Virus record (IMG/VR): IMGVR_UViG_3300005056_000001
Coordinates: 1-64,000 of that record
Direction: 5' to 3' (one strand)
Length of the DNA stretch: 64,000 bases
Notes under the pieces: generated by a model
The model's database searches: none
What the model saw: only the letters and a program-made list of their open reading frames with translations
What the model was told of the DNA's origin: nothing
Shown here: positions 1-64,000 of the stretch, piece by piece
Numbering within the stretch: position 1 is the first letter of the stretch
How the letters are laid out: every line of letters starts with the position of its first letter
Program-made: the position numbers and the translations under genes

Positions 1-865
1 CGGTACTTGTGGTTGCTAGATTAACGGTTATCACTTGCCCACTTAAATTAAGCGTGTCGTCGGTGGTGTCCGAAACAACTCCGCCAAGTGTTAGTGTGTC
101 ATGTATCGAAATATTCAATGAATCAATATCACCCTGAAGTTCTTCTAATGCTGCTTGCGTATCTGTACTGCTCAAATTCCCTGTTGGCACAACCGAAATA
201 CCACTTGCATCGGTTGTGACGATCTCTCTAATTTCCCAATTAGGAACACCATCATTGACATACAGGGCATCCTTGTTTTGTGTATCCACATATGATATCC
301 AACCCTCGCTTGGAGTTGTTCCAATCCAAACACTACCATTGAATTCTGCTATATCACCTTTTGTTGCACTATCCCATGCAGCATTTATGGTTCCAACAGT
401 AAAGTCAATAATATACCTGTCTCCCAAAACCTCTGTTGGTGGAACAAGGGTGCTATTTGCAATGTCGATAACCTTTTGTCTTCTGTTGTAACTAGACGTC
501 AATGCCGAAATATCGGTTTGGTTAGTCGTGATTTGATTGCGTTCGGCATTTGTGATAATGGCTCCCGAACCCGCATTTGTTACGTCATTAAATTCGGTCA
601 CACTATGCAAAGACGGGTCAAATGTACCGCCTCCAACAACAGGAACAAACTTTGTTGTTATGTCATCTAACAGATCTTCGAAAGTCGTGTAATCCCCATC
701 ATTAATCCAATCAACCTCTCTAATACGAACAAATGTACCGTCTTTCATTGAGAGTGTTGCAATCGGATTTTCATCACTAATGGCACTAATGAGGTCTATT
801 CTAATAAGTCGTGCAGTCGGCCCATATCTCATCCATGAACTCCCAACTGCTGTGAATAATGACAT
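1..865 (-). CDS. DUF2793-domain virion/tail-fibre-like protein (runs off the window edge; missing from ORF track)
   Basis: Manually translated open frame from ATG at 865 (MSLFTAVGSSW...) to the edge; contains PPTEVLGDRYII...AAWDSATKGDIAEFNGSVWIGTTPSEGWISYV, matching the DUF2793 pattern. Confidence 0.75.
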   Translation of the reverse strand, partial: MSLFTAVGSSWMRYGPTARLIRIDLISAISDENPIATLSMKDGTFVRIREVDWINDGDYTTFEDLLDDITTKFVPVVGGGTFDPSLHSVTEFNDVTNAGSGAIITNAERNQITTNQTDISALTSSYNRRQKVIDIANSTLVPPTEVLGDRYIIDFTVGTINAAWDSATKGDIAEFNGSVWIGTTPSEGWISYVDTQNKDALYVNDGVPNWEIREIVTTDASGISVVPTGNLSSTDTQAALEELQGDIDSLNISIHDTLTLGGVVSDTTDDTLNLSGQVITVNLATTST

Positions 866-902
866 ATTTTATATTTTAATTATGTGTTATTTTTAATTGG
901 TA

Positions 903-1172
903 CTATGCATCAATCAACAAGGCTATTCTTTCGCTATACGCTGTTGCTGTGGCATCGGGTTCGATTGGTGTTCCTAGTACAGTTTTGATAAAAATCTTAT
1001 AGACAGAGGCACGTGTGGCCTTTAATGTATAAGTTACTGAATCACCGTCATCATTAGGATTAATGCTTCCAATGTCACCAAAAGTAAGGGATATAATACG
1101 CCCCTTGTCCTGTAATGTGACATAACCATCTACAACAACGGTTGCTATTTGTGTTTCTCTGTCAAATACCAT
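903..1172 (-). CDS. hypothetical protein, probable virion operon
   Basis: ORF; start chosen at MVFDRETQ, just downstream of a GTACATA motif. Confidence 0.6.
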   Translation of the reverse strand: MVFDRETQIATVVVDGYVTLQDKGRIISLTFGDIGSINPNDDGDSVTYTLKATRASVYKIFIKTVLGTPIEPDATATAYSERIALLIDA

Positions 1173-1237
1173 AGGTATGTTTTTTATGTATGTACCATTG
1201 CATTGATACATATACAAAAACCATTAAACCTAAACAC

Positions 1238-2236
1238 ATGAAAGACACTTCCATATTGGACGACGATTTTATCATACAAACACACGATGTAAAGACAAGC
1301 GAAAATGAATCGTTTCTAAACCCCACAAACAACAACATTGACATACTATCCATATGTGGCGCATCCACGGCAGGAGCAGGTGTTAGCGGTGCCTGTGAAT
1401 ACGTCACAGACAAGGGATACAAACCAACACACCTAATAACAGTAAGTTATGGCAGTGTTATATCCTTACCATTGCTTCTTGGGAAAAAAGAGGCAATCAA
1501 GCAGGTCAGCCTAAACCTGAATCACAAACAATTCTTTAGAGTGTCCCCTATGACAAAAAAAGGCAACATATCTTTTTGGGGTCTAATGAGGATTCTTGGT
1601 TCTGTTGTGGCACCCAATAAAATAAAATCCATAGGGGTACAAGATGTCCAAGGATTATTAAAGACGCACGTTTCAAAAAAAGAGTTCTATGACTACCAAA
1701 AGTCCGACAAGGCAGTGATATATATTTGTACAGTCAAGGCCTCCACAATGGAGCCTGTTCTGTTTAATATCAAGGATCGTAGTGTTACATACCAAAGATA
1801 CCTAGACATCGTTTCTGCAAGTTCTAGGATCCCTGTTTGGACACAGCCAATGGTTATTGACGGCGAGGAGTATTATGACGGAGGAATTACAGACATAAAT
1901 GCCTCATGTCTTCTGTTAGACAAGTTCAAGGACAGCGGTCAGAAAGTGAATGAATTGGTTTCAATCTACCCTTTTGGACGTGGCAACAAAGTAGAAGGCA
2001 AGACCATAAAAGGCGTGTTTGGGGCTATCTTTTGGCTCATAGAAACCCTCATAAAGAATGTCGGCAAGAACGACACACTCGAAGAAATGTTTAAGTGTAA
2101 AAACAGGGACATAAAACTTTCACAAATTCACATACCAAAAATATTGGACAGTCTTTATGATGTGGACAAGCCTAGGCTCCTGAAGCTTTATAATTTGGGG
2201 TTGCAATCTGCCAAGGATAATTTTAGAAAATGGTAA
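1238..2236 (+). CDS. patatin-like phospholipase
   Basis: Oxyanion loop ILSICGASTAG, nucleophile elbow TVSYG (variant GxSxG), ASSRIP, and catalytic YYDGG; start at MKDTS. Confidence 0.85.
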   Translation: MKDTSILDDDFIIQTHDVKTSENESFLNPTNNNIDILSICGASTAGAGVSGACEYVTDKGYKPTHLITVSYGSVISLPLLLGKKEAIKQVSLNLNHKQFFRVSPMTKKGNISFWGLMRILGSVVAPNKIKSIGVQDVQGLLKTHVSKKEFYDYQKSDKAVIYICTVKASTMEPVLFNIKDRSVTYQRYLDIVSASSRIPVWTQPMVIDGEEYYDGGITDINASCLLLDKFKDSGQKVNELVSIYPFGRGNKVEGKTIKGVFGAIFWLIETLIKNVGKNDTLEEMFKCKNRDIKLSQIHIPKILDSLYDVDKPRLLKLYNLGLQSAKDNFRKW

Positions 2237-2240
2237 AAAC

Positions 2241-2270
2241 AAGAAAGGCTCCATAATTGGAGCCTTTCTT
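2241..2270. terminator. bidirectional intrinsic terminator
   Basis: AAGAAAGGCTCCA-TAAT-TGGAGCCTTTCTT between convergent genes; same core as 24027-24054. Confidence 0.8.
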
Positions 2271-2299
2271 GTTTTGTTACTTGTTTTTTACTTTCTTGT

Positions 2300-2623
2300 T
2301 TACTTTCTGCCTTCTAGTACCGACATGTACTTTAGTGCCAATCTTAGACTCATCTTTATCAAGTCATTTATACGATCCTTATATGATTCGGATACCGCCC
2401 AAAGCACCGATTCGAACATTTCTGCATAAAGCCTTTCAGATTTCACCATATTTCTTAGAAGGTTGCTGTCAAAGTCACGCATTGTAGCACCGTCAGGTTC
2501 TTCTTTTAGTCCCTCTGTCACAGTCGCTCTCAATACCTTTAGTTCATCATGACTCAATGCATATGCCTCATGACTAACCAATTGTTCTTTTGTTGCATTT
2601 TCTAATTTTCTGTTGTCGAACAT
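2300..2623 (-). CDS. hypothetical protein
   Basis: ORF preceded by a host-type promoter. Confidence 0.7.
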   Translation of the reverse strand: MFDNRKLENATKEQLVSHEAYALSHDELKVLRATVTEGLKEEPDGATMRDFDSNLLRNMVKSERLYAEMFESVLWAVSESYKDRINDLIKMSLRLALKYMSVLEGRK

Positions 2624-2662
2624 AATATATTTTTTTAGTTTTAATTAATATTGATTGCCTTA

Positions 2663-2724
2663 CAAATATAGACAAAAAATCCATACCAAAAAATATGGAC
2701 ACGGATTTTAACATTTCTTTAACA
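2663..2724 (-). promoter_or_regulatory. Bacteroidota-type promoter (-7 TATATTTG) with terminator-like hairpin and upstream TTAACA-N5-TTAACA box
   Basis: caaatata at 2663-2670; hairpin aaaatcc..ggattt; direct repeat at 2708-2724. Confidence 0.75.
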
Positions 2725-2747
2725 TTTATTTTTTCTTGCCTCAAAAA

Positions 2748-3335
2748 CTACACAATCAATCGTTTTTGATAAAATTCAATCTTTTCCTTAATGCTTGCAT
2801 TGTGCAACTCGATGTCAATGGGGATAATTGTTAATTTATCACAACTCAGTGCCTCGTCAAAGGCTTCTTTTTTTGTATAGACACCTGCATTGGTTTTGTA
2901 AGTAGTGTACCCGCATGAATTATCACAATAGTAAGAATAGCCTTTTTTGACGTAGCAAAATTTAACTGAGTCGTTGTCTAGGATTTCATTCAAGTCCGAC
3001 ACACGTTTTCGCTCGGTCTTAATTTTTTCTATACTTTCTAGTGTGAGTTCCTTTTTCTCAAACGAATACATGTCCATTTCCTTGGCCCTCAAGACAGGAA
3101 TATTAAATAGCGTAATCTCCGAACCACTATCCGTGTCAACCATGGTCTCGTATTTTATTTGCTTGAGGATATCATTTTTGGCCTTGCCCCTGTCTGTGGC
3201 ATATCCATAGAATTCGGAGTGAAAAAATCCATCCTCGATTTTTGACAGGTTTAGCCTCCAACACTTGCTGACCATTTTATATTCTTGTGTCTTGTTTTCT
3301 TGTGCCGTATCCGTTGAATAATTAGTCGTATCCAT
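2748..3335 (-). CDS. hypothetical phage protein
   Basis: 195-aa ORF with a C-terminal YY.DNS.GYT...AGVYT..EA motif. Confidence 0.7.
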   Translation of the reverse strand: MDTTNYSTDTAQENKTQEYKMVSKCWRLNLSKIEDGFFHSEFYGYATDRGKAKNDILKQIKYETMVDTDSGSEITLFNIPVLRAKEMDMYSFEKKELTLESIEKIKTERKRVSDLNEILDNDSVKFCYVKKGYSYYCDNSCGYTTYKTNAGVYTKKEAFDEALSCDKLTIIPIDIELHNASIKEKIEFYQKRLIV

Positions 3336-3458
3336 TTATACTTTTAGTTTTTAATATACCTTTATTTATATATGATGGCTTTTTTGGGTACCCAAAGAGA
3401 ACGTGTACGATAATTCACAAAAAAATGAAAAATCGTACACGTGGAATTGTCGTACATA

Positions 3459-3947
3459 TTATACATCTCTTTTTAATTCCTCCCTTGTCCAAACAATATC
3501 CACCAATTCCTTTCCGAAATCGACAATGTATCCGTCGGGTCTAATTTCTTCGATAGATCCTGAACACTCCCATTCGCCAAGATGTCCACCGCTTCTTGAT
3601 ACAATCTCGGCATTGGGGAGATTAACTTTAACCGACTCACCCATCAACAACACGTCCTCGTGGTTGGCGGCATTTTCTTTTGTCTGAAAGTCCACAAATT
3701 CCCATCTGATACAATCATACCCCGAAAACTCGTTGAGTCTATGAAAATTGTAGTGTTTCCACCTTGTAATAAAGCAAGTGATGTCTCTTGCCAAATATTC
3801 GGGTTTGTCGCTTGAATACGCATGTTTTGCGATTACTATTAGTGGTGCGGACAACAAGTCTTTTGTTGCCACAAAGTCAAAATATACTAGAGACTTTTTA
3901 TACTCTTCTTTGCGTTCTTCGCTTGTGTAGAATGGTTCTTTAATCAC
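3459..3947 (-). CDS. hypothetical protein
   Basis: ORF in a co-oriented run. Confidence 0.65.
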   Translation of the reverse strand: MIKEPFYTSEERKEEYKKSLVYFDFVATKDLLSAPLIVIAKHAYSSDKPEYLARDITCFITRWKHYNFHRLNEFSGYDCIRWEFVDFQTKENAANHEDVLLMGESVKVNLPNAEIVSRSGGHLGEWECSGSIEEIRPDGYIVDFGKELVDIVWTREELKRDV

Positions 3948-3957
3948 GATTTATTTT

Positions 3958-4491
3958 TTAATTGGTTTTAAATTGAATATATGTTGCGACATCCTTTCGT
4001 CCTGTTTGTCTCTCTATTGCCTTTATGATTGCTTTTTGACAAGGTTCTGTCCAAATTTCTACATGTCCATTACGGTGAACATCCAACATTAGAGGGTATA
4101 TATATTCATCAAAATCCAAACCGCTCACATCGTGTTGCATCAGCACCGCAGCAGCTACGATTTTGGCAGCGGCCTCGTCACCCTCATTGGTAGCCATATT
4201 ATAATCCTCTACAACTTCACCAATAATAGGCTCCTGAGAATCCCAACCATATTTCCATACAATGTTAGCAACACCAATAAATGACGAAAGGTGTGGACGC
4301 TGATACTTGTTAAATCCTTCCATAAACAGTGCGGTCGCCTTTGCTAATTCGCTAGGTGTCACATTGCCTTCCATTTGTGTGACCGTGACCCCGTTTGATA
4401 GGTCTACATTTGTTCTGAACTCGAATTTCCCCATTAAACGAACCACCTGTCGTTGGCATTCTTTTGAATCGTATTTATAATCGTTATTCAT
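3958..4491 (-). CDS. hypothetical protein
   Basis: ORF in a co-oriented run. Confidence 0.7.
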   Translation of the reverse strand: MNNDYKYDSKECQRQVVRLMGKFEFRTNVDLSNGVTVTQMEGNVTPSELAKATALFMEGFNKYQRPHLSSFIGVANIVWKYGWDSQEPIIGEVVEDYNMATNEGDEAAAKIVAAAVLMQHDVSGLDFDEYIYPLMLDVHRNGHVEIWTEPCQKAIIKAIERQTGRKDVATYIQFKTN

Positions 4492-4573
4492 GATTTATTT
4501 TTTGATAGTTTTGTTAAATTAAGCACATTAAGCATATGTTGGTTGTGGGCATGATTCAAGTAAAACAAGAATG

Positions 4574-4849
4574 TTAACGCCTTATTGATTTTACAGGAAA
4601 CGACCAACCAATAGAACTGTTTTCATTAAAACCAACAGTCTTGTACTTTGTTCCTTTTTTGATTATACAATAATTGTATATATTTTTATGGGTGAATGTG
4701 TGAGGATTTGAACTTATAGATTTCTCGCCACAACCAAATTTCTCGACAACCTCCCAATTCAAGAATTTCTCGACACATAAACCATGTGTGTATGCATCGT
4801 GTGGAAGCCAATCCGATAATAATTCCATTTTTTTAATCAAGATTTTCAT
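4574..4849 (-). CDS. hypothetical protein
   Basis: ORF in a co-oriented run. Confidence 0.65.
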   Translation of the reverse strand: MKILIKKMELLSDWLPHDAYTHGLCVEKFLNWEVVEKFGCGEKSISSNPHTFTHKNIYNYCIIKKGTKYKTVGFNENSSIGWSFPVKSIRR

Positions 4850-4872
4850 ATCGTCCGATTTTATTCTGATTT

Positions 4873-5274
4873 TTACATTGGTGAATAATTAAAATAACTC
4901 TGACATTGTTGTTGCTCCTTTAGGATTATTCTATTATTTAAGGAACTAAAGGCAGGTTTCTCAATGTTTTTTGCCCGTAAGCGTTTAATCTTATCCACAG
5001 AATTCATGAACTTCTTTATCTTGTCAATAGCCTCGATTTTTGTGGTACAAATACCCATAAAAGGAGCCATATTAGCAGCCCCGAAAGCAATTGCGTGTTC
5101 CCACCCAACAACCATGTTTTCTACCATCACAAAAAACCGTGATAGTGGTACATTATTTTTGTTCCTGTGGTTTCCACATAAATTCCATTCGTCCTTGATA
5201 ACCTCATACACCTTGAATGTTAGCCCGTCGATAATTTGTGTAAAAACTGCATTGGAAAGTGTAGGAATGTTCAT
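4873..5274 (-). CDS. hypothetical protein
   Basis: ORF downstream of the promoter at 5323-5384. Confidence 0.7.
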   Translation of the reverse strand: MNIPTLSNAVFTQIIDGLTFKVYEVIKDEWNLCGNHRNKNNVPLSRFFVMVENMVVGWEHAIAFGAANMAPFMGICTTKIEAIDKIKKFMNSVDKIKRLRAKNIEKPAFSSLNNRIILKEQQQCQSYFNYSPM

Positions 5275-5322
5275 AGTAATCTATTGGTAGTGTGAAAAAG
5301 AATATTTAATAATATTGTCCTA

Positions 5323-5384
5323 CAAATATAAGGAAACATAAACCAAAAACACAACAAAACCGAAAGCTTAACGTTTTATTAACA
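5323..5384 (-). promoter_or_regulatory. host-type promoter with TTAACG-N5-TTAACA box
   Basis: caaatata at 5323-5330; box at 5368-5384. Confidence 0.7.
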
Positions 5385-5437
5385 TTTCAAACCATGTCTC
5401 CTACTTATCAGTGTCGTTGACCTGTGTAATATCTTTT

Positions 5438-5755
5438 TTAGATTGATCCTTTTGTCTTTTCCAAAAAAAACCTTGCAAAAAATAATTTCCATAAAACAAT
5501 TCGGTTCGTTTTTGAAAGCCCTGCCTTTGACATTGCCCTTTTCATGGCAACCTTACATCCATGCATCTGATTGTCTTTGTCTTTGTCATGTTTAACCGCC
5601 GTTCCTTTGCCTACCACGTCGCCATTCAGCAATACTTCACAGTCGGTTGTTGGTGGCCAAGCTTTTCCGATTCCGTTGTAATGTACATACGGACAAGATC
5701 TCCTGAAGGTTATTTCTATGGTATTATTATAGGGTGTTGTATGTGTCACTTTCAT
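5438..5755 (-). CDS. hypothetical protein
   Basis: ORF preceded by a hairpin/promoter cassette. Confidence 0.7.
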   Translation of the reverse strand: MKVTHTTPYNNTIEITFRRSCPYVHYNGIGKAWPPTTDCEVLLNGDVVGKGTAVKHDKDKDNQMHGCKVAMKRAMSKAGLSKTNRIVLWKLFFARFFLEKTKGSI

Positions 5756-5783
5756 GATTATATATTTTTGTTTATAATTTACT

Positions 5784-5838
5784 CAACAATATTAAACAAA
5801 AAAATCCGTACCACCAAATGATAGCACGGATTTTTAAT
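5784..5838 (-). promoter_or_regulatory. terminator/promoter cassette, near-identical copy at ~6264-6318
   Basis: caacaata..aaacaaaaaaatccgtaccaccaaatgatagcacg occurs twice, 480 bp apart. Confidence 0.7.
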
Positions 5839-5869
5839 ATAGTGGGCAATATCTAAGGATATAGTTAGC

Positions 5870-6232
5870 CTAGTCACGATTGTATAATATTCTTAAACAG
5901 TCCTTTAGCGCCTCGACCTTGCCAAAATTAACCGAGGCCGCATTGTATGTGGTGTCGCTGTAGGTGATATCCTTTCTACCATCCCACTTTTCCAACTCGT
6001 CTTCGGATTCTTTTAGGTGGTACTTAATTGAGTTTATATGGTTTCCTTTAGAAGGTTCCGTAATAATACAATAGTGTGTGTAGTCGGAGTCTAGAAGATA
6101 CCCACCATCATCTCCCTTGAATGTCTTATAGTTATTCGTCATGCTCCCCTTGAGAACACTGCCATCGTGTTTCCTAACCAATACAGGCGTGTCACGCTGT
6201 ACCATGTTGTCCTTTACTTCAATCCAATTCAT
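5870..6232 (-). CDS. DUF551-like protein
   Basis: N-terminal MNWIEVKD...PVLV and THY motif typical of DUF551. Confidence 0.55.
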   Translation of the reverse strand: MNWIEVKDNMVQRDTPVLVRKHDGSVLKGSMTNNYKTFKGDDGGYLLDSDYTHYCIITEPSKGNHINSIKYHLKESEDELEKWDGRKDITYSDTTYNAASVNFGKVEALKDCLRILYNRD

Positions 6233-6324
6233 TTGTATATATTGTTGTTTGTGAACATTTTTTCAACAATAGTAAACAAAAAAATCCGTACCACCAAATG
6301 ATAGCACGAATTTTTTTAATAAAA

Positions 6325-6451
6325 GGACGATACATCGGATTCGAACCAACAGCCCGCCATTACCTCGAGTAGCAAATAGACTACCCTCGACTTTGCAGAA
6401 TGGTTTACATTTCTGCTTTCATACACTTTCCAAGTATGTAGGTGTCGCCCC
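6325..6451 (-). ncRNA. tRNA-like non-coding RNA without a canonical anticodon arm
   Basis: Terminal stem GGGCGACAC/GTATCGTCC; D-like arm CATAC-TTGGAAAGT-GTATG; two further hairpins; T arm GTTGG-TTCGAAT-CCGAT. Confidence 0.65.
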
Positions 6452-6452
6452 T

Positions 6453-6749
6453 TTACTCTTCCAAACCAAGTTTAGCTAGAATAGCAGAAACTTTATTAGA
6501 TATTAATTTCGCAACACTTTCTTCTACCTTTGTCTGTATTTTGTAGGTTGACACTTGGTTTCTTATCGCATGCCTTAATACCTCGGTTGTTTGTTTTTCA
6601 ACTTCGCCTACGATATCGAAATTATCAATAGCCTTTTTTACACCCTCCTGTATTTTTGCCTCAATGTCTTTGTTATTCAGCACAACCTGACTCATGATAC
6701 TTGATGCTGCCACTTCTATCTCAAACTTTACTTTAGTCTCACCCTTCAT
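6453..6749 (-). CDS. hypothetical helical protein
   Basis: ORF. Confidence 0.7.
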   Translation of the reverse strand: MKGETKVKFEIEVAASSIMSQVVLNNKDIEAKIQEGVKKAIDNFDIVGEVEKQTTEVLRHAIRNQVSTYKIQTKVEESVAKLISNKVSAILAKLGLEE

Positions 6750-6791
6750 TTTGTTTTTATTTTTATTTTTATTATCCTATTAAATATTTAC

Positions 6792-7856
6792 CTAGAATAG
6801 CAATGAAATATCCACTCCCGTCTGTGCAAGAACCTCTCTTTCGATCTCGTCCCAAATGAATATATTATTGATTTGGGAATGCCCCTCGTCGATCAAGTCT
6901 CCTAGGCGGGCTTTGATTCCATCTCTAATACTGTGGGTGTCCTTGTTGTCTGCACATACAGTACTAATCATTGCATGCAACACAAACATTGATTCCCTGT
7001 TGTCCATCCCATAGGTCGGGAGCAAGATATCGTCAACCGAAATGAATTGCCCATGTTGTCCATATCTAAAAAGAATATTCCTGAAGTTGGGTATTTTTTT
7101 GATGTTTTGTTTGTGGGTGACGTTCCAATGCTCCATAAACAGTGTCACCGAAATTGCCAACTTGGTGGGTGATGGTTCCTTGGTAACCGCAACGATCACC
7201 GTGGGACTAGCAAGATCGTCTACGCCATAAAACTCATATCCGTTGGTATTGAAGGTAATAGGAGTACCCTTTTCTTTTTCTACAATTTCGCCGTCGCTTA
7301 TATCGCCAACACTGCTCAAATATCTATTGGCAGAATCTTTTGAGTCAAAATAGCCATCGTCTGTTGTTAGTATGGATATCTCTTTCCCGTCAATAAAAAT
7401 GGTGCTATCTGTAAAGTCCTCTACCATGACAGGAGACAATTTTGTTTTAAGATCCTCGTTGTTTAGGTTGTTTAGGTGATACCAAACATACAACGTTTTT
7501 TTGTTGTACGGACAACCCTCGCAAATCTCGGTATTTCTTAGACTTCTTCTTCCGCTGTCGTCTGATGTGTTAATTAGGCTATTAACAAATGCATATGCAT
7601 TTTGTTGTTGGTCAAGATTGCTGTATAGTTTAGGAATGTATTCCTTCCATGCCACAACCTGTTCCATGCTCTTTAACAAGGCCGACACAGGGGATTGGGT
7701 GTTGCTCATGGCATCATTTGAATAGGAGTTTAAAAATGTATCATCCTCTGTGTCATAACATATCGTAAATTCTCTCCACCCGCCCTGACACTTGGCATCG
7801 CCTAATTTTGAATGTATCTCCCATTGTTCCCAAATATCACAGACTCTTTTTTCCAT
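6792..7856 (-). CDS. hypothetical protein
   Basis: 354-aa ORF, translationally coupled to the upstream ORF. Confidence 0.8.
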   Translation of the reverse strand: MEKRVCDIWEQWEIHSKLGDAKCQGGWREFTICYDTEDDTFLNSYSNDAMSNTQSPVSALLKSMEQVVAWKEYIPKLYSNLDQQQNAYAFVNSLINTSDDSGRRSLRNTEICEGCPYNKKTLYVWYHLNNLNNEDLKTKLSPVMVEDFTDSTIFIDGKEISILTTDDGYFDSKDSANRYLSSVGDISDGEIVEKEKGTPITFNTNGYEFYGVDDLASPTVIVAVTKEPSPTKLAISVTLFMEHWNVTHKQNIKKIPNFRNILFRYGQHGQFISVDDILLPTYGMDNRESMFVLHAMISTVCADNKDTHSIRDGIKARLGDLIDEGHSQINNIFIWDEIEREVLAQTGVDISLLF

Positions 7857-8074
7857 TAGTAGCTTTTTTCGTTCTCGTTTAGTATGGCATCATAATTATC
7901 CTTGATGTAGTCAAGGAGATGTTCATTATGTTTTCTTTGTAACGTTTTTTCACACCACAAAAACCAATACGACGGGGCGTCTTCTAATGTTTTTCCGATA
8001 TGTTCCCCAAATTGGATGACAGTATCATCGTCATAAGGAAGATTGTCGTCTGTGGTCTTGGCAAATTTTTGCAT
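7856..8074 (-). CDS. small exonuclease-X C-terminal/DUF3820-like domain protein
   Basis: FGEHIGKTLEDAPSYWFLW resembles the FGK(H/Y)KG....VP..YL.W motif. Confidence 0.6.
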   Translation of the reverse strand: MQKFAKTTDDNLPYDDDTVIQFGEHIGKTLEDAPSYWFLWCEKTLQRKHNEHLLDYIKDNYDAILNENEKSY

Positions 8075-8122
8075 TATTTTTTGTTTTTTGATGAGGCGAT
8101 TGTCTTGCCTCGATTGTTTTTG

Positions 8123-8482
8123 TTAGGTTTTTATTAAAGCATCAATAGATTTGTTCTTTCCCATAAGATCCGTGTCAATAGAAAAATATGCCTTGTTCGT
8201 GAGGTGTGTTGCGATAAATCCACCAATAGTCACAAAATGTTTTGAGCCCAAATGGGTTCTTGTGTCGGCATGCTCATGCTTACAACACGGTGTTGTGAAG
8301 TCCGTACAGTCATGGTATTCCTTTTTGTCTTCTACTTGACCAAAGTCATATACCTGCCCACAATGTTCGCATATAACAGACTCCTCGCATAATGTATGAA
8401 AGAATTTAACCTCTTGGTAAGCCCCGTGTCGGCCAAGTATTCGAATGGTATCGCTTGAAATTTTTACAGTAGTCTTTTCCAT
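8123..8482 (-). CDS. hypothetical protein with putative Zn ribbon
   Basis: CEHC...PCC motifs. Confidence 0.6.
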   Translation of the reverse strand: MEKTTVKISSDTIRILGRHGAYQEVKFFHTLCEESVICEHCGQVYDFGQVEDKKEYHDCTDFTTPCCKHEHADTRTHLGSKHFVTIGGFIATHLTNKAYFSIDTDLMGKNKSIDALIKT

Positions 8483-8550
8483 AATTGATTTTTGTTAAAC
8501 TAATATTGGTAATGTATAACAAAAATACGACAATAACTAAAAAAGTCGTA

Positions 8551-8751
8551 CTAAAAAAGTCTTCCATGGTAAGTAATACCATCCTTGGTTATTGTTCCTT
8601 CGATGGTTCCTGCTTTTGTACCTGCTTTAGTCAGCTTAAATGTGCCATTACTAGATTTTTCGTAAGCAGTTAAAGCACGGAGCATGTCGTCTTTGTGATA
8701 GCACTTATAGCCCTGTAATATAAAATTATTTTTGTCTTCCTTTAATGACAT
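8551..8751 (-). CDS. hypothetical protein
   Basis: ORF whose start lies inside a 22-bp tandem repeat. Confidence 0.6.
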   Translation of the reverse strand: MSLKEDKNNFILQGYKCYHKDDMLRALTAYEKSSNGTFKLTKAGTKAGTIEGTITKDGITYHGRLF

Positions 8752-8794
8752 AGTTATTGTTCTTTAATGACATAGTTATTGTTCTTTAATGACA
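8740..8794. repeat. 22-bp tandem repeat x2.5
   Basis: ctttaatgacatagttattgtt at 8740 and 8762, partial copy at 8784. Confidence 0.9.
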
Positions 8795-8803
8795 CGATTA
8801 CTG

Positions 8804-9088
8804 TTACACGCAACCAATCTCAATGCGATTGGCAAGTTCAACGATAGAATCAATGGGCATAATCATCGGCAAATATACCGTACAATTGAAGCTGTCAATC
8901 TCGGTACCCTTTCGGTCGTCCAATATAAGAACAGCCCATCCTTTTGTGTTAAATAGATTTACGCTGTCGTTGAAGCGTTTTGTTTCGCCATCAAGATTTT
9001 TTGTACCAAGATTGGAATATAACACAAATGTTGCAATTGCTCCAAGGGCAAAGGTGAATTTTAAAACTGTTGTATAAGCACTTTTCAT
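8804..9088 (-). CDS. hypothetical membrane-anchored protein
   Basis: N-terminal hydrophobic segment. Confidence 0.6.
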   Translation of the reverse strand: MKSAYTTVLKFTFALGAIATFVLYSNLGTKNLDGETKRFNDSVNLFNTKGWAVLILDDRKGTEIDSFNCTVYLPMIMPIDSIVELANRIEIGCV

Positions 9089-9305
9089 GTTTTACTTTTT
9101 ATATGTGGTTAATTAATCATTATGACAAATGATTAGCATAACATAACGTTAAAAATGATGTTTAATATATTTACCAAACGACAAAGAATTTAGCAGGAGA
9201 ATAATTATCTCTCAAAGTAGAATGTATCGAAAAACCATTCGGGTTTTTCATAGATAATATGTTGTCTAAAATACCAACTATTGCCCCGAAAAGATAACAT
9301 CTTGT

Positions 9306-9956
9306 CTAATGCTCGTGATTATCGTCTTCGAAGTCGTGAGAAGCCTTTTGGGCCTGTTCGTGTTGGTTGCAATCATAATCGTTTTGGTCATAGCCAACAT
9401 AACGGGTGTAATTTAGCCTGTTGTATAGCATATATTTTTCGCTGTCTGAGCATTGTATCCTAGTGACGGTTATCTTTGTATTGTTTAATACTTTGCAAAG
9501 GTGTAGGGTATTGTTTTTCATCAATTCAAAGTCTTTTGAGTTTTTGATTGAGTCTAGCCATTCCATAACAACCAATGTGTCTGCCATTGCAGAAAGTCTG
9601 ATATGGTTCTTGTTTTGTATATTTTTTGGATTGACAACGCATAATTCATCTTTTTTGGCATCGTAAGAAAGTGAATACTTTTGCCAACCAATAGTACTCA
9701 AGGGATTGTTGCTTTGTGGACGGAATACATTTACCAATGCCGCCAATCTATAATACCCGTCTACAATTTTGTCGCCCGAGAAGCTGTCTCTTCTTAGTAC
9801 TATTGTGCCAATAGGCAGTCCACGCTTGATGGTGTCCAACAAGTCTTGGGTGAATGTGGAGGGTGGCAATTGTTTTTTTGATGCGGTTATGCGCTTTTCG
9901 CATATACGATTCAGTATATCAAAAAGGGATGTTTGTGTTGTTTCTGTTCTTGGCAT
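9306..9956 (-). CDS. DUF262 (GmrS/ParB-like) domain protein, stand-alone
   Basis: LLDTIKRGLPIGTIVL, IVDGYYRLAAL (DGQQR variant), LYNRLN. Confidence 0.7.
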   Translation of the reverse strand: MPRTETTQTSLFDILNRICEKRITASKKQLPPSTFTQDLLDTIKRGLPIGTIVLRRDSFSGDKIVDGYYRLAALVNVFRPQSNNPLSTIGWQKYSLSYDAKKDELCVVNPKNIQNKNHIRLSAMADTLVVMEWLDSIKNSKDFELMKNNTLHLCKVLNNTKITVTRIQCSDSEKYMLYNRLNYTRYVGYDQNDYDCNQHEQAQKASHDFEDDNHEH

Positions 9957-10038
9957 TGTGTTTTTGTTAATTGGTGATTGTGCAAAGTAATAAAAAAAAT
10001 CCGTCCAACGAAATGTTAGACGGATTTTAAATTCTTTG

Positions 10039-10335
10039 TTATGAGTTTAAGTATGTACACTTGATATCAGCCATACGAGAAGCTGTTATAATCACAACTG
10101 TTCTACACCTAGTACACGTCTGTTTTTGTGTTCCTATATCATCAATATCTCCTTGGTAATGCATTTTACCCTTACACTTCACTTCTTTGTCAACTTCATT
10201 ATGTTGAAAAGCATGACTTCTTGGGTACTGTGTGTCTAAATAGTCCTGATACAAATTGTACACTATCGCAATTGCACCAAGACAAGCAAACGTTCGTATT
10301 GCCCAATGAGCAAATAAAATATCTAAAAATTCCAT
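10039..10335 (-). CDS. membrane protein with C-terminal Cys motif
   Basis: N-terminal TM segment; CTRC. Confidence 0.6.
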   Translation of the reverse strand: MEFLDILFAHWAIRTFACLGAIAIVYNLYQDYLDTQYPRSHAFQHNEVDKEVKCKGKMHYQGDIDDIGTQKQTCTRCRTVVIITASRMADIKCTYLNS

Positions 10336-10429
10336 ATTATACAGTATTATCTAGTTAACAATTATTGATAACTTGTGTGCTAGAATTCGTTATAATCAAA
10401 AATCTCCACATCTAGCCACTCACGTTGTG

Positions 10430-10624
10430 CTATCCCGCCTCTCTCATCAAGTCGCAGATTGCGTTTGAGCTTCTCGTCAAGCCTCTCTTATAAGCCGATC
10501 GTTGCTCTTCTTTTACATGCGCATAGATTGCAGATCTAATGAGTTTTTGTTTCTCTTCGTCAGTTAGGTCTTGATTCTTTTTTAATCCGTTGATCGCTTC
10601 GATTTTTGCCATTAAATCATCCAT
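10430..10624 (-). CDS. hypothetical protein
   Basis: ORF; start MDDLMA. Confidence 0.55.
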   Translation of the reverse strand: MDDLMAKIEAINGLKKNQDLTDEEKQKLIRSAIYAHVKEEQRSAYKRGLTRSSNAICDLMREAG

Positions 10625-10723
10625 GTTATTATCTTTTTGTAGGTTATTATTGCGTTTTGTAAATTTTTTAAAACAATTCCTTATCACTAAAAATTCTGTT
10701 CTTAGTGCTTTCGGCTCCTTACC

Positions 10724-11023
10724 CTAGGAATTTCCTCTAGACTCCTTAGAAATCTTATTAAACATTTCTCGTCCCATATAGGCAGGAGAAAACTCTGCAT
10801 ATCTTTTTGTTTTATATGGCAACATGTGAGGCTTTCCCATCACACTAACAACCCCCTTTTCCTTGAAGAATGAAAGTGTAGCCTGTACGTCGTCGGGATG
10901 AACAACCACCAAAACACCTGCCTTGATAGAGCCTTTTCCTTGTATACACCTAAGTGTTTTTATTCCTAGACTTTTTAATCCTTGCTTCATTTCTTTGGCA
11001 TCTAATCTTAAAGGAGCTTTCAT
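10724..11023 (-). CDS. hypothetical protein
   Basis: ORF; start MKAPLR after a duplicated promoter. Confidence 0.65.
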   Translation of the reverse strand: MKAPLRLDAKEMKQGLKSLGIKTLRCIQGKGSIKAGVLVVVHPDDVQATLSFFKEKGVVSVMGKPHMLPYKTKRYAEFSPAYMGREMFNKISKESRGNS

Positions 11024-11045
11024 TTTTATATTTTTAAAGTGTGAC

Positions 11046-11088
11046 ACAAATCTACAACAAGTTTTACGATTACGCAAGTTTTACGTAA
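11046..11088 (-). promoter_or_regulatory. duplicated 43-bp promoter (second copy 11434-11476), -7 TAGATTTG
   Basis: acaaatctacaacaagtttt...ttacgcaagttttacgtaa occurs twice. Confidence 0.75.
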
Positions 11089-11098
11089 GATTGATGTT

Positions 11099-11392
11099 TT
11101 AATAATCGGAATATGGAATATCGAAAGACGATGCTAACACGTTAGGTGTAAAGTAAGGGCTTTGTTTTGTTGCCTCAATTACTCTAGTTCGTGTTAGAGT
11201 CACCTTTCCTTTTACAACCTTCATGGATTCAATTTCTTCAGCATCGTAAGTCGCCAATGATTCCATCATAACCCCGTTTTCGGTAACCTCAAGAACGGTT
11301 TCGATTATCTTCTTGTCGGCAAAAATACACCAATAAGAAAGTATTGTACCTTTTATTGCCTCAATTGTCGTGTTGCCTACTTTGGTTTCCAT
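11099..11392 (-). CDS. hypothetical protein
   Basis: ORF; start METKVG. Confidence 0.65.
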   Translation of the reverse strand: METKVGNTTIEAIKGTILSYWCIFADKKIIETVLEVTENGVMMESLATYDAEEIESMKVVKGKVTLTRTRVIEATKQSPYFTPNVLASSFDIPYSDY

Positions 11393-11626
11393 ATTGCCTA
11401 CTTTAATTTGTTTACGTTTGATTACTTGTTGATACAAATCTACAACAAGTTTTTTAATTACGCAAGTTTTACGTAATTTATATTTGTTTTATTTAAAACT
11501 TTCTTCAAAAACAACAAAAATCCGCCACTCCGAGTGTGTAGGAGTGGCGGCTTAAAATGTCGTGTGTTATACTGTCGTGTTTATGATTGGTGCTATCGTA
11601 CCTCTTCGTATAGTATACCATACGCC

Positions 11627-11965
11627 TTAAAAATTCATCTTTATACCATACGTCTTGTACAGACTGTCTATTGTATAAATACCGATCACAGGCGGTTTGT
11701 CGGGGTATTCGGCAATGGCATGGTATTCGTTCTTTTGTTCACCATCCTTCTTGTATGTCAATTTTCGAACCAAGAGTATTATGTCTTCATTACTGAATTG
11801 TATATAATTTCTACACTTCACGTCTTCCGAAAAACCCCCGAACGACTCGACGGTGTCCTTAATATAAACACATTCAAACTTCATTGGCTTGGGGTTGATA
11901 CGTGTAATCATTTGAAATGGCATATCGTCTGTTTTTAAACATCCCAAGAATAAACCTTGGGACAC
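11627..11965 (-). CDS. hypothetical protein (start uncertain)
   Basis: ORF. Confidence 0.55.
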   Translation of the reverse strand: MSQGLFLGCLKTDDMPFQMITRINPKPMKFECVYIKDTVESFGGFSEDVKCRNYIQFSNEDIILLVRKLTYKKDGEQKNEYHAIAEYPDKPPVIGIYTIDSLYKTYGIKMNF

Positions 11966-12561
11966 AATTCTTTAATCTTTTTATAGGCAGCCAAAAATTC
12001 TTCGGTTTGGTATTTGTCCATGGGCATGATCTTCTGTATATAGGACAAGACTGCATTATAACCACCGCCTTTGTTAAATTCGACAAGCACAGGAACAGCC
12101 CATTCACAATCCAAAACATCAAATCCGACCACACAACATGATGCCTCAAAAAACAAATCATTGGCATTAAGATATAATGAGGTTGTCGACTCGACCAAGT
12201 CCTTGTATGGGTTGTCATTGCTCTCCCAATCAATAGCTTCTTCTGAAGAAGTCTCGTTTGGTGGATATTTTTGACTAATAAAAGGCATAGAAGGGAATAG
12301 CCGTTTATTTAGTTCTAAAAACCTGTCCCCATTGGACATAAAATTTCTGTCTTTATCTTCTTCATATGGACACACAAATGTTAGTGGTTCGTCTAGCAGA
12401 TTATTACCCCTAGAAAAGAAGGTCTCGATCCATAGGTGTGAAAATCTATCCTTATCCTCTTCCCAATTTCCCGTCATTTTATAGACACCCTCGATCTCGT
12501 CACTTTCTAAATGTTTGTCATACGTACTCTTTATAAGAGATTTGTAGCAGAATCCTATCAT
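11935..12561 (-). CDS. hypothetical protein
   Basis: 208-aa ORF. Confidence 0.7.
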   Translation of the reverse strand: MIGFCYKSLIKSTYDKHLESDEIEGVYKMTGNWEEDKDRFSHLWIETFFSRGNNLLDEPLTFVCPYEEDKDRNFMSNGDRFLELNKRLFPSMPFISQKYPPNETSSEEAIDWESNDNPYKDLVESTTSLYLNANDLFFEASCCVVGFDVLDCEWAVPVLVEFNKGGGYNAVLSYIQKIMPMDKYQTEEFLAAYKKIKELCPKVYSWDV

Positions 12562-12573
12562 TTTTTATCATTT

Positions 12574-12957
12574 TTAACTTGCAAAATCAATGGCAACTAT
12601 TTTGTTATTGAGCATACCAAAGGAGTCCATTTTTTCTTCTATCGGAAATTTATATTGATTGTTGTCACCAAACTTTATAAAATTGTCATAATCGAAGGCG
12701 AACCAATCTTTTCTTGTTATCTCGTCACATCGTGGACATATATTCAGAAAACCTCCCCACACAGAAAAATAGATCGGACAAAGCTTGGATGTGTTGTCAC
12801 CTCCTGTCCATTCCTTTTCTGACATATTACCAAGCAGACCCAACAAAAACCCTTTCCATGAGCCTAGTATCGGGAACTTGAAGGCCAATCTTTTTGTCAA
12901 AACAACACACCTACTATGTCCGCACCTCATGGTCGGTCTATATCTATAACCTCCCAA
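12574..12957 (-). CDS. minimal protein-kinase-like fold protein
   Basis: GHSRCV...AFKFP, NMSE, EEKMDSFG, VAIDF in kinase-subdomain order. Confidence 0.5.
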   Translation of the reverse strand: MGGYRYRPTMRCGHSRCVVLTKRLAFKFPILGSWKGFLLGLLGNMSEKEWTGGDNTSKLCPIYFSVWGGFLNICPRCDEITRKDWFAFDYDNFIKFGDNNQYKFPIEEKMDSFGMLNNKIVAIDFAS

Positions 12958-13247
12958 TCTGTGGCATCATGGTCTTTGGTGAATATACCCACATCTTTTT
13001 TTGGACTAACCCATACATCATTGTTGGTTTTTATGTCAACATTGTCTTTTGTGGAAAATAGTCTCCAACGGGTGTATAATACACTTTCACTTGTGCCAAA
13101 ATCAAACATTTTAAACTTGCGTGTGTCGTTTTTTCGTTGGACTATTTTGCCGTCTTTCATTTCTTGCTTTGCCCAATTCCATGAACCCCTAAGCGAATAT
13201 CGTATGACAATCCAATCACGGACTGAAACAACTATTTTCTTAATCAT
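12927..13247 (-). CDS. Tad2/DUF2829-like protein (paralog 1)
   Basis: WNWAKQEMKDGKIVQR...DHDATDWEVI. Confidence 0.5.
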   Translation of the reverse strand: MIKKIVVSVRDWIVIRYSLRGSWNWAKQEMKDGKIVQRKNDTRKFKMFDFGTSESVLYTRWRLFSTKDNVDIKTNNDVWVSPKKDVGIFTKDHDATDWEVIDIDRP

Positions 13248-13534
13248 GTCTCACATTTTGGGTGTATCGGAAGATGTCTCCACCAATAAACATAATAATA
13301 ATCAATGTTGGACTCCAATAGCTCACCCTCTTGATTAATCCATGCCTCATTCGATTCGCTATCTGTATAAATCACAGAAGTTGGTAGTTCGCCAATATCG
13401 TAGTATTCGAAAACATCTTCTATCGTTGCTATTGTGGTGTTAAATTTACCGAACGTTGATTTTTTATATAAAACCAACACTTCAACTCCCTTTTTTGGAA
13501 GATTATCCTTTGTTTTTCTTATCCATTCTTTCAT
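13244..13534 (-). CDS. DUF551-like protein
   Basis: MKEWIRKTKDNLPKKGVEVLV...VYWWRHLPIHP. Confidence 0.65.
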   Translation of the reverse strand: MKEWIRKTKDNLPKKGVEVLVLYKKSTFGKFNTTIATIEDVFEYYDIGELPTSVIYTDSESNEAWINQEGELLESNIDYYYVYWWRHLPIHPKCET

Positions 13535-13535
13535 A

Positions 13536-13814
13536 TCAATAAAATTGTGGCAGGTTATTATCCCACTCAAAAACCTCCCAATCGGTTCTTTTGAGGGTCT
13601 TTAAAAATATATTGGAACTGCTCCAATTGGAGTCCTCCTTGTTGTCGGAAAAGTCCCACACAATTCTTTGGTTTTGTGGGTTGTCAAGTTTATACTTTAT
13701 GGTACCCAAGGCAGAGGCGGGTCGAACAATCCGACCTGCCTCCATCTGTCTAAGTGCCCACTTCCATGTGCCTCTTAATCCAAGTGTGTTTGATATAGTA
13801 TTTTTAATTGACAT
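13536..13814 (-). CDS. Tad2/DUF2829-like protein (paralog 2)
   Basis: WKWALRQMEAGRIVR...W...LKRTDWEVF. Confidence 0.5.
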   Translation of the reverse strand: MSIKNTISNTLGLRGTWKWALRQMEAGRIVRPASALGTIKYKLDNPQNQRIVWDFSDNKEDSNWSSSNIFLKTLKRTDWEVFEWDNNLPQFY

Positions 13815-13866
13815 TGATTGTATGGCTGTGTTTTATGCGTCCAATTTGTGTTTATTCGCATCCTCC

Positions 13867-14100
13867 CTAGTCTTGCAATGTGGATTGAGGCATGTCATCC
13901 TGAAGCTCGGACAATGCCTCAATCAATTCCGACAAACTTTCTCGGGTCAAGTAAAGAGATGCAACCTTTCGATTCGATCGTTCTTGAGTTTTTTCGGTTA
14001 TCGTTAAAATGATTGGCAACGGCCCACTCTTCTCCTCCACACACAGGGTGTTTTCAATAGTTCCAACATTGTCGAATGAGAATTTTGTTTCTTTTTTCAT
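13867..14100 (-). CDS. hypothetical protein
   Basis: ORF. Confidence 0.6.
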   Translation of the reverse strand: MKKETKFSFDNVGTIENTLCVEEKSGPLPIILTITEKTQERSNRKVASLYLTRESLSELIEALSELQDDMPQSTLQD

Positions 14101-14110
14101 TGTGTTATTA

Positions 14111-14596
14111 TTAATTATGTTTATTGTTGACTGTAATTATTTCTCCTAACTCTTCACTGTAGTGTAGATTGTTGACCAAAAGTAACTTTGACAAGAACTC
14201 GTCAAAGTCGTCGGTAATAATCAAACTAATTGTATCTTTTATGCCTATAAACAGATCAATCTCTCTGTTTGGTTTATCTATGTACCCTGCTCCGATGATA
14301 GCTCCGCACTGTAAAAGAAAGAGTGTTCTTGTGGGTGCCCTTGGATATTCCTTGTCAGTTGTATAGTTGTCCCCACACTTGGCATCTTTTCGGCATTCGA
14401 CTAACCCCCTCAGTAGCACACATATTTGCATGAACTCTGTATGATTAAGTGTAATAACTAGTTCGATTGGTGTGTCTTTGCTCCCCTCTTTTCGGGTTTC
14501 ATTAGACCTTACTCCTACTTGCACACATCTACCGTTTTTTAGTGGGTACATCGTGACCGTTACGGGCTCTGTTTCGAATATCGTTTTAATTATCAT
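14111..14596 (-). CDS. hypothetical protein
   Basis: ORF. Confidence 0.65.
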   Translation of the reverse strand: MIIKTIFETEPVTVTMYPLKNGRCVQVGVRSNETRKEGSKDTPIELVITLNHTEFMQICVLLRGLVECRKDAKCGDNYTTDKEYPRAPTRTLFLLQCGAIIGAGYIDKPNREIDLFIGIKDTISLIITDDFDEFLSKLLLVNNLHYSEELGEIITVNNKHN

Positions 14597-14619
14597 ATAT
14601 AATTATTGTTTTATTTTGT

Positions 14620-14901
14620 TTACTCCTCAAATTTCCATGTTCTCCAATCATCGGGTAATACCGTGCCCCTAGTAAAAATAATAATCGGAGTTTCTGTACC
14701 GTCACGGTTTTTAATGCTTTGAATATTCTTACCTTCCTCAAAACGAACGTCTCCGTATGTTTTGAGGGCCTTTAGTATGGCATCTTTGGTGAAATGTAAT
14801 GAGGTATTGATATTATGCACCTCCATACTCTCCTTTAAAATCTCTTCTCTTATCTTTTTTTCCAATTCCTCGGCTGTGCGGTTTTTAATCTTGTTTTTCA
14901 T
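14620..14901 (-). CDS. hypothetical protein, paralog of 14922-15242
   Basis: Shared ELEKKIRE.ILKE.M..HNIN.SLHFTKD.ILKALKT. Confidence 0.7.
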   Translation of the reverse strand: MKNKIKNRTAEELEKKIREEILKESMEVHNINTSLHFTKDAILKALKTYGDVRFEEGKNIQSIKNRDGTETPIIIFTRGTVLPDDWRTWKFEE

Positions 14902-14921
14902 GTGTCCTGTTTTTGTTTGGT

Positions 14922-15242
14922 TTATTCGCAATCCACATCTCCAAATTCTTCGATTCTTATACCCGACGGAGACACATAATCAAAATATACGTCAAGGGGA
15001 GTATTCGGGCCTTCAATAGGTACAATACTGTGTAGCACACCCTCAACAGAAATGTTACGGTTGAGGGTGGTGGTCTTCCCATCAACGATTGTTTTCAGGG
15101 CCTTTAGTATGTCGTCTTTGGTGAAATGTAATGAGTCGTTGATATTATGACCATCCATACCCTCCTTTAAAATCGCTTCTCTTATCTTTTTTTCTAGTTC
15201 AGCGCACATCTTCAATTTGAGTTCCTTTGTCGTTTTGTCCAT
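14922..15242 (-). CDS. hypothetical protein, paralog of 14620-14901
   Basis: Same N-terminal block, unrelated C-terminus. Confidence 0.7.
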   Translation of the reverse strand: MDKTTKELKLKMCAELEKKIREAILKEGMDGHNINDSLHFTKDDILKALKTIVDGKTTTLNRNISVEGVLHSIVPIEGPNTPLDVYFDYVSPSGIRIEEFGDVDCE

Positions 15243-15290
15243 CGTATGTTATTATTAAAAAAAGAGTTTCCATTCAAGAACCTAACGCCA

Positions 15291-18200
15291 TTAAATCAGG
15301 TATTTCTCAAATTCGTAGAACTTCATATTGTCGTTTCCGTAAGTCTTGACAATGTTGTCCATAATGTGTCGGTAATCGCTTGGCAATATCCTAAGCCTGA
15401 CATCACGCTCCTTTGTGTGTGGATTGGTCTTGATTATGAAGAATGTTTTTAGGTTTTCTTCCACACGGTTTTCCAAACGACTTCTGTTGTAGTCGGATAT
15501 CGTGGAAATGCCCTTGACATCATTGTTCATGAGTACCATCGTGGCTAGTTTATAGACAGACATTTTTAGCTTTGCGTATGTGTCTTCTGATATGACATAA
15601 TTGATTTTTGTAAGTGACTCATATGCCTCGAACATTTTCTTTTTGGTGTCCTCGGCAATCCCAATTGTTGATTGGGTATTTGGTTTTGTGTTGTTTGATA
15701 GGTGGAGTGTGATGTCCTTTATCATCTTCTTGCGAATTTTATTTTCTGCACTTTCGAGTGTTTCTATATGACTGCTCATACGTTTTCCTCTTTTTGCCAA
15801 TGCCAATCTTTCTAGCTGTTGAACAACCATAATATAATTGTCCAATATGTCATAGTTCCTGAAGTCGATCAGGTTACTGAACCTTTCTAGTTCGGCAATC
15901 ACCAACCCGTCGGATTTTTCGTTCATACACATGTCAACCAAAATGGAAAAGTTTTTTGGGTTATAGGCATACTGTTTGGCAATGGGCAATAATTTGCTTG
16001 TAATGTTCTTTAGTCGCTTGTGATGTTTCTCGGGATACTCTATAAGCAAGGTCGCACCGTCTCCTTGGTTTATGGTGATTTTATTGTTGTTGCTTGGTAC
16101 CATTTCGGTTTTGCAGGAGCTAATAAAGGACTCAATGTCTTTTGGCTTGGTGGTCTTCAGGAACTCATGAATCTCCTTGGCAACATCCACAGAAAACTTC
16201 TTACGCTCCTCTGAATTCTCGGAACGGCTTTGTTCGATTGCGCCAACAATATGCGGCTCGTCAATATCAATATACGTGGTATTAACACTATTATAATTAT
16301 AGTGTTTTTTAAACATATTGGCAATATATCTAATGTTGGTACCAAGTCGGTTATATTGCTGCTCGGCAATATATCTAAGTACCATTAAATTGTCTTGGAC
16401 AACCTTAATCTCTCCCATGTAGTCTTCATATGTGTAGGTAAACCTTTTGCTAAGGTCTGCCCAAATCGCAATTTTTTGTTGCTCGGTTATTTTTTCGTCA
16501 TTTAACGAAATGTAATGATTGAAATATGCCACACACTTGTCGTCGCTGATTCGGGCCCGCATTTCTCCGTCAATAACCTTGTGTATGCCCTTTAGGAAGC
16601 GATAATCAAGATTGTTGTTATAGTCTCGTTTTAGCTCATAGTATTTCTTTTTATTTTTTTCGGTTTCGTTGTAAACAGAACGGATAAGCGATGTGTTGAT
16701 ATTTTGCTTTCTAAGGCGGTTTCCGAATTGCTCAAGTGTTTGTGCACTATATTTTGCAAAGGTCGAAATAACCTCAATATCTTTGTCCTCCGACAAGTTT
16801 TTAATATCCACACCAACAGACAAGTACACACTACAAAATAAAACCTTGATGTCATTAGGAATCACGGATTGACCGTTGATTGCCTTGGATGTCACACTGT
16901 CCTTGGTGGCCCTTTTGTAGTAATGCCAATCATCTTTTGTCAACGGGTCGCTGTCCATGTGTTCAAGATGGGCATTAATACCCATAACAATTTCCTCGGC
17001 CCGAAAAGATCCCTCGTCTGTTGGACAAATAACGGTTCGATTCTCGATCATGGCCGTGGCAATCTTTTTACACAACAATGTTTTACAGTCCTTGCTAGAA
17101 TTTGTAAGGATGATATTCATATTCTTTTGTGATTGATGCGGAATCTCCAATTTAATATTCCTGACCTCGATTTTTTTACCGCCGTGCTTGACATCCTTTT
17201 CACACATACGAAAAAGGTTGACCTCATAAATATGGGTGCCCGTCATTCCTATAATGAATGGCACTCTTTCGTATGGGTTTTCTTCTTTGTATTGCAACAC
17301 CTCACGAATTCTTTTCAGGGCCATAGTACAGACCGAGTCGGCATCTGCACTACGAATTGTTTCGGTTGCCAATATGTGAATCTCGTCAATTGCAACATAA
17401 TCATAATTTAGCAACAATTCAACATCCATTCTTGAGAACTTATCAAAAGTCACAACAGACGATGTGCCCACCTTAAAGGCTTCCATCATTTCTTTGTTGT
17501 TCTTTGAGCCCGAAAACGGTTTGAATGCCTGTATTGCAGCCACCCAATCCTCTTTTTCTGAGGGGTGCAAATTTTTGTTGTTCATTATTATGTCAATCTC
17601 CCTGTTTTGGGCCTCCATACCAAACTTGGAGTCCATTGGTGCCGTGTAGGGCATAACCAATAAAACCCGTTTGCTGTGCTTTGTTGCCAACTCGGTGAAA
17701 TATGTCGTCTTGCCTGCCCCTGCACGGGCATTGATGTAATTAAAACAGCGTGTGTCAAGAAACTTTTCTAGCAATGGTGCATAGTCACTCATGTAGAATC
17801 CACCCCCAATATCTTCGGGAACAATTTCAATGTCCATATTCATCGGATTTTTGTCTATGAGCAATTGACATGCATTTTTGTAGTTCAAAAATTTGAAATC
17901 GCTGTCGGTAACAACCTTGTCGTTTTGTAATGACAGCACGCTCGCAACCAATTTGGCAACTTTTCCGACTTTTGGGTCAGTACTTTCCATCTGTTTATAG
18001 TACTGTTGTTTAAAATTGGGCAAACCTTCCTTTGTCAGAGTTTGCTCCATTCTTCGAATATACAAACCGCTACTTTTGAACATTTCTATACCCACCTTTC
18101 TGTGTATAGAAGATTTGGTCAGGTAGGTATTTCTCCATGGACACTCGCCGTCATCAAATAGGTGTTCTTCCCATTCATGCGAGTCGTGGTGCGATTTCTT

Positions 18201-20543
18201 TACCTTGACAGAACAAAGAACCTTCATGATGTCCAAATACTTTGAACGTATATTTTTATATACCTCTTTTGGTTTTCCATACGAGGACAGTTTCTCTAGG
18301 TCGTCGCTGCTTGGGTGTTGTTCGCAACTGATTCCGAATTGTGAATTAATCAACCCCTTTAGCAGACTACCAACCTTCATTCGTTTGATGTGGTACTTAA
18401 AATCCTCGGCTTTCCATGCATCCCAATCATCATACTGTATCGGACGGATCAAAGAAATATCAACCTCGAACAAGTCAAACGCCACATCGTCAAAAAGTTT
18501 ATTGTCGTATGCCCCACGGTTTCTATTGACTCGTGCAATAACCTTCTTGTCCAATTTTCGCATCTCACGTATCTCTGACGAGTTTAGCTTTATATTGAAA
18601 CTGTCTGTGGTTTCGACCAAATATCTAAGGTCTGAAGAGCCCGACAGAATATATCTATAATTGTCAAAATTCTTGGACAACGGTTTTAGGTTTTCGCCCA
18701 AACGTTTTTTTACTACTGCAAGGTTGCTGATCTTAATGTTTGTGATATAACACATAGGGATTGCAGACAACACAAAATATTGTTTGTGGTGCATATTGAC
18801 AAACGTCTCGTCGCTGTGTATCAAGGCGATTCCTTGTTCTATTTTACGCATTGAACCATCAAGAATTGTGTCACCACCACCCTTTTTGACCAATCCACCA
18901 ATTGATCCGTCGTCAATTGTTAGCGTTTCGCCAAAAAAATCATGTAGTTCTACATCCTTCAATACTTCCATAACCAAAGTAAATGCATGCGCATAGCCTA
19001 ATTCCTGCAACAACAACGACGATTCGCTATCCTTTTCGGTGTACCTTGGCAAGACTCCGTTGCCTCCCTCCCTGTTCATTGGGGGCGGTTGTAAATACTT
19101 AAAAATGACATGAACCCCTGTTCCTGAAACAGATAGTTTTGACATAAGATAAGGCTCACAGTAGGTATTCGAAAGCCGCTCATGTAGGTATTTTAGTACA
19201 CGAGAGGCAAATTGTTGCTTAACCTTTAGACTTTGTCCCACTCTTTCAATGACGGGTACCAAGGATTGTGTAAATTTTAAATCTAGATCTAAAAATATTA
19301 GACCATTACACATCTCGGCACCAATTCCGAATTTTGTATTCGGTCTTACAGGGGAATGTGTCTGAAACAAGAATGCAATCTTGTCGGACTTAAGGAATTT
19401 TCCGTCAAGAACATAGGGCTCCACAAGATTAAATATCTCTTGTGTGACACCAAACACTTTCTTTGTGTGACTCGCATTCTTGATAGAAGTCGGAAGTGCC
19501 AAAGCAGAAAAACATTCGATTAATTCGCCTATTCTGTAACTGTTGTTGTAACTGCTGACTTTTGTTAGACACTCTTCCCATGTCTCTTTATATTTGGAAT
19601 TTCTAAAGAACGTTTCTATCTTTTTTGTTGATATACTAGAACTATTACAATACGTGAAATATTTCCCTAGCAACGGGAATGGGCTGCTAAACTTTTTTCT
19701 TGCATCCTTTGTGAATAACACGGCAACCTCTGAAAAGCGTGTACCAAAAAACTTTTCTATGGTGTGTGGAAGCTTTAGTTCTTCTTTTTTTCGTAGAAAT
19801 GCCTTTTGTGTGCTGTCGTGGCCCATCTTTGCATAGTCGTATTTGCTGTTGTAGCTTTTTGTCAGGAACACCAACTCGAGTAATGAAAGAAATTCGGTGG
19901 TACCCTCTTCTTGGTTGTTGTTCAGAGACCTGCTAGTCGAGCTTTTTGCATTTTTTGCGGTGGTGTTAATTAGGTTTTTAAGACCGAACCTAGGGTTTGT
20001 TATCTCAAGAAGTGTCTGTATTCCTATACCATTTTCCTCGCAAAAATCCCGACCCTCGTTCGTCATTAACTTTTTGTGGAGCGCACCAAACACCTCAAGC
20101 AATTCGTTTTCGGCCTTGATGTTGTTCTCAATACCATAATCATACTCAAGCCCTTGTTTGTTGTATGGCAATTTTGTCCATTCTTGAAATAGCGGTCTCT
20201 CGAATCCTATCTCGTCCATGAATTTGGCAGACAGCCTTTCGCCTAGATCTCCACGTTTTTTGGCTGTTTTATAAAAATCCCTGTCGATTGACGAGTAGCG
20301 GTAACACTTCAAGAATGCGATCGTGTAAAGAACGGCATCTGCCATATCCAATCTAGACAATCTTAGGGTGTATTTGTTCTGAGTAGGGTCGCTCAGTTCG
20401 GTTTTGCATATGCCGTCAACCTTGTAATTATAAAACGCCATTGTGGCACCGCTCAGAATAGTTTCCTCTAACAAAGACACATCAAGTTCATTGCTGTTTT
20501 TGTTAAAAAAAATTTTCTTTGCAAGCATCCAAAATGAATTCAT
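15291..20543 (-). CDS. AEP primase-polymerase fused to SF2 (origin-binding-type) helicase
   Basis: AEP motifs LIFLDLD and SVSGTGVHVIF; SF2 motifs ARAGAGKTT, AIDEIH, GMTGT, SVGVDI, QFGNRLR. Confidence 0.8.
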   Translation of the reverse strand: MNSFWMLAKKIFFNKNSNELDVSLLEETILSGATMAFYNYKVDGICKTELSDPTQNKYTLRLSRLDMADAVLYTIAFLKCYRYSSIDRDFYKTAKKRGDLGERLSAKFMDEIGFERPLFQEWTKLPYNKQGLEYDYGIENNIKAENELLEVFGALHKKLMTNEGRDFCEENGIGIQTLLEITNPRFGLKNLINTTAKNAKSSTSRSLNNNQEEGTTEFLSLLELVFLTKSYNSKYDYAKMGHDSTQKAFLRKKEELKLPHTIEKFFGTRFSEVAVLFTKDARKKFSSPFPLLGKYFTYCNSSSISTKKIETFFRNSKYKETWEECLTKVSSYNNSYRIGELIECFSALALPTSIKNASHTKKVFGVTQEIFNLVEPYVLDGKFLKSDKIAFLFQTHSPVRPNTKFGIGAEMCNGLIFLDLDLKFTQSLVPVIERVGQSLKVKQQFASRVLKYLHERLSNTYCEPYLMSKLSVSGTGVHVIFKYLQPPPMNREGGNGVLPRYTEKDSESSLLLQELGYAHAFTLVMEVLKDVELHDFFGETLTIDDGSIGGLVKKGGGDTILDGSMRKIEQGIALIHSDETFVNMHHKQYFVLSAIPMCYITNIKISNLAVVKKRLGENLKPLSKNFDNYRYILSGSSDLRYLVETTDSFNIKLNSSEIREMRKLDKKVIARVNRNRGAYDNKLFDDVAFDLFEVDISLIRPIQYDDWDAWKAEDFKYHIKRMKVGSLLKGLINSQFGISCEQHPSSDDLEKLSSYGKPKEVYKNIRSKYLDIMKVLCSVKVKKSHHDSHEWEEHLFDDGECPWRNTYLTKSSIHRKVGIEMFKSSGLYIRRMEQTLTKEGLPNFKQQYYKQMESTDPKVGKVAKLVASVLSLQNDKVVTDSDFKFLNYKNACQLLIDKNPMNMDIEIVPEDIGGGFYMSDYAPLLEKFLDTRCFNYINARAGAGKTTYFTELATKHSKRVLLVMPYTAPMDSKFGMEAQNREIDIIMNNKNLHPSEKEDWVAAIQAFKPFSGSKNNKEMMEAFKVGTSSVVTFDKFSRMDVELLLNYDYVAIDEIHILATETIRSADADSVCTMALKRIREVLQYKEENPYERVPFIIGMTGTHIYEVNLFRMCEKDVKHGGKKIEVRNIKLEIPHQSQKNMNIILTNSSKDCKTLLCKKIATAMIENRTVICPTDEGSFRAEEIVMGINAHLEHMDSDPLTKDDWHYYKRATKDSVTSKAINGQSVIPNDIKVLFCSVYLSVGVDIKNLSEDKDIEVISTFAKYSAQTLEQFGNRLRKQNINTSLIRSVYNETEKNKKKYYELKRDYNNNLDYRFLKGIHKVIDGEMRARISDDKCVAYFNHYISLNDEKITEQQKIAIWADLSKRFTYTYEDYMGEIKVVQDNLMVLRYIAEQQYNRLGTNIRYIANMFKKHYNYNSVNTTYIDIDEPHIVGAIEQSRSENSEERKKFSVDVAKEIHEFLKTTKPKDIESFISSCKTEMVPSNNNKITINQGDGATLLIEYPEKHHKRLKNITSKLLPIAKQYAYNPKNFSILVDMCMNEKSDGLVIAELERFSNLIDFRNYDILDNYIMVVQQLERLALAKRGKRMSSHIETLESAENKIRKKMIKDITLHLSNNTKPNTQSTIGIAEDTKKKMFEAYESLTKINYVISEDTYAKLKMSVYKLATMVLMNNDVKGISTISDYNRSRLENRVEENLKTFFIIKTNPHTKERDVRLRILPSDYRHIMDNIVKTYGNDNMKFYEFEKYLI

Positions 20544-21125
20544 ATAGCGGTTTTTGGTTATGGGATTAATAGTAGTACTGTGATGTGTATCTTTAATTCA
20601 TTATGCAAAGGTAATTTTATAACGCACAAATCCAAAATAATTCTTTAAATACTTAAATTAAAAATAATCATATATAATAAAATCAATAACCAAATGTGTC
20701 ATTTTAAAACATTTTGGTTCATAAGTGAAACAATTTGTTTTCGTATTGTTTTAATTAGTATACTTACTGTTATTAGGGATTTTGCCCAAAAAGCCTAGTA
20801 ACAGCTATGGTACTCTAGCCCTTTAGATGTCGTGGTTACAGCACGGCAAATGTTAACATATATAAATAAAACACAACAACGTTTAAAGCGTGCCAAGGTA
20901 GATAGAAACAAATTGTTTTATCAAAAAACGCCATATTATAAATATACATATGTGTTATAGGTCTTTTTTTTCATTTCGTATTTTTGACCACCAAGCAAAA
21001 GAGCCTGCAACGCCTTTATATATCGCACTTATACAAAAATACATAATATGTTATTTTTGGTGTCTCCCTATAAAACCTAAAAAGAATAATAAATCATAAA
21101 TAGGTACATACAATAAAATCAAAAA
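20544..21125. other. long AT-rich divergent intergenic region, candidate replication origin/control region
   Basis: About 580 bp without a credible ORF; -7 element TACCTTTG at 20606-20613; inverted AAACAAWTTGTTT-type sites at ~20728 and ~20906; central hairpin. Confidence 0.4.
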
Positions 21126-24014
21126 ATGCCACTAGAAAATGTAAATCTTAGTAGTATATCAGACAATGTACTAATGTATGTCACACAGTCGCAGGAGTCA
21201 AAAACCTCGATGTCTTCCATACTGACCTCTACAAATGTACCGATTATTTCAAGCATTAACAAGGCTTCTGCATCTGCCATGTCAGAGATTAAAAAGCAAA
21301 CAACGACAATGATTGAGATGCGGACTAGTATGTCTATCATGGCAGAAATGATGTCTGTTCAAAATGATTTACTGTTCGACTATATGGAGTCACCCACCAA
21401 TGGAGCGACCGCCGAAATTAAAGTCGTTGTCGAACACCCTCCCAACCCCGCAGCAGCAGAACTGAAAATAATCATAGGAGCAGGGCCAAACGCAGACAAC
21501 CTAGTCGAGGAGCTTAGTGTGTTAACACAAAACGAGGGGGGCTTTCTTCGTGTTGTTCAACATTTTTCCACGCTTGGTGACACACTTCAGAATAAGTTTT
21601 CGAACCTTAGCGGATCCATGGCACAATTACAGGCAATGACCGAACAGGCAAATGAATTGAACCAAGCCTCAGAAGGAGGAAGCAGCAGCAAGGGCATGTT
21701 AATTGCGGCAGGTGCAATGGCAGTACTAGGATTGGCGGTAATGGCACTAGGACAGGCTTTGAACCCCATGACAGTTGTTGGAATAATAGGAGCAATGGCG
21801 TTGCTAAATGTGGCATCCCGTGGATTCACAGAAGAAGCAGGCAAGGGTATGTTATTTGCATCTGCCGCAATGGTCGTATTCGCCTTGGCCACAAAGGCTT
21901 TTGAGTTCATTAATTATAGTGCCCTATTCAAGGGTGTATTGGCAATGGGTGCGTTTGCCCTTGCGATAGGAGGATTGGCCATGGTGACCAAGGGTACCGA
22001 TATGGTCGCAATGAGCAAAGGATTGATATTGGCATCTGTAGCCATCGGAATACTTGCACTGAGCACCATGCTTTTTGAGACTGTCACACCAACATCCATA
22101 ATCAAGATGGGACTTTCGTTGTTTGCGGTTACTATTGCACTAGCAACACTTGGCAAGGTAAAGGGTATCACAAAAGGCGCAGCAGGATTGTTAATTGCCA
22201 CGGGTGCCGTTGCGTTATTGTCGTTCTCGATATCCATGTATGACGACGTTGAGTTCACTTCGATACTCAAGGTCGGTGCAGCATTGGGTGTTGTATCAAT
22301 CGCATTTTACTTTATGGGACAGGTGGCAGGAGGGATAATCAAGGGAGCATTGACAGGGGTTGTAATGGCGGGCAGTCTAATAATTCTAGGATATGCATTA
22401 AAACAAATATCAAGCGACGATATTGACCCCATGAAAATTCTTAAATTTGGGGCAATAACAGGGGCATTGGCGGCAGGATATACAATAATAAGCCTTGCAA
22501 CACCCGCAATATTAGCTGCTGCCGTTGGTATTACTGCGATCGGTGGTTCAATGTTGGTATTGACACTTGCACTAAATCAGGCGGCAGATGTTAAATTAGA
22601 CGAGGAATCAGGATCAAGATTTGTCGAGGCAGTAAGACAGGCAGGCAAGGCAATGAACGTCCTTGCATGGGACATCGGAATTGTGACAGCAGGAAAGGCC
22701 GCATTGGTTGCGGTTCCTATGGCGGCGGCAATAGTCCCATTGGCCCTTAGTTTCAAACTATTGTCCAACACCAAAATGCCTAGTCAAAAAACTGTTGATA
22801 GCTTTGGTAATGCAGTCAGGGGTATTGCCGACACAATTAGCGGTATCGGAATTGTACAGCTTGGAAAAATAGGCATTGCAACACCCATGCTTATTGGTAT
22901 GGGACTGTCAACAATAACGATGGCCAAGTCTATTAGCTCCTTTTCAAGAATATCCGAGAACCCCGAGGTTATTCAGATGGCCGTTATGGGCGTAGACCAA
23001 TTCATTACAGGATTTGCCTCGACCATGGAAAACAACCAAGGCAATTTCGAGAACATGAGAGGCGGTATCAGGAGCTTGGTAGGTATCAGTGGCTTAATGT
23101 CGGGCGTTGCAACGGGTGTTCAAAAAATGGCCAATCTCGAGTTTACCGAGTCTGAAGTCGTTAATGGGAAGTTAGTGGTCAAGAGTACCCGTAAAATGAC
23201 CACCGATGATTTCAAGAATATGGGAACATCACTTGGAATGGTTATTAATGCACTAACCGAACCACTTGCCAAGGTGGGCGCAAAAGGGAGTGGTGCCACA
23301 TTTTCACTTTTTGGGTATGATGTATTTGCCGTCAATTCAAACGAGGTACAACAGGGTATACAGGCACTTTCAGGAATAGGAAACGTTTTTAATCCTATTG
23401 TGAATGTAATAAAAACATTTTCTGAACACGGTATAGACGCCACGAAAGTCGAAGCGTTTGGTACACTTCTTGGACAATTACTAGGCAGTATCACAAATAC
23501 AATACATTCGTTTGTTCTTGGCGAGGACTCTGATGCCAAATTAGACACGCTTGAACGTTATAGCGGAATCACACAACAATTTTTTGGATTCTTTGGGGCA
23601 ACAGACCTAAGCCCTGCGGTAACAGCCGTCGGACAGTTGGGCGAGAATCTTCTAATGGTCAAGGATGCGCTTAATGAGATTGACATTGACAAGATGAAGC
23701 TCCTTAACGATATCGTTTGGAACACAACACATTTTGAGGAGGCCAATATTGAAATGATGATGAAGCTAATACAAGAGTTGAAAAACTTAATGGGTGTGGT
23801 TGCAAAAAGCGGCGGAGGAGACACGGTAACCGACTCTAGTAGTGTGGGTGACACAACAACAAATGTGTTGACAGAAGAAGACACAGGCACAGAGACCGAT
23901 GTGGTCAAGACAGACAAGAAGTCTGCCTCAATGGATACAAGCAAAATTGAAAGTCTGTTGGGTGATTTGATTGATGTGTTCGACCGTACAGTCAGGGTAA
24001 AGGTAATAGAGTAA
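21126..24014 (+). CDS. tape-measure-like virion protein
   Basis: 962 aa, Ala/Gly-rich with periodic hydrophobic helical repeats; GTACATA motif upstream. Confidence 0.6.
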   Translation: MPLENVNLSSISDNVLMYVTQSQESKTSMSSILTSTNVPIISSINKASASAMSEIKKQTTTMIEMRTSMSIMAEMMSVQNDLLFDYMESPTNGATAEIKVVVEHPPNPAAAELKIIIGAGPNADNLVEELSVLTQNEGGFLRVVQHFSTLGDTLQNKFSNLSGSMAQLQAMTEQANELNQASEGGSSSKGMLIAAGAMAVLGLAVMALGQALNPMTVVGIIGAMALLNVASRGFTEEAGKGMLFASAAMVVFALATKAFEFINYSALFKGVLAMGAFALAIGGLAMVTKGTDMVAMSKGLILASVAIGILALSTMLFETVTPTSIIKMGLSLFAVTIALATLGKVKGITKGAAGLLIATGAVALLSFSISMYDDVEFTSILKVGAALGVVSIAFYFMGQVAGGIIKGALTGVVMAGSLIILGYALKQISSDDIDPMKILKFGAITGALAAGYTIISLATPAILAAAVGITAIGGSMLVLTLALNQAADVKLDEESGSRFVEAVRQAGKAMNVLAWDIGIVTAGKAALVAVPMAAAIVPLALSFKLLSNTKMPSQKTVDSFGNAVRGIADTISGIGIVQLGKIGIATPMLIGMGLSTITMAKSISSFSRISENPEVIQMAVMGVDQFITGFASTMENNQGNFENMRGGIRSLVGISGLMSGVATGVQKMANLEFTESEVVNGKLVVKSTRKMTTDDFKNMGTSLGMVINALTEPLAKVGAKGSGATFSLFGYDVFAVNSNEVQQGIQALSGIGNVFNPIVNVIKTFSEHGIDATKVEAFGTLLGQLLGSITNTIHSFVLGEDSDAKLDTLERYSGITQQFFGFFGATDLSPAVTAVGQLGENLLMVKDALNEIDIDKMKLLNDIVWNTTHFEEANIEMMMKLIQELKNLMGVVAKSGGGDTVTDSSSVGDTTTNVLTEEDTGTETDVVKTDKKSASMDTSKIESLLGDLIDVFDRTVRVKVIE

Positions 24015-24026
24015 AAGCAAAGAATA

Positions 24027-24054
24027 AAAAAGGCTCCATATTGGAGCCTTTTTT
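24027..24054. terminator. bidirectional terminator
   Basis: aaaaaaggctccatattggagccttttt between convergent genes. Confidence 0.8.
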
Positions 24055-24403
24055 ATTCTTTGAAATATTCCTTTTCGTTAAAGTCTTTTTCGTTATCCGA
24101 ATCATAAACACATCTAAACTTAAGAACCCGACCACGATATTTTTGTTCCATCACCAATGTTATTTCATTGGTTGTTTGGGAATTGAAGTCGCTCAGATTT
24201 ACCATATTCTTTGACTTCAGATATCTGCCATAACAATACTCACTGTCTCCGACATGTAAAAATATTTCGGGATTCTTTTCGTACACCAACTCTTCCCACA
24301 TTTCAAAGGAAATGTCAGGGTGATCTCGTTCGTAGCCATCATCAAGCAATATACGAATACGCTCGGAGTCCGAATTTATATGATCGCTTGATTTAGTTTT
24401 CAT
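24053..24403 (-). CDS. hypothetical protein
   Basis: ORF. Confidence 0.65.
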   Translation of the reverse strand: MKTKSSDHINSDSERIRILLDDGYERDHPDISFEMWEELVYEKNPEIFLHVGDSEYCYGRYLKSKNMVNLSDFNSQTTNEITLVMEQKYRGRVLKFRCVYDSDNEKDFNEKEYFKE

Positions 24404-24806
24404 TGGGGTTTTTGTTTTCATCATTACCCTCTGTTTCTGTTTGAGGATTTTCTATAACAATATCCACAGTTTCCTTTGGAGCATTGTCCGTTTCTGTGTC
24501 CGCCAAATTCTCGTGTGTCTTGGCTATTCCTGTGTGTACATCCACGGCACAACTGTCTGTTAAATTATCATCGACCGCCACATTATCCTGCTCGTCAAGT
24601 TTGTCAATCTTATTTTTATCCTCCAACTTGGCTTGTTCATAGGAACCTATCAGTGTTCGTAGGTGTGTTCTTAATGCCTCTACGCCTCGATGTCTTGCCG
24701 CCATATGTTTCATTTTCATTATGGAACCCTTTGCCAATTCCAATTCTGTGTCATCGGCAAGAACCGTAATGTTCAAGATATTTGAAGTTCTGAATTTTAT
24801 GCTCAT
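24393..24806 (-). CDS. hypothetical protein with acidic tail
   Basis: ORF. Confidence 0.65.
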   Translation of the reverse strand: MSIKFRTSNILNITVLADDTELELAKGSIMKMKHMAARHRGVEALRTHLRTLIGSYEQAKLEDKNKIDKLDEQDNVAVDDNLTDSCAVDVHTGIAKTHENLADTETDNAPKETVDIVIENPQTETEGNDENKNPNEN

Positions 24807-24810
24807 TATT

Positions 24811-25344
24811 TTATGTATTTACTATGTGATATGGTGGCATAACGCCCCCACTAAGGTATGATGCAGCATCCAATGCCATTTTTATTTTTTCCTTTGGTTT
24901 TATATTATCCTTCAGTGCAAATAGTGCCCCCTTGGCATAGTACACCCCACACCCACAACAATTATATGAGTCGGTAGATTCTCCGACCTGAAAGTCCCAA
25001 CCAATCTCAAAAAGTCTGTCCTTATACCCGACTAAAAAAGTCCCACCTTCATCTGCCCCGTTGTTGGTGGTCAGAAATCCTCCTTCACTAAAACATTTTC
25101 GCAATTCGGTTGCAAAAAGTGTGCACATATACTCAAACACCTCCATATCTTTTACAGGAGGAGGCTTAAAAGAGAATTGTAGAAGTTGTATCATTCGAAA
25201 TGATGTGGTACAGCCAAAAATGAATTTGCCGACCTTAAATACCTTTTTGTCTTTTCGTATAGTAACATCAAGACCCGACACACCCGCCGAGTCTCCGCCT
25301 ATATAAACTTTTTTATTGTGAATAACCCCGACAATACATGTCAT
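24811..25344 (-). CDS. HslV/proteasome-beta-like Ntn peptidase
   Basis: M-T-CIVG start (Thr nucleophile), IGGDS, KVF, GCG..YAKGAL. Confidence 0.8.
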   Translation of the reverse strand: MTCIVGVIHNKKVYIGGDSAGVSGLDVTIRKDKKVFKVGKFIFGCTTSFRMIQLLQFSFKPPPVKDMEVFEYMCTLFATELRKCFSEGGFLTTNNGADEGGTFLVGYKDRLFEIGWDFQVGESTDSYNCCGCGVYYAKGALFALKDNIKPKEKIKMALDAASYLSGGVMPPYHIVNT

Positions 25345-25494
25345 AACATTTTGATTTTTACATTGAACATAATAGAATTTATGATATTTTTAGGGTTTTG
25401 TACGAACATACCCCTTGTTATTAAAAATAGTCATGTGATCAGATCACATGACTATTAACGTTAATAACTTTTAAATGTCACAAAGACTTGCCTG

Positions 25495-25941
25495 TTATCC
25501 TCCACAAAGCCCACATTCACATTTATTGCTGCAATATGTGTACTTTCCGTCAAGTATATTATTAATCTCAATACTCAGTAACAATAAAACACGTTCTGTG
25601 AGCCTGTTTTCAGATTCCCGTGTTATTTCACTTGCCTGCCACCGTCCTTTTCTGTACAGTTCTATATCGACGCTAAACCGTGTTTTTTCCAAAAATGAGT
25701 CGGGACGCTTATCTAGTACCACACGACTTTCGCCTTCAATGACATCCCAAATAAAATATTTATATTCAATGAGATCATCGAGTCTCCCATAAGACGCATT
25801 AGGAATTTTAGTTAGATTGCATATGAAAATCCTAAGCGACAACACAGAAACCATATTCTCAATGATTTCTCCGTTGTCTTTCTTGTTTTTAAGCCGAATC
25901 AAGTCGGGTATTATGTCGATCACAACACAACCTTTTCGCAA
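25495..25941 (-). CDS. hypothetical protein with Cys-rich C-terminus (start uncertain)
   Basis: ORF ending CSNKCECGLCGG. Confidence 0.55.
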   Translation of the reverse strand: MRKGCVVIDIIPDLIRLKNKKDNGEIIENMVSVLSLRIFICNLTKIPNASYGRLDDLIEYKYFIWDVIEGESRVVLDKRPDSFLEKTRFSVDIELYRKGRWQASEITRESENRLTERVLLLLSIEINNILDGKYTYCSNKCECGLCGG

Positions 25942-26108
25942 TCATTAACCGAGATTCCGTGTTTTTTATACACACCCTCACAAACGATAAACATTCGTTC
26001 ACGTGCCTTGGGGTGTACCAAAAACATTTCTCCTATCTTGCCATAATACCAATGATCTTTGTTTGTGTCTATTGTTATACGGACTCTTTTCCATTCGTGT
26101 GCTTTCAT
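25920..26108 (-). CDS. hypothetical protein
   Basis: ORF; start MKAHEW. Confidence 0.55.
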   Translation of the reverse strand: MKAHEWKRVRITIDTNKDHWYYGKIGEMFLVHPKARERMFIVCEGVYKKHGISVNDCEKVVL

Positions 26109-26208
26109 AATTGTTTTTAGTTTATGTAATATTACAAAAAATAAACCAAAAAAAAGAATATTGACCAACATTTGTACATATCACAACGTTAATCAATAAA
26201 AGAGAACT

Positions 26209-26889
26209 ATGAAAAACAACAAACTGAATTTATTATTTGGGGCAATATACACTATACTGTTGTGTGTTGTATTTACGGTAATATACAAAACAAAGGTCGG
26301 CAACCTCCTTGCTTCACAGTCAGAAGCACACATGCTCCAATTGACCATGGTTCGTGACTCCTTGTATGCCGAGAAACTGCACCGCATAAACACAGAAATA
26401 CTTGTGGCAGATTTAAATGCCGCAATTTCTATATTACCCGACACGGCATCACACAACCAAATGAAACGTCAAATCGACACATTTAAAAGTGTGGTTCAGT
26501 CACAATACGATGACAATCTTGCCCTAGTAAGAAAAATTAGAAGACTATCCAACACCAACAAACAATTGTTAAACACAAAAATCGTAAAAGATGATCCAAA
26601 AGATATTATACAAAAGTTCTTGGATGGACACAGCTCGATTGTTCAGCCACCAAAAAACACAGCATACACGAGTCCTCAGATTCATGTTCACATTCATAAT
26701 TACACTAACGGTACTAAGCAGCACAAGGGCAACATCAACACACACAACACCGAGCCAAGCTACACAAGCGAGCCAAGCTACACAAGCGAACCGAATCGAC
26801 ACGCTAGGCCCGACGGACAGCTTGGTGTACACAATCCCGATCAAGGACAGCCTAACACTAACAAGAGCCCAAGCAAAGGTAATCTATGA
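26209..26889 (+). CDS. N-terminally anchored coiled-coil membrane protein (possibly i-spanin-like)
   Basis: N-terminal TM plus coiled coil; GTACATA upstream; overlaps the next ORF. Confidence 0.55.
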   Translation: MKNNKLNLLFGAIYTILLCVVFTVIYKTKVGNLLASQSEAHMLQLTMVRDSLYAEKLHRINTEILVADLNAAISILPDTASHNQMKRQIDTFKSVVQSQYDDNLALVRKIRRLSNTNKQLLNTKIVKDDPKDIIQKFLDGHSSIVQPPKNTAYTSPQIHVHIHNYTNGTKQHKGNINTHNTEPSYTSEPSYTSEPNRHARPDGQLGVHNPDQGQPNTNKSPSKGNL

Positions 26890-27283
26890 ACGATTGGTGA
26901 GCTATGAAAGACTCAGGTACAAGCTAGAGCAAATAGACAGCATATCTGCCATGTTGGAAATAAAACTATCCGACACAAAAATAGACAGTTTTTTTAAAAT
27001 TCTCCAAACAAAAAATAGCGAGCTTGCAACAACACAGCACAACCTACGAATAAAATTAAAGGCATCAGAAGTTCAATCACGTTATTGGGAGTCCGAATAC
27101 AAGACAGAACAAGAGGCACATACCGACACACACGAGCTTCTTGAGAAGTATAAACACAGGCTCAACAAAGTAGAGCTCAACCTAAAACAATCAAACCAAA
27201 ACAAAAAGACAGTTTTACTTGTGGCAGGTTCGGTTGTTGTGGCCCTGATTGGTGGGATTATCATTGCATCTGTCATAAAATAA
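26591..27283 (+). CDS. coiled-coil protein with signal-like segment and C-terminal TM (start uncertain)
   Basis: FMFTFIITLTVLSS hydrophobic segment; C-terminal VLLVAGSVVVALIGGIIIA. Confidence 0.6.
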   Translation: MIQKILYKSSWMDTARLFSHQKTQHTRVLRFMFTFIITLTVLSSTRATSTHTTPSQATQASQATQANRIDTLGPTDSLVYTIPIKDSLTLTRAQAKVIYERLVSYERLRYKLEQIDSISAMLEIKLSDTKIDSFFKILQTKNSELATTQHNLRIKLKASEVQSRYWESEYKTEQEAHTDTHELLEKYKHRLNKVELNLKQSNQNKKTVLLVAGSVVVALIGGIIIASVIK

Positions 27284-27299
27284 GTCCTGACACAACAAT

Positions 27300-27333
27300 A
27301 AAAAATGGGTAGCAATGTTGCTACCCATTTTTT
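27300..27333. terminator. bidirectional terminator
   Basis: aaaaatgggtagcaa-tg-ttgctacccattttt. Confidence 0.8.
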
Positions 27334-27344
27334 ATTTACACATA

Positions 27345-27743
27345 TTAATCTTTCCACATATCTGCCAACTCAAAAACCTCGTCAATGTTGTCCAAGAAGC
27401 TTCGGAGCGATATTTCTTTTTGGAACGTCATATTAAGATCCGTGGCCTTATCTGTTGTGGTCGGGAAAAATGCTCCCGAATATATTTTACCTTCTTTTTT
27501 TGTGGTTGTGACTTTCTTGCGTAGAGTGACACTGTAATACAAACCAAGTGCCGACGTATCGTTTGTGAATTTATAGTTTATCCTAACGACAACCCCTTTA
27601 ATGGACATGTAAATAACCAACCTGTTATCAATATCAGCGATTATACAATCCTTGTGGCATCTTTGTACAAACACGTCTGTTGTAACACATATAATTCCAA
27701 ACTTCTCAAGCTCTGTCGTTATTAATTTTTTCATTTCGTTCAT
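27345..27743 (-). CDS. hypothetical protein
   Basis: ORF. Confidence 0.65.
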   Translation of the reverse strand: MNEMKKLITTELEKFGIICVTTDVFVQRCHKDCIIADIDNRLVIYMSIKGVVVRINYKFTNDTSALGLYYSVTLRKKVTTTKKEGKIYSGAFFPTTTDKATDLNMTFQKEISLRSFLDNIDEVFELADMWKD

Positions 27744-27799
27744 TGTACCTTACTTTTATTATTTTTATTTAGTGATTTCACCTTTATAATTTCTGTGTA

Positions 27800-28510
27800 T
27801 TAAGACAACACCGAGTTTGTGATTCGGTGCCTTATTAATTTAAGCTTTTTTCTGTACTCGGTCATGTCATCGAGATCGTCTTTGCTCAAAAACTCCTGAA
27901 AATTATTATTGGCAAAGGTCTTCAAAGACCCGATAATGTCGTCCAAGGCCTCGACGCTTTCATCTGTAGCAAAGAATTTGTTGTGTAGGAGCCCATGAAC
28001 AACAAGTATATCAATCGCCTTTACCTTACCGTGTAGCTTCATGAACCTATCAAAAGCATCAACGCTTTTATTTTCATTAACCCTATTATACAAAGACTTG
28101 ACATCAATATTTTCTAGATTTGAAATCACATTCCTGACAGCACACTCAAACCTTGCGTAATTTGATATCCCCGAGTCAAAGCGATATCCGATAACATTTT
28201 CCATAGAATCTCCAATGGATATTTCAACACGTGTGAGATTAATCCCATTGTTTTTACACACACTTTCGATTGTTGTCATCAGCAAGGAACTTATGACATC
28301 CTTTTCAAATAAATGCATAAACAACAATATTATTTCCTTTGAAACGCCCAAGTGAAAAACAAAGTCTCCCTCAAAGGTAAAATCAAATCCATGAAGTTGT
28401 TTAACCCTAAGGACATCACCTTTATTTTCGGTTTCGATTGTGAAACTATAATACGTATTATAGTTCATCCCTTCCTCCAAGTCATTAAGACTAATTTTTA
28501 TTGTTTTCAT
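27800..28510 (-). CDS. hypothetical protein
   Basis: 236-aa ORF. Confidence 0.7.
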   Translation of the reverse strand: MKTIKISLNDLEEGMNYNTYYSFTIETENKGDVLRVKQLHGFDFTFEGDFVFHLGVSKEIILLFMHLFEKDVISSLLMTTIESVCKNNGINLTRVEISIGDSMENVIGYRFDSGISNYARFECAVRNVISNLENIDVKSLYNRVNENKSVDAFDRFMKLHGKVKAIDILVVHGLLHNKFFATDESVEALDDIIGSLKTFANNNFQEFLSKDDLDDMTEYRKKLKLIRHRITNSVLS

Positions 28511-28513
28511 TTC

Positions 28514-29185
28514 CTAGTAATTTTCTCCTAATTTATTTAATTTAATTTCAATCTCATCCAACTCCTTTACTATATTGTCTTCCTCCTGTTCTCCTTGTTT
28601 TTCTGCCAACCTTAGCAGAATTTTCCCACGCTCTTCTGTTAGTTCCGCTTTTTGTTTTTTGTGATTGTCTTCGTGTTTGGTTGTAGGTATGTGTATTTCT
28701 GTCTGTGGGCGGTTTATGAGTATTTCTGTATTTGGATTGTCCTTCAAGAAATCGGATAATTTCTTAGAATATATTTGTTGATTAATATGAAACTGACTCA
28801 TTTTAGATTCCGTGGGAGGCGTCTCTTTTTTGTCGATTCTCCGACTAAAAGCGGCACCCATACTATCAACCTTCCCCCCGAGAGTGTCCATGACACCCAT
28901 AACACCATCAAGTACATTACCCAACCTGCCATACACACTAGAAGGCGTTGACGAGTTCTGTATTGCCTTGGTAAACAAGGACACAACACCGTTTATGCAC
29001 CATTTTGATAATTCTATGGCCTGCTCCACAGTCCATATCACAGCCTTTAATAAGACAGGAAATACGAATTTAAATAATTCGACTACGCCCTCAAATATTG
29101 TGGCCAACAAAGAAAAGAATGCTTCGGGTGCCAATATTAATATCAGGATAAAAAATACGATACAGATTAGGAGTGTTGTGGTCAT
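28514..29185 (-). CDS. hypothetical membrane protein
   Basis: Hydrophobic N-terminus, coiled-coil C-terminus. Confidence 0.7.
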   Translation of the reverse strand: MTTTLLICIVFFILILILAPEAFFSLLATIFEGVVELFKFVFPVLLKAVIWTVEQAIELSKWCINGVVSLFTKAIQNSSTPSSVYGRLGNVLDGVMGVMDTLGGKVDSMGAAFSRRIDKKETPPTESKMSQFHINQQIYSKKLSDFLKDNPNTEILINRPQTEIHIPTTKHEDNHKKQKAELTEERGKILLRLAEKQGEQEEDNIVKELDEIEIKLNKLGENY

Positions 29186-29203
29186 AATTTATAATTTTTT
29201 GTA

Positions 29204-29842
29204 TTAGCTGATATAGAATCCGTTTTCTTGGCACTTTTTTATTAATTGCTTGATGGCCTCTTTTTTGGTGCCATACTCGTTTATGATGGCCAATTCAATG
29301 TTGTCGTTGCTATACATACCAAGGAGGCGTATTGTGGCATTTTCTTTGTCTAGGAACGCTACCATAGACTTTGCAAGACAATCCGTGGGGGATATATCCA
29401 ATGATCCGTCCGAGGGTTGATTGGAATCGACAAGCAAATCACACAGATTAATATCCATCTCATAAATATCCTCCATAAGATATTCGATTATATTTGTGTT
29501 GTCGAATTTTAGATATTTGGTACTGCCGTTATCATCAAGAACAACCAATTGGATATTATGCTTTTTGCAAATATATTCAATAATCTCCTCGTCAGGTTCA
29601 TTGCGATACGAGGCATTCAATACAATGGCAACATTTAGCTTGTCGTCACAGGTGTTTTCCATGCCTACAGCCATTGTGTGACCCGACACTCCAAGCATGT
29701 GATTGTGCGTATCACGGCCTATTTTGTCGGTGTGTATTGAAGTGGTCAATGTGATTCCGTTAAATTCCACAATCTTACATTCGCCTAAACGAATATTATT
29801 CCACATTTCTTCTGTGCTAATTTTTTTATAAAGCGTTTTCAT
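29204..29842 (-). CDS. hypothetical protein
   Basis: ORF. Confidence 0.7.
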   Translation of the reverse strand: MKTLYKKISTEEMWNNIRLGECKIVEFNGITLTTSIHTDKIGRDTHNHMLGVSGHTMAVGMENTCDDKLNVAIVLNASYRNEPDEEIIEYICKKHNIQLVVLDDNGSTKYLKFDNTNIIEYLMEDIYEMDINLCDLLVDSNQPSDGSLDISPTDCLAKSMVAFLDKENATIRLLGMYSNDNIELAIINEYGTKKEAIKQLIKKCQENGFYIS

Positions 29843-29880
29843 TATTATGTTTTTTGAGTTACTATGTTGTTTTTGAATTA

Positions 29881-30477
29881 TTATTTATCCGTGTCTAGTG
29901 ACATCAGAAATTCCGTGAGGCGTTTATGGTCACCCTCTATTTTATTGGTATACGCAACCTCTCCTAGTTCATACATGAGACCCAAGGCTTTTACGTCTTT
30001 TTGGTAGGCAATTCCGTTGGTCAATATCCCGAGTACAATTTTATTTTCTTGGATATTAATTTTTTCAGACCATGTTAACTCATTGGAGTTGTTTATGCTC
30101 GTGTGTATATTGACAAGATTTTCGAACCATTGGTATAAATTGTCAATTGCGTAAATTGCATCATAAATACTTTCTATTATAGAATCTGTCCATACAAAAG
30201 TGTTTGTGCAATCGCTTTCGACTTTCATTTCACCATCAAAATCAAGATAGAATATACCACTGCTGTATTTTGTTATATTCAAATCGCATGGTTGTGGATT
30301 GAATAAAAACCGTCCGCTAATCGCATCACCGATAGTGCTAATAGACACACTAGACACTATACAGTCCCCAAGTATCGTTGGTCTTTTATCAACAGGAAAG
30401 TAAAATCTCGAATTACCTTCTACTGTAACATTTTCTATTATACCTTGGATGTATTGTATCTTTTTTTGGATGGTCAT
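29881..30477 (-). CDS. hypothetical protein
   Basis: ORF downstream of a promoter with TTAACA box (30502-30563). Confidence 0.7.
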   Translation of the reverse strand: MTIQKKIQYIQGIIENVTVEGNSRFYFPVDKRPTILGDCIVSSVSISTIGDAISGRFLFNPQPCDLNITKYSSGIFYLDFDGEMKVESDCTNTFVWTDSIIESIYDAIYAIDNLYQWFENLVNIHTSINNSNELTWSEKINIQENKIVLGILTNGIAYQKDVKALGLMYELGEVAYTNKIEGDHKRLTEFLMSLDTDK

Positions 30478-30567
30478 GATTATTATTTTATTAACAATAC
30501 TCTAATATACAACAGTTTTTTGAATACACAAGCACATCGGACTATATTAACATTATTTTAACACTTT

Positions 30568-31182
30568 CTATTTTTGGCTGTCACGGCGTGTTTTTACTGT
30601 AGGCTTAAACATACCCGAGAATATTAAACCACCTGCAAGATCCAACATGAGATCATCAATCTCGCCACCATGAAAATCTTTTAGCCAATCAAAAACATTG
30701 GATACTGTGTGAATTTGGGTTGGAGTGTATTCCTTGGTGATAAAATCAAGTTTTGGAAGATGCTTTTTGTCTGCAATTAATACAGAAAGACTCATGGAGC
30801 CGTCAATGATAAATTTCATGTGCTCACCTGTCTTGTATGCGAAGTAGCCTTGTAATACAGGTTTATTGTCATAATTGGCAATATCTGTTGTGTCTTCGCC
30901 CTTGATTAGTTTTAATTTACCTTTTGTGTTTGTGATAATTTTTGCGATATTGGTACTATTAACATCCCATAATGTACTGTCAGACATTTTTTGACACCCC
31001 TTAATGTCATACATAACGCCGTCAATATGACATATATCAAACTCTTTCATGCTTGACATTGGATTGTGTGCCACGACAAAGCTATTTTCGATATCCAAAC
31101 CCGAAACCTTGAACATGTTGTTTACTTGCTCAAGAGAAAATCCGAGTGATTTTAGGTATTCGATTGTGGTTAATTTTTTCAT
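30568..31182 (-). CDS. hypothetical protein
   Basis: Start MKKLTT after the promoter at 31221-31281. Confidence 0.7.
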   Translation of the reverse strand: MKKLTTIEYLKSLGFSLEQVNNMFKVSGLDIENSFVVAHNPMSSMKEFDICHIDGVMYDIKGCQKMSDSTLWDVNSTNIAKIITNTKGKLKLIKGEDTTDIANYDNKPVLQGYFAYKTGEHMKFIIDGSMSLSVLIADKKHLPKLDFITKEYTPTQIHTVSNVFDWLKDFHGGEIDDLMLDLAGGLIFSGMFKPTVKTRRDSQK

Positions 31183-31220
31183 GTTTCGTTGTGTATTAAT
31201 GATTACTATTGATTGCCTTA

Positions 31221-31281
31221 CAAATATAGGCAAAAATCCGTACCTAAAAGAATAGATACGGATTTTAACATTTCTTTAACA
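31221..31281 (-). promoter_or_regulatory. host-type promoter, hairpin and TTAACA-N5-TTAACA box
   Basis: Near copy of 2663-2724. Confidence 0.75.
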
Positions 31282-31288
31282 CTTTATA

Positions 31289-31582
31289 TCATAACAGATT
31301 CAACTTACGCTGCAATTCGCACAACACAGCCATTTTCTTCACAATACTAGAATGATCAGGAGGAAAATTTTCTCTGAGTTTATTTACCCGACCAAGCACA
31401 CGATCAAAAATATATGATAGCGCAGCCTTATTATTATCAAAACATTTCATTCCGTTGGACTGTAAATCCCATGAAGACTTATACCCCTTTGGAGTAAACC
31501 TGTCGCAGTTTTCTGAAAGTGTACCAAACACCCTGTTAGAGCTATTTTGTTTTGGTTCTACAAAAAAGTAAAATTTATCCAT
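31289..31582 (-). CDS. hypothetical protein
   Basis: ORF. Confidence 0.6.
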   Translation of the reverse strand: MDKFYFFVEPKQNSSNRVFGTLSENCDRFTPKGYKSSWDLQSNGMKCFDNNKAALSYIFDRVLGRVNKLRENFPPDHSSIVKKMAVLCELQRKLNLL

Positions 31583-31606
31583 ATTATTTTATGATGTTTT
31601 TTGGCT

Positions 31607-31933
31607 TTACACGCCATAGTGCTTTATCGTTTCGGGATGCACCGAAACATTTTTAATCTTCAATATATCCACAAGGTGTTCGCTGTCGGGTTCGTCAGAC
31701 AATGGCAAAACAAGTTTCCCGTCCAAAAACTCATACGTACCTTCTTGTGTATCATAAATTCCCTCCGAAAAAATAAGGTCTCTATGTAGAATCTTAAAGA
31801 TTTTTGAATAAGCCCCTTTATACATCCTAGAAACTCCCCTAACCAACTCGTAAGGGTCACCTTTGATTTGTATTAGGAGCTTAAATTTCGGTGCTGCTAC
31901 TAACTCTTGTATTGGTCTTTGTACTCGTTTCAT
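31607..31933 (-). CDS. putative internal head protein (MKRVQ leader)
   Basis: MKRVQRPIQE leader. Confidence 0.5.
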   Translation of the reverse strand: MKRVQRPIQELVAAPKFKLLIQIKGDPYELVRGVSRMYKGAYSKIFKILHRDLIFSEGIYDTQEGTYEFLDGKLVLPLSDEPDSEHLVDILKIKNVSVHPETIKHYGV

Positions 31934-32058
31934 GATTGGTTTTTTACATGGACTAATCTATATGATCAGTCGTAACAATACTCAAATATACAACACTTTT
32001 TGAATATCTAGGCATTTTGCATTATTTTAACATTTCTTTAACAAAAATTACCCTACAA

Positions 32059-32490
32059 TCATTTCGGACTAGGCAACAACTCGCTCTTCATTGCCTTGAC
32101 ATAATCCCTAGACAGGTTCCGATTGAATTGAGGGGTGTATTCCCTGTGCTCGATGGCATAATTAACAGTATCAATAAGAGACTGTACCACATTGTTATCA
32201 AACATAAATCCATTATCTCTCAAATAGATGTTATCAAAAAGTTCGTCGGTAAAGTCGTGTTTACCATTATTGATTCTGTCATACCGTACCGCCTGACGTT
32301 GTGTTAGAACCGCAAGCATTTGGTATAAATTCTTGGTGCTTTTTTCTTGTGCCTCCTTGTTGTAATTTTTCTTTGGAGACAAGAATGTTCTTATATATAA
32401 AACAACATCCATATAGGACATGTATTTTATAAAGTCAGGAATCTTTGATTCGTTGGTATTCACACTTGCTGTTTTTTGTACTCGTTTCAT
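32059..32490 (-). CDS. putative internal head protein (MKRVQ leader)
   Basis: MKRVQKTASVNTNES leader; GTACATA upstream. Confidence 0.5.
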   Translation of the reverse strand: MKRVQKTASVNTNESKIPDFIKYMSYMDVVLYIRTFLSPKKNYNKEAQEKSTKNLYQMLAVLTQRQAVRYDRINNGKHDFTDELFDNIYLRDNGFMFDNNVVQSLIDTVNYAIEHREYTPQFNRNLSRDYVKAMKSELLPSPK

Positions 32491-32522
32491 GATTATTTTT
32501 TAAGATATGTACAGATTAAAAC

Positions 32523-33158
32523 CTAAATAAATATTCTAAAGTTGGTCTGAATGTGATTATTAATAACCTGCTTGATGTCGCTATACTGCTTGGTCAAGTC
32601 TTGGATACTAGCCCATCCTTTGATTTCCCCCGCAGGAACTTTTCGGATAACCTCCAAAAAACCGTGGAGCATGGCATCCGTGTCCAACATAAGAAATTTT
32701 GAAAGTGGATAGGACAATTTTCCTGTTTTGTATCCAATAAATATAGGACAACTATCCGAAACCTCGGCAGTTTCCTTGTAGTCAAAGCAAAAAGACAAGG
32801 AATCATATTCTCTTAGCTTAGTATATAGGTCTTTGTATTGAGCCAACGACAGATAATCTAGTCTGTCAAACGTCCGAACACTTTGATTGGTGTCATTGAG
32901 CATTCGGAACGCCGTAAGCAACACATAGGTATCGTTTTCGTCCTTACAGACATAGATGTCGGTTCCTTTATTAATACCAACAGGATTTGTTGGTGTCAGA
33001 TACATAACCCTGTCGGGTTGGTATCCGTGGCCCGCACATGTTTTTTCTATTCTGTCGGATAGTCCCTTACCAACCTGTCTGAGCTCAATCCCGTTAGGAT
33101 TCGTGATTTTGCGTTCGCACATCATATCACGTGCATGTTTTGTTATAAAAAATTCCAT
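32523..33158 (-). CDS. hypothetical protein
   Basis: ORF with N-terminal ITKHARDMM.ER motif. Confidence 0.7.
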   Translation of the reverse strand: MEFFITKHARDMMCERKITNPNGIELRQVGKGLSDRIEKTCAGHGYQPDRVMYLTPTNPVGINKGTDIYVCKDENDTYVLLTAFRMLNDTNQSVRTFDRLDYLSLAQYKDLYTKLREYDSLSFCFDYKETAEVSDSCPIFIGYKTGKLSYPLSKFLMLDTDAMLHGFLEVIRKVPAGEIKGWASIQDLTKQYSDIKQVINNHIQTNFRIFI

Positions 33159-33312
33159 TTTAATTGATTATTGCTCCATCGAGCGATTGTTTAATTCCTG
33201 ACATTTATGTCGTCAGGATCATTGCCTTACAATAATAAGAAGAAAAATCCATACCAACAAGTGTTGGTATGGATTTTAACGTTTAATTAACACTTCGTGT
33301 GGATAACCGACA

Positions 33313-33612
33313 CTAACCGAATAAATCGGATCGCTCATGTGGTTTGTCAAGCCACACATCACATTCCTTGGCTGCCTTGTCACCCATCAATTTGGCATCA
33401 TGCAGCGAAACACAGGATATTTTCACAACAGGGTCACGCTTACACATTATCGGCATAGACCAAGAATCCATATATTCAACAACAAATCGTGAAGGTTTGT
33501 CATTGTATTGGACAATGATAATCTCATACCTGTTGCCACAGTCCCACATTAAATATGTGTCGGCCTCTTTTGGTTCCTTTATCCAATCTGCATGGTATGT
33601 GTGTTTTTCCAT
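33313..33612 (-). CDS. hypothetical protein
   Basis: ORF; start MEKHTY. Confidence 0.6.
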   Translation of the reverse strand: MEKHTYHADWIKEPKEADTYLMWDCGNRYEIIIVQYNDKPSRFVVEYMDSWSMPIMCKRDPVVKISCVSLHDAKLMGDKAAKECDVWLDKPHERSDLFG

Positions 33613-33631
33613 TGTGTTATTTATGGTTGTG

Positions 33632-33835
33632 TTAATAATCGCCATTATCAGAGAAAACAACGGATTCTTCATCTACCGAATATGATCTTATCCGTCCTGC
33701 ATCAATATCATCCGATAGACCTATCTTGATTCGTTCGTCCTGTATTAAGCCCTTGGCCTGTTCAAAAGATTCTGCAACCACGGTTACTTGGGCACTCACG
33801 TACATTCCGTTACCTACCCATATATAAATTTTCAT
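33632..33835 (-). CDS. hypothetical protein
   Basis: ORF. Confidence 0.6.
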   Translation of the reverse strand: MKIYIWVGNGMYVSAQVTVVAESFEQAKGLIQDERIKIGLSDDIDAGRIRSYSVDEESVVFSDNGDY

Positions 33836-33847
33836 AATTAGTGTTGT

Positions 33848-34384
33848 TTATTCTTGTGGAATACTACAATCAAGCTCCTCTAATTCCCCCACAACATCAA
33901 GCCCCAATTGGGCAGCCTCTGCGTTGGTTTGTTCCATGGCAGTTGTGTCATTGTCGGACTCAAAAATTAATGTGATTCCGTTGCTAAGATTTTGTGTGTA
34001 TGACACAACCATACTCTTATCAAGGGCGAGCCAAGCATTCCATGCATCACCACAAGAGTCCCACAGGATATTATCACGATTTTCGTCATGCAATATATTG
34101 CGATGGTGGTCGGATAATTTTCCGTCTTTTCCTAATAGTTGATTTTCTGTCTTCAAGACCCAAAGAGGATTACCATCTTTTTTAGAAACTGCCTCAATGA
34201 TTACATTTCTGTTTGTGACAGGACACTTTCCCATGTCAAATTTTGTGGCTGTTTCTAGCCATTCAGATTTAAGCATATTTTTTGATTTTGACCATACACA
34301 CAAGGCGTAACTTGGTCGAATAATAAAAATCTTGTACATATATCCACCTATACAAGATTTTATATAATGTATAAAGCGAGACAC
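33848..34384 (-). CDS. hypothetical protein
   Basis: ORF. Confidence 0.65.
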   Translation of the reverse strand: MSRFIHYIKSCIGGYMYKIFIIRPSYALCVWSKSKNMLKSEWLETATKFDMGKCPVTNRNVIIEAVSKKDGNPLWVLKTENQLLGKDGKLSDHHRNILHDENRDNILWDSCGDAWNAWLALDKSMVVSYTQNLSNGITLIFESDNDTTAMEQTNAEAAQLGLDVVGELEELDCSIPQE

Positions 34385-34397
34385 TGCTCATCAATTA

Positions 34398-34652
34398 CTA
34401 TTTAAAATAGAAATTATTGGGTAGTTTATTTTTACAGGCTGTACCAATCATAAAAACTCCCATGTCGCCTTCGAAATCGTCTTCCGAACTAACCAAATTT
34501 GAGCCATTGTCTACCAAGTGCACCCAATACTTAGGTTTTTTGATAACCTTCCCACAGCAAATACAGGCATTCTCAACCCCCTCGTCATAATCATCCGACT
34601 GTATATCACTTAGAGGGATTTTGAATATCCACCTATTAATAGCATTGCTCAT
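34398..34652 (-). CDS. hypothetical Zn-binding protein
   Basis: CICCGK...GTAC. Confidence 0.6.
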   Translation of the reverse strand: MSNAINRWIFKIPLSDIQSDDYDEGVENACICCGKVIKKPKYWVHLVDNGSNLVSSEDDFEGDMGVFMIGTACKNKLPNNFYFK

Positions 34653-34740
34653 GATTTTCTGTTTAAAAAATGTTCTACCGTATTGGTATATTCAAATGTA
34701 CAACAAAAAATCCAAAGTGTTTAATTTTAATGTATTATTT

Positions 34741-35013
34741 TTACCATTTGGCAATAATATTCAATTTCGGATGAACAACCTCATAGTCGGTATGCTGTTC
34801 TCGTGTCAAATGATGCGTGGCGTCTTCCCATACGGCGTCTTCTAAATCCCTTGAGAATGTGCGTCGTAATAGGGCATTTTCGGGCGTATCAATACAGAGC
34901 TTAAGAGTGCCTGTCCAATGTTTACACCTCACAATTCTGCCTTTAAGCATTTGGTGTTTAGCCCATGACCAAGAACCCTTTAATCCAAATGTTATTATAA
35001 TCCATTTTTTCAT
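34741..35013 (-). CDS. Tad2/DUF2829-like protein (paralog 3)
   Basis: WSWAKHQMLKGRIVRCKHWTG...W...EQHTDYEVV. Confidence 0.5.
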   Translation of the reverse strand: MKKWIIITFGLKGSWSWAKHQMLKGRIVRCKHWTGTLKLCIDTPENALLRRTFSRDLEDAVWEDATHHLTREQHTDYEVVHPKLNIIAKW

Positions 35014-35034
35014 TGTGTTGTTTTTTTATTGCCC

Positions 35035-35343
35035 TTACAAAACACTTTCGGTATTCTTAATAAGAATCTCGAGCGCAAGATCCGTGAATAGTTGATTCCC
35101 GTGATATGTAAACTGTGCAACATCAACATCCATGGCTCCAATACCACTCATAACCATCTTGGTTGCCACTAGCCAATCCACACCCTTCGAAAAGTATTCA
35201 ATCTTTTTTGAGACATACAAAAAGTCGTCTTCAGGAACCTTCATTACGGTTTCTACAACCCTAAATTGATGCTTATACTTCTCGCCAAGCTCAAACTGTG
35301 GCACCAAGCCGATTTGTTTTAGATAATCTTTTAGTAATTCCAT
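35035..35343 (-). CDS. hypothetical protein
   Basis: ORF. Confidence 0.65.
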   Translation of the reverse strand: MELLKDYLKQIGLVPQFELGEKYKHQFRVVETVMKVPEDDFLYVSKKIEYFSKGVDWLVATKMVMSGIGAMDVDVAQFTYHGNQLFTDLALEILIKNTESVL

Positions 35344-35522
35344 TAGTCCACAGTTTTTACCCTAACCGAGCCGTTACCAATCGCCAATTCAAGTTGACCT
35401 TCCATATCCGATATGCCTGTGTCGGGGAATTCGACATCCTCCCAACAATATCCAATAAAAGATTGGTATTTAAATCCGCCAACAAATTCTTCTTTTTTGG
35501 GTACTCTGTATCCTTTTTTCAT
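35343..35522 (-). CDS. small hypothetical protein (59 aa, below ORF-track cutoff)
   Basis: Manual translation MKKGYRVPKKEEFVGGFKYQ...VKTVD; TAATG coupling to the next gene. Confidence 0.6.
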   Translation of the reverse strand: MKKGYRVPKKEEFVGGFKYQSFIGYCWEDVEFPDTGISDMEGQLELAIGNGSVRVKTVD

Positions 35523-35545
35523 GCCTTATAATAATTTTTATCTGC

Positions 35546-36013
35546 TTATAATAATTTATACCTTCTTTCGCCCTGCATTTTTTCAATAGACGAAACCGTG
35601 TCAGAGAAATATATAATACGTCCCAATTCATGGTCTTCGTGTCCAAGAACAGTTGCAAGGAAGCGTATGGCACCCTCAAAGTCTTGTCCTACGATTGTGT
35701 CATATGCAGCATCGTTTTCCAAGACGGGTGTAATTTGTTTCCATTGATCATCAAAGCCTTCACAACCCAACGTTTCAAGAAACATATGAAAACAGACCTT
35801 TTTTACATTGCTCATGGCCTCAAGATACATTCCTTGTATTTTGGTTGTGTCTCCGCTCAGGTCTTCAAACAATGAAAGCCATTTCATAAAGAAAGGATTG
35901 TCTATGGCGCACATCATTTGACGATGGTCAAAACCCTCGTCCTTTAGAAATCTGTAGAGGTTGAAATTTGGACGTATTGATATCCCGTTAATTATTGCTA
36001 TTGTGCTAGTCAT
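35546..36013 (-). CDS. hypothetical protein
   Basis: ORF. Confidence 0.65.
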   Translation of the reverse strand: MTSTIAIINGISIRPNFNLYRFLKDEGFDHRQMMCAIDNPFFMKWLSLFEDLSGDTTKIQGMYLEAMSNVKKVCFHMFLETLGCEGFDDQWKQITPVLENDAAYDTIVGQDFEGAIRFLATVLGHEDHELGRIIYFSDTVSSIEKMQGERRYKLL

Positions 36014-36095
36014 TTGGTTTATTTTATGAATTGTTTATGACAAAAAATGTACAAAAAGGAAAACGCTTGTATATTTTCCTTTTTGTTGAATGTGT

Positions 36096-36788
36096 TTATG
36101 GCAAATTTTCGATGTGTTCATCCTTGACAAGTGCCATATTTTCGTATCCGTATGTGTGTAAGGGATTTGAGACCCATCCGTCAACGTCCTCTTTTGGCTG
36201 AGAAAAGGTCTTGTCTGTGTATGGTGCCAAAATCCATGTTGCCATTTCTGCCATGTAGGTAAGCACAAAATAGTCGGCCTCTTCCTGAAATTCATCTTTG
36301 TAGATGTAAATTTGGTCACCTTCCTTGAAATCGTGGTCAGGATGTGGCTTCAGAGGGGCTATGTATTCTTTGTGTTCCTTGAGTGTCATTTTTCCGTCAG
36401 GAATGAAACTGTATAGAAAGTTTGGCTGTAATTTCACCTCTCCTTTCACCCATACCAACTCACCACTCTCGTTTCGTTCGAGTGTGATCTCTTGGTCGCC
36501 TGTACTTGGACTTGGTTCTCGTGACATTGGTGCCGTGTCGTAAACGGTTTCTGTCATAATGACTTCTCTGAATTCGTCCTGTGAATACACCTCAAAGTTA
36601 TTGCGATTGGTCTTAACAAGCCAATGACTTAACGGCACCGAAAACGAACCGTTCATATTCGTGATACACATCAAACCGTCAGCGTTCTCGACCTGACAAT
36701 CCTCCCCCACAAATTTTTGTACCTCATCTATATCGCCGACAATTAACATAGCATCGAGTCGATTTTTTAAATATATAAATTTACCCAT
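36096..36788 (-). CDS. hypothetical protein
   Basis: ORF; start MGKFIY. Confidence 0.7.
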   Translation of the reverse strand: MGKFIYLKNRLDAMLIVGDIDEVQKFVGEDCQVENADGLMCITNMNGSFSVPLSHWLVKTNRNNFEVYSQDEFREVIMTETVYDTAPMSREPSPSTGDQEITLERNESGELVWVKGEVKLQPNFLYSFIPDGKMTLKEHKEYIAPLKPHPDHDFKEGDQIYIYKDEFQEEADYFVLTYMAEMATWILAPYTDKTFSQPKEDVDGWVSNPLHTYGYENMALVKDEHIENLP

Positions 36789-36903
36789 AATAATATTTGT
36801 TACTAATTTTGTTGTTTGTAAACTGTAAACATACAAAAAATAATCAACAAAAAAAGGAAAATACAAAAGTATTTTCCTTTTTTACTAATATGTTTGTGCT
36901 GTG

Positions 36904-37656
36904 CTATACACAGATCAATGCATTAACGAATCGTTCGGTTGATGCAATGACAAGCTCCTCAAGGCTGTCGTGCTCAATAAACGGAATCGTATACGAATAT
37001 GTCATGACTTTTTCGAAGCGTAATCGTCCTGTTTTACGGGTCTCCAATACACGAAGGTCTAACGAGCATACTTTGCTCTCAAAAAGATTTAGCATTGAGC
37101 CCGCCTCTAGTTTTTGTATATCATGTATACTGTTACAATATGCCTCGTTTGATATCGCAATAAGGTCTAGGAGCTGTTCGTGGTAGTAGTTGGATTTTTG
37201 TGTTTTAAACTTGTCTTCCTGACCGCCCCATGTCCATGTACAATCCGTCTGTGTTACATATAGCCTGTCATTGTCCAATAATAATGTGTTGCCTTGTAGG
37301 TGTATATTTTCAAACCTTCCGATGTGTGTATTGACAAACGTCTCCAAAAACAAATCAAACGACTTCTTGTTGGAATCAATGCTTTTTGGTAGACTGACAA
37401 TTGCCTGTCGTTGGGCATGAAATTTAAAAACGTTTTGGCACCCATTGTGTTTTGTGGAATATAGTTTCCACAGACCGTCCTTTATTTTCTTGACGCTATA
37501 CGATATAGTGTCGCAATAGGGCGAATGGAATAAAATAACACCGTTGTTGTATGTTATACTATAACCATCATGTGTATACTCGCCTACTGCGATATTTTCG
37601 AGTGCTGTGGAAGCAATTGCCTCCATGAATTCTGATTTTCTAAGTTTTGTGTTCAA
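36904..37656 (-). CDS. hypothetical protein
   Basis: 250-aa ORF. Confidence 0.65.
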   Translation of the reverse strand: MNTKLRKSEFMEAIASTALENIAVGEYTHDGYSITYNNGVILFHSPYCDTISYSVKKIKDGLWKLYSTKHNGCQNVFKFHAQRQAIVSLPKSIDSNKKSFDLFLETFVNTHIGRFENIHLQGNTLLLDNDRLYVTQTDCTWTWGGQEDKFKTQKSNYYHEQLLDLIAISNEAYCNSIHDIQKLEAGSMLNLFESKVCSLDLRVLETRKTGRLRFEKVMTYSYTIPFIEHDSLEELVIASTERFVNALICV

Positions 37657-37733
37657 TTGTGATATGATTTTTTTTGTTTGTAATCAAATTGATGACACAA
37701 AAATAGGACTAAATATCAAGACCACAAAACTTT

Positions 37734-38066
37734 TTAGGCTATTATTTCAAAAAGAGGGGCGGAATTATGATTCCACCAATAGACATAAAACTCTACATCT
37801 TTAATTTTCACCTTTTTATACATATTTTCGGCAAATTTGTCTACGATTTCATCGAACAAAAACCAATCCCCGTCGTCAAATTCAAATCTTTTGCCTGCTT
37901 CGGCACAAATAGCCTCATAATTTTTCTTGGGGCTTTTGATGTTGGCAGAATTGATGATAATATTCTCACAAAACCATATGAATGCGTTAAGTACATGGGT
38001 ATCAGTAATAACGTGTTCGTTTAATATGTCTTTAAAATTGGCTCTTTTTGTTCCGTTGAATTTCAT
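37734..38066 (-). CDS. hypothetical protein
   Basis: ORF. Confidence 0.65.
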   Translation of the reverse strand: MKFNGTKRANFKDILNEHVITDTHVLNAFIWFCENIIINSANIKSPKKNYEAICAEAGKRFEFDDGDWFLFDEIVDKFAENMYKKVKIKDVEFYVYWWNHNSAPLFEIIA

Positions 38067-38104
38067 GTTGTGTTTTTATCAATAACGACATAAATCCAAG
38101 AAAG

Positions 38105-38698
38105 TTATCGAATTAAAATATTTGTGTTGTTACTCACCAAGTGTACATTTTCATATAACGTGCTAATCGTGAGTGTCAACGAACCATTAATAGTTTCGGA
38201 CGAGTTAGCATCAATCGTGACATCGTTGGCAACCGCATCAATTTTAATCACTTCAATACCCTGACCACCCTGACCGACTGCTGTCGATACATTGATCAAA
38301 ATAGGCCCACCCGTACAGTCACACTCTATAGACTCGTTCCATGTGGCCGAATAAGGAGAATCACCGCTATTCAGCGTAACAACAGTTTTGAGCGATTCTT
38401 TGCCTGTGATGGCGGTTTGGTTGTTGCCAATGTCGGTGACATTGGTTCCAATACTAACGCCGTTAGTTCCAATGTCCGTCGAATTGGTTTCGATATTATT
38501 TGCATTGGTTAAAATGGCTCCTGCATTTACAAGGATTGCTGCCTCGTTGGCGTTTGACAATGTGGCAACATCCTCCACAAAAGTTTTTATATTAGACCAA
38601 TTCGTGTCCAATGTTGCAGACGGCATTCTAAATGCAGGATTTAAATAGTCACCAATGTCGATTCTAAGGGTTACTGTTAGTGTTGTTGAAACTGCCAT
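38105..38698 (-). CDS. putative virion fibre protein
   Basis: Heptad I.TN..DI repeats then a beta-rich C-terminal domain (VTIDANSSETING). Confidence 0.55.
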   Translation of the reverse strand: MAVSTTLTVTLRIDIGDYLNPAFRMPSATLDTNWSNIKTFVEDVATLSNANEAAILVNAGAILTNANNIETNSTDIGTNGVSIGTNVTDIGNNQTAITGKESLKTVVTLNSGDSPYSATWNESIECDCTGGPILINVSTAVGQGGQGIEVIKIDAVANDVTIDANSSETINGSLTLTISTLYENVHLVSNNTNILIR

Positions 38699-38715
38699 GT
38701 TATGTTTATTTTGGG

Positions 38716-39819
38716 TTAGTCTGTGTAATTTTCGTCACTGTAATAGGTGTCCATATATGTACTTTCTTCTATTGGTGCACCCGTAATGTCTTTGTATGTG
38801 ATTGTAATGTCCATGTCTTTTGGGAATCCTTTTATTGTTCTATAGATTGCCAACGAATACACCTCGGTGTCTCCTGCCGACTCAAGGTCTTCCAATATCG
38901 TATACAATGTTCCGATCGGATTGTCCACTACTATGTCGTTTGTATTGACACCCTCGATCTGTTGGTGCATAATACTAGACATGAAGTGTAGGGCGTTTAT
39001 GTCTGTTCCTTCCAATGCCATATGGATTTCTTTTTGTGTCGGAACAGCAACAATAATTGTTGTTGGGACATCTTTTGGTATTGTATAGATTATCTCGCTT
39101 GGTAAAGGCACAACTACTTTTGTGAGTGCTTTTATTTCGCTTGGTGTGGTATATTCGGGTTCGCCACTTGTGGGCCCGAAATATGTATAGTAGGGCCAAA
39201 CACCGATTAAATCTATTTGTGCCGTATAAACGTCATCAAAAAATATCCCTGTCGGGTTCGGTGTTCCTGTGTTATCATTTTCTGTTGCGGCTCCCAAAAT
39301 GTCAACATTGACACTAAAATTATTTGTACCCTCCACAATTTGTTCGGTAAATATTAATGTCGATGGATTAATATTTACCGTTGTTGATGGTGTGTTGAAT
39401 TGAAACGGAAGAGCACCATCAAGACCCGTGGCATCGTTTAGTGTTACACTTGCCGATAATTGGTAGTTTGTTAATGTCAGACCTACCTCAAAGTGGTTAT
39501 CAACAATAGGCACCAATAAAGCATCATTTACCGTCAAGGCAACCGTTGGTAGTGTATACACAGGAGGAATTACACCAAAGAATATATTTGTCAATATCTC
39601 TAGTGCTGTTTGTGTGTCGATATCTGTTCCTACAGGAATGTTTCCTGCAAAATAATCGGTAACACGTGTTGTCGAAATTTGATTGGCCGCATTACTATCA
39701 ACATAATCCTTATTGGCAATATCGTCCCCTGCAACAGGAACACTAGGTACTTTTGCATTCTTGATTTTATTACCCCTAAAATCGTGGTTGTTTGAAATTG
39801 GAATATCCTTTTCGGCCAT
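38716..39819 (-). CDS. putative virion structural protein
   Basis: DFRGNKIKN...DIANKDYVD fibre-type motif; Thr/Val/Pro-rich beta content. Confidence 0.55.
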   Translation of the reverse strand: MAEKDIPISNNHDFRGNKIKNAKVPSVPVAGDDIANKDYVDSNAANQISTTRVTDYFAGNIPVGTDIDTQTALEILTNIFFGVIPPVYTLPTVALTVNDALLVPIVDNHFEVGLTLTNYQLSASVTLNDATGLDGALPFQFNTPSTTVNINPSTLIFTEQIVEGTNNFSVNVDILGAATENDNTGTPNPTGIFFDDVYTAQIDLIGVWPYYTYFGPTSGEPEYTTPSEIKALTKVVVPLPSEIIYTIPKDVPTTIIVAVPTQKEIHMALEGTDINALHFMSSIMHQQIEGVNTNDIVVDNPIGTLYTILEDLESAGDTEVYSLAIYRTIKGFPKDMDITITYKDITGAPIEESTYMDTYYSDENYTD

Positions 39820-39834
39820 TGTTACGTATGTTTA

Positions 39835-40374
39835 CTATTTTAATCTAATTTCGCCTGTTTCATTTTGTCCAAAATTGACGGTTACGGTTACGGCATCAGT
39901 GATCTCAACATGGGCACTTGTTGTGGTTAACGTGCCTGCAATGTCAATCAAAACCTCAACAGATGTCAGGTTTAGTGTGTGGGCAACCACCACCACATCG
40001 ACACCCGTAAATGGTTGTGTTAAAAATTCTTGTACTGTTTGTATAATCGCATATTTCTCGGGGTTTGTCAGGGGACTTTCGCCCACCAAGGCATCTACCG
40101 TGGTAATATAGAATGTTGTTCCGATACGTATGGCATTTCCAATAAAATACTGATTTAGTGGGTTGTACTCAAGAAAGTTTCCGATATCAATTTGTAGATC
40201 GCTCCAATGGATAGCGTTATCACCGACCTGTCCTGACTGTAGTCGGTATAGTTTGTCGGTGTCTGTCACCCATGCCAATTGGTCATTTAGCGGGAGAACA
40301 GCCCCACTGATCACATCCCCAACTATTTGGGCTATATTATCGGTGTATTGTAATATTTCTATGTTGCTTGCCAT
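39835..40374 (-). CDS. putative virion structural protein
   Basis: Beta-rich; first gene of a GTACATA-preceded operon. Confidence 0.55.
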   Translation of the reverse strand: MASNIEILQYTDNIAQIVGDVISGAVLPLNDQLAWVTDTDKLYRLQSGQVGDNAIHWSDLQIDIGNFLEYNPLNQYFIGNAIRIGTTFYITTVDALVGESPLTNPEKYAIIQTVQEFLTQPFTGVDVVVVAHTLNLTSVEVLIDIAGTLTTTSAHVEITDAVTVTVNFGQNETGEIRLK

Positions 40375-40410
40375 TTGTACAGAGTTGATTCAATTTGCGT
40401 TATATAATGT

Positions 40411-40818
40411 ATGTACAATTTCGATAAAGACCCGACAATAGCAGCCACCACCAAAGAAACTATGTGGCACCAAGGATACAACATCACGGATGATGTATTT
40501 AGGAGCACCCTACTGACTCACATAAACATGGCACACCACCAACAATATGAAAAAAAGTTGGCATTTGATTCGACAGGATTCAAGAGTCGGTGTGTTGTTT
40601 GTAAGGAGGACATGACTTTTAGGCCCGTATACAAAACTATTAGGGCTAGTATCTCAAGAATGGTCTGTGAAGGCTGTAAGGATGAACACCACCAAAAAAT
40701 GAAGGACGACGACTATGTTCAAAAAATGGTTGTTGTGTTGACAAACAGGAGCCTTGCAATGAGTAAAATTATTACTGCTAAAATATTCAATTTTTCATCC
40801 AATAAAGATTCAAAATGA
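40411..40818 (+). CDS. Zn-finger hypothetical protein (start uncertain)
   Basis: CVVC...CEGC; ATGA overlap with the RuvC-like gene. Confidence 0.6.
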   Translation: MYNFDKDPTIAATTKETMWHQGYNITDDVFRSTLLTHINMAHHQQYEKKLAFDSTGFKSRCVVCKEDMTFRPVYKTIRASISRMVCEGCKDEHHQKMKDDDYVQKMVVVLTNRSLAMSKIITAKIFNFSSNKDSK

Positions 40819-41444
40819 CATTAAAACCATTCAAGGGGAACCCGATAACAAGCACTCCACAAATAACACTAGGCATTGACCAATCCCTGACAAGCACAGG
40901 GATTTGTTTGCAGATATGTGGCACCAATTATATTGGGGTTATCCAACAAGACTATATGCGAATCGACGATATGTTCACAGGAATAGTACAGAAAGACACA
41001 GAAAAGGAGTCTCATGTGACGCTATTCAAGCATGAGCGTATCGAAAAACAAATTTTCGAAAGCGACACCTATATAAACCAAGTATTGATAGAAAACGGCC
41101 TAGACAAGTCCGACATCAAGGAAATTCGCATGGAGTCTTTGGCGATGAGTATGGTTTCACAGGGTTCTATTATTGATCTTGCCTTTGTTATCGACTCCTA
41201 TATAAACTACTTCAGGCGTGAATATCCGTCTGTAAGGCTACGCCTAGTGTCTGCAAAAACAGTCAAAAAGGATTATATTGGTTCCCAAAAGAAAAAGAAG
41301 AAAGGCGATCCTAAAATACATCCCAAAGAAAAGATGCTAGAAAAGTTCAACAAGGAATTTGGCACTAAAATGGCCACAAGAACCACAAAAAACCCTGACG
41401 AGGACGGTGTTGATTGTTATGTTTTGGCAAATAAGATCGTTTAA
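40815..41444 (+). CDS. RuvC-like Holliday junction resolvase
   Basis: LGIDQSLTSTG, catalytic Glu in IRMES, SAKTVKK, DEDGVD. Confidence 0.8.
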   Translation: MTLKPFKGNPITSTPQITLGIDQSLTSTGICLQICGTNYIGVIQQDYMRIDDMFTGIVQKDTEKESHVTLFKHERIEKQIFESDTYINQVLIENGLDKSDIKEIRMESLAMSMVSQGSIIDLAFVIDSYINYFRREYPSVRLRLVSAKTVKKDYIGSQKKKKKGDPKIHPKEKMLEKFNKEFGTKMATRTTKNPDEDGVDCYVLANKIV

Positions 41445-41558
41445 TTTCGATTTATTTTTCGGAGTCTCGGACAGACATTGGTTTTTTGGCGTTTTAATAT
41501 TAGCGGGTCAATTACAGGGCTCCATTCATAACATTCATAACATTAAAATATTCTTAAG

Positions 41559-42626
41559 ATGAATTTTTTCAAAAAAGGAAGAAAGGTTGCAAGTGCAGAT
41601 GATTACAAGAAAAGAGAAGAAGAAGCCGCAAAGAGCGACTTTGATGGTGTCTCTTGGAAAGACTCTGCCATCGAATTAAATTTTGGTGAAGAAATTGGAC
41701 TGCGTATCATTGGTGCCGCATTCGAGGGCGAAGATTTTGACGAAGAATTGTGTAATTACCACCACTTTGTTGAACACAAATCTTGCTATGCAGTAGGAGG
41801 ATTTGTTGATGGTCACAATCCTAGATACTATTCCACAAAAACCAATATTAAGACATCAGGAACAGAACCGCCTGCAAGAGCCTTCAAAAAGGTATGGGAC
41901 AAATGGGGCAAGGACTCTGTTCAATTGACACAATTCCAAGAAGTATTGGCACTCAGAGCACACCGAATGTATTGGGTTCAGGTTGTCGAATCAAAATTGG
42001 AAAAGTATCCTGTTGGGAGCATTTTCCGTTTTGCCTGTCCTAGAGACAAGGAAAAGAAATATTGGATGAGTCAATTATTGGACGGTGCAGCAAACCAAAA
42101 GCTAAACTCTTACGACCCATACGAAACCTATGCTGTCCACCCTCTTACAATCGCATGTACTAAAGGTGACCATGGTCGTGACTTTTCTACCTCAAAAATT
42201 GAATACCAATTACCTATGCTAGGTTATTTAGTTTCAAAAGAAATTGTAGAAAAAGTTGGCGGTAAATTTGTGCCATATGTTGATTACAACAAAACCACGT
42301 TCGAGGAATACCACAACGTCGTTCTGACGGACAAGTTAGACGACAAGGCATGGGAATGGTTGGCAATGCAAGAATTCATGAAACAACTATATGCAAACGA
42401 GGCAATAACGCTTGTTCCAAAGAACGGCGAAGAGCTCGAAACGTATGTTGTTGATTTATGCGAAACAATCAAAGACCTTTCGTTTTTCAAGGTTGACGAG
42501 GGTGAGGATATCGGAGATGATTCTGCAAGTGCCTACTTGGATGAAGACAAGAAGACGGATGCAACAACAACAGCCGCCACAACAACAACAGACGATGATG
42601 ACACAGGAGATGATTTGCCTTTCTAA
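41559..42626 (+). CDS. single-stranded DNA-binding protein (gp32-like)
   Basis: Aromatic-rich core; long acidic tail ending DDLPF; replication context. Confidence 0.65.
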   Translation: MNFFKKGRKVASADDYKKREEEAAKSDFDGVSWKDSAIELNFGEEIGLRIIGAAFEGEDFDEELCNYHHFVEHKSCYAVGGFVDGHNPRYYSTKTNIKTSGTEPPARAFKKVWDKWGKDSVQLTQFQEVLALRAHRMYWVQVVESKLEKYPVGSIFRFACPRDKEKKYWMSQLLDGAANQKLNSYDPYETYAVHPLTIACTKGDHGRDFSTSKIEYQLPMLGYLVSKEIVEKVGGKFVPYVDYNKTTFEEYHNVVLTDKLDDKAWEWLAMQEFMKQLYANEAITLVPKNGEELETYVVDLCETIKDLSFFKVDEGEDIGDDSASAYLDEDKKTDATTTAATTTTDDDDTGDDLPF

Positions 42627-42644
42627 CCAACAAGTTTTATCACA

Positions 42645-42687
42645 CAAAAAAAAAGATTGCAAATTAATTTGCAATCTTTTTTGTTTT
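42645..42687 (+). terminator. intrinsic terminator
   Basis: aaaaaagattgcaaat-ta-atttgcaatctttttt inverted repeat. Confidence 0.8.
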
Positions 42688-42758
42688 TACGCAAATTAGT
42701 GCTATTTTTGTAGAACACTACAGAAAGGATCTGTAACATACCCAAAAATAAGAACCGT

Positions 42759-43625
42759 ATGAACAATTCTGTTAAAAATAGCAATGGTACTATCCCACTA
42801 AAGGAACAAATAGCTTCCATAAGAAAAGTACTTACACAAGAAAATGTAAGACAGTCATTGGCGTTGGGCAAGCGACACGAAAACAAAGACCTGACCTCTG
42901 ATTTGTATACCTATGCCACATTCAGACTAGACAAATGGAAACCGACGGTCATCGACGGGAACCTAGAAGATACAGAGGTTATCATTAAGTTTTGGACAAA
43001 ACTCTTGTCTGATGGCGTAAAAAAAATACTAAGGCTCCAAACCTACCTGCCAACACTCCAAAAAATTGCGCTTGAAAACTCTCAACGTGCGGCCAAGACA
43101 TATATCATAAGATATAGAGTGCGTGACCTGACCTCTGATTTGTACCTATTGGCAATGAGCAGGCTCGGACGTAATTGGTTCCCGCCACCAACAGATTTGG
43201 AGGGTATCTCAAAGGCTTGGGGTGCATACCTAATATCATCATTCAGACATGTTATCGACACCGAACTCAAGGACGATGTCATAAAAAAATGTTCCAAGAA
43301 CGGAGAAACGTTTACTCTCATAAAACAATTCGAGGACGGATTTCCTGATTGGTTCGAGGGTTCAAGTCAAAAAAGAAATACCAAGGGGTTTAACGACATT
43401 TTGGATATCCTCAAAAAAGAGCTGACCACCATAGAATATGGTGTGTTACTAATGAGGAGCAAGATATTCCTGAAGCAAATGACTTTTGACAGCATTGCCG
43501 AATGGTTCAACAACAACCCTGCATTTTGGCATCTTGACATGACAAAGAGTAAGGTACACTCTTGCTTTAAAAAGGCCCAAATAAAGGCCCAAAAAGTACT
43601 AACAGAAGAAGGTTGCACACTTTAA
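42759..43625 (+). CDS. sigma-70-like factor, paralog A (duplicated sigma2-like segment)
   Basis: DLTSDLY x2; AWGAYL..SFR; sigma4-like LTTIEY..LLMR...MTFDSIAE...TKSKVHSCFKKA..K. Confidence 0.6.
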   Translation: MNNSVKNSNGTIPLKEQIASIRKVLTQENVRQSLALGKRHENKDLTSDLYTYATFRLDKWKPTVIDGNLEDTEVIIKFWTKLLSDGVKKILRLQTYLPTLQKIALENSQRAAKTYIIRYRVRDLTSDLYLLAMSRLGRNWFPPPTDLEGISKAWGAYLISSFRHVIDTELKDDVIKKCSKNGETFTLIKQFEDGFPDWFEGSSQKRNTKGFNDILDILKKELTTIEYGVLLMRSKIFLKQMTFDSIAEWFNNNPAFWHLDMTKSKVHSCFKKAQIKAQKVLTEEGCTL

Positions 43626-43634
43626 ACTAAGACA

Positions 43635-44429
43635 ATGGTTATAGAACAAATAGACATGTCCGAGGTAAAGGACATGTTAAATTCTCGGGTCATCAAGCAC
43701 ACGACAGCCCTGACTAAATCCTGTGGTGACATGTTTGGCACAAAGTTATATGAGATAGCCAACAACGAGGCACAAGAATGGATAGAACAGCACAAAAATT
43801 TATCACCAAGCGATTTGTATGTGTTGTGGGAAAAAAGACTTTCGTGTCATTCTGACAAAATTTCTAGCGTACACAAAGTATTTCCTGTTCTAAAAGAAAT
43901 AGCGATCGAGATGTGTACCTATTATGGCAACCACTATAATATAAATTATAATTATGGCGACCTAACAAGCGAATTATACATCTTGGCAATGAGCAGACTT
44001 GCCCGAAAATGGTTTCTGCCACAGGACAACATCGAGGGTATAAAGAAGGCATGGCGGGCCTACCTAAGAGATTCGTTTCGTTCGGTTCTCAAAACGGAGA
44101 GTAAAAGTGGTGTTATACCCACACACATGAGAAATGGCGAGTACTTTAGTCCAATGAAGGATTTTTCGGACGGGCTGCCTGATTGGATTTCTTTCGAGAA
44201 CCCTTCATCGGATAACGGGTACATTAACGATATGTTACAATTATTCAAGAATGTGCTGAGTCCCAATGAGTACACAATTTTAATAATGAGAACAGGAATA
44301 TATTTCCCGATAATGAAATACCAACACATTAGCGATTGTTTGTCGGAAATCGACAACAAGGAGTACACAAAAGGATACATCCATTATGTTTATAAAACAG
44401 CCTGTAAAAAATGTGTTAAATATTTATAA
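43635..44429 (+). CDS. sigma-70-like factor, paralog B
   Basis: DLTSELYILAMSRL, AWRAYL..SFR, LSPNEY.ILIMR...MKYQHISD...TKGYIH..YKTA.KK. Confidence 0.6.
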   Translation: MVIEQIDMSEVKDMLNSRVIKHTTALTKSCGDMFGTKLYEIANNEAQEWIEQHKNLSPSDLYVLWEKRLSCHSDKISSVHKVFPVLKEIAIEMCTYYGNHYNINYNYGDLTSELYILAMSRLARKWFLPQDNIEGIKKAWRAYLRDSFRSVLKTESKSGVIPTHMRNGEYFSPMKDFSDGLPDWISFENPSSDNGYINDMLQLFKNVLSPNEYTILIMRTGIYFPIMKYQHISDCLSEIDNKEYTKGYIHYVYKTACKKCVKYL

Positions 44430-44430
44430 T

Positions 44431-44718
44431 CTACACATCCATGAACATTTTTTCATAGTCGCCCTCGGATATCATATTGTTTTTTAACTTCCCCAAACTT
44501 CTGTAGGCGTTGTCCAATCTTTTTTTGGAGAACAAAAGCTTCTTTCTGACACGGTCGATAGATTTGCATTGGAGCCTTGTTATTTTTGTTAGGTCGCCAT
44601 CCAAACCCTCAAACATATCAAGCGTTTCTGTTGCAAGTAATCTGATTTCTTCGCATAAGAATTCTGCATCACGATAGGCATCGTTTTGTTCCTGTGGTGT
44701 AAGATTCTTTTTTGCCAT
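44431..44718 (-). CDS. hypothetical protein
   Basis: ORF. Confidence 0.65.
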   Translation of the reverse strand: MAKKNLTPQEQNDAYRDAEFLCEEIRLLATETLDMFEGLDGDLTKITRLQCKSIDRVRKKLLFSKKRLDNAYRSLGKLKNNMISEGDYEKMFMDV

Positions 44719-44726
44719 ACATCTCT

Positions 44727-46148
44727 TTAATTTATCGGTAATGATTGATTGCTAGATTGTGCCCAAACCGAAGGGAATAACGGAAGTAATACAATTGTTT
44801 CGGGAAGCAATGCTGTCCCGTCAGAATTTCCATACGTATAATAATGATTCAGCAAGTCATTCAATGCGATCACAATGTCCTCCACACTATCTTTTGATAT
44901 AGAAAAGTCAAACAATTGGTAATTTTCGAGGACAAACTTGTATCTGTCGTATATAAATTTTGTGTTAATAAATCCAAGACCCTCGGTGCTTAGCCAAAAC
45001 TTTGGATCCGTGAACAAAACAACGACCTCATCAAAGACCTCTGTTTTCATTAACGTTAAAGTTCTTTCAATGTATGTCGGCGAATATCCAACATCGGCAT
45101 CCAATATTTGTTGACAGTACTGTCTGAGAAAAGGATATGCCGTTGTTACAGGCGTAGAAAGTAGCTGTGTGGCTATTGTTATAGAGAGGCTATACAAATC
45201 ATCCAAGCTAAAAATCGTAAGCGATTGTGCCACATTTAGGGCAATTGCCTCTTCAACCGACAAATCTATAACAACACTCTCAATGTCTGCCGCCAATACA
45301 TCCACACCAATAACATCAAAATCAATCCCTGCATTACCAAGCGCAGTCTGTAGGGTTGCCGAGTCTGTAAACGATTCGAACTCTGATTGTATCACACCCA
45401 CCGCCGTATCAAAGGTTGCCTGATTGGGCAATGGTATAACAATATCGGTACTCATCAATGCATACAAATCAACCAACTCCGACGGGTTTATCACAGATAC
45501 AACCTCTGTTCCAAATTGCGACGAGTCCTCCACAACACGGTAAAACAAAAAATTGACATTAAAATCAGGATAAGAAACCCAATCCGAGCCCCCAATCCCA
45601 TCGCCCCATCCAACGATATAGTAGGCAAACCCTGTGCTCATCAATGATGTTGCCAATCCAACAGGAATGTTGCCATTAATACTTGCCACATCCTGAAATT
45701 CAGGAAACACATCCCCCGAAAACACAACAGTCTGATAGTTTGAATTGACAATTAAATCAACAATAGTTATCGAATAAATATCATGCCCCTCCTTTGCTTG
45801 TTGTCCGACCAAGCCATCAACACCATTGGCAGCTATTCCGTTAACCAACGGGAATTTACCCGCATATGGCGTGGTTTGTGACAGGTTATATTGATATACA
45901 GTTTGGTCACCATTTTCTGCCGTGACTGTTATTGACGAGGCTATTCCGTTAACAACAACCGATGCCTTGGCGTCGATTTGAAAATTCAGATTCGCAATAT
46001 CCTCTATCGTGAATAAAATAATTTCAATCGGGTCTGTTGAGGGAATAGGAAAATAAAAATTTACATTATTCCGAAGCATATAAACAGACTTCAATGTGCT
46101 GTCCGTTGAAATTATTCCTGATGACGGGTCTACTAATTTTATAAGCAT
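44727..46148 (-). CDS. putative virion protein
   Basis: Acidic protein; start MLIKLV 15 nt after GTACATA. Confidence 0.6.
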   Translation of the reverse strand: MLIKLVDPSSGIISTDSTLKSVYMLRNNVNFYFPIPSTDPIEIILFTIEDIANLNFQIDAKASVVVNGIASSITVTAENGDQTVYQYNLSQTTPYAGKFPLVNGIAANGVDGLVGQQAKEGHDIYSITIVDLIVNSNYQTVVFSGDVFPEFQDVASINGNIPVGLATSLMSTGFAYYIVGWGDGIGGSDWVSYPDFNVNFLFYRVVEDSSQFGTEVVSVINPSELVDLYALMSTDIVIPLPNQATFDTAVGVIQSEFESFTDSATLQTALGNAGIDFDVIGVDVLAADIESVVIDLSVEEAIALNVAQSLTIFSLDDLYSLSITIATQLLSTPVTTAYPFLRQYCQQILDADVGYSPTYIERTLTLMKTEVFDEVVVLFTDPKFWLSTEGLGFINTKFIYDRYKFVLENYQLFDFSISKDSVEDIVIALNDLLNHYYTYGNSDGTALLPETIVLLPLFPSVWAQSSNQSLPIN

Positions 46149-46229
46149 AAGGCTGTTTTCTAATATGTACAAAAATGCCCAACCAAAAGGGTCGGGCACA
46201 TTATAAAAGTTGTTATGTTAGGTGTTTTC

Positions 46230-47984
46230 TTAGGTAGCCATGGTACGTGCCAACCTTACAATCGACTCCTTTCCGAATTCCATAATAAAAAAGTGCTTGT
46301 CCCAATAGTAATCTGTAACATCGTAAATGTCCACATATGTAATAAAAGATGGCTTTATTTCATGCAATTTTAACTCACCCTTTCCTTCAATAAATGGCGT
46401 GCCATTGTCAAGGCCCATATTATTTATTGTGGCCCCGATATAACTTTGCTTACCCTTAACTCTTGGAAGAGTGATATGCAATCGCACAGCTTCACCCAAA
46501 AAGTTGTCGAAAAGTATATCATACAGACCTGTTCGGTATTCCATACTCTCTGTTAATTGTACCCGTTTCTCGCTCGTTGTTAATTGTACCCGTTTCATTC
46601 TTTCTAATAGTTTTTTTGATATTTTATCGAATCTGATTCCGTTATTTCCAAGTGCCACTTGATATGCCCTGACAATATCCTGTAGTGTAGGGATGGCAAC
46701 CGACTTAAAATTGTAATATCCTATATATTCCACACTTTCCTCGGTTCTTATGACCAAGGTTGATTTGTTTTGATTATACACGATTTTTTCATATGTCTCT
46801 TCATACATAGAACCGTCCATCCAACTATGCCCAACAACAGGAATCGTGTTTCCGTCTTTTATGGCCAATCCAATTAAATAGTTGGCATAGGACATAAGTG
46901 CCAATGTTTTACTTTTTGAATGATCACTGTCAAACCCCTCAAACATACCCCTACCCCCAAAATCATCATCCAAAGAAGGTGCCCTACTTGGTGTTTGGTT
47001 TATTTGGGCCATCCCCTCGTCCATGACCTCGTCATACCACTTGATGAATTCTATCTTATTCTTTGTCTTAAAGTTGTCGATAACACCATCCATAATCATT
47101 CTTCCTGTCATGAATTGGTCAAATTCGGGAGCATTCATTTCCTCTGCTGCTGCCGTCAGGTTCATGTGTATCATTTGGAAAGCAACAAACAGTTCTGATG
47201 TTGGCCAAATCTTACCAAGATCATCCAAGCCTTTTCTTTCGGCCTTTGTGAGTTCTTGTTCCAATACCTTTTTAATTGCAGAAATGATTATGTCGAACCG
47301 TTCGACCTCACTCAAGGGTTTTCTTGGCATTTCCTTTTCGATGGTTTTTAGGCCACGGTGATAACCACTCAGAACAGACATTTTGTCGAAGTCGCTCATG
47401 TCGTTGGCAAAACCATCCATGATAAGCTCGAGTATATAGGATTTTTTGTGTGGCTTCTTTGAGTATTGGTTAAAGTACGAAGTAAATTCCCCGTATGCCA
47501 CAAAATTTTCAATCTCAAGGTAATCCTCGAAGTCGCCTTTTCTTGTTTGTTTAAGCGCAGTCCTAAGCCCCTTCTGTAGATCATTTAACATGTCCTCGAA
47601 TTCCCTTTTAAGGTCTTTACCCTCAAACAATCCTCGAAGTCTATGACACACAACAGATTCTTGTATCATTTTTCGGTCAGTAAGAGCCTTGGTAAGTCGT
47701 GGTTTGGTTTGATTCAATTCGACCATAAAGCCTCTTTTTGATTTATCATCGAATCCATGACCAAGCAAATCAAGAAGTAATGCGGTGTCGTACTCAGACG
47801 AGAAAATCCGTGTATTAGAGTCCTCCACAAATTTAGAAAATATAATGACGTCTTCAATATTCCCCAAATTAAACATAACATCAATGACCGTTCTTGGAAC
47901 CCTAGACCGTTCAACGATTTTTAATGATTTTTTTATAGCCCTCTTGAGCGATTCGTATTTTTGGTTGAATTCCTGTACTAGCAT
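46230..47984 (-). CDS. putative internal head protein
   Basis: Repeated helical domains separated by xxE(S/G) sites; internal MKRVQLT..EKRVQLTES. Confidence 0.55.
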   Translation of the reverse strand: MLVQEFNQKYESLKRAIKKSLKIVERSRVPRTVIDVMFNLGNIEDVIIFSKFVEDSNTRIFSSEYDTALLLDLLGHGFDDKSKRGFMVELNQTKPRLTKALTDRKMIQESVVCHRLRGLFEGKDLKREFEDMLNDLQKGLRTALKQTRKGDFEDYLEIENFVAYGEFTSYFNQYSKKPHKKSYILELIMDGFANDMSDFDKMSVLSGYHRGLKTIEKEMPRKPLSEVERFDIIISAIKKVLEQELTKAERKGLDDLGKIWPTSELFVAFQMIHMNLTAAAEEMNAPEFDQFMTGRMIMDGVIDNFKTKNKIEFIKWYDEVMDEGMAQINQTPSRAPSLDDDFGGRGMFEGFDSDHSKSKTLALMSYANYLIGLAIKDGNTIPVVGHSWMDGSMYEETYEKIVYNQNKSTLVIRTEESVEYIGYYNFKSVAIPTLQDIVRAYQVALGNNGIRFDKISKKLLERMKRVQLTTSEKRVQLTESMEYRTGLYDILFDNFLGEAVRLHITLPRVKGKQSYIGATINNMGLDNGTPFIEGKGELKLHEIKPSFITYVDIYDVTDYYWDKHFFIMEFGKESIVRLARTMAT

Positions 47985-48031
47985 TTGTTTGTTTTAGTCA
48001 TGTTATGGGTTAACGTTTATGGTATATGTAC

Positions 48032-48073
48032 AAAAAACCTAAACCCCTCGAATTCGAGGGGTTTAGGTTTTTT
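48032..48073. terminator. intrinsic terminator
   Basis: aaaaaacctaaacccctcgaa/ttcgaggggtttaggttttt perfect palindrome. Confidence 0.8.
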
Positions 48074-48097
48074 ACAGACAACGTATTTTCTTGCAGA

Positions 48098-49072
48098 CTA
48101 GTCCAAAAGACCGTGCATGTCCACAATAATCAAAACCTTATTCTGTAACGACAAGGCATTCTTTTTTAGGTCTGCCTTTAATTTTTTAATGTCAAAATCC
48201 ACCTCAGACTCCTCGGCCCATTTAATGGCATCTTCGTCATTGGAAAACGTTTCCATGGTATCAAATTTTGAGTCTTTTGCCTCACGAATCTGTGATCTGC
48301 GACCTTTCCCTGCCAACATCTCACGAATCTCTCTACCACGGTCGCCATTGCCGTTATTTCTAATGGCTTTACGCTCCATGTAAGACCGTTTTAATTCTCT
48401 TTCGGAGTTGTCATTGCCGTATTTTTGGTAAGCCATGTCGTCATACCCATTTGTGTTCATGTCTTTGTCTCCGCTGTACATATCGTCTCCACTATAAAGC
48501 ATGTCGAAAGTCATGGTGTCATTGTCCATGTTCATATCATTTCTCATGCCACGACCCATGCCCATATCATTCTCCATATTCATGGCATTTCTCATGCCAC
48601 GACCAAAGTCCATATCTTGCGTCTCATAGTCATCCATATCATTTTCGAAGTCCATATCATAGTCGTCCATATCCATGGCATTGTCAAGAAAGCTGTCGGG
48701 GTTAAAATCCATACCCATATTGCTATACGTTGACTTGTATTCGTCGCCTCCATACTCCATTTCATCCACATCCTCGAATCCCATATAGGTAGAAACTAAC
48801 TCGTGTTCGTTGCCCATGTCATAATAAAACTCTTGTTCGCCACAAAGACACTCGTTGTAGTGCTTTGCCACGCTATCATAAGGACACACAATTAATTTGC
48901 CCTTGGAACTTCTTGTGATTATCACGTTTTTCAGTCCGCTTTCGGCAATTGCGTCTTTTACATTTTTCTTGTCCTCGTTTTTTAGTGATTTAAAAACGGC
49001 AGCACTTTTTCCTACTAATACTTCAAGAGCCTCTTTTAATTCTTTTTGGTTGGTAATCCTTTTAGTTGTCAT
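48098..49072 (-). CDS. low-complexity Met/Asp/Asn-rich protein, possible head scaffold/internal protein
   Basis: MDxDxM and GRGMRN repeats; triple GTACATA upstream. Confidence 0.55.
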   Translation of the reverse strand: MTTKRITNQKELKEALEVLVGKSAAVFKSLKNEDKKNVKDAIAESGLKNVIITRSSKGKLIVCPYDSVAKHYNECLCGEQEFYYDMGNEHELVSTYMGFEDVDEMEYGGDEYKSTYSNMGMDFNPDSFLDNAMDMDDYDMDFENDMDDYETQDMDFGRGMRNAMNMENDMGMGRGMRNDMNMDNDTMTFDMLYSGDDMYSGDKDMNTNGYDDMAYQKYGNDNSERELKRSYMERKAIRNNGNGDRGREIREMLAGKGRRSQIREAKDSKFDTMETFSNDEDAIKWAEESEVDFDIKKLKADLKKNALSLQNKVLIIVDMHGLLD

Positions 49073-49164
49073 TATTGTATATTTAATGTTTTTCAATACG
49101 ATGTATGTACCATTGGTATTGTGGTATGTACCATTGGTATTTTTGGTATGTACAAATGGAGGTG

Positions 49165-49989
49165 TTATAGTATTTTGTCTGAAAATTTAACCAAGTTTGA
49201 TTTAATACGCTCCATCATACGGGAACCTCCAAAGGAATCAAAATCAGGGGCTCTGTGTGGCTGTTGATCGTCTCCTCTGAATTCGGGGGCTTTCATTGGT
49301 TTGGTTGGGGACGGTGTGTTTTTGCCAAAGTGCTCGATTGCGGCATCCATGTGTATCTGCCAAATGTCCGACATAATATCAGGAGTAAATGCCTTGTAAT
49401 TATTTTCTACCTCTTTCCATCCATTGTGGAATGTTTTGCCGCCACCGCCACGCTCACCTGCCCTAGGCATTGTGTCGCCTGTATAGGCAATAACAGTAAT
49501 CATGTCCTTGTCAACACCACTCACGCCCTTAATGATTTGATGCACCAAAAACGTCCGTTTTCGTATTTTGGTTGTGGTCATTATTTGTAATCTTCCACCG
49601 TCCAATTTATTTACCTTAAGGTCTGTCATTCCGTTAAAGTCGTACTCCTTTGCTTGGGGTCTCTTACTTACACCAAAAGCTTTTTTTGCAGCATCTATGT
49701 GTACTTGGCGAATTTCAGACATGATCTCGGGACTAATTGCCTTGTAATGGTTTTCAACTTCTTTCCATCCGTTATGAAACACTTTCCCGCCACCGCCAAT
49801 CTGATTGGCACTAGGCATTGTGTCGCCTGTATAGGAAACGACCGTAATCATTTCTTTGTCAACCCCTCTCACAGACTCGACAATTTGATGTACCCAAAAC
49901 GTCCGTTTTCGTATTTTTGTTGTGGTCATTATCTGATATCGGCCACTGTTTAATTTGTCTACCTCAAGGTCTATTTCTTCATGTCTCAT
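49165..49989 (-). CDS. protein with tandem-duplicated ~110-aa domain
   Basis: QIMTTTKIRKRTF.VHQI...GGGGK.FHNGWKEVEN occurs twice. Confidence 0.75.
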   Translation of the reverse strand: MRHEEIDLEVDKLNSGRYQIMTTTKIRKRTFWVHQIVESVRGVDKEMITVVSYTGDTMPSANQIGGGGKVFHNGWKEVENHYKAISPEIMSEIRQVHIDAAKKAFGVSKRPQAKEYDFNGMTDLKVNKLDGGRLQIMTTTKIRKRTFLVHQIIKGVSGVDKDMITVIAYTGDTMPRAGERGGGGKTFHNGWKEVENNYKAFTPDIMSDIWQIHMDAAIEHFGKNTPSPTKPMKAPEFRGDDQQPHRAPDFDSFGGSRMMERIKSNLVKFSDKIL

Positions 49990-50108
49990 ATAAAACAGGT
50001 TTTTCCGAATGCTTCATGACTATCGGGGGTGTTTATTATGTACCAAAAAGAAATAACCATCCAAAATTGTTGTTGGATGGTTATTTCTTTTTCTCTAGGT
50101 GTTGTTTG

Positions 50109-50621
50109 TTATACATTAAACACAAGCCAAGCGATCGTTATGTCTTCCGATATTTCTTTACAATTAAGTGTGAATTTGTTTTCGTGTTCATATTTTAACC
50201 TTTTACGCACTACCTGTAATAAATAGGAAGGAGATCTATCTGTATTATCACTATCCAACTCAACAATTTTGTGTGCGAATAGCAACTGAATGGCATTGTC
50301 AATAATACGTGTTGTGTTACCAACAAATTGACCCTCAATTAAAAGAACATCATCGGTTACAGACACAGGGTCAAGAGGAGGCAATATTCGTAGATAATTA
50401 ACCTCGTCTTTTTTGTCAATATTTTCGACCATCCTATACATTTCAAAGTTTTCTAAAAATGCTTTCATTGGTGCAATATCGGATACCTTAATGATTTCGT
50501 CAAACTGTTCAACTCCTATTTTTTGTGTATAGTAGCTATTTGTATTGGTATCAACAAATTTTGCAATTAAATAGTCCCCCTCGGTGACTACATTGTTGAT
50601 CTTCATTACTCGTGTTTCCAT
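50109..50621 (-). CDS. hypothetical protein
   Basis: ORF; start METRVM. Confidence 0.65.
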   Translation of the reverse strand: METRVMKINNVVTEGDYLIAKFVDTNTNSYYTQKIGVEQFDEIIKVSDIAPMKAFLENFEMYRMVENIDKKDEVNYLRILPPLDPVSVTDDVLLIEGQFVGNTTRIIDNAIQLLFAHKIVELDSDNTDRSPSYLLQVVRKRLKYEHENKFTLNCKEISEDITIAWLVFNV

Positions 50622-50690
50622 GTTTATTTTTTTACTATAACGGTATTGTGTCGTTAAAGTTGTAAAATAATAAAACAAGAAGAGTTATTG

Positions 50691-50767
50691 TAGCGGAGAT
50701 GGGACTTGAACCCACATGTGACCAATTACGCTTTCAACGTGGTATAAGCACGAGACGTTACACCGCC
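50691..50767 (-). tRNA. non-canonical tRNA-like gene, anticodon TAT (Ile?), with displaced D-arm elements
   Basis: Acceptor GGCGGTG/CTCCGCT plus A73; T arm GTGGG-TTCAAGT-CCCAT; anticodon hairpin CGTG-CTTATAC-CACG only 8 nt after the acceptor strand. Confidence 0.6.
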
Positions 50768-50885
50768 ATGTAGTATAGCAGGGCTGATGATAGATTTATC
50801 ATCAGCCTTTAGTATCGTGTATGTATTGTGCTTGGTCATGATTTGTATTTTTAAATAGGTCTGTGTCGTATCTGTTATAAACTAG

Positions 50886-50972
50886 TAGAAGAAGTGGGAG
50901 TCGAACCCACACGAGTCGTTAGCTCCGAACGGTTTTCAAAACCGTGGCCACCGCCCATTGGCTTGCTCTTCC
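50886..50972 (-). tRNA. tRNA-Ser(TGA)
   Basis: ACGGT-TTTGAAA-ACCGT anticodon arm; long variable arm; TTCGA T loop. Confidence 0.85.
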
Positions 50973-51283
50973 TAATCTACAATACAACAACAAATTTCTT
51001 CAACTAATTGGGTGTCGTTGACAACATATGCGTTTCTTGATGGTAAAAATAAGAATGCCTTTGAATTGTTGACCCGTTCGATAAAGTCTGTTGTTATTAA
51101 ACCGTCTCTTACAGAAAAAATTTCTAGACTTTTCATTACACTTTCGGCAACAGCACTCACGGTTTCGTGTTTTTCAACAACTCTATTTTCGGAATCGCTC
51201 CAAAATACATGGGGACAGGAAACCTCAATAATCAATTCTTCCTTAATTCCATATTTTCCGACCAAATCATTCTTAGTAATCAT
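50972..51283 (-). CDS. hypothetical protein within tRNA cluster
   Basis: ORF. Confidence 0.6.
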   Translation of the reverse strand: MITKNDLVGKYGIKEELIIEVSCPHVFWSDSENRVVEKHETVSAVAESVMKSLEIFSVRDGLITTDFIERVNNSKAFLFLPSRNAYVVNDTQLVEEICCCIVD

Positions 51284-51354
51284 ATTGTATTTTGTTTTGT
51301 TTTGTTTTGTTAATAATCACATAACGCAATTATACAATATTTATTCAAAACTTG

Positions 51355-51437
51355 TGGGGGTAGAAGGACTCGAACCTACTCAGTCATAGACACTAGATTT
51401 ACAGTCTAGCACGGCTCTCCAACTCCGTCGCACTCCC
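51355..51437 (-). tRNA. tRNA-Tyr(GTA)
   Basis: CTAGA-CTGTAAA-TCTAG anticodon arm; long variable arm. Confidence 0.9.
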
Positions 51438-51545
51438 ATATTAACATGGTATATTTTTTCGATTATGACACTTTGTTTGGTTAAGCTATCATGGAAACTT
51501 TCCACGGAAGGGCTTCCACCTTCTTGTCTTCATAAAAGTTTCTTG

Positions 51546-51620
51546 GGCACATGACGGGATTCGAACCCGTGACCCTCGGTACCACAAACCGATGCTCTAA
51601 CCGTCTGAGCTACACGAACC
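51546..51620 (-). tRNA. tRNA-His(GTG)
   Basis: TCGGT-TTGTGGT-ACCGA anticodon arm; G-1 and C73. Confidence 0.9.
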
Positions 51621-51631
51621 ATATATTTTAG

Positions 51632-51704
51632 TGGAGCAGGAGGGACTTGAACCCACATCCTTCGCATTGCAAATGCGATGCTCAGCCAATTGAGCTACTG
51701 TCCC
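51632..51704 (-). tRNA. tRNA-Ala(TGC)
   Basis: TCGCA-TTTGCAA-TGCGA anticodon arm; G3:U70; A73. Confidence 0.92.
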
Positions 51705-51834
51705 GAATCCGACGCTATACTAAGGCAAAAACTGCCAATGACATGAAGCCAACGTTCATATAAGTCAGAAATTACTTTTTGTATCACTAATACAAAGGTT
51801 TTTACACAAAAGTTCCCCAACAATATAATTAAAC

Positions 51835-52125
51835 AAAAAAAACACCAACAAGCTAGTTGTTGGTGTTTAAAAAGAAGTTGTCATACGAGAAGTTAGAAAC
51901 GGTAAACACTATACCGCTCCCCCATACAACTTAAAAACAGGCGCAAGGTAATAAAAACAGGCGCAAACAGGCGAAAGTTTCTAAAACAGGCGCAAGAAGC
52001 AAAAAAAATCTTGATCGTTAGGATTTCGTGGGCTACACACGCCTTTTATTATAACCTTCAACCTCCTTTCGGTCAGTCTACTGAGCTTTGTTTCTTTATC
52101 AAAACAACCAAGACTTTTATATCAC
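51835..52125 (-). ncRNA. candidate structured ncRNA with four TT(G/T)CGCCTGTTT repeats
   Basis: -7-like element at ~52131-52138; no credible ORF; 3' stem-loop; terminator at ~51835-51870. Confidence 0.4.
51935..51995. repeat. AAACAGGCG(C/A)AA x4
   Basis: Copies start at 51935, 51955, 51965 and 51984. Confidence 0.9.
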
Positions 52126-52238
52126 TGTCACAATATATAACAACTTTATACAGTAAACGAATTTTTTGGGCTTTATCTTGAAAAAAAGATTGTTTTTTGT
52201 CATAGTCCGTAAAATAAGCGTTCTTATAGAAAGAAATA

Positions 52239-52718
52239 ATGACAACACAATTAATAAACCATCTTTCAAGCGAGTCTGAGCGTGTCGGTGCCTTGGATAC
52301 CATTTACTCACAAATGATTGTATCAAAAAGCCTGTCTGCCTATCCAAACTTTTCGGATTGGCTTTATAAAAAGGTTGGCCTTGGTATAGTCATGAACCAA
52401 AGGAGTATTGTGCTAAAATACATAAACAAAAGGCTTGTGGGCTTTGTCATACTAAAACATCACAAAGAGCATAAATTATGCACCTTTTTTATACTCGACA
52501 ACTATCGTAAGCAAGGAATTGGTCATAAAATGATGACGGAATCCATGGCATTTTTGAATACATTCGGGAATGTGCCTATTACGATAACAATGTCCGTGTT
52601 TGTTGTTTCGGATTTTAACAAAATTCTTACGAATCACGGTTTTGTCTTTGATTATGTCGTTCAATCCGAATACACAAAGGATGTTCCTGAGTACCACCAC
52701 ATCAGGCCCTTGTCCTAA
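52239..52718 (+). CDS. GNAT acetyltransferase
   Basis: KLCTFFILDNYRKQGIG acetyl-CoA motif A; HGF motif B. Confidence 0.8.
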   Translation: MTTQLINHLSSESERVGALDTIYSQMIVSKSLSAYPNFSDWLYKKVGLGIVMNQRSIVLKYINKRLVGFVILKHHKEHKLCTFFILDNYRKQGIGHKMMTESMAFLNTFGNVPITITMSVFVVSDFNKILTNHGFVFDYVVQSEYTKDVPEYHHIRPLS

Positions 52719-53065
52719 TCCCTTTTGAATGCACTTTTTCTCATCTTGAATCTATTGCATAACTTCTCAATAACACCGTCGGACAATTCACGGTCGCCCT
52801 TTAGTATATCCGAAACATGTTCTTCTGAAACATCCAATATTTTTGCCAAATCTTTTTGGTTTATTTTGTGGTCACACATTAGCGAATTAATCATTTCTAA
52901 TGGAGTACATTCGGTTTCGTCAAAACCATTTCTTGTGTCCCATTCATCAATAAACGTTTCCAATTCCTCTATTTTTGAATCATATAACACATCGTTCTTG
53001 TGGACATAGTCCTCTAACAGGTCACAATATCTATTATACATGTCAATATCTATTATTCGTTTCAT
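52715..53065 (-). CDS. HigA-like HTH antitoxin (orphan)
   Basis: YNRYCDLLE...IEELETFIDEWD...PLEMINSLM...QKDLAKILDVSEEHVSDILKGDRELS. Confidence 0.75.
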   Translation of the reverse strand: MKRIIDIDMYNRYCDLLEDYVHKNDVLYDSKIEELETFIDEWDTRNGFDETECTPLEMINSLMCDHKINQKDLAKILDVSEEHVSDILKGDRELSDGVIEKLCNRFKMRKSAFKRD

Positions 53066-53090
53066 TGCTAATTGGTTTAATTTTATTGTT

Positions 53091-53291
53091 TTAATTGGTG
53101 GCTTGTCTACAGTCAGAGACATCTAACGCTACCATCGTAAGACACAGCCATATGCTGCCTGTGGCATAGATAGATTGATAGATTATATTGGGTAGTTCAG
53201 GGTAAAAAACAGACAGTAAAAGTGCTGATGTTATGGTAACAATAGGTGGTAGTAACAATAATGCCCGTGTGGATGTTTTTTGTAGATTCAT
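53091..53291 (-). CDS. small two-TM membrane protein
   Basis: Two hydrophobic segments. Confidence 0.5.
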   Translation of the reverse strand: MNLQKTSTRALLLLPPIVTITSALLLSVFYPELPNIIYQSIYATGSIWLCLTMVALDVSDCRQATN

Positions 53292-53363
53292 AATTATTGT
53301 GTTTTTACGGGAAAGAATACGGAGGAACCACGGTCGAATATTTACAATGACCCCTCCGTATTG

Positions 53364-54143
53364 CTATACTCCCAATGTTCTTGTATAATTTTGAAATCTA
53401 AGCTTCACGATCTTGGTACGGTCACTATTCCTTAAGACAACACCCTCCGACCTCATTTTTGCGCTATCAGACAGAGCCACCAAGGTTTTTGGAACAACCG
53501 TATTAAGATAGTCCAAAATGGTTTGGTGATCGAAATTTTTGATATCAACAGGGAGCTGAGGAACCTGTGCAAAATTGTATTTTTTACAAAATTCTGTGAG
53601 TTCGGTGTTTGTGAGGAAGTCGTGTCCATACACAATACCGTTGTCTGTTTCGTATTCTCGGAATGACGAAATTTCTTTGATATCCAACTCAAGAATAGAC
53701 AAATCCTTGATTGTTATTACATCAAAAATACGACAGCCGTATTCATTCTTTGTTCCGTACTGTTTTGAGGCCTTACCAACCGATCCACCATAGAGCTCGC
53801 CATAAATGACGGTCAATTCCTTGAAGTCTGTCGGGAAGGTAACCATTTTTCTGAGTTCGTCAACGATATCCAAGGCAGAATTACGACATAGGTCTTTTGA
53901 ATATGTCAAAATCTCTTTTCTTGAACCAATCAAATATTCATTCCCCCAACAGATCATACGAAAATTTGTGCCATCAACCTTTTCCGAGCCACACAGCTCA
54001 TCGTCCAACGAAATGTCGGTTGCAAGCTCATTCGTCAACATACCCCTGTCACCGATTTTGTGGAGCGTTTTGATTGACGGATACTTGGTCAACGTATTAA
54101 TCTTGTCGATGCCATATTTTAAAACAAGTTCTTTTAATTTCAT
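53364..54143 (-). CDS. ATP-dependent RNA ligase (Rnl2-like nucleotidyltransferase)
   Basis: Motif I EKVDGTN, III YGELYG, IIIa IFD, IV EGVVLR, V KLR. Confidence 0.85.
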   Translation of the reverse strand: MKLKELVLKYGIDKINTLTKYPSIKTLHKIGDRGMLTNELATDISLDDELCGSEKVDGTNFRMICWGNEYLIGSRKEILTYSKDLCRNSALDIVDELRKMVTFPTDFKELTVIYGELYGGSVGKASKQYGTKNEYGCRIFDVITIKDLSILELDIKEISSFREYETDNGIVYGHDFLTNTELTEFCKKYNFAQVPQLPVDIKNFDHQTILDYLNTVVPKTLVALSDSAKMRSEGVVLRNSDRTKIVKLRFQNYTRTLGV

Positions 54144-54252
54144 TTTTACTTTTATGATTTGTTAATATTTTGATTTAGGCAAATATACAAAAAAGGCAGG
54201 ACAATGTATAATCATGTCCCACCTTTCTTGCGCAATATTTTTAATCAATATC

Positions 54253-56388
54253 TTATGCCTGATACAAATTACCGTCAGACCCAAACAAGATCACACCCTC
54301 CAATGTCGGAATTTCTCCGAGCGCAACAGAAGGGATACCCTTCTCACGGCATAAATCTGCCGTGTGGTTGAACAAGCTTTTGTTTGTGACAATAACACCC
54401 TTATAACCGTCAATGTCGGAAGGCGAGGCAAAATCACCGATAAAAATATCTTTTACATCAACTTCCATGGCATCATCAACCGAAAGATTAAGACCCTCGT
54501 GTAAAAGAGGCATGTCTGTGTCGAATGGTTTGATTTCGATGTTACCAACCATGTTTTTATATGCTGCCTGACTAATTTTGCCACACTGATAAAGATCCGT
54601 AAAATAGGCAACCTTGATACGCTTGGTAAGGATGGCAGGCTTTAGTTGGGTGATAATAATATTCCCCTTGTTGTTGACAATAAATTCCACAACACTTGCC
54701 TTTGTTCCAATTTCTCTTGCCTTCATCACCTCCTTGAGGTATGCAATTTGGTCGCCTGTCAGAACATCATAAATGTCACTACCGACAACATTCCCAAGAT
54801 TGTATTCGCTTGCGTCCCCTTGTACACACTCCCCAAATAGTCCTGTCTTGCCTGTAATCGGGTGGTGGTTATAAACAACCCCACCAACTTTAGACTCGAT
54901 ATATTCTTGGATACCAAGCGCAAAACCAAATCCCCATTCCTCGGGAAACGTGTTGTTGTCTTTTCCTTCCTTAATGATAGCCACAATTTCTGTTTTGAGT
55001 TCTTCTAATGTCACAACCCCAATATTTTTTGTTGGCAACTGACCCGATAGCGGCATCATAGGAGAAGTTCGAAGGATAATTTTTTTGCCCTCAAGACTTG
55101 TTACCCCCCTGAATGAGCACTTGGCAGCAAATGTGAAATCGTCAAGTGCCTCGAGTCCTTTTGTATAGATATCCTTGCACATATTCGAATTAAGTACAAC
55201 AAACACAGGAACCTCAGTTTTGCTATTCCCACGGAGATTTTTAAGATTTTGGTATTTTGTGCCATTCCACTTGTCTCCTTTGCCAATCATATTAAATTGA
55301 AAGATATCTTTTATGTTTCTTCCAAGCTCAAACCCTTTATAGCTTTCTGCCGCCAATGCCGCATAGACATCCGCCACTTTTACTTTGTTTTGGGAGCGTG
55401 AATCGACCACAAGTGTTTCCAAACCAAACCGAACATGCCATTCCAAGACGGTGTGTAGTTGTGAGATCGTTTCCATGCCGTGCATATGCCATGTGCCGTT
55501 TCTCATATAGAGGCAGTTATCCTTTTCCCATCCATTGCGCATTACGGCAGGCTCTAGATTATTTAGATGAACCAATATCTCATTTGCATCCAAATAAATT
55601 TTCCCTTCAGGATCCACCATTGCAGAAAAGCTGTGAAAGCCGTATGATTTGTTGTCATAGGAACAACCCGATTGCTGTCTTAATTGCTCGTTGCTCATGT
55701 ATCCCAATACATAGGCAGGAGTATAATCATAGCCATCAGGCATCCAATTGTCATGGATTTGGTTGTGTGGCGTTGTATTGAATGATGTCCCAAACAGCTC
55801 ATTTAGTGCAGCCAATTCGGAAATAAAAGCCTCCATTTTTCTTCTGTAAGAATGTTTAGGGAAAAGCAGTTCCTCCCACTCGTTTTCTTCAATCTTCTTG
55901 AAGTGTTTTGCAAGAACGTCCCTGTCGTATGAGTCGATTGGGGCAGTCTCGTATTCGGAGTCTTCCTTTTTTACAAAGTGTTTCGTAAGCAAATCCTTGT
56001 CATACGAATCAAGTATAGAACACTCCAACTTATTTTTTAACTCGACCAACTTGTCGCCTGTATTGACCATCCATGCAACATCATAGATTTCTTTTACAAG
56101 CTTTTCGGCCACCCATGTTCGGTTAAGCACCAAATGAGTTTCAGAATCACACAAAGAAAGAATCGCCTTCTTTTCTGTTTCGACGTGTGGATGGTCACTG
56201 AAGGTCATAAACCTCCGACCCTCAAGGATGTCAATATAGATAGCATCAGACAAACCATTTTGTGTGGCTTCTCTGAGCATGGATATTGCGCTCTTGACTC
56301 GAAGGTGTGTAAACTCCTCCCTTGCAACATATGTGATACGTTCTAATTCGGCCTTTAGGTCTACTCTTGGTATTGTTATGCTTTCCAT
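54253..56388 (-). CDS. PPDK/PEP-synthase-like ATP-grasp plus phospho-His swivel protein with unknown N-terminal domain
   Basis: KYQNL, VPVFVV, LRTS, SGQ, IQEYI, GGVVY...PITG, EF, TQLKP; swivel GVIVT...NHTADLCREKGIPSV. Confidence 0.7.
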   Translation of the reverse strand: MESITIPRVDLKAELERITYVAREEFTHLRVKSAISMLREATQNGLSDAIYIDILEGRRFMTFSDHPHVETEKKAILSLCDSETHLVLNRTWVAEKLVKEIYDVAWMVNTGDKLVELKNKLECSILDSYDKDLLTKHFVKKEDSEYETAPIDSYDRDVLAKHFKKIEENEWEELLFPKHSYRRKMEAFISELAALNELFGTSFNTTPHNQIHDNWMPDGYDYTPAYVLGYMSNEQLRQQSGCSYDNKSYGFHSFSAMVDPEGKIYLDANEILVHLNNLEPAVMRNGWEKDNCLYMRNGTWHMHGMETISQLHTVLEWHVRFGLETLVVDSRSQNKVKVADVYAALAAESYKGFELGRNIKDIFQFNMIGKGDKWNGTKYQNLKNLRGNSKTEVPVFVVLNSNMCKDIYTKGLEALDDFTFAAKCSFRGVTSLEGKKIILRTSPMMPLSGQLPTKNIGVVTLEELKTEIVAIIKEGKDNNTFPEEWGFGFALGIQEYIESKVGGVVYNHHPITGKTGLFGECVQGDASEYNLGNVVGSDIYDVLTGDQIAYLKEVMKAREIGTKASVVEFIVNNKGNIIITQLKPAILTKRIKVAYFTDLYQCGKISQAAYKNMVGNIEIKPFDTDMPLLHEGLNLSVDDAMEVDVKDIFIGDFASPSDIDGYKGVIVTNKSLFNHTADLCREKGIPSVALGEIPTLEGVILFGSDGNLYQA

Positions 56389-56515
56389 GATATTTTTTTA
56401 ATGCTATGTTATTGATTGATGTAAATGTATGCAAAAATATATTGTTATCAAAATGTATTTGTTGGTTTTAACATTTCTTTAACACTTCATATTGTTTTTG
56501 CGTTGGTTGAAATCC

Positions 56516-57433
56516 CTAAGAGAGGTATACCATGCTATCCACAAACCTCTTTGTTTTTGGTGGCATATATTCAATGTCATTACAGAACACATCCATACGC
56601 TCTAGCCGATCTGTGATAATGTTGTCCATTGTCTCAGGGAACGCCTTAATGTAATTATTGTCAAGAAATAACTTTTCTATGCTGTCTAGACCACCAATAG
56701 AGTCAGGAATTGTACTTATTCTGTTATCCGAGAAACACAAAAACGTTACATTTTTCAAATTTCCGATATTTGAAGGAATAGCCTCCAACTGATTAAAACG
56801 AAATATTGCATACTCAAGACGTTCTAAATCACAAAAGCTATCAGGAATCTTTTTTAACTTTGTTCCTTGGCAATAAAAATATACCAACGATTTGAGGTTG
56901 CCTAGGTTTTCGGATAGACGTTCTATGTTGTTGCGTCCAATATTTAAAGTGTACAACCTAGGCATTTCATAAATACTATCAGGAATACCTGTCAAAAAAT
57001 TATCGTCCAAGTCTAAACGTTCTAAATTCTCAAGATTACCGATACATTTATTAACAGACGACATCCTGTTGTTTCTAAGACAAAGAGATGTTAAACATCC
57101 AAGGTTGCCTATGGTGTCGGGAAGTGTTGTTATATGATTATTACTAAGGTGTAATTGTTTTAAGTTAGTTAAAAGCTCTATGCTGTCAGGAACATATTTC
57201 ACTCTATTCGAAGTTATTGAAAGCTCCTCCATGTCGTGTATATACATGACCAATGACTTCGGGACACAAGCCCTAGTGTCAAAAATATCATTATCCTCAA
57301 GCCACCCATTCAGCTTTTTATATGACCCTAAATCCAATTCGATATCGTTCGACTTTGCCAACTCAAACCCCAATTCTATATTCGACTCGTCGCCTGTTTT
57401 GAGCAAAGACATAATTTTTTCTTTTCTGTACAT
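56516..57433 (-). CDS. leucine-rich repeat protein
   Basis: About 9-10 repeats of a 23-aa LxxLxLxxNxLxxLPxxIxxL pattern. Confidence 0.9.
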   Translation of the reverse strand: MYRKEKIMSLLKTGDESNIELGFELAKSNDIELDLGSYKKLNGWLEDNDIFDTRACVPKSLVMYIHDMEELSITSNRVKYVPDSIELLTNLKQLHLSNNHITTLPDTIGNLGCLTSLCLRNNRMSSVNKCIGNLENLERLDLDDNFLTGIPDSIYEMPRLYTLNIGRNNIERLSENLGNLKSLVYFYCQGTKLKKIPDSFCDLERLEYAIFRFNQLEAIPSNIGNLKNVTFLCFSDNRISTIPDSIGGLDSIEKLFLDNNYIKAFPETMDNIITDRLERMDVFCNDIEYMPPKTKRFVDSMVYLS

Positions 57434-57445
57434 TATAATATATTT

Positions 57446-58105
57446 TTATAAAATATCAGCCTTCTTTGCGCCTTGAGCAAATTCTTTGCAATACATCAAA
57501 TCACTGTTAAGAATCCATTTCTTGTCACTCCCATGATAAAACATGGTTCGGTCACCCTCGACAGAGATTATGTCATTCACAGGAATAGCCACCACACATG
57601 TCCCATCGTTATAATAACGATGTGTTTTTGGTGTTCTCCTCCAACACATTTCATAATACTTGCTAGTAAAGGAATAAAACCTTTCGTTGTGAAACATTGC
57701 CTTAAATTCGATGTAGATTTCTTCGCCTGTCTCGGCACAAAAAATAGGAAATGTGTCGTAGTTAACAAAAAATCTTGGAACATCCTCCACAGCCTTTTGG
57801 TTGTCAAAATCAATCACATCCTTGTTCATGGGAGAGATAGAGTTCATGACATATCTAAAATCAACAAGATCATCTTTCATTGAGGACAAGGCATTGCTAA
57901 TTGTTGAGTCCTCAAGAAATGTGGTTGGCGTCTCACACAGCTCCTTAAATGTCGGGCTTTGCTTGCACATGGCATCCACACACATCTCCAAAAATTTAAA
58001 ATTTCCTTGCAACTGAATGTTGTTCAAGATATGCGACAGTTCGCCACATGTTGTCTTGTCTAATATATGTCTTGTTAGCTGCTTTTTTATTTTAGTATGT
58101 TCCAT
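57446..58105 (-). CDS. hypothetical protein
   Basis: ORF. Confidence 0.7.
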   Translation of the reverse strand: MEHTKIKKQLTRHILDKTTCGELSHILNNIQLQGNFKFLEMCVDAMCKQSPTFKELCETPTTFLEDSTISNALSSMKDDLVDFRYVMNSISPMNKDVIDFDNQKAVEDVPRFFVNYDTFPIFCAETGEEIYIEFKAMFHNERFYSFTSKYYEMCWRRTPKTHRYYNDGTCVVAIPVNDIISVEGDRTMFYHGSDKKWILNSDLMYCKEFAQGAKKADIL

Positions 58106-58210
58106 TGCTCTAGATTAAGATATTTTGTAATTCTTTCAAGACCCCAATATATAAAAAATTCCCCAAACAAAAAAGTCTGCACCAATAAAGATACAGACTT
58201 TAACGTTTTG

Positions 58211-58645
58211 TTAATACTTACAACCACCACGCTGCATACCACGCTGCATACCATGTTCTTCGACACAACCAATCACAAAATGACCGATTTGAATGTGAGT
58301 TCCTTCGTCAGAACAAACAAAGGACTTGTCGAACTTAACAATTTGTCCAAAGAATTTTTCTTTGTTTTTCATGTTTTTGTTAATCTCTTCAACACTTGTC
58401 TCCTTGTCTACCAATAACATACCAACAGGAATACACCCAATAGTAACCGAATCAATCGGATAAGTATTTCCGTAATTGTCTGATTGTGTCAAGTCTTGCG
58501 ACAGGTAGGCCGCAAAAAAAGGAATGTCATTAAATACTTGATTGTCTTCTGATTTGTCTTTTGCATCCAAAAATTTGTCCCATGATTTGTTAAATACATA
58601 ACAAGGGTCTCCTATATAATATAATCCTGCTTTCAGTATTGTCAT
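58211..58645 (-). CDS. hypothetical phage protein (GDPCY motif)
   Basis: YYIGDPCYVF...YPIDS..IG.IP. Confidence 0.7.
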   Translation of the reverse strand: MTILKAGLYYIGDPCYVFNKSWDKFLDAKDKSEDNQVFNDIPFFAAYLSQDLTQSDNYGNTYPIDSVTIGCIPVGMLLVDKETSVEEINKNMKNKEKFFGQIVKFDKSFVCSDEGTHIQIGHFVIGCVEEHGMQRGMQRGGCKY

Positions 58646-58795
58646 GATAATATGTTTTGCTTTTTTGATCCGATGATACCATCGGGTTGTTATTAATTAC
58701 AAGAACAATATTACAACAAAAAATCCGTACCCACAAGCGTGGGCACGGATTTTAACATTTAATTAACAATTATTTTTATCAAAACGTCATACGTA

Positions 58796-59371
58796 TCAAT
58801 CATTGAATCTAAACTTATAAACCAATGAGCTTTTTTCAAGGAAGACATAGTATACGATGTCCGACTGTGACAATTCCTCGTAGCGGACATCATCAATGCT
58901 TGGTATATTAATATTTGTCGTCGCATTACCAACAATCAACCCTCTTTGGGTTGTTGTTTTGGTCATATTTCGGTTGAGTTCGGCTTTGAATAACTGTGCC
59001 TTTAGAGATTGGTCATAAAGAGTAACCGAACAGTCTGAATCACCTAGCTTTTCCAACAGCTCGTTTAGATTTGTTGGGTTGCTGTAGCTTTTTAGGTTTT
59101 CAGAAATACTACCTCTGCCAATTTTATATTTCTTGTTCAGTGCATCAATTTCCTTCTTAACCTCTTTTATATATTGGTTATGAATAGCCGAACACTCATC
59201 CTTGAGGTCTGCCATCTTTACAATATCCTCGTCTAATGCTTTTTTGGCAAATTCGGCACCAACCAAGGACTGCATACTTTCTCTAATAATGTTGGCCTTT
59301 TTTTGTACCTCCTTAGAGGACATTTGGTCAAAACGTTTACTTTCGTTAAATACTTTAAATTTTTGTCTCAT
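58796..59371 (-). CDS. hypothetical protein
   Basis: ORF with N-terminal FKVFNES. Confidence 0.65.
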   Translation of the reverse strand: MRQKFKVFNESKRFDQMSSKEVQKKANIIRESMQSLVGAEFAKKALDEDIVKMADLKDECSAIHNQYIKEVKKEIDALNKKYKIGRGSISENLKSYSNPTNLNELLEKLGDSDCSVTLYDQSLKAQLFKAELNRNMTKTTTQRGLIVGNATTNINIPSIDDVRYEELSQSDIVYYVFLEKSSLVYKFRFND

Positions 59372-59395
59372 TTTTGTGTTTTATTGTTTAATACC

Positions 59396-59998
59396 CTATG
59401 TACAACTTTCGCCAAAACACTTTTCATACTCACCAACAATATTTTCCTTGTACAGCTTCTCGTAAATCTTTTTGTACTCGACCTCGTCATAGCTGTCGTC
59501 TTTTTTAACGGTGGCCTTGTGGGCTGCGCTTCGGGCAATGACATAGGTGGACTCATGAGCCGTCCATATACGGTCTTCGTGACCGTCTCTGTCCGAGAAT
59601 TGCTCAAGAACGTGCTTATTCTCATTAAAAACCGTGTCGTGGAATACCTCACGTTTCTTTTCTGCCCTCATAGTATTCTTGAAGCGCACATCCTCATCAT
59701 GAATATATTTATAAACCTTCTCAAGTGCCTCTTCGATTGTTTTACCATCAAAGCTTGCCATACCCCCACCCGTTGCTCTTGCATCAAAAACAGGATCGCA
59801 GTTTCCCCATTGTGCAATTCTTACAATAACGTTATAGATACTATCCTCTCCTAGGGAAAGAAACTCGGATGAACATGTTGAGATGCCGTCCCAAACACTG
59901 CCATCCTTCAAACCATCTTGGTATTTTTTCCATCCCTTGTCAACAAGATCCTTTATTTTTTGGATGTCAAACTTGGACGGTATATATGTAGTTTTCAT
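59396..59998 (-). CDS. hypothetical protein
   Basis: ORF. Confidence 0.7.
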   Translation of the reverse strand: MKTTYIPSKFDIQKIKDLVDKGWKKYQDGLKDGSVWDGISTCSSEFLSLGEDSIYNVIVRIAQWGNCDPVFDARATGGGMASFDGKTIEEALEKVYKYIHDEDVRFKNTMRAEKKREVFHDTVFNENKHVLEQFSDRDGHEDRIWTAHESTYVIARSAAHKATVKKDDSYDEVEYKKIYEKLYKENIVGEYEKCFGESCT

Positions 59999-60094
59999 AA
60001 TATTATTTTAAGTGTTCTAAAATTCTGTTTTTGTGTCGTGGGGTATTAATGTTATATTAGACACCAAGATACAAAAAGATTCCGATATATTGTA

Positions 60095-60346
60095 TTATAC
60101 TCTATATTTTTCAGGAAAATCAGGAAGTGGTTGCCATTCTATTGGTTCCCATCCCTGTCCTGCATTTTCTTGGGCCATTACCCATTTGTTTATGTTGCCC
60201 AAAATATAGCCCGTGTGTTGTTCGTATGATATTTTAGCAGCCACACCGCTTTCGAATAATGGCTGTGTAAGTCTTACGATAACAAGCACCATGGTGTCAA
60301 CAGGAGGAAGGGTTTTGTTTATGTCAATCCATTTGTTTTGCTTCAT
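60095..60346 (-). CDS. DUF551-like protein
   Basis: WIDINKTLPP...VLV...EWQPLPDFP. Confidence 0.7.
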   Translation of the reverse strand: MKQNKWIDINKTLPPVDTMVLVIVRLTQPLFESGVAAKISYEQHTGYILGNINKWVMAQENAGQGWEPIEWQPLPDFPEKYRV

Positions 60347-60361
60347 GTTTTTTCATTAAAA

Positions 60362-63328
60362 TTACACAATCTTAGAAGTTCCCCATGACAGACTTTTCTT
60401 GCCGTCATTGTCCTCGGTGCGCTCCATTAGATTATCAAACAAAGTCGAATCAATTCCAAATTCTTCAAATACTCCATCAAGCGTGGCGGTGTCTTTGGTT
60501 TTGATAAACTCGTTAATTTTTTCTTTGTCCATTAGCAGGGCCAAGATGTTTTTTTCTATTGTTCCGTCATACGACACGAAATGTACATCAGTATGATTCA
60601 CAGAATTATAACGAATGAAACGGAAATAAAACTGTTCCATTCTTGGGATATTCCATTGAAGACCCTCGATGATTACCTTGTCACAAGTCGGAATGTTAAC
60701 CGATGACTTCAGGGATTGTTGTGTGCATACCAAAATACCATTCTCTGTGGCCTCGAATCTGTCTAGGATTGGTTGACGCTTGTCGATACTTACGTCCCCT
60801 GTAATCACAAAAATTTGACGCTCAGGAAAAAGAATTGTAAGGTTTTCGACATATAGTTTTATGGTTTCTTTTCGGGTACATCCAATTGCAACTTTTTCGT
60901 CAAATTTTTGACACAATTGGGCAATTTTATAAAACTTGGTTGGTAGGTCTCCCTTGTAATCCGAAAATGAATTCGGGGTACTACATGCCTTGTACAACAA
61001 TTGCATTTGGCGAACTATTCTGAGGGCAGCATCTTTTCGTGTGCTGCCTGTTGACCCATAAAACTCGCTGATTATGCGGTGGAACTCACGGATTATCACG
61101 CCATAAATTCTTGCCTCATCGGCTGTTTGGTTCACATACTCTGTGTGTACCGTGAATTTTTCTCCTGCAATTTCTTTGAATTTTCTTGTTATGATTGATT
61201 GGTCAATGATCGAGACCAATTTGTCTTGATTGAAAACGTCTTGGTTTTGTTTCTTGATTCCAAAAACGGTTGCCTTGGAAGGATTAAAACAAGACTTGAA
61301 TTGTCCGAATCCCAAACGTGCCTTGTATGGCTGCATGTGGTTTTTATTGTCACGACTTTTTATGTCGCCTTCCTTGTTTTGGACATAGGTCATTTTACAG
61401 GAGTCCAACATATTCACAGAATTATTGAACAACAATTCTAATTGTGGGTATAGTTCTGTGATATTGTTTCTTGTGGTGGTTCCTGTTGCCAAAAACTTTC
61501 TTTTAACACGTCTAAAAATGTCACGGCTTGCACGAGATCGTTTTGATGTGTTTGAACAAATTTCGTCGGACTCATCCATGACAAGACAAACCTTATTACT
61601 CAACGACTTAACCAATTTTTGTAGCTCTTTTTTGAACTTGATAAGCATATTAAAACTAATCAACACAATAGAACCACTGTTTAAAATATGGCTTCTTTTG
61701 GTTATTATGGTATACTCCTCGCCCTGTGTATTCAAAAACTCTGTCCATGTTGTTTTAATGGCCAAAGAAGGAGCCACTATAAATGTTTTTTTGACTTTTG
61801 GTTGGTTGTATTTTGCAAATGCATAACACCCGCCCGTTTTTCCGCAACCCTGTTGCCAATTACAGATTGAATATTGTTTTTGTAAAAAAAGGTTTAGGTC
61901 ATGCGCCTGTATATTATTAAACTTACAGGTCACGGTTTTTTTGTTGCCTAATTTGTCGGTGTCTTCTCTCAGAAAACTAAAATCTTTTAACCATGCAGCA
62001 ATAGACTCACTTTGGGTCATTTCTGAAAATGGTGTTGTTATCTTTTTATTCTCTGCGATCTTGCGTGTGATCAGTTTATTGTATGGGTGGTCAAGATCTT
62101 TTGTCGGTATAAGGTTGGTACCCAACACCAAGTCGCTAAGGGAATACTTTTTCTTTTGTGCCTTTGGGGCCTTACCCTTGACAACAAAGCCATGACGGTG
62201 TTTTACGACTCTTAGAGTCTTGTTGGCCGCCTTTTTATTTTGGGTCTTAACAATTCTTTTTAGATAGGCAAGAACCTTGTTTTCGGTAAGCATTTTCTTG
62301 CTCCATTCGCTGTCCTCCATGCCCATTGGCTTGGTCTGTGTATTGAATTTTTCGATATACGAAATCGCACTGTCCAACTTGGCAGATATTTCGCCGTGTT
62401 GCTTGATTTCAAAAAGGTATTTCTTGACTCTAAACCCAAAATCATCATTTGTTAGCGACTTGTTAAACTCAAGACGTAACGCCGATTTAATATTGTGGCG
62501 CAATGCCAATTTCTTGGAAATTTCTGATTTTGTGCTAACACTATTCGTGTAAGGAACATCCTTGAGATGTTCGGACTTTTTTTGAAGATAGATAACCTTG
62601 GTATTATAATTCTTTACCCCCAAGGCACCAAAGGCATCATTTGTCAGTTGATATTGACCCACGAAATTAAACATCCTGTCTAGGTCATTTATTTGAGACT
62701 TATAATACATCTCGTCGCCAAGGTACGAAGTCGGAACAATGGCCGCCACAACCCCGCCATTTTTTAACATCTTGGCACACATTTTAAAAAACAGTGCATG
62801 GCTTCTGACATGCGTGTTTGTTTCGGTGTCGAACCACTCAAGACTAAAAGGAGGATTGCCCAACACGACATCAAACTTATTTTCGATGGTATTGTTTGGC
62901 AGACTTGCCTCGGTAAAGTCTGCATCAGGATACAGACGGTTGGCAACCTGCACAGACTTTGGACAAATATCCATCCCATGAAAAACGGATTCGTTAGGCA
63001 CAAAATTACAAAACACACCCATTCCACATGTCGGATCCACAATCAATTCGTTTGAGGCAAGACCCACGATATCCACAATATCACTTGCAATCATGGCAGG
63101 TGTATAAAATTGGCCATTCTCGACCTCCTTTTTTGCTGCCGAGTACTCATAGTAATTACGATAGTCTTTAAATTCTAAACCATGCAACCCTCCATCACCC
63201 GTATAGGCATTAAAAATTTGCTCATTGCTAATGGCAGCGGAATCCAATTGGATTGCCATTAAGATCTTACTATTGACCGTTTTGCGGTGGTCTTGTGGTA
63301 TTGTATCGGTAAGGATATTGTATTTCAT
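60362..63328 (-). CDS. N6-adenine DNA methyltransferase / SNF2-type helicase fusion (DarB-like)
   Basis: GQFYTP, DPTCGMG, NPPF; helicase QQGCGKT, MDESD, ATGT, SVNI, QFYFRFIR. Confidence 0.8.
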   Translation of the reverse strand: MKYNILTDTIPQDHRKTVNSKILMAIQLDSAAISNEQIFNAYTGDGGLHGLEFKDYRNYYEYSAAKKEVENGQFYTPAMIASDIVDIVGLASNELIVDPTCGMGVFCNFVPNESVFHGMDICPKSVQVANRLYPDADFTEASLPNNTIENKFDVVLGNPPFSLEWFDTETNTHVRSHALFFKMCAKMLKNGGVVAAIVPTSYLGDEMYYKSQINDLDRMFNFVGQYQLTNDAFGALGVKNYNTKVIYLQKKSEHLKDVPYTNSVSTKSEISKKLALRHNIKSALRLEFNKSLTNDDFGFRVKKYLFEIKQHGEISAKLDSAISYIEKFNTQTKPMGMEDSEWSKKMLTENKVLAYLKRIVKTQNKKAANKTLRVVKHRHGFVVKGKAPKAQKKKYSLSDLVLGTNLIPTKDLDHPYNKLITRKIAENKKITTPFSEMTQSESIAAWLKDFSFLREDTDKLGNKKTVTCKFNNIQAHDLNLFLQKQYSICNWQQGCGKTGGCYAFAKYNQPKVKKTFIVAPSLAIKTTWTEFLNTQGEEYTIITKRSHILNSGSIVLISFNMLIKFKKELQKLVKSLSNKVCLVMDESDEICSNTSKRSRASRDIFRRVKRKFLATGTTTRNNITELYPQLELLFNNSVNMLDSCKMTYVQNKEGDIKSRDNKNHMQPYKARLGFGQFKSCFNPSKATVFGIKKQNQDVFNQDKLVSIIDQSIITRKFKEIAGEKFTVHTEYVNQTADEARIYGVIIREFHRIISEFYGSTGSTRKDAALRIVRQMQLLYKACSTPNSFSDYKGDLPTKFYKIAQLCQKFDEKVAIGCTRKETIKLYVENLTILFPERQIFVITGDVSIDKRQPILDRFEATENGILVCTQQSLKSSVNIPTCDKVIIEGLQWNIPRMEQFYFRFIRYNSVNHTDVHFVSYDGTIEKNILALLMDKEKINEFIKTKDTATLDGVFEEFGIDSTLFDNLMERTEDNDGKKSLSWGTSKIV

Positions 63329-63427
63329 GCTATCTGTTTGTTTTTATGATAATGCTAAGGTAGTAATTTTTGGATAGGTGCAAGTGTATTTGGTTATTTT
63401 AACAAAATATTAACACTTGGGATGTGT

Positions 63428-64000
63428 TTAAACGTTTCGAGTTCCGCAATCCTTAACGATAAACCTGTCAACACCCCATAGCTTTGTAAGATGTTTTTTG
63501 AGCATACTCACATTTTTAATTCGATGGCCAATCGTCCATGTCTTTCGTTCACCATTGTAGTCTGCAAAATACTTTGTACAGGTGCTACGTGTTGAACTGT
63601 AAGGTTTTGATTTCCACGACTCACGTATTTTGTACAACACAAGACTTCCATCAAGACTTTCGAATTTTAAATAATTTTTTGCCTCTACATTACCATTTTC
63701 TGCACGTTTTCTGAATTCATTCATAAACATAAGTCTTGAATTCTTTAACGTCCCAAACATAGCAGCAATAAGTTCTATATTTGTCATGTCTCTCACATCT
63801 TCCTTCTGTACAGTGTAATACTTGTATAGTCTATGCTCATTGTCTTCTACCTTGTCAACGTTGTCTACCGAAATTGGGTTACCACGTTCCATCGAAACCA
63901 AAACTAAGCGTGATTCGATTTCCTTGAACGTTTCAAAAAGAATATTTTTATTGCTCCATATTTCAGAAAGACTATCAACAAACTTACATACTTTTCTTAC
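63428..64000 (-). CDS. hypothetical protein, 5' end beyond the window
   Basis: Frame stays open from 63901 to 64000. Confidence 0.6.
   Translation of the reverse strand, partial: VRKVCKFVDSLSEIWSNKNILFETFKEIESRLVLVSMERGNPISVDNVDKVEDNEHRLYKYYTVQKEDVRDMTNIELIAAMFGTLKNSRLMFMNEFRKRAENGNVEAKNYLKFESLDGSLVLYKIRESWKSKPYSSTRSTCTKYFADYNGERKTWTIGHRIKNVSMLKKHLTKLWGVDRFIVKDCGTRNV

What the first reader, a model, noticed from the sequence alone, without database searches (positions are those of the whole stretch)
2663..63415. Early-promoter regulon: TTAACR-N5-TTAACA box at a fixed 37-39 bp from the -7 element
Seen: nine copies of an 11-bp-period direct repeat at 2708, 5368, 30547, 31265, 32027, 33276, 56468, 58752 and 63399. 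Each lies 37-39 bp upstream of a TAnnTTTG-like -7 element (the match at ~56422 is weak). Established: 11-bp direct repeats are typical OmpR/PhoB-family sites; the Bacillus PhoP box is TTHACA repeats and CtrA binds TTAA-N7-TTAA. Inference: the phage wires early genes, including the DarB-like and PPDK-like genes, to a host response regulator (possibly phosphate sensing) or to its own activator.
Basis: partly seen in the sequence, partly recalled or inferred. Interest (0 to 1): 0.68.

Follow-up and report, generated by a model that had tools for sequence, protein, structure and literature searches.

The report
Strong host-type promoters in jumbo phage
The repeated box is real: it is the upstream part of about 33 promoters in a 368-kb marine phage, and the same box at the same distance sits in front of ordinary genes of the host phylum (Bacteroidota) and in an unrelated Bacteroides phage, so it looks like a general strong-promoter element that the phage copies, with no sign of a phosphate switch.

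Summary
Observation confirmed and extended. All nine TTAACR-N5-TTAACA boxes exist (0.03 expected). On the gene (-) strand they read YGTTAA-N5-YGTTAA(AAT). A tenth, one-mismatch copy lies at 58200-58216. The window is the first 64 kb of a 368,109-bp phage from seawater. Genome-wide there are 37 PWM hits (1-4 in random sequence), about 33 of them intergenic, co-oriented with the next gene and 70-118 nt before its ATG. A TAnnTTTG-like -7 element starts 53-55 nt (19 sites) or 64-66 nt (7 sites) after the box start, one helical turn apart, with a TTG (-33) between. In 15 of 32 sites the spacer also folds into a covarying terminator hairpin whose loop carries the -33 TTG. Downstream genes are mostly ORFans plus a DarB-like methylase-helicase. 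Structural genes use a different motif (T-run + GTACATA). The same box and spacing occur in Bacteroidota chromosomes (rRNA, tRNA, sRNA, TetR and ABC-transporter promoters), enriched over controls, and not in a Clostridium-family control. They also occur in Bacteroides phage B124-14. The literature says a B. fragilis phage promoter, constitutive in uninfected cells, carries 'UP elements'. Best reading: a host-recognised UP-type element of strong, probably early, promoters. PhoB, CtrA or a phage-activator reading found no support.

The parts
2663..2724 (-). Promoter module 1: box 2708-2724 (TGTTAAAGAAATGTTAA), terminator hairpin about 2675-2708, -7 TATATTTG 2663-2670. Drives ORF 2300-2623 (107 aa, no family).
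5323..5384 (-). Promoter module 2: box 5368-5384 (TGTTAATAAAACGTTAA), no hairpin, -7 TATATTTG 5323-5330. Drives ORF 4873-5274 (133 aa).
30502..30563 (-). Promoter module 3: box 30547-30563, TTG at offset 32, -7 TATATTAG 30502-30509. Drives ORF 29881-30477 (198 aa).
31221..31281 (-). Promoter module 4: box 31265-31281, hairpin about 31232-31265 (dG -17.5), -7 TATATTTG 31221-31228. Drives ORF 30568-31182 (204 aa).
31983..32043 (-). Promoter module 5: box 32027-32043, no hairpin, -7 TATATTTG 31983-31990. Drives ORF 31607-31933 (108 aa).
33230..33292 (-). Promoter module 6: box 33276-33292, hairpin 33244-33277 (15 pairs, dG -20.6, loop CTTG), -7 TATTATTG 33230-33237. Drives ORF 32523-33158 (211 aa).
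56422..56484 (-). Promoter module 7: box 56468-56484, -7 weak (TACATTTA 56422-56429; an exact TATTTTTG lies at offset 45). Drives ORF 54253-56388 (711 aa, no Pfam or PHROG family).
58144..58216 (-). Drives ORF 57446-58105 (219 aa).
58706..58768 (-). Promoter module 9: box 58752-58768, hairpin about 58719-58752 (dG -24.4), -7 TAATATTG 58706-58713. Drives ORF 58211-58645 (144 aa, phrog_20074, unknown function).
63355..63415 (-). Promoter module 10: box 63399-63415, TTG at offset 32, -7 TACCTTAG 63355-63362. Drives ORF 60362-63328 (988 aa, N6-methylase + helicase; phrog_24008 helicase, partial DarB-like hit).

Best explanation
The box is the upstream element of a class of strong promoters read by the host's own RNA polymerase with its primary sigma factor. 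Taking TAnnTTTG as -12 to -5, the layout is: two GTTAA cores at about -65/-61 and -54/-50, TTG at about -34/-32, and TAnnTTTG at -12/-5. The ATG follows 24-71 nt after the -7 element in the ten window sites. The box is a host-phylum element, the double-GTTAA 'UP-type' element of Bacteroidota promoters. It is recognised in uninfected cells, most likely by the flexibly tethered alpha C-terminal domains of RNA polymerase, or else by a constitutive host factor that contacts them. That would explain why it works at 53-55, 64-66 and (in hosts) 75-76 nt, always on one face of the helix. The phage places it in front of about 33 mostly ORFan or anti-defence genes, so they can be transcribed strongly from the unmodified host enzyme as soon as DNA enters (inferred 'early'). 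In about half of the modules the spacer between box and -7 doubles as an intrinsic terminator whose loop supplies the -33 TTG. Each small gene is then an insulated unit. Shown here: the motif, its placement, the phasing, hairpin covariation, and host-phylum and cross-phage conservation. Inferred: activation, the binder, and the timing.
For: Motif and placement. Phasing in the phage (19 sites at 53-55, 7 at 64-66). TTG at offsets 27-38 in 24 of 32 sites. The box marks a subset of host-type promoters (12 of 52 exact TAnnTTTG upstream hits). A separate GTACATA class drives head protease, tail sheath and tail genes. A relative phage (67% identical in a 635-aa phrog_28442 protein that lies beside the head protease gene) keeps the box and the 53-nt spacing while the spacer sequence differs. 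Host phylum: by my count from the record titles, 49 of the 80 listed strict-box hits are Bacteroidota. Exact TAnnTTTG lies at 52-55, 65-66 or 75-76 in 19 of 45 of those, against 0 of 32 elsewhere. The implied transcription starts coincide with a 16S operon leader, tRNA genes and the 5' end of FopS sRNA. The composite pattern gives 39 hits against 7 for the control in 101 Bacteroidales, 36 against 12 in 101 Flavobacteriaceae, and 5 against 6 in 101 genomes of a Clostridium family. A leaderless TetR-family gene promoter with the box is conserved in at least four Flavobacteriaceae genomes, and two more genomes show the same box-plus-palindrome pattern. Bacteroides phage B124-14 has 5 gene-strand sites with the -7 at 52-54. 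A B. fragilis phage promoter is said to contain 'UP elements' and to be strong and constitutive across uninfected Bacteroides. The phage has no Pfam-detectable RNAP, OmpR-type or LytTR protein.
Against: There are no transcription data: no RNA run holds this phage, so start sites, strength and timing are inferred. The G and TTAA of each half-site are nearly invariant (31-32 of 32, although sites were selected on these letters). Each half-site spans about 10 bp with an AA flank. That looks more like base-specific major-groove reading by a tandem-binding protein than like classical minor-groove A-tract recognition by alpha-CTD. The box sits one turn further upstream than the E. coli proximal UP subsite. 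Most host 16S promoters sampled carry plain A-tracts and not the exact box (1 of 24 Bacteroidales, 0 of 28 Flavobacteriaceae upstream regions, about half of which were truncated by contig ends). So the box is not simply 'the' UP element. The host of this phage is not identified. The primary paper that defined the Bacteroides element (Whitaker et al. 2017) could not be read.
Confidence: 0.5

Rival explanations
1. The box is bound by a dedicated, sequence-specific host activator that is present and active in growing, uninfected cells. This could be an orphan winged-helix (OmpR-like) or other tandem-binding protein that recruits RNA polymerase from one helical face (class-I type activation). Alpha-CTD would not read the box directly.
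For: Head-to-tail repeats have an 11-bp period, an invariant GTTAA core and a conserved AA flank per half-site. Phasing falls at 53-55, 64-66 and 75-76. Most rRNA promoters use A-tracts, so the box marks a subset of promoters. The element is conserved across the phylum.
Against: No candidate protein was identified. The promoter set is heterogeneous (rRNA, tRNA, sRNA, TetR, ABC transporter, phage genes), which suits a general element better than a regulon. The literature label is 'UP elements'.
Confidence: 0.3
2. One reading: the box is a conditional response-regulator site (PhoB/PhoP-like Pho box or CtrA-like TTAA-N7-TTAA) that ties phage early genes to phosphate or another host signal.
For: The letters fit TTAA-N7-TTAA(C) and an 11-bp direct repeat. 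Pho boxes with a TTAA core are known in cyanobacteria (my own knowledge, not checked here).
Against: There is no box upstream of pstS homologues in 5 Flavobacteriaceae. The box lies upstream of an intact -33 and does not replace it. It is found at rRNA, tRNA and sRNA promoters. Phage promoters of this type are constitutive in rich medium. CtrA belongs to Alphaproteobacteria, whereas the -7 element, the relatives and the chromosomal matches are Bacteroidota.
Confidence: 0.05
3. A phage-encoded activator (MotA or lambda-CII style) binds the box, which would make these middle rather than early promoters.
For: Most phage proteins are of unknown function, so a novel DNA-binding protein cannot be excluded. 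The density of sites is roughly 240 times that of host genomes (my arithmetic).
Against: The same box and spacing occur in host chromosomes and in an unrelated siphovirus. Such a phage promoter works without the phage. Good -33 and -7 elements are present.
Confidence: 0.05
4. The box has no role of its own. It is carried along in a duplicated intergenic cassette (terminator + early promoter, like the PeSL cassettes of T4-type phages) that spreads by recombination. A variant of this idea is that it acts in RNA just before the terminator.
For: Several modules are near-identical over about 80 bp (309767 and 310651; 100205 and 102322). Half of the boxes abut a terminator hairpin.
Against: In 17 of 32 sites there is no hairpin and the spacer sequences are unrelated, yet the box and its spacing persist. 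The hairpin plus -7 module also occurs without a box (upstream of gene 74517-75314). The box and spacing are conserved in a relative phage, in B124-14 and in host promoters that lack terminators.
Confidence: 0.05

Closest known systems
Bacteroides rRNA-type and phage promoters with 'UP elements' (the P_BfP1E6 family from a B. fragilis phage; Whitaker, Shepherd & Sonnenburg, Cell 2017, as cited in bioRxiv 10.1101/2025.03.18.644028)
   Same: Two GTTAA cores a few bases apart, about 36-37 nt of spacer, then TAnnTTTG. A TTG lies at offset 31-33 in the B124-14 site I checked by hand. Orientation follows the gene. I saw this directly in Bacteroides phage B124-14 (5 sites) and in Bacteroidales rRNA and tRNA promoters. 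The promoter is reported as strong and constitutive.
   Different: Here it is in a 368-kb marine phage with about 33 copies. There is a second spacing class one turn longer, and about half the copies have a nested intrinsic terminator in the spacer. The primary paper was not readable here. My recollection that it gives a consensus of the form GTTAA-n(4-7)-GTTAA-n(34-38)-TAnnTTTG is from memory only.
E. coli UP element / alpha-CTD (rrnB P1; Ross et al. 1993, Estrem et al. 1998)
   Same: An A/T-rich element upstream of the -35-equivalent, in two subsites about one turn apart. It is typical of stable-RNA and strong phage promoters and depends on helical phase.
   Different: The core is a specific GTTAA and not A/T-tracts. 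It lies at -50 to -66, with about 15 bp of free spacer before the -33. The binder has not been shown.
PeSL (promoter-early stem-loop) cassettes of T4-type phages (Arbiol, Comeau & Krisch 2010; from memory)
   Same: Repeated intergenic modules combine an early host-type promoter with a stem-loop, between small ORFan genes.
   Different: Here the stem-loop sits inside the promoter (between the upstream box and the -7, with the -33 in the loop). The host phylum and promoter type differ. Recombination or mobility was not examined.
OmpR/PhoB-family tandem sites (Pho box) and the CtrA box TTAA-N7-TTAA
   Same: Direct repeats with an 11-bp period. The letters fit TTAA-N7-TTAAC on the + strand.
   Different: The position is upstream of an intact -33. 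There is no link to Pho genes, no such regulator in the phage, the phylum is Bacteroidota, and the reported behaviour is constitutive.

Membership tests
Bacteroidota primary-sigma promoter (-33 TTTG / -7 TAnnTTTG) | TAnnTTTG octamer at -12 to -5, a short distance upstream of the gene | tested here: met
   Of 32 sites, 12 are exact and 14 match 5 of 6. The octamer ends 24-71 nt before the ATG in the ten window sites.
Bacteroidota primary-sigma promoter (-33 TTTG / -7 TAnnTTTG) | TTG/TTTG about 19-23 nt upstream of the -7 element | tested here: met
   Columns 32-34 of the alignment read T-T-G in 59-69% of sites. A TTG lies at offsets 27-38 in 24 of 32 sites.
Bacteroidota primary-sigma promoter (-33 TTTG / -7 TAnnTTTG) | Transcription actually starts there | not testable with these tools
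   No RNA run holds the phage. In host examples the implied start matches the 5' ends of a tRNA and of FopS.
Bacteroides double-GTTAA 'UP-type' promoter | Two GTTAA cores 4-7 nt apart, on the gene strand | tested here: met
   The pattern is GTTAA-N6-GTTAA in 28 of 32 sites. The other four have an ATTAA variant or a similar single change.
Bacteroides double-GTTAA 'UP-type' promoter | Fixed spacer of about 34-38 nt from the second GTTAA to TAnnTTTG | tested here: met
   The spacer is 36-38 nt in 19 sites, and 47-49 nt (one turn more) in 7. The same geometry is seen in B124-14 and in host genomes.
Bacteroides double-GTTAA 'UP-type' promoter | The box raises promoter strength in uninfected cells | not testable with these tools
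   There is only the literature statement for P_BfP1E6.
Pho box (PhoB/PhoP regulon site) | Direct repeats with an 11-bp period | tested here: met
Pho box (PhoB/PhoP regulon site) | The site replaces or abuts the -35 element | tested here: not met
   The box ends about 15 bp upstream of a conserved TTG.
Pho box (PhoB/PhoP regulon site) | The same box lies upstream of host phosphate genes (pstS) | tested here: not met
   None of 5 Flavobacteriaceae pstS upstream regions has it. The sample is small and some of these genes may lie inside operons.
CtrA box | TTAA-N7-TTAA(C) pattern | tested here: met
CtrA box | The host lineage has CtrA (Alphaproteobacteria) | tested here: not met
   The promoter type, the phage relatives (Tenacibaculum phages) and the chromosomal matches are Bacteroidota. 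The presence of CtrA itself was not searched for.
Intrinsic (rho-independent) terminator | G+C-rich hairpin followed by a T-run, downstream of a co-oriented gene | tested here: met
   Fifteen of 32 spacers fold at dG -12.6 to -24.4 with z of -4.3 or lower. In 12 of them a T-run follows the stem by the script's own criterion; in the rest the run is absorbed into the stem, or absent at 248483. Eight of 15 pairs show compensatory changes across 13 copies. One is called by the consensus scan.

The most novel reading that the evidence does not exclude
The double-GTTAA box is not read by alpha-CTD. It is the site of an unrecognised, phylum-wide, constitutively active Bacteroidota activator (a functional counterpart of Fis at stable-RNA promoters). 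Phages as different as a 47-kb gut siphovirus and a 368-kb marine jumbo phage both exploit it to launch their first genes.
Probability: 0.3. Interest if true: 0.7.

Novelty: new member of a known kind. Interest (0 to 1): 0.4.

Why it matters
It gives a promoter map for a largely unannotated jumbo phage. About 33 host-type (probably early) promoters and roughly 55-60 GTACATA (probably late) promoters can now be predicted, each with an implied start site. It also shows that a promoter element so far used mainly as a synthetic-biology part in gut Bacteroides extends, with the same helical geometry, to marine Bacteroidota and their phages. That makes the open question of what recognises GTTAA-N6-GTTAA directly testable. 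It also offers candidate compact strong promoter and terminator parts for Flavobacteriia. It removes the more exotic reading, that a phage is wired to host phosphate sensing.

Tried and rejected
The following led nowhere or were rejected.

- Megablast of the 5.3-kb ORF against phage records found no match.
- Relatives sought through the methylase-helicase in viral contigs: none.
- An exact search for the class-A downstream element (TATATTTGTAAGGCAATCA) in viral contigs found two contigs of an unrelated phage with a -7 element but no box.
- The sequencing-run search found only seawater and subsurface DNA metagenomes with small shares and no RNA. Start-site mapping was impossible and read laying was not used.
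- The idea that the box is the rRNA-promoter element of the likely host family was tested. None of 28 Flavobacteriaceae 16S upstream regions has the exact box, and about half of those regions were cut short by contig ends. Those long enough to show promoters carry phased (G/A)TTAAAAAAA A-tracts. Only 1 of 24 Bacteroidales 16S regions has the exact box, though all five S. copri operons have a TGTTTA/TGTTAA variant.
- The loose box alone is not enriched in single Flavobacteriaceae genomes.
- I took a conserved 'leader' after seven Bacteroidales box promoters for an sRNA. It has no Rfam match, and alignment shows only an operator-like palindrome of about 30 nt before different genes.
- Tenacibaculum phage pT24 has 9 box matches against 1 for the control, including a 4x tandem array next to a terminator. 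They lie in other repeat elements without the fixed -7 spacing, so I do not count them as the same promoter class.
- Literature: no held paper names the box. The only TGTTAA hit in an RprY paper is a primer. Whitaker 2017 and Mastropaolo 2009 are not held.
- LytTR, OmpR-type, sigma and RNAP family searches of the phage gave only a sub-threshold Sigma70_r2 hit.

Only the standard bacterial code was used.

Full report
**1. Observation**

The pattern TTAACR-N5-TTAACA occurs nine times in the window, all on the + strand and at the coordinates given. Shuffles give 0.03 on average. Nearly all genes around these sites run on the - strand. On the gene strand the box therefore reads TGTTAA-N5-YGTTAA and lies in the short gap between two co-oriented genes, 4-53 nt after the upstream stop.

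The window is the first 64 kb of a 368,109-bp virus record with a 99-bp terminal repeat. It was found at low share in seawater metagenomes, and no RNA run holds it. Its closest named relatives by one protein are the Tenacibaculum jumbo phages pT24, PTm1 and PTm5, at about 38% identity.

**2. Extent and anatomy**

- Genome-wide there are 23 exact boxes against 1 for the reversed-pattern control.
- With up to one mismatch there are 46 hits. Of these, 32 are intergenic, point towards the next gene and end 70-118 nt before its ATG.
- A PWM built on those 32 finds 37 hits of 12 bits or more, against 1-4 in random genomes, and adds one further promoter-placed site.
- Each half-site is AA-R-Y-GTTAA and the second is followed by AAT.
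- A TAnnTTTG-like octamer that begins with TA and matches at least 5 of 6 letters starts 53-55 nt after the box start in 19 sites and 64-66 nt after it in 7 sites. These two classes are one helical turn apart.
- T-T-G is the majority at offsets 32-34.
- With TAnnTTTG at -12 to -5, the GTTAA cores sit at about -65/-61 and -54/-50 and the TTG at -34/-32.
- The window holds ten such modules. The tenth (58200-58216) has one mismatch and the longer spacing.

**3. A terminator nested in the promoter**

In 15 of 32 sites the stretch between the box and the -7 element folds into a 13-15-bp hairpin. Its energy is -12.6 to -24.4 kcal/mol, with z of -4.3 or lower against shuffles. In 12 of the 15 a T-run follows the stem by the script's own criterion.

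Across 13 copies, 8 of 15 pairs keep pairing through changes on both sides, so the structure is under selection. The A-run after the box forms the foot of the stem, the loop (CTTG, ATTG or TTTG) carries the -33 TTG, and the T-run ends just before the -7 element.

The other 17 sites have unrelated, unstructured spacers but keep the box and its spacing. The box therefore acts with the promoter and not with the hairpin.

**4. What the class controls**

The genes behind the boxes are almost all without family: 9 of 10 in the window and 8 of 10 sampled elsewhere. The exceptions are:

- a 988-aa N6-methylase + helicase (phrog_24008, with a partial DarB-like hit);
- an LRR protein;
- one phrog of unknown function.

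Only 12 of 52 exact TAnnTTTG elements upstream of phage genes have a box. The box therefore marks a subset of the host-type promoters.

A different motif, a T-run followed by GTACATA 17-60 nt before the ATG, occurs at about 55-60 intergenic sites. It precedes the head maturation protease, tail sheath and tail protein genes.

The phage has no Pfam-detectable RNA polymerase, OmpR-type or LytTR protein. Its only sigma-like hit is a sub-threshold Sigma70_r2 match in a 117-aa ORF.

Taken together this fits an early class read by host polymerase and a late class read with a phage factor. The timing itself is inferred.

**5. Conservation in other phages**

A viral contig whose 635-aa phrog_28442 protein (encoded beside the head protease gene) is 67% identical has three sites with the box and a -7 element at offset 53, although the spacer sequence differs.

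Bacteroides fragilis phage B124-14, an unrelated 47-kb siphovirus, has five gene-strand sites with the -7 at 52-54, against none for the control pattern. In the one site I counted by hand, a TTG lies at offset 31-33.

**6. Conservation in host-phylum chromosomes**

By my count from the record titles, 49 of the 80 listed loci are Bacteroidota, from five orders.

In those, an exact TAnnTTTG lies at offsets 52-55 (13 cases), 65-66 (4) or 75-76 (2). In the 32 non-Bacteroidota hits none lies at these offsets.

The implied start sites coincide with:

- the leader of a Segatella copri 16S operon;
- a tRNA gene;
- the annotated 5' end of FopS sRNA;
- another tRNA gene.

Other cases precede ABC-transporter and YbjQ genes that carry an operator-like palindrome at the start site.

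The composite pattern GTTAA-N6-GTTAA-N35-38-TAnnTTTG gives these counts:

| Group searched (101 genomes each) | Matches | Reversed control |
|---|---|---|
| Bacteroidales | 39 | 7 |
| Flavobacteriaceae | 36 | 12 |
| A Clostridium family (negative control) | 5 | 6 |

Four Flavobacteriaceae genomes share a box promoter in front of a leaderless TetR-family gene, and two more show the same box-plus-palindrome pattern.

By my arithmetic the phage has about 24 exact composites per Mb, against about 0.1 per Mb in these hosts.

The exact box is not the general rRNA-promoter element. Only 1 of 24 Bacteroidales and 0 of 28 Flavobacteriaceae 16S upstream regions have it, and about half of the Flavobacteriaceae regions were cut short by contig ends. 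The rest show phased A-tracts at that place.

**7. Literature**

[quoted passage not shown] 2017. It also says that this promoter drives strong constitutive expression in uninfected Bacteroides species.
- The 2017 paper is not held. I recall that it gives a consensus of the form GTTAA-n-GTTAA-n-TAnnTTTG derived from rRNA promoters, but that is memory and not a result.
- Transcription-start maps of B. thetaiotaomicron and F. psychrophilum do not mention the box.

**8. Interpretation**

The box is a host-phylum upstream promoter element that the phage uses heavily. A phage activator is unlikely, because the element works in host chromosomes and, as reported, without the phage.

A phosphate switch is unlikely for three reasons:

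- no box precedes the five pstS homologues examined;
- the box does not replace the -33 element;
- the promoters it accompanies are housekeeping or constitutive.

What reads the box is open. The one-face phasing over three turns fits the flexibly tethered alpha-CTD or an activator that contacts it. The near-invariant GTTAA cores argue for a sequence-specific protein.

I put about 0.5 on direct recognition by RNA polymerase (UP-type), 0.3 on a dedicated constitutive host activator, and about 0.05 each on the Pho/CtrA, phage-activator and cassette-only or RNA-level readings.

**9. Verdict**

The element belongs to a kind already known from Bacteroides. The new points are its use about 33 times in a marine jumbo phage, a second spacing class, and a terminator folded into the promoter spacer. 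Interest is moderate.

Noticed in passing
window 21104(+), 32506, 40410, 46164, 48025, 49104-49153 (three tandem copies 21-22 nt apart), 50037 (all -); about 55-60 sites genome-wide, mostly 133-305 kb: A second promoter-like motif: a T-run followed by GTACATA, 17-60 nt before the ATG and often right after a terminator hairpin. It precedes the head maturation protease, tail sheath and tail protein genes, so it looks like the late promoter of this phage.
   Followed up: partly
G000 260799-261152 (-) = L028:16799-17152: A 117-aa ORF with a sub-threshold Sigma70_r2 hit only (19.3 bits, cut-off 24). It is a possible small phage sigma factor for the GTACATA class. A GTACAT site lies just upstream, before the neighbouring ORF 261163-261321.
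   Followed up: partly
window 11070-11088 and 11458-11476 (-); also upstream of G000 genes 159050-159286 and 175001-175240: A third promoter variant: the inverted repeat TTACGTAAAACTTGCGTAA lies just upstream of a CTTG that sits at the -33 position, followed by TAGATTTG. It occurs in four near-identical copies and looks like an operator for a repressor.
   Followed up: no
window 50885-51704 (-): A cluster of four tRNA genes (Ser-TGA, Tyr-GTA, His-GTG, Ala-TGC). No box lies in front of it.
   Followed up: no
window 15291-20543 (-), 21126-24014 (+), 46230-47984 (-), 54253-56388 (-): Very large ORFs (1750, 962, 584 and 711 aa) with no Pfam family; the last three also have no PHROG family. A patatin-like phospholipase lies at 1190-2236 (+).
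   Followed up: partly
G000 1-99 and 368011-368109: The 'direct terminal repeat' is exactly 99 bp. That may be an assembly overlap of a circular or permuted genome and not a true packaging repeat.
   Followed up: no
L051, L059, L066, L071, L081, L102, L114 (Bacteroidales genomes): Box promoters are followed at the start site by a conserved palindrome of about 30 nt (AGTGTAnTA...TAnTACACT) before ABC-transporter ATPase or YbjQ genes. It has no Rfam family and is probably an operator of an unknown repressor.
   Followed up: partly
L298, L302, L306, L308 (Flavobacteriaceae genomes): A leaderless TetR-family gene (ATG 4 nt after the -7 element). Its promoter has the double-GTTAA box and the palindrome ACAGACTTGTCTGT with the -33 TTG at its centre. 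This is the same 'inverted repeat around the -33' design as in the phage.
   Followed up: partly
Tenacibaculum phage pT24 (LC168164.1) 114379-114417; also near 60671, 79865, 138932, 119275-119331, 211319: Four tandem TGTTAAATAAA units (11-bp period) lie directly before a GC-rich terminator hairpin. TGTTAA-rich repeat elements of about 200 bp are present in several copies. Their relation to the promoter class described here is unclear.
   Followed up: partly
L262, L274, L279, L281 (Segatella copri rRNA operons): Four of the five 16S promoters carry TGTTTA-N4-TGTTAAA (10-bp period). The second core starts about 65 nt before the -7 element, by hand count on L262. This is a variant of the box two turns further upstream.
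   Followed up: no

What the first reader, a model, noticed from the sequence alone, without database searches (positions are those of the whole stretch)
6325..6451. ~127-nt tRNA-mimic RNA with D and T arms and two hairpins replacing the anticodon arm
Seen: a 9-10 bp terminal stem, a D-like arm CATAC-TTGGAAAGT-GTATG, hairpin GCAGAA..TTCTGC, hairpin TCGAG.GTAG..CTACTCGA, and a canonical TTCGAAT T arm. It sits right after a stop codon and before a terminator/promoter cassette, about 44 kb from the tRNA cluster. It has no 7-nt anticodon loop and no CCA. Inference: an elbow-mimicking decoy for tRNA-binding proteins, anticodon nucleases or ribosome-associated sensors, or an RNase P-processed mRNA 3' element.
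Basis: partly seen in the sequence, partly recalled or inferred. Interest (0 to 1): 0.72.

Follow-up and report, generated by a model that had tools for sequence, protein, structure and literature searches.

The report
Oversized orphan tRNA-like RNA in jumbo phage
A 127-base stretch in a 368-kb phage genome really does have the ends, D arm and T arm of a tRNA but cannot decode a codon. No relative, family match or transcript was found, so it is a curious but unproven tRNA-derived RNA gene.

Summary
On the minus strand (window 6451 to 6325) there is a 9-10 bp terminal stem, a 5-bp D-like arm with a GG loop, two hairpins, a 14-nt linker and a T arm with the consensus loop. It lies 1 nt after a stop codon and just before an intrinsic terminator.

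A strict scan for this frame finds 1 hit in the real 368-kb genome against 4 hits in 300 shuffled genomes. Its GC is 47% against 35-38% in the flanks.

It is not a known family. Rfam gives nothing at E<=10. ARAGORN fails with relaxed, intron and tmRNA settings, although the intron setting does call control genes elsewhere.

It is an orphan. Pattern scans of the viral, metagenome and genome collections, blastn and a covariance model found no homologue. The nearest relative (about 62-66% protein identity) lacks the whole 13-kb accessory island that holds it. No RNA run was listed, so expression is untested.

Best reading (confidence 0.4): a tRNA-derived, non-decoding tRNA-like RNA, closest to the phage's own class II tRNA-Tyr. 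It would be co-transcribed with accessory genes and cut out by tRNA-processing enzymes. A decaying pseudo-tRNA is the main rival (0.3). The decoy function is speculation.

The parts
6325..6451 (-). Whole 127-nt tRNA-like element (e1)
   Evidence: Sequence read directly. Frame scan gives 1 real hit against 4 in 300 shuffled genomes. GC is 47.2% against 35-38% in the flanks. No ORF of note on either strand.
6442..6450 (-). 5' strand of the terminal (acceptor-like) stem, p2-10. G1 (6451) is unpaired or wobbles with U128.
   Evidence: Pairs with 6325-6333 at 8 of 9 positions, with a C.A mismatch at p8/p121. RNAfold pairing probability is 0.86-0.95 for the outer 6 pairs. G4.U125 would sit at the 3:70 position if the mature 5' end were G2 (read from the sequence).
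6420..6438 (-). D-like arm: 5-bp stem and 9-nt loop UUGGAAAGU containing GG
   Evidence: Pairing probability is 0.64.
6395..6416 (-). Hairpin 1: 6-bp stem and 10-nt loop AUGUAAACCA, in the anticodon-arm position
   Evidence: Pairing probability is 0.99 for the four outer pairs, 0.70 and 0.39 for the two nearest the loop. Local folding z is -6.6. The loop begins like the phage tRNA-Tyr loop (CUGUAAA) and aligns to it in register.
6365..6390 (-). Hairpin 2: 4+4 bp with a GG bulge and 8-nt loop UCUAUUUG, in the long-variable-arm position
   Evidence: Local folding z is -2.05. Pairing probability is 0.35-0.66.
6351..6364 (-). 14-nt G-rich linker GGUAAUGGCGGGCU, with no counterpart in tRNA
   Evidence: Unpaired in the hand-drawn fold. 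No enriched antisense target in the phage genome.
6334..6350 (-). T arm: GUUGG / UUCGAAU / CCGAU, directly abutting the 3' strand of the terminal stem
   Evidence: Contains the 11-mer GGTTCGAATCC. Such T-arm motifs number 5 in the genome against 0.70 expected. The stem is thermodynamically weak, with pairing probability 0.09.
6325..6333 (-). 3' strand of the terminal stem (p119-127). Followed by UUUUA, with no encoded CCA.
   Evidence: The phage's own tRNAs also lack an encoded CCA.
6453..6749 (-). Upstream 98-aa ORF whose TAA stop lies 1 nt before the element. Last gene of the probable co-transcript.
   Evidence: No Pfam or PHROG family. The Atlas model is low-confidence and only unnamed viral clusters come up.
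6277..6318 (-). Intrinsic terminator directly 3' of the element
   Evidence: The same core recurs at 5835-5800, and there are only these two copies in the genome.
6233..6276 (-). Promoter-like and leader part of the duplicated cassette, upstream of the next ORF (5870-6232)
   Evidence: The cassette copy at 5791 has the same TATTGTTGA and TATA-rich layout. A promoter function is inferred.

Best explanation
e1 is a tRNA-derived gene for a non-decoding, oversized tRNA-like RNA.

It keeps the parts of a tRNA that processing and elbow-binding factors recognise:
- an acceptor-like stem;
- a D loop with GG;
- a consensus T loop.

The decoding end is remodelled. In the anticodon-arm position there is a 6-bp arm with a 10-nt loop that still carries U-GUA-A, as in tRNA-Tyr. 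After it come a long variable-arm-like hairpin and a 14-nt linker. The acceptor plus T stack is 14 layers instead of 12.

Inferred mechanism:
1. It is transcribed as the last unit of an accessory-gene operon that ends at the terminator 7 nt downstream.
2. RNase P cuts at its 5' end, and it is trimmed and possibly CCA-tailed at its 3' end, like the phage's own CCA-less tRNAs.
3. It persists as a stable RNA of about 125-130 nt.
4. The tRNA frame serves as a processing and stability scaffold and as a tRNA mimic. The RNA does not act as an adaptor in translation.

The genome context fits a role in a conflict over tRNA, for example binding a tRNA-directed host factor. That last step is speculation.

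Shown: the anatomy, the improbability by chance, the lack of any known family, and the position in a transcription unit. Inferred: transcription, processing, stability and function.
For: - Anatomy, read directly.
- Chance is unlikely: the strict scan finds 1 real hit against 4 in 300 shuffled genomes, and T-arm motifs number 5 against 0.70 expected.
- GC is 47% against 35-38% in the flanks, in the top 1.5% of intergenic windows. The phage tRNAs have 54-57%.
- All five helices are intact apart from one C.A mismatch, while the loops and junctions are expanded. Hairpins 1 and 2 are individually more stable than shuffles (z -6.6 and -2.05).
- The best alignment among the phage's own tRNAs is to class II tRNA-Tyr, with the arms in register (z 2.56).
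- It lies 1 nt after a stop codon and 7 nt before a terminator. The genuine tRNAs of this phage are likewise interspersed with ORFs and lack an encoded CCA.
- The phage and its relative carry other irregular tRNA-like genes. One is e2, at 27.8 bits on the Rfam tRNA model. The other is the 131-nt r1 in the relative, which also sits just before a terminator-like hairpin (seen by eye).
- Two RNA-ligase family genes are present, one 1.7 kb from the tRNA cluster.
- Precedents exist. T4 rnaC is a 139-nt stable RNA with a T arm and a terminal stem. Irregular five-stem tRNAs that are not used in translation are described in PMC5389517.
Against: - No homologue was found anywhere, so there is no covariation and no evidence of selection.
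- The nearest relative lacks the element and the island around it.
- A second sample carries an identical copy, which is uninformative.
- No RNA data exist.
- The T stem is weak (pairing probability 0.09), and the whole-molecule stability is ordinary.
- The similarity to tRNA-Tyr is modest (z 2.56).
- The criteria for the chance estimate were set after seeing the element.
Confidence: 0.4

Rival explanations
1. e1 is a decaying pseudo-tRNA. A former class II tRNA gene, perhaps a tRNA-Tyr copy, picked up insertions in its loops and junctions. It is now non-functional DNA in a fast-turnover accessory island.
For: - It is an orphan. It is absent from the nearest relative, and the island has no shared genes.
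- No homologue was found anywhere.
- It shows many departures from a canonical tRNA: 9-bp acceptor, 3-nt linker, 10-nt loop, a 14-nt extra segment and a weak T stem.
- The same genome holds another degenerate tRNA-like gene, e2.
- It resembles tRNA-Tyr.
Against: - Neutral decay should break stems. Here every helix is intact but for one mismatch, and the changes are confined to loops and junctions.
- The T loop is still a perfect 11-mer consensus.
- The extra sequence is itself folded into stable hairpins.
- GC is still raised.
Confidence: 0.3
2. e1 is a cis-acting 3' UTR processing element. Its purpose would be to recruit RNase P or RNase Z so that the upstream accessory mRNA is separated from its terminator hairpin, which would set that mRNA's half-life. 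The released RNA would have no function of its own.
For: - It starts 1 nt after the stop codon of the last ORF and ends 7 nt before the terminator.
- Only the features that tRNA-processing enzymes need (terminal stem, T loop, GG loop) are canonical.
Against: - A minimal acceptor plus T-arm helix would be enough for this role. Two extra hairpins, a D arm and a linker would be unnecessary.
- The duplicated terminator cassette at 5835-5757 works without such an element.
- No data on transcript ends are available.
Confidence: 0.1
3. Chance resemblance. A GGTTCGAATCC word and a few hairpins in an intergenic region next to a terminator happen to look like a tRNA.
For: - The whole-element folding z-score is -0.57.
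- The T arm is not favoured thermodynamically.
- The loose frame scan gives 0.13 hits per shuffled genome.
- The criteria are post hoc.
Against: - The strict scan gives 4 hits in 300 shuffled genomes.
- The features coincide in the correct tRNA order and spacing, in a 220-nt intergenic gap, on the coding strand.
- GC is raised.
- Genuine tRNAs have equally unremarkable z-scores.
Confidence: 0.07
4. e1 is a working decoding tRNA with one or more introns or an expanded anticodon loop, for example a spliced tRNA-Tyr, a suppressor or a frameshifting tRNA.
For: - The loop of hairpin 1 contains U-GUA-A-A, the tRNA-Tyr anticodon-loop sequence.
- Phage contigs with short insertions in the anticodon loop do exist (L055 and L029), as does r1 in the relative.
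- RNA-ligase genes are present.
Against: - ARAGORN with introns of 0-120 nt calls r1 and the control genes but not e1.
- Rfam tRNA and tRNA-Sec give no hit at E<=10.
- Removing a single segment does not restore a 7-nt loop.
- The 14-layer acceptor plus T stack exceeds even tRNA-Sec.
- The long ORFs are open under code 11, so nothing points to recoding.
- The phage already has a normal tRNA-Tyr.
Confidence: 0.05
5. e1 is an attP-type remnant. The phage would carry the 3' part of a host tRNA gene as an integration site.
For: T arm plus acceptor 3' ends are common attachment cores. The pattern scan mostly hit tmRNA 3' ends in viral contigs.
Against: - The 3' block GGTTCGAATCCGA-NNN-ATCGTCC occurs in no tRNA among 185,579 species genomes. 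The only hit was a chance match in coding sequence.
- A matching 5' strand and a D arm are present, so this is a complete unit and not a fragment.
Confidence: 0.02

Closest known systems
Bacterial class II tRNA, in particular the phage's own tRNA-Tyr(GUA) at window 51354-51437
   Same: Same order of five helices: acceptor, D, anticodon-position arm, long variable-position arm, T. Both have GG in the D loop, a consensus T loop, U-GUA-A in the loop of the anticodon-position arm, and no encoded CCA. This is the best pairwise alignment among the phage tRNAs.
   Different: - 9-bp acceptor instead of 7.
- 3-nt linker instead of 2.
- 5-bp D stem.
- 3 nt instead of 1 between the D arm and the next arm.
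- 10-nt loop instead of 7.
- 14 extra nt before the T arm.
- No score on the Rfam tRNA model.
allo-tRNAs and other irregular tRNAs from soil and sediment metagenomes (Mukai et al. 2017, PMC5389517)
   Same: Both have a lengthened acceptor stem, a 6-bp anticodon-position stem and a long variable arm. A U follows the stem, as in U73. That paper describes five-stem junctions and extra loops, and members that are charged or toxic but not used in translation. It also notes a link to accessory and toxin-antitoxin loci.
   Different: allo-tRNAs keep a 12-bp acceptor branch (8/4 or 9/3), a 7-nt anticodon loop and a D tetraloop. e1 has 9/5 (14 layers), a 10-nt loop and a 9-nt D loop. They were found with the tRNA-Sec model, which does not hit e1.
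Bacteriophage T4 species 1 RNA (rnaC, 139 nt)
   Same: Both are phage-encoded RNAs of about 130 nt with a canonical T arm (UUCGAAU loop) that abuts a stem formed by the two ends, and with internal hairpins in place of a decoding arm. rnaC is a stable RNA whose function is unknown (from my own knowledge).
   Different: rnaC sits inside the tRNA cluster, has no D arm with GG, and folds very stably (z -4.6). There is no sequence or covariance-model similarity to e1.
r1, a 131-nt oversized tRNA gene in the relative phage G001 (L068:7717-7847)
   Same: Same phage clade, same size, tRNA ends and elbow, a structured insert at the decoding end, a terminator-like hairpin directly after it (seen by eye), no Rfam hit, and also an orphan.
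   Different: r1 has a fully canonical acceptor, D arm and T arm. Its insert is a single 59-64-nt branch in the anticodon loop. ARAGORN calls it an intron-containing tRNA. It lies at a different locus, and its sequence similarity to e1 is not significant (p about 0.07).
YrlA / bacterial Y RNA tRNA-like module
   Same: Both are non-decoding tRNA mimics with a T arm and a D arm and no free CCA.
   Different: YrlA is circularly permuted. Its ends lie in the anticodon-side stem that binds Ro, and its acceptor is closed by a loop (from my own knowledge). e1 has tRNA topology. There is no Rfam match and no TROVE/Ro gene in the phage.
tmRNA tRNA-like domain
   Same: Both begin GGGGC at the 5' end, have a G.U wobble in the acceptor stem and a T arm next to the 3' strand, and are non-decoding.
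   Different: e1 has no tag reading frame, no pseudoknots and a real D stem, and it is 127 nt against about 350. ARAGORN tmRNA mode and Rfam are both negative.

Membership tests
tRNA (Rfam RF00005) | Covariance-model score of at least 29 bits | tested here: not met
   No tRNA hit on 6200-6600 even at E<=10. The four real tRNAs score 35-62 bits or are called by ARAGORN. e2 scores 27.8 bits.
tRNA (Rfam RF00005) | 7-nt anticodon loop with U33 and a purine at 37 | tested here: not met
   The hairpin loops are 10 and 8 nt. The 10-nt loop contains U-GUA-A plus three extra nt.
tRNA (Rfam RF00005) | 12-layer acceptor plus T stack (7/5) | tested here: not met
   9 + 5 = 14 layers, including one mismatch.
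tRNA (Rfam RF00005) | T loop UUCRANY closed by G53-C61, and GG in the D loop | tested here: met
   GG-UUCGAAU-CC, and UUGGAAAGU.
Intron-containing tRNA | Removing one segment in the anticodon loop restores a canonical tRNA | tested here: not met
   ARAGORN -i with introns of 0-120 nt finds nothing spanning e1. The same run calls r1 and genes in L055 and L029. Non-canonical intron positions were not scanned systematically.
tmRNA | tRNA-like domain plus a tag reading frame. Detected by ARAGORN or the Rfam tmRNA models. | tested here: not met
   ARAGORN -m found nothing even at a lowered threshold. Rfam found nothing.
tRNA-Sec / allo-tRNA | 13-bp (Sec) or 12-bp (8/4, 9/3) acceptor branch, long D stem with a tetraloop, 7-nt anticodon loop | tested here: not met
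   14 layers, 9-nt D loop and 10-nt loop. No tRNA-Sec hit. The long variable arm and the U after the stem are shared (for the family's features).
YrlA / Y RNA | Ro-binding stem formed by the two ends, permuted tRNA-like module, Ro/Rsr partner | tested here: not met
   No Rfam match. The topology is that of a tRNA, not permuted. No TROVE domain in the phage. The host genome is unknown.
T4 rnaC-like stable RNA | Sequence or structure homology to rnaC | tested here: not met
   Model R1 does not hit rnaC in L075. The two share only a general layout.
Functional structured RNA (any family) | Conservation with compensatory base changes | tested here: inconclusive
   No homologue could be retrieved. 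A second sample is identical. The searches were word- or pattern-based, not an exhaustive covariance-model scan.
Functional structured RNA (any family) | Discrete transcript with defined ends | not testable with these tools
   No RNA run was listed. Only low-depth DNA contigs were available.

The most novel reading that the evidence does not exclude
e1, and independently r1 in the sister phage, would be examples of an unrecognised class of natural tRNA-scaffolded effector RNAs in jumbo phages. A tRNA frame would guarantee excision by RNase P and 3' processing, nuclease resistance and an elbow. The remodelled decoding end would be the active part. In e1 that is a tRNA-Tyr-like anticodon loop with three extra nucleotides, a second hairpin and a G-rich linker. 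It could act as a decoy or sponge for a host tRNA-directed defence nuclease or sensor. Such genes would be swapped in and out of accessory islands as fast as protein anti-defence genes.
Probability: 0.12. Interest if true: 0.75.

Novelty: new variant of a known kind. Interest (0 to 1): 0.36.

Why it matters
Phage tRNA genes are increasingly read as counter-measures to host nucleases that cut tRNA. Non-decoding tRNA mimics in phages have been known since T4 rnaC but remain without a function.

This is a clean case for testing whether phages use the tRNA shape as a scaffold or decoy. It has processing and elbow features, an altered decoding end, and a position in an accessory island. It also shows that standard tRNA and Rfam annotation miss such genes entirely. 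As it stands it is a single unconserved sequence, so its value is as a lead and not a result.

Tried and rejected
- **Rfam.** The gathering threshold on the whole window and the E<=10 threshold on 6200-6600 gave nothing on e1. Whole-genome Rfam scans added only a borderline abiF hit that is a terminator hairpin.
- **ARAGORN.** Default, lowered-threshold, intron, mitochondrial and tmRNA modes gave no full-length call.
- **Homologue searches**, all negative:
  - exact 24-mer in viral contigs;
  - D-loop plus T-loop pattern in viral contigs, which returned only tmRNA 3' ends and ordinary tRNAs;
  - two loop-only patterns in viral contigs;
  - a pattern in metagenome contigs, which returned only ordinary tRNAs downstream of a chance TTGGAAAGT;
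  - the 3' block in genome contigs, one chance coding hit;
  - blastn against isolate phages;
  - covariance model R1 on the whole genome, the relative and all fetched loci.
- **Synteny route.** The 354-aa neighbour is an orphan. The 98-aa neighbour has one weak relative without the element. Patatin relatives led to the syntenic locus in the nearest relative, which lacks the island.
- **Sequencing runs.** Only DNA runs of one study were listed, with identical low-depth contigs. No RNA run was listed. A second JGI sample is identical.
- **Neighbouring proteins.** No Pfam, PHROG or Atlas lead.
- **Antisense targets** of e1 in the phage genome are at the chance level.
- **Homology of e1 to r1** is not significant. 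r1 is not conserved upstream of its neighbour gene in three further relatives.
- **Left out.** I did not run a systematic in-silico deletion scan to look for non-canonical introns.

Full report
**What the window is.** The window is the first 64 kb of a 368,109-bp IMG/VR virus record with overlapping ends. The overlap is 99 nt, so this is a circular assembly. The record comes from a subsurface metagenome. It encodes a tail sheath, a ribonucleotide reductase with an intein, and an SbcCD-like nuclease. It is therefore a jumbo myovirus. Long ORFs are open under code 11. Genome-wide, ARAGORN finds four tRNAs (Ser-UGA, Tyr-GUA, His-GUG, Ala-UGC), all at 50.9-51.7 kb on the minus strand.

**The observation.** The element lies on the minus strand, from 6451 to 6325. 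Position p corresponds to window coordinate 6452-p.
- G1 is unpaired, or wobbles with U128.
- p2-7 pairs with p122-127, and p9-10 with p119-120. There is one C.A mismatch at p8/p121.
- A 3-nt linker follows.
- The D-like arm is CAUAC / UUGGAAAGU / GUAUG.
- AAA follows.
- Hairpin 1 has 6 bp and the 10-nt loop AUGUAAACCA.
- AAAG follows.
- Hairpin 2 has 4+4 bp with a GG bulge and the 8-nt loop UCUAUUUG.
- A 14-nt linker, GGUAAUGGCGGGCU, follows.
- The T arm is GUUGG / UUCGAAU / CCGAT, and it directly abuts the 3' strand of the terminal stem.

All drawn pairs are standard pairs. The TAA stop of a 98-aa ORF lies 1 nt upstream. An intrinsic terminator begins 7 nt downstream. No credible ORF overlaps the element. 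Three points need adding: the bulge is 2 nt, there is a 14-nt linker, and the T stem is weak.

**Is it more than chance?**
- I scanned for a T arm with loop TTCRANY and a 5-bp stem, an adjacent stem with at least 8 of 9 pairs, and a 5-bp D arm with GG in the loop. This finds exactly one site in the real genome, which is e1. It finds 4 sites in 300 block-shuffled genomes.
- T-arm motifs number 5 in the genome against 0.70 expected.
- A looser definition gives 0.13 hits per shuffled genome.
- The criteria were set after seeing the element, so these figures are indicative only.
- GC is 47.2% against 35-38% in the flanks. That is in the top 1.5% of intergenic 127-nt windows. The phage tRNAs have 54-57%.
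- The whole-molecule folding z-score is -0.57. The four genuine tRNAs give -0.1 to -1.3, so this measure does not discriminate.
- Taken separately, hairpin 1 (z -6.6) and hairpin 2 (z -2.05) are more stable than shuffles. The T arm is not, and it has only 0.09 pairing probability in the ensemble.

**Known families.**
- Rfam release 15 gives no match on e1 at the gathering threshold or at E<=10. That covers tRNA, tRNA-Sec, tmRNA and YrlA.
- ARAGORN fails at lowered thresholds, with introns of 0-120 nt, in mitochondrial mode and in tmRNA mode.
- The intron setting is a valid control. It calls intron-bearing tRNAs in two unrelated viral contigs (L055, L029), and it calls the oversized tRNA r1 in the sister phage.
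- It is also not permuted like YrlA, and the phage has no Ro/TROVE gene.

**Relatives.**
- The neighbouring 354-aa protein has no homologue among 5.8 billion proteins.
- The nearest relative I could reach is a 137-kb fragment (G001), with sheath identity of 66% and patatin identity of 62%.
- A Logan contig of that lineage spans the syntenic place. Between the patatin gene and the 1750-aa gene it has 4.1 kb of unrelated small ORFs. This genome has 13 kb there (window 2236-15291). Neither e1 nor any tRNA is present.
- e1 therefore sits in a hypervariable accessory island of orphan genes.
- Four pattern scans of viral contigs, one of metagenome contigs and one of 185,579 species genomes found no homologue. 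Neither did blastn against isolate phages or a covariance model built from e1.
- A second sample carries an identical copy.
- Public DNA runs add no variants, and no RNA run was listed.
- Conservation, covariation and expression therefore remain untested or negative.

**What it most resembles.**
- Among the phage's own tRNAs it aligns best to class II tRNA-Tyr (z 2.56), with the arms in register. The D loops are UUGGAAAG and UUGGAGAG. The anticodon-position arms are AGA-AUGUAAA-UCU and AGA-CUGUAAA-UCU. Both have a hairpin in the variable-arm position and the T loop.
- The layout is that of a class II tRNA whose helices are intact but whose loops and junctions are all enlarged.
- The acceptor plus T stack has 14 layers, against 12 in tRNA and 13 in tRNA-Sec.
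- If the mature 5' end were G2, G4.U125 would occupy the 3:70 position used by AlaRS. This is a reading of the sequence and was not tested.
- The absence of CCA is shared with all four real tRNAs.
- T4 rnaC is the classical precedent: 139 nt, with a T arm, a terminal stem and long hairpins. It shows no homology to e1.
- The irregular five-stem tRNAs of Mukai et al. (PMC5389517) are the closest described kind. They have longer acceptor and anticodon stems and long variable arms, and some are not used in translation. They keep a 12-bp acceptor branch and a 7-nt loop.

**Context that bears on function.**
- The phage has a second irregular tRNA-like gene, e2 (window 50691-50767). It scores 27.8 bits on the Rfam tRNA model, has the loop CUUAUAC, no D arm, and an 18-nt insert in the variable region.
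- The sister phage has r1 (L068:7717-7847). It is 131 nt long, with canonical acceptor, D and T arms. A 59-64-nt branched insert sits at the anticodon loop and contains a T-arm-like hairpin. A terminator-like hairpin, which I identified by eye in the sequence, follows it. Rfam does not hit it.
- r1 is absent from the syntenic place here and in three further relatives.
- The similarity of e1 to r1 is not significant.
- Two RNA-ligase family genes exist, one of them 1.7 kb from the tRNA cluster.
- No CCA-adding enzyme was found. The Rnl1 search rang nowhere, not even in the control genomes, so it is uninformative.
- No antisense target of e1 stands out in the phage genome.

**Conclusion.** The best-supported reading is a tRNA-derived, non-decoding tRNA-like RNA gene. 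It would be transcribed at the end of an accessory operon and released by tRNA-processing enzymes. The tRNA frame would provide processing, stability and an elbow.
- Confidence in that reading is about 0.4.
- A decaying pseudo-tRNA is the main rival, at about 0.3.
It has no direct support.
- The finding is a real oddity and a reasonable lead, but it is a single unconserved sequence.

Noticed in passing
window 50691-50767 (minus): A second irregular tRNA-like gene (e2) lies at the end of the tRNA cluster. It scores 27.8 bits on the Rfam tRNA model, just under the 29-bit cut-off. Its anticodon loop is CUUAUAC (UAU), the D arm is missing, and there is an 18-nt insert in the variable region. Default ARAGORN does not call it.
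   Followed up: partly
L068:7717-7847 (+), which is G001 107717-107847: The sister phage has a 131-nt oversized tRNA (r1). Its acceptor, D and T arms are canonical. A 59-64-nt branched insert at the anticodon loop contains a T-arm-like hairpin (GGGG-UUCGAGU-CCC). A terminator-like hairpin (seen by eye) follows it. Rfam gives no hit. ARAGORN -i calls it tRNA-Ala(agc) with a 59-nt intron, although it has no G3:U70. It is absent from the syntenic place in this genome and in three other relatives.
   Followed up: partly
L055 (about 4748-4865 and 12284-12403, minus) and L029 (5454-5572): Unrelated viral contigs with large tRNA arrays carry tRNA genes (Gln-UUG, Tyr-GUA, Leu, Arg) with 22-46-nt inserts just after the anticodon. 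I inspected the Gln and Tyr inserts, and each contains a T-arm-like hairpin (for example GTAAG-TTCAACT-CTTAC). This may be a recurring short tRNA insert type in phages.
   Followed up: no
window 6318-6233 and 5835-5757 (minus): A terminator plus promoter-like cassette of about 80 nt (core CGTGCTATCATTTGGTGGTACGG, then TATTGTTGA and a TATA-rich box) occurs exactly twice in the genome. The two copies follow adjacent small ORFs.
   Followed up: partly
window 53364-54143 (minus) and L008:5729-6403 (+): Two RNA-ligase family (PF09414) genes are present, one of them 1.7 kb from the tRNA cluster. No CCA-adding enzyme or TROVE gene was found. The Rnl1 search was uninformative, because its controls did not ring.
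   Followed up: partly
window 2236-15291: A 13-kb island of small orphan minus-strand ORFs lies between the patatin-like gene and the 1750-aa gene. In the nearest relative it is replaced by 4.1 kb of unrelated ORFs. A precomputed list tags the 216-aa ORF (9306-9956) as GmrSD_N, but my own Pfam scan found nothing for it.
   Followed up: partly
L011:588-3029 (+): The large subunit of ribonucleotide reductase carries an intein splicing domain.
   Followed up: no
window 60362-63328 (minus): A 988-aa fusion of an N6 DNA methyltransferase (Eco57I-like) with a DEAD/helicase C domain.
   Followed up: no
L009:10566-10602 (minus), genome about 194.57 kb: A borderline Rfam abiF RNA hit (37.9 bits against a cut-off of 37). 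It is a terminator-like hairpin after a small gene that looks HicA-like by eye. There are no tandem repeats, so it is probably a false positive.
   Followed up: partly
window 6299-6468: In the two DNA runs, the short Logan contig that covers e1 has a somewhat higher word depth than most neighbouring contigs of the same run in X1 (6.57 against about 2-4). In X2 it does not stand out (3.8). This could be noise, or shared words with another genome.
   Followed up: no

What the first reader, a model, noticed from the sequence alone, without database searches (positions are those of the whole stretch)
12927..35013. Three Tad2/DUF2829-like paralogs: possible expanded nucleotide-sponge arsenal
Seen: 12927-13247, 13536-13814 and 34741-35013 share L(R/K)G(S/T)W.WA..(E/Q)M..G.IV and end in TD(W/Y)EV. 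Established: Tad2 (DUF2829) has the pattern F..AL..(L/M)K.G..V.R..W...D..A.DW and sequesters Thoeris/CBASS signals. Inference: divergent paralogs with different ligand specificities and a Trp-rich N-terminal extension.
Basis: partly seen in the sequence, partly recalled or inferred. Interest (0 to 1): 0.62.

Follow-up and report, generated by a model that had tools for sequence, protein, structure and literature searches.

The report
Three divergent Tad2-fold proteins, jumbo phage
A 368-kb uncultured phage carries three old, diverged copies of a small protein that has the fold of Tad2, a phage "sponge" that soaks up bacterial immune signals, but with a changed binding-pocket motif, so the copies probably bind signals other than the classic Thoeris molecule, though this is unproven.

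Summary
Three minus-strand ORFs (12927-13247, 13536-13814, 34741-35013) are real paralogs (pairwise BLASTP E 6e-19 to 7e-8) and the only three copies in the 368,109-bp phage genome. The Tad2 reading is supported for fold and remote homology, but not for Pfam membership or the pocket motif.

- **Fold:** AlphaFold models of two paralogs (pLDDT 86.7 and 81.5) match solved Tad2 structures first in two aligners (ModTad2 and HgmTad2/AcrIIA7, Z 8.8-9.6, rmsd 1.9-2.2 A; unrelated chains Z 3.6 or less).
- **Other support:** BFVD, the ESM Atlas, a bridge clade (one member passes Pfam's Tad2-like cut-off) and hhalign all agree.
- **Self-association:** predicted at ipSAE 0.48 against a best control of 0.01.
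- **Against membership:** the window proteins fail PF11195 (9.9 bits or no hit; cut-off 25). Tad2's invariant ligand pair W25-N26 is replaced (ALG, DTR, WTG). The family also has a conserved extra N-terminal segment and an invariant Trp on helix 1.
- **Distribution:** the family has 143 cluster representatives and 231 IMG/VR contigs, no cultured phage, and one copy per genome elsewhere.

Most likely these are oligomeric small-molecule sponges with three different, non-canonical specificities. No ligand is shown. I rate it a new variant of a known kind, of moderate interest.

The parts
13536..13814 (-). Paralog 2 (92 aa), a Tad2-fold protein; pocket-equivalent residues A35-L36-G37, W64, T73, D78-W79
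   Evidence: ORF. Model pLDDT 86.7. Foldseek PDB ranks 1-12 are all Tad2. VIA Z 9.6 to HgmTad2/AcrIIA7 and 9.5 to ModTad2. Self-association ipSAE 0.48 against control 0.01.
13244..13534 (-). 96-aa ORF between paralogs 2 and 1; its ATG lies 1 nt after the paralog 2 stop and its stop overlaps the paralog 1 ATG (ATGA). Function unknown; DUF551-like is a lead only.
   Evidence: Sequence read. No Pfam or PHROG hit. Atlas score 0.88 to a DUF551 cluster.
12927..13247 (-). Paralog 1 (106 aa), the most divergent Tad2-fold copy: helical N-terminal extension (residues 9-16), inserted loop at residues 60-78; pocket-equivalent residues D-T-R, W, D73, TDW
   Evidence: ORF. Model pLDDT 81.5. VIA Z 8.8 to ModTad2 and 8.8 to HgmTad2, rmsd 1.9 A. 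Pfam Tad2-like E 1.4 over profile positions 2-73/73.
12574..12930 (-). 118-aa ORF whose ATG overlaps the paralog 1 stop (ATGA); phrog_4301, function unknown; last gene of the coupled four-gene string
   Evidence: Sequence. phrog_4301 E 4.6e-13.
34741..35013 (-). Paralog 3 (90 aa), a Tad2-fold family member in the W-x-G / TDY subclade; pocket-equivalent residues W-T-G, W, R73, TDY
   Evidence: ORF. 40% identity to paralog 2, E 6e-19. Family profile E 1.3e-47. Tree placement. Not folded on its own.

Best explanation
The three genes encode small proteins of a distinct, mostly unannotated clade of the Tad2 (DUF2829) superfamily. Shown by computation: each is a roughly 75-residue Tad2 core (helix 1, antiparallel sheet, short helix 3, last strand) preceded by a conserved clade-specific N-terminal segment, and the protein is predicted to self-associate. 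Inferred: like Tad2, they act as early-expressed oligomeric sponges whose pockets form between subunits and hold a small, probably nucleotide-derived, host immune signal, so the defence effector is never switched on. The pocket is remodelled. The scaffold and the W73- and D79-equivalent positions are kept family-wide (W64 in 101/105, D73 in 73/105). Tad2's invariant W25-N26 is replaced by a variable residue plus Thr/Ser, and a new invariant Trp (W19) appears on helix 1. The three copies differ at exactly these positions (ALG/T, DTR/D plus an inserted loop, WTG/R). The likeliest reading is therefore three different ligand specificities, none of them the canonical gcADPR mode. Two copies are translationally coupled in one four-gene string, so they are made together.
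For: Paralogy. Fold: two independent models. Foldseek PDB top 12 are all Tad2, TM up to 0.73, rmsd 2.3-2.4 A. VIA-align over 48,161 chains puts HgmTad2/AcrIIA7 and ModTad2 first at Z 9.6/9.5 and 8.8/8.8, with unrelated chains at 3.6 or less. The named BFVD top hits are Tad2-like/DUF2829 proteins. ESM Atlas neighbours carry PF11195. Sequence bridge: family member P0124 scores 27.4 bits on PF11195 (cut-off 25) over the full profile, and hits the window profile at E 1.9e-5 in 1.8 billion proteins. hhalign gives bridge clade vs rest 99.9% (E 7e-38) and bridge clade vs Tad2 81.6% (P 1.1e-5), with reversed controls under 1%. Oligomer: ipSAE 0.48 against a best control of 0.01, runs agreeing in at least 65% of contacts, partner pLDDT at least 77; the interface uses helix 1 (21, 24-25), residue 43, residues 48-51 and residues 66-72 and 74, that is, the beta4-alpha3 segment that lines the Tad2 pocket (mark reached by 20 of 30 solved homo-pairs and 1 of 23 single chains; four copies and my own alignment differ from the calibration). 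Pocket mapping. Nucleotide link: P0123 fuses the domain to a dATP/dGTP diphosphohydrolase N-terminal domain. Phage accessory context: strings of small unknown genes. Copy number: three here against one elsewhere, and one of only four families with three or more paralogs in this genome.
Against: No ligand binding or anti-defence activity is shown. The window proteins fail Pfam PF11195 (9.9 bits or no hit), and whole-family hhalign against a narrow Tad2 alignment reaches only 49% over 23 columns. N26 is absent from all three copies and W25 is present only in copy 3, although W21A/N22A abolishes gcADPR binding in HgmTad2. The C-terminal residue mapping (W64 to W73, D73 to D79) rests on a low-confidence alignment extension, not on a superposition I could inspect. 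Foldseek E-values are modest (0.04-0.15). The oligomer pass may reflect the model's memory of Tad2 complexes, and the tetramer geometry was not verified. The host and its defence systems are unknown. A weaker fold match to a phage 812 neck decoration protein exists (Z 5.7-6.8).
Confidence: 0.5

Rival explanations
1. They are ordinary Tad2 proteins that sequester Thoeris gcADPR in the canonical pocket and have simply diverged in sequence.
For: Same fold as SPO1 Tad2, ModTad2 and HgmTad2. The W73- and D79-equivalent positions are conserved across the family. Copy 3 keeps a Trp at the W25 position followed by T-G.
Against: N26 is invariant in 50 Tad2 relatives but is not among the common residues at that column in 105 family members and is absent from all three window copies. 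The W25 equivalent is A in copy 2 and D in copy 1. The published W21A/N22A mutant loses gcADPR binding, and only about 1% of Tad2 proteins were predicted to lack this site.
Confidence: 0.12
2. The Tad2 fold has been reused for a job that does not involve small-molecule sequestration: for example a protein-binding inhibitor of a host factor, or a virion (neck) decoration or assembly protein.
For: The third-ranked structural match for both models is a phage 812 neck chain (8qkh_S, Z 6.8 and 5.7), in a structure whose neck carries dimeric decoration proteins. One relative (P0003) lies directly upstream of a large terminase gene. The canonical ligand pair is lost.
Against: The neck match is much poorer (rmsd 4.4-5.2 A) than the Tad2 matches (1.9-2.2 A). 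In this window and in other relatives the genes sit among short unknown genes, not in structural modules. Three diverged copies are unusual for a structural protein. The W64 and D73 pocket-equivalent positions stay conserved.
Confidence: 0.2
3. The ORFs are not expressed genes, or the resemblance is chance.
For: No RNA data were found. No Shine-Dalgarno-like sequence precedes the starts of copies 2 and 3.
Against: There are 143 significant relatives in an exhaustive search (70 at E below 1e-10), 231 viral contigs, confident folds, and stop/start coupling with neighbouring genes.
Confidence: 0.01

Closest known systems
SPO1 Tad2 (Thoeris anti-defence 2; PDB 8SME/8SMF/8SMG, 8WJE; Pfam PF11195)
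   Same: Size (89 aa against 90-106). Topology of N-terminal helix, antiparallel sheet, short helix and last strand. TM up to 0.73 and rmsd 2.3-2.4 A. Scaffold residues aligned: A10/A20, G17/G27, V20/V30, D84-W85/D78-W79. Phage-encoded. Predicted self-association.
   Different: W25-N26 is not conserved. About 11 extra conserved N-terminal residues ([WF]-[IL]-I-R-x-[FL]-G-L-[KR]-G-[ST]). Invariant W19 where Tad2 has E9. A shorter beta2-beta3 insertion. The window proteins are below Pfam's threshold. Ligand unknown.
ModTad2 / MoTad2 (Myroides odoratus prophage; PDB 9EIB, 8V3E)
   Same: Best or joint-best structural match for both models (Z 9.5 and 8.8, rmsd 2.1 and 1.9 A over 65 residues). It shows that Tad2-fold proteins can bind signals other than gcADPR (His-ADPR, and cUMP in a second pocket).
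   Different: 12-17% identity. It is a detectable Tad2 family member with experimentally shown ligands; nothing comparable is shown here.
HgmTad2 = AcrIIA7 (PDB 8KBI-8KBM, 8WJC, 9KZR)
   Same: Joint-best structural match (Z 9.6 and 8.8). Weak profile hit to 9kzr_A (E 0.31). In HgmTad2 an insertion in the sheet region creates a second, cyclic-dinucleotide pocket. Paralog 1 also has an insertion in the sheet region (residues 60-78).
   Different: The paralog 1 insertion is modelled with low confidence and has no sequence likeness to the HgmTad2 insertion. The W21-N22-G23 motif is not kept.
Phage 812 neck chain 8qkh_S (decoration protein)
   Same: Third-ranked fold match (Z 6.8 and 5.7).
   Different: Much higher rmsd (4.4-5.2 A). 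A 148-aa two-part protein in a structural module. No sequence link was found.

Membership tests
Tad2-like / DUF2829 (Pfam PF11195) | Scores at or above the curated Pfam gathering cut-off (25 bits) | tested here: not met
   Paralog 1 scores 9.9 bits (E 1.4, though spanning profile positions 2-73/73); paralogs 2 and 3 give no hit. The genome-wide scan gives the same. Of 105 family members, 6 hit at E 0.01 or below, and one (P0124, 27.4 bits) passes the cut-off.
Tad2-like / DUF2829 (Pfam PF11195) | Tad2 fold: N-terminal helix, five-stranded antiparallel sheet, short helix before the last strand | tested here: met
   Models. Tad2 structures rank first in Foldseek and VIA-align (Z 8.8-9.6, next unrelated 3.6 or less). 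BFVD; Atlas.
Tad2-like / DUF2829 (Pfam PF11195) | Detectable sequence homology to authentic Tad2 proteins | tested here: inconclusive
   hhalign whole family vs Tad2: 48.6%, P 1.8e-4, 23 columns. Bridge clade vs Tad2: 81.6%, P 1.1e-5. Bridge vs rest: 99.9%. Reversed controls under 1%. The link is transitive, not direct.
Tad2 sponges (functional class) | Ligand-contacting residues W25, N26, W73, D79 (SPO1 numbering) | tested here: not met
   Position 35 (=W25): A, D and W in copies 2, 1 and 3. Position 36 (=N26): L, T, T, with N in none. Position 64 (=W73, low-confidence mapping): W in all three. Position 73 (=D79, same caveat): T, D, R.
Tad2 sponges (functional class) | Homotetramer with pockets at subunit interfaces | tested here: inconclusive
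   A four-copy co-fold supports self-association (ipSAE 0.48 against best control 0.01; at least 65% contact agreement; pLDDT at least 77). Only one symmetric interface is reported with confidence, the geometry was not compared with Tad2, and the job differs from the calibration.
Tad2 sponges (functional class) | Binds and sequesters an immune signalling molecule and rescues phage from Thoeris, CBASS or Pycsar | not testable with these tools
   Needs biochemistry and infection assays.
Phage neck decoration proteins (phage 812 type) | Encoded in or near the structural module and present in the virion | tested here: not met
   Neighbours in the window are short genes of unknown function with no structural-protein hits. 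Virion presence cannot be tested here.

The most novel reading that the evidence does not exclude
This is a separate clade of Tad2-fold sponges whose pocket has been rebuilt (invariant W19 on helix 1 and Thr/Ser at the N26 position, with the W64 and D73 positions retained). It captures immune signals that canonical Tad2 does not, possibly signals of defence systems not yet described. The jumbo phage carries three specificities, and the two co-translated copies might even form mixed oligomers.
Probability: 0.25. Interest if true: 0.75.

Novelty: new variant of a known kind. Interest (0 to 1): 0.55.

Why it matters
Phage sponges have repeatedly served as probes for discovering bacterial immune signals. 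A recent survey notes that a quarter of tested sponge homologs (19 of 84) inhibited none of seven systems and may bind unknown signals. A Tad2-fold clade that keeps the scaffold but changes the ligand-contacting pair, and that one jumbo phage keeps in three diverged versions, is a concrete set of candidates for new specificities. The clade is confined to uncultured phages: no cultured phage among 50,697 records, and only two of about 185,000 bacterial species' genomes. It is mostly invisible to Pfam and PHROGs, so current annotation pipelines would miss it.

Tried and rejected
- **DNA search:** megablast of both loci against 50,697 phage records found nothing.
- **Protein search of phage records:** tblastn with paralog 2 and with a relative found only one unannotated metagenomic record.
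- **Word-based protein search:** it found only the query itself, so the exhaustive search was used.
- **Family libraries:** NCBIfam had no hit and PADLOC only one weak, insignificant hit.
- **PDB sequence search:** the 3-sequence profile gave only chance ribosomal hits. The 105-sequence profile gave only E 0.3 to AcrIIA7.
- **First hhalign:** on the untrimmed alignment it gave 22% and was redone on trimmed profiles.
- **'Transcriptional regulator' reading:** rejected, because SPO1 Tad2 itself touches phrog_643.
- **Viral contig scan:** The search for related loci with the 105-row alignment failed for lack of a conserved stretch and was repeated with 20 rows.
- **Tree:** it could not resolve whether the three copies share one origin (the quick tree was used because the careful search did not finish).
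- **Other sponge families:** PF13876 and PF21825 were not found in the genome. I chose PF13876 from memory as an Acb2-type family.
- **Habitat:** sequencing-run search gave only small shares (seawater, subsurface) and no RNA.
- **Homotetramer geometry:** only self-association is supported, and the Tad2-like arrangement was not verified.
Full report
**1. What is there**

The window is the first 64 kb of a 368,109-bp IMG/VR virus record with direct terminal repeats, that is, a jumbo phage. It has about 38% GC, four tRNA genes and very few Pfam-recognisable genes.

They align with 17 invariant columns, including the quoted motif and the C-terminal TD[WY]EV. Pairwise BLASTP E-values are 6e-19, 7e-8 and 4e-12.

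A full-sensitivity hmmsearch of every six-frame ORF of the genome finds these three and nothing else (next hit E 0.6).

**2. Gene organisation**

Reading the sequence shows a translationally coupled string of four genes:
- The copy 2 stop (TGA, 13538-13536) is followed one base later by the ATG (13534) of a 96-aa ORF.
- That ORF's stop overlaps the ATG of copy 1 (ATGA, 13247-13244).
- The stop of copy 1 overlaps the ATG (12930) of a 118-aa ORF, which matches phrog_4301 of unknown function (E 4.6e-13).

Copies 2 and 1 are therefore made from one message with two unknown partners. Copy 3 stands 21 kb away after a 21-nt spacer. All the neighbours scanned lack any functional annotation. The consensus promoter and terminator scan was no better than shuffles.

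**3. Direct family tests fail**

- Pfam Tad2-like (PF11195) gives only E 1.4 (9.9 bits, cut-off 25) for copy 1 and nothing for the others.
- NCBIfam gives no hit. PHROGs and PADLOC give only insignificant ones.
- The word-indexed protein search found only the query.
- Cultured-phage records hold no relative except one unannotated metagenomic record.

**4. The family**

The exhaustive profile search of 1.84 billion cluster representatives returned 143 proteins at E below 1e-3, 70 of them below 1e-10. The consensus is ..[WF][IL]IRx[FL]GL[KR]G[ST]WxWAxRQMxxGxIV....[TS]G..KY..D.....R..W.F........W..A..FL.D...TDW.

Conserved positions among 105 members: W19 is invariant (105/105), followed by G15 (104), A20 (103), G27 (103), W64 (101), M24 (99) and W17 (90).

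IMG/VR holds 231 contigs with a relative. Only two of about 185,000 species genomes have one, Vibrio olivae and a Ferruginibacter MAG (this was a strict pattern search). Contexts are strings of small unknown phage genes, and in one case the gene lies directly upstream of a large terminase.

**5. Fold**

AlphaFold2 with the 105-row alignment gives copy 2 a confident model (pLDDT 86.7, pTM 0.74). Its elements are helix 17-25, strands 29-32, 40-43 and 51-54, a short strand at 65-66, helix 71-75 and strand 79-82. This is the published Tad2 topology.

- **Foldseek against the PDB:** ranks 1-12 are all Tad2 structures (ModTad2 9EIB; SPO1 Tad2 8SMF/8SME/8SMG/8WJE). TM reaches 0.73 and rmsd 2.3-2.4 A over about 80 columns, with probability 1.0 but modest E-values of 0.04-0.18.
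- **VIA-align against 48,161 representative chains** (independent of Foldseek): HgmTad2/AcrIIA7 at Z 9.6 (rmsd 2.2 A over 67 residues) and ModTad2 at Z 9.5 (2.1 A over 65). A phage 812 neck chain follows at 6.8 (5.2 A), then nothing above 3.6.
- **Copy 1, folded separately** (pLDDT 81.5): ModTad2 and HgmTad2 both at Z 8.8 (rmsd 1.9 A), the neck chain at 5.7, and the rest at 3.4 or less.
- **BFVD:** the named top hits are 'Thoeris anti-defense 2-like' or DUF2829 proteins.
- **ESM Atlas:** the protein sits next to clusters carrying PF11195, both by language-model features (0.90-0.91) and by structure.

Copy 3 was not folded on its own. It is 40% identical to copy 2.

**6. Sequence bridge**

I located SPO1 Tad2 in its genome with the Pfam model (84.8 bits) and collected 50 relatives, all PF11195-positive.

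- hhalign of the trimmed family profile against this narrow Tad2 profile gives 48.6% probability and P 1.8e-4, confidently over 23 columns (helix 1, strand 1 and the following loop). When extended, it places the family's D73...T-D78-W79 on Tad2's D79...E-D84-W85.
- A 14-member clade of the family is closer to Tad2. P0124 passes Pfam's own cut-off (27.4 bits, profile positions 2-73/73), with P0096 at 23.2 and P0113 at 20.1 bits.
- That clade matches the rest of the family at 99.9% (E 7e-38) and Tad2 at 81.6% (P 1.1e-5). Reversed-profile controls give under 1%.

Together with the structural results, I consider remote homology to Tad2 well supported (about 0.9). It remains transitive, and the three window proteins are not Pfam members.

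**7. The pocket**

Published ligand contacts are W25, N26, W73 and D79 in SPO1 Tad2, and W21, N22, G23, W87, L88 and S90/T92/D93 in HgmTad2. The W21A/N22A mutant loses gcADPR binding, and only about 1% of Tad2 proteins were predicted to lack the site. All four residues are invariant in my 50 Tad2 sequences.

In the new family:

| Position (Tad2 equivalent) | Family (of 105) | Copy 2 | Copy 1 | Copy 3 |
|---|---|---|---|---|
| 35 (W25) | variable: A 21, D 19, W 15 | A | D | W |
| 36 (N26) | T 41, S 26; N not among the common residues | L | T | T |
| 37 (G27) | G 69 | G | R | G |
| 64 (W73) | W 101 | W | W | W |
| 73 (D79) | D 73 | T | D | R |

Copy 1 also has an inserted loop (residues 60-78) that is modelled with low confidence.

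Across the family, W at position 35 goes with loss of D73 (Fisher p 0.002, not corrected for phylogeny). This suggests at least two pocket types.

The N-terminal mapping is confident. The C-terminal mapping is from a low-confidence alignment extension and needs a superposition, which I could not make.

**8. Oligomer**

A four-copy co-fold of copy 2 passes the tool's mark: ipSAE 0.48 (runs 0.52, 0.42, 0.48) against a best control of 0.01. The runs agree in at least 65% of contacts, and the partner pLDDT is at least 77. The mark was reached by 20 of 30 solved homo-pairs and by 1 of 23 single chains. This job, with four copies and my own alignment, differs from that calibration.

The confident symmetric interface uses residues 21 and 24-25 (helix 1), 43, 48-51, 66-72 and 74. 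That includes the beta4-alpha3 segment that lines the inter-subunit pocket in Tad2.

This supports self-association. It does not show a Tad2-like tetramer, and the pass may partly reflect the model's memory of solved Tad2 complexes.

**9. Copy number and origin**

- All 84 related loci have one copy within 10 kb either side.
- Five large or complete relatives have one copy in the whole contig.
- In this genome only four protein families have three or more paralogs at BLAST E below 1e-6, and this is one of them.
- In a poorly resolved quick tree (91 columns), the three copies do not group together. Copy 3 sits with a W-x-G/TDY subclade, and copy 1 sits on a long branch beside P0123. A single origin is not excluded.
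- At superfamily level, several Tad2-fold proteins in one phage are not unprecedented: Lactobacillus phage Iacchus gives three BFVD hits and Semele gives two.

**10. Functional hints**

P0123 fuses the domain to a dATP/dGTP diphosphohydrolase N-terminal domain (PF18909, E 7e-9), which links the family to nucleotide metabolism. No canonical Tad2, PF13876 or PF21825 gene was detected in the genome.

Tad2-fold proteins are already known to bind His-ADPR, N7-cADPR, cUMP/cCMP and cyclic dinucleotides, some in second pockets. A changed pocket in this fold is therefore a plausible route to a new specificity.

**11. Verdict**

Its interpretation is right about the fold and superfamily, and reasonable but unproven about function.

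The three proteins are best described as members of a divergent, largely unannotated clade of the Tad2 superfamily. That clade has a remodelled pocket motif and a conserved N-terminal addition. I put about 0.5 on the statement that they are oligomeric sponges for small immune signals with differing, non-canonical specificities. I put 0.12 on ordinary gcADPR-binding Tad2, 0.2 on a non-sponge reuse of the fold, and about 0.01 on artefact; the remainder I leave unassigned.

Whether the clade was already swept into the published 2,783-sequence Tad2 set (collected by HHpred probability above 0.9 to PF11195) cannot be told from here.

Noticed in passing
window 12574-13814 (- strand): Four genes joined by stop/start overlaps or a 1-nt gap: copy 2, a 96-aa ORF (DUF551-like by Atlas features only, score 0.88), copy 1, and a 118-aa ORF matching phrog_4301. 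The two unknown partners may act together with the Tad2-fold proteins.
   Followed up: partly
window 14620-14931 and 14922-15242 (- strand): Two adjacent, overlapping ORFs of about 105 aa are paralogs of each other (shared ELEKKIRE..ILKE.M..HNIN.SLHFTKD.ILKALKT); no family hit.
   Followed up: partly
window 56516-57433 and genome 65-100 kb: One large paralog family dominates the genome-wide survey (about 40 ORF entries, including opposite-strand shadows); its first member lies in the window. Only four families in the genome have three or more paralogs.
   Followed up: no
window 60362-63328 (- strand): A 988-aa fusion of an N6-adenine DNA methylase (N6_Mtase/Eco57I) with a DEAD/Helicase_C helicase; possibly a restriction-modification-like or anti-restriction enzyme.
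   Followed up: no
window 1190-2236 (+ strand): A 348-aa patatin-like phospholipase (E 6e-10) encoded by the phage.
   Followed up: no
window 15291-20543 (- strand) and 21126-24014 (+ strand): Very large ORFs (1750 and 962 aa) with no Pfam match at E 0.001 or below.
   Followed up: no
window 50885-51704 (- strand): A cluster of four tRNA genes (Ser-TGA, Tyr-GTA, His-GTG, Ala-TGC).
   Followed up: no
window 13815-13835 and 35014-35034: No Shine-Dalgarno-like sequence before the starts of copies 2 and 3 (A-rich leaders). This would fit a host that does not rely on SD, but the host was not identified. Partial DNA matches came from seawater and subsurface metagenomes only.
   Followed up: partly
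P0123 (relative; 266 aa): A natural fusion of a dATP/dGTP diphosphohydrolase N-terminal domain (residues 37-108) with this family's domain (122-191). It is the nearest tree neighbour of copy 1.
   Followed up: partly
PDB 8qkh chain S (phage 812 neck): A virion neck chain shows a weaker Tad2-like fold match (Z 5.7-6.8). No link between Tad2 and this protein is mentioned in the phage 812 paper.
   Followed up: partly
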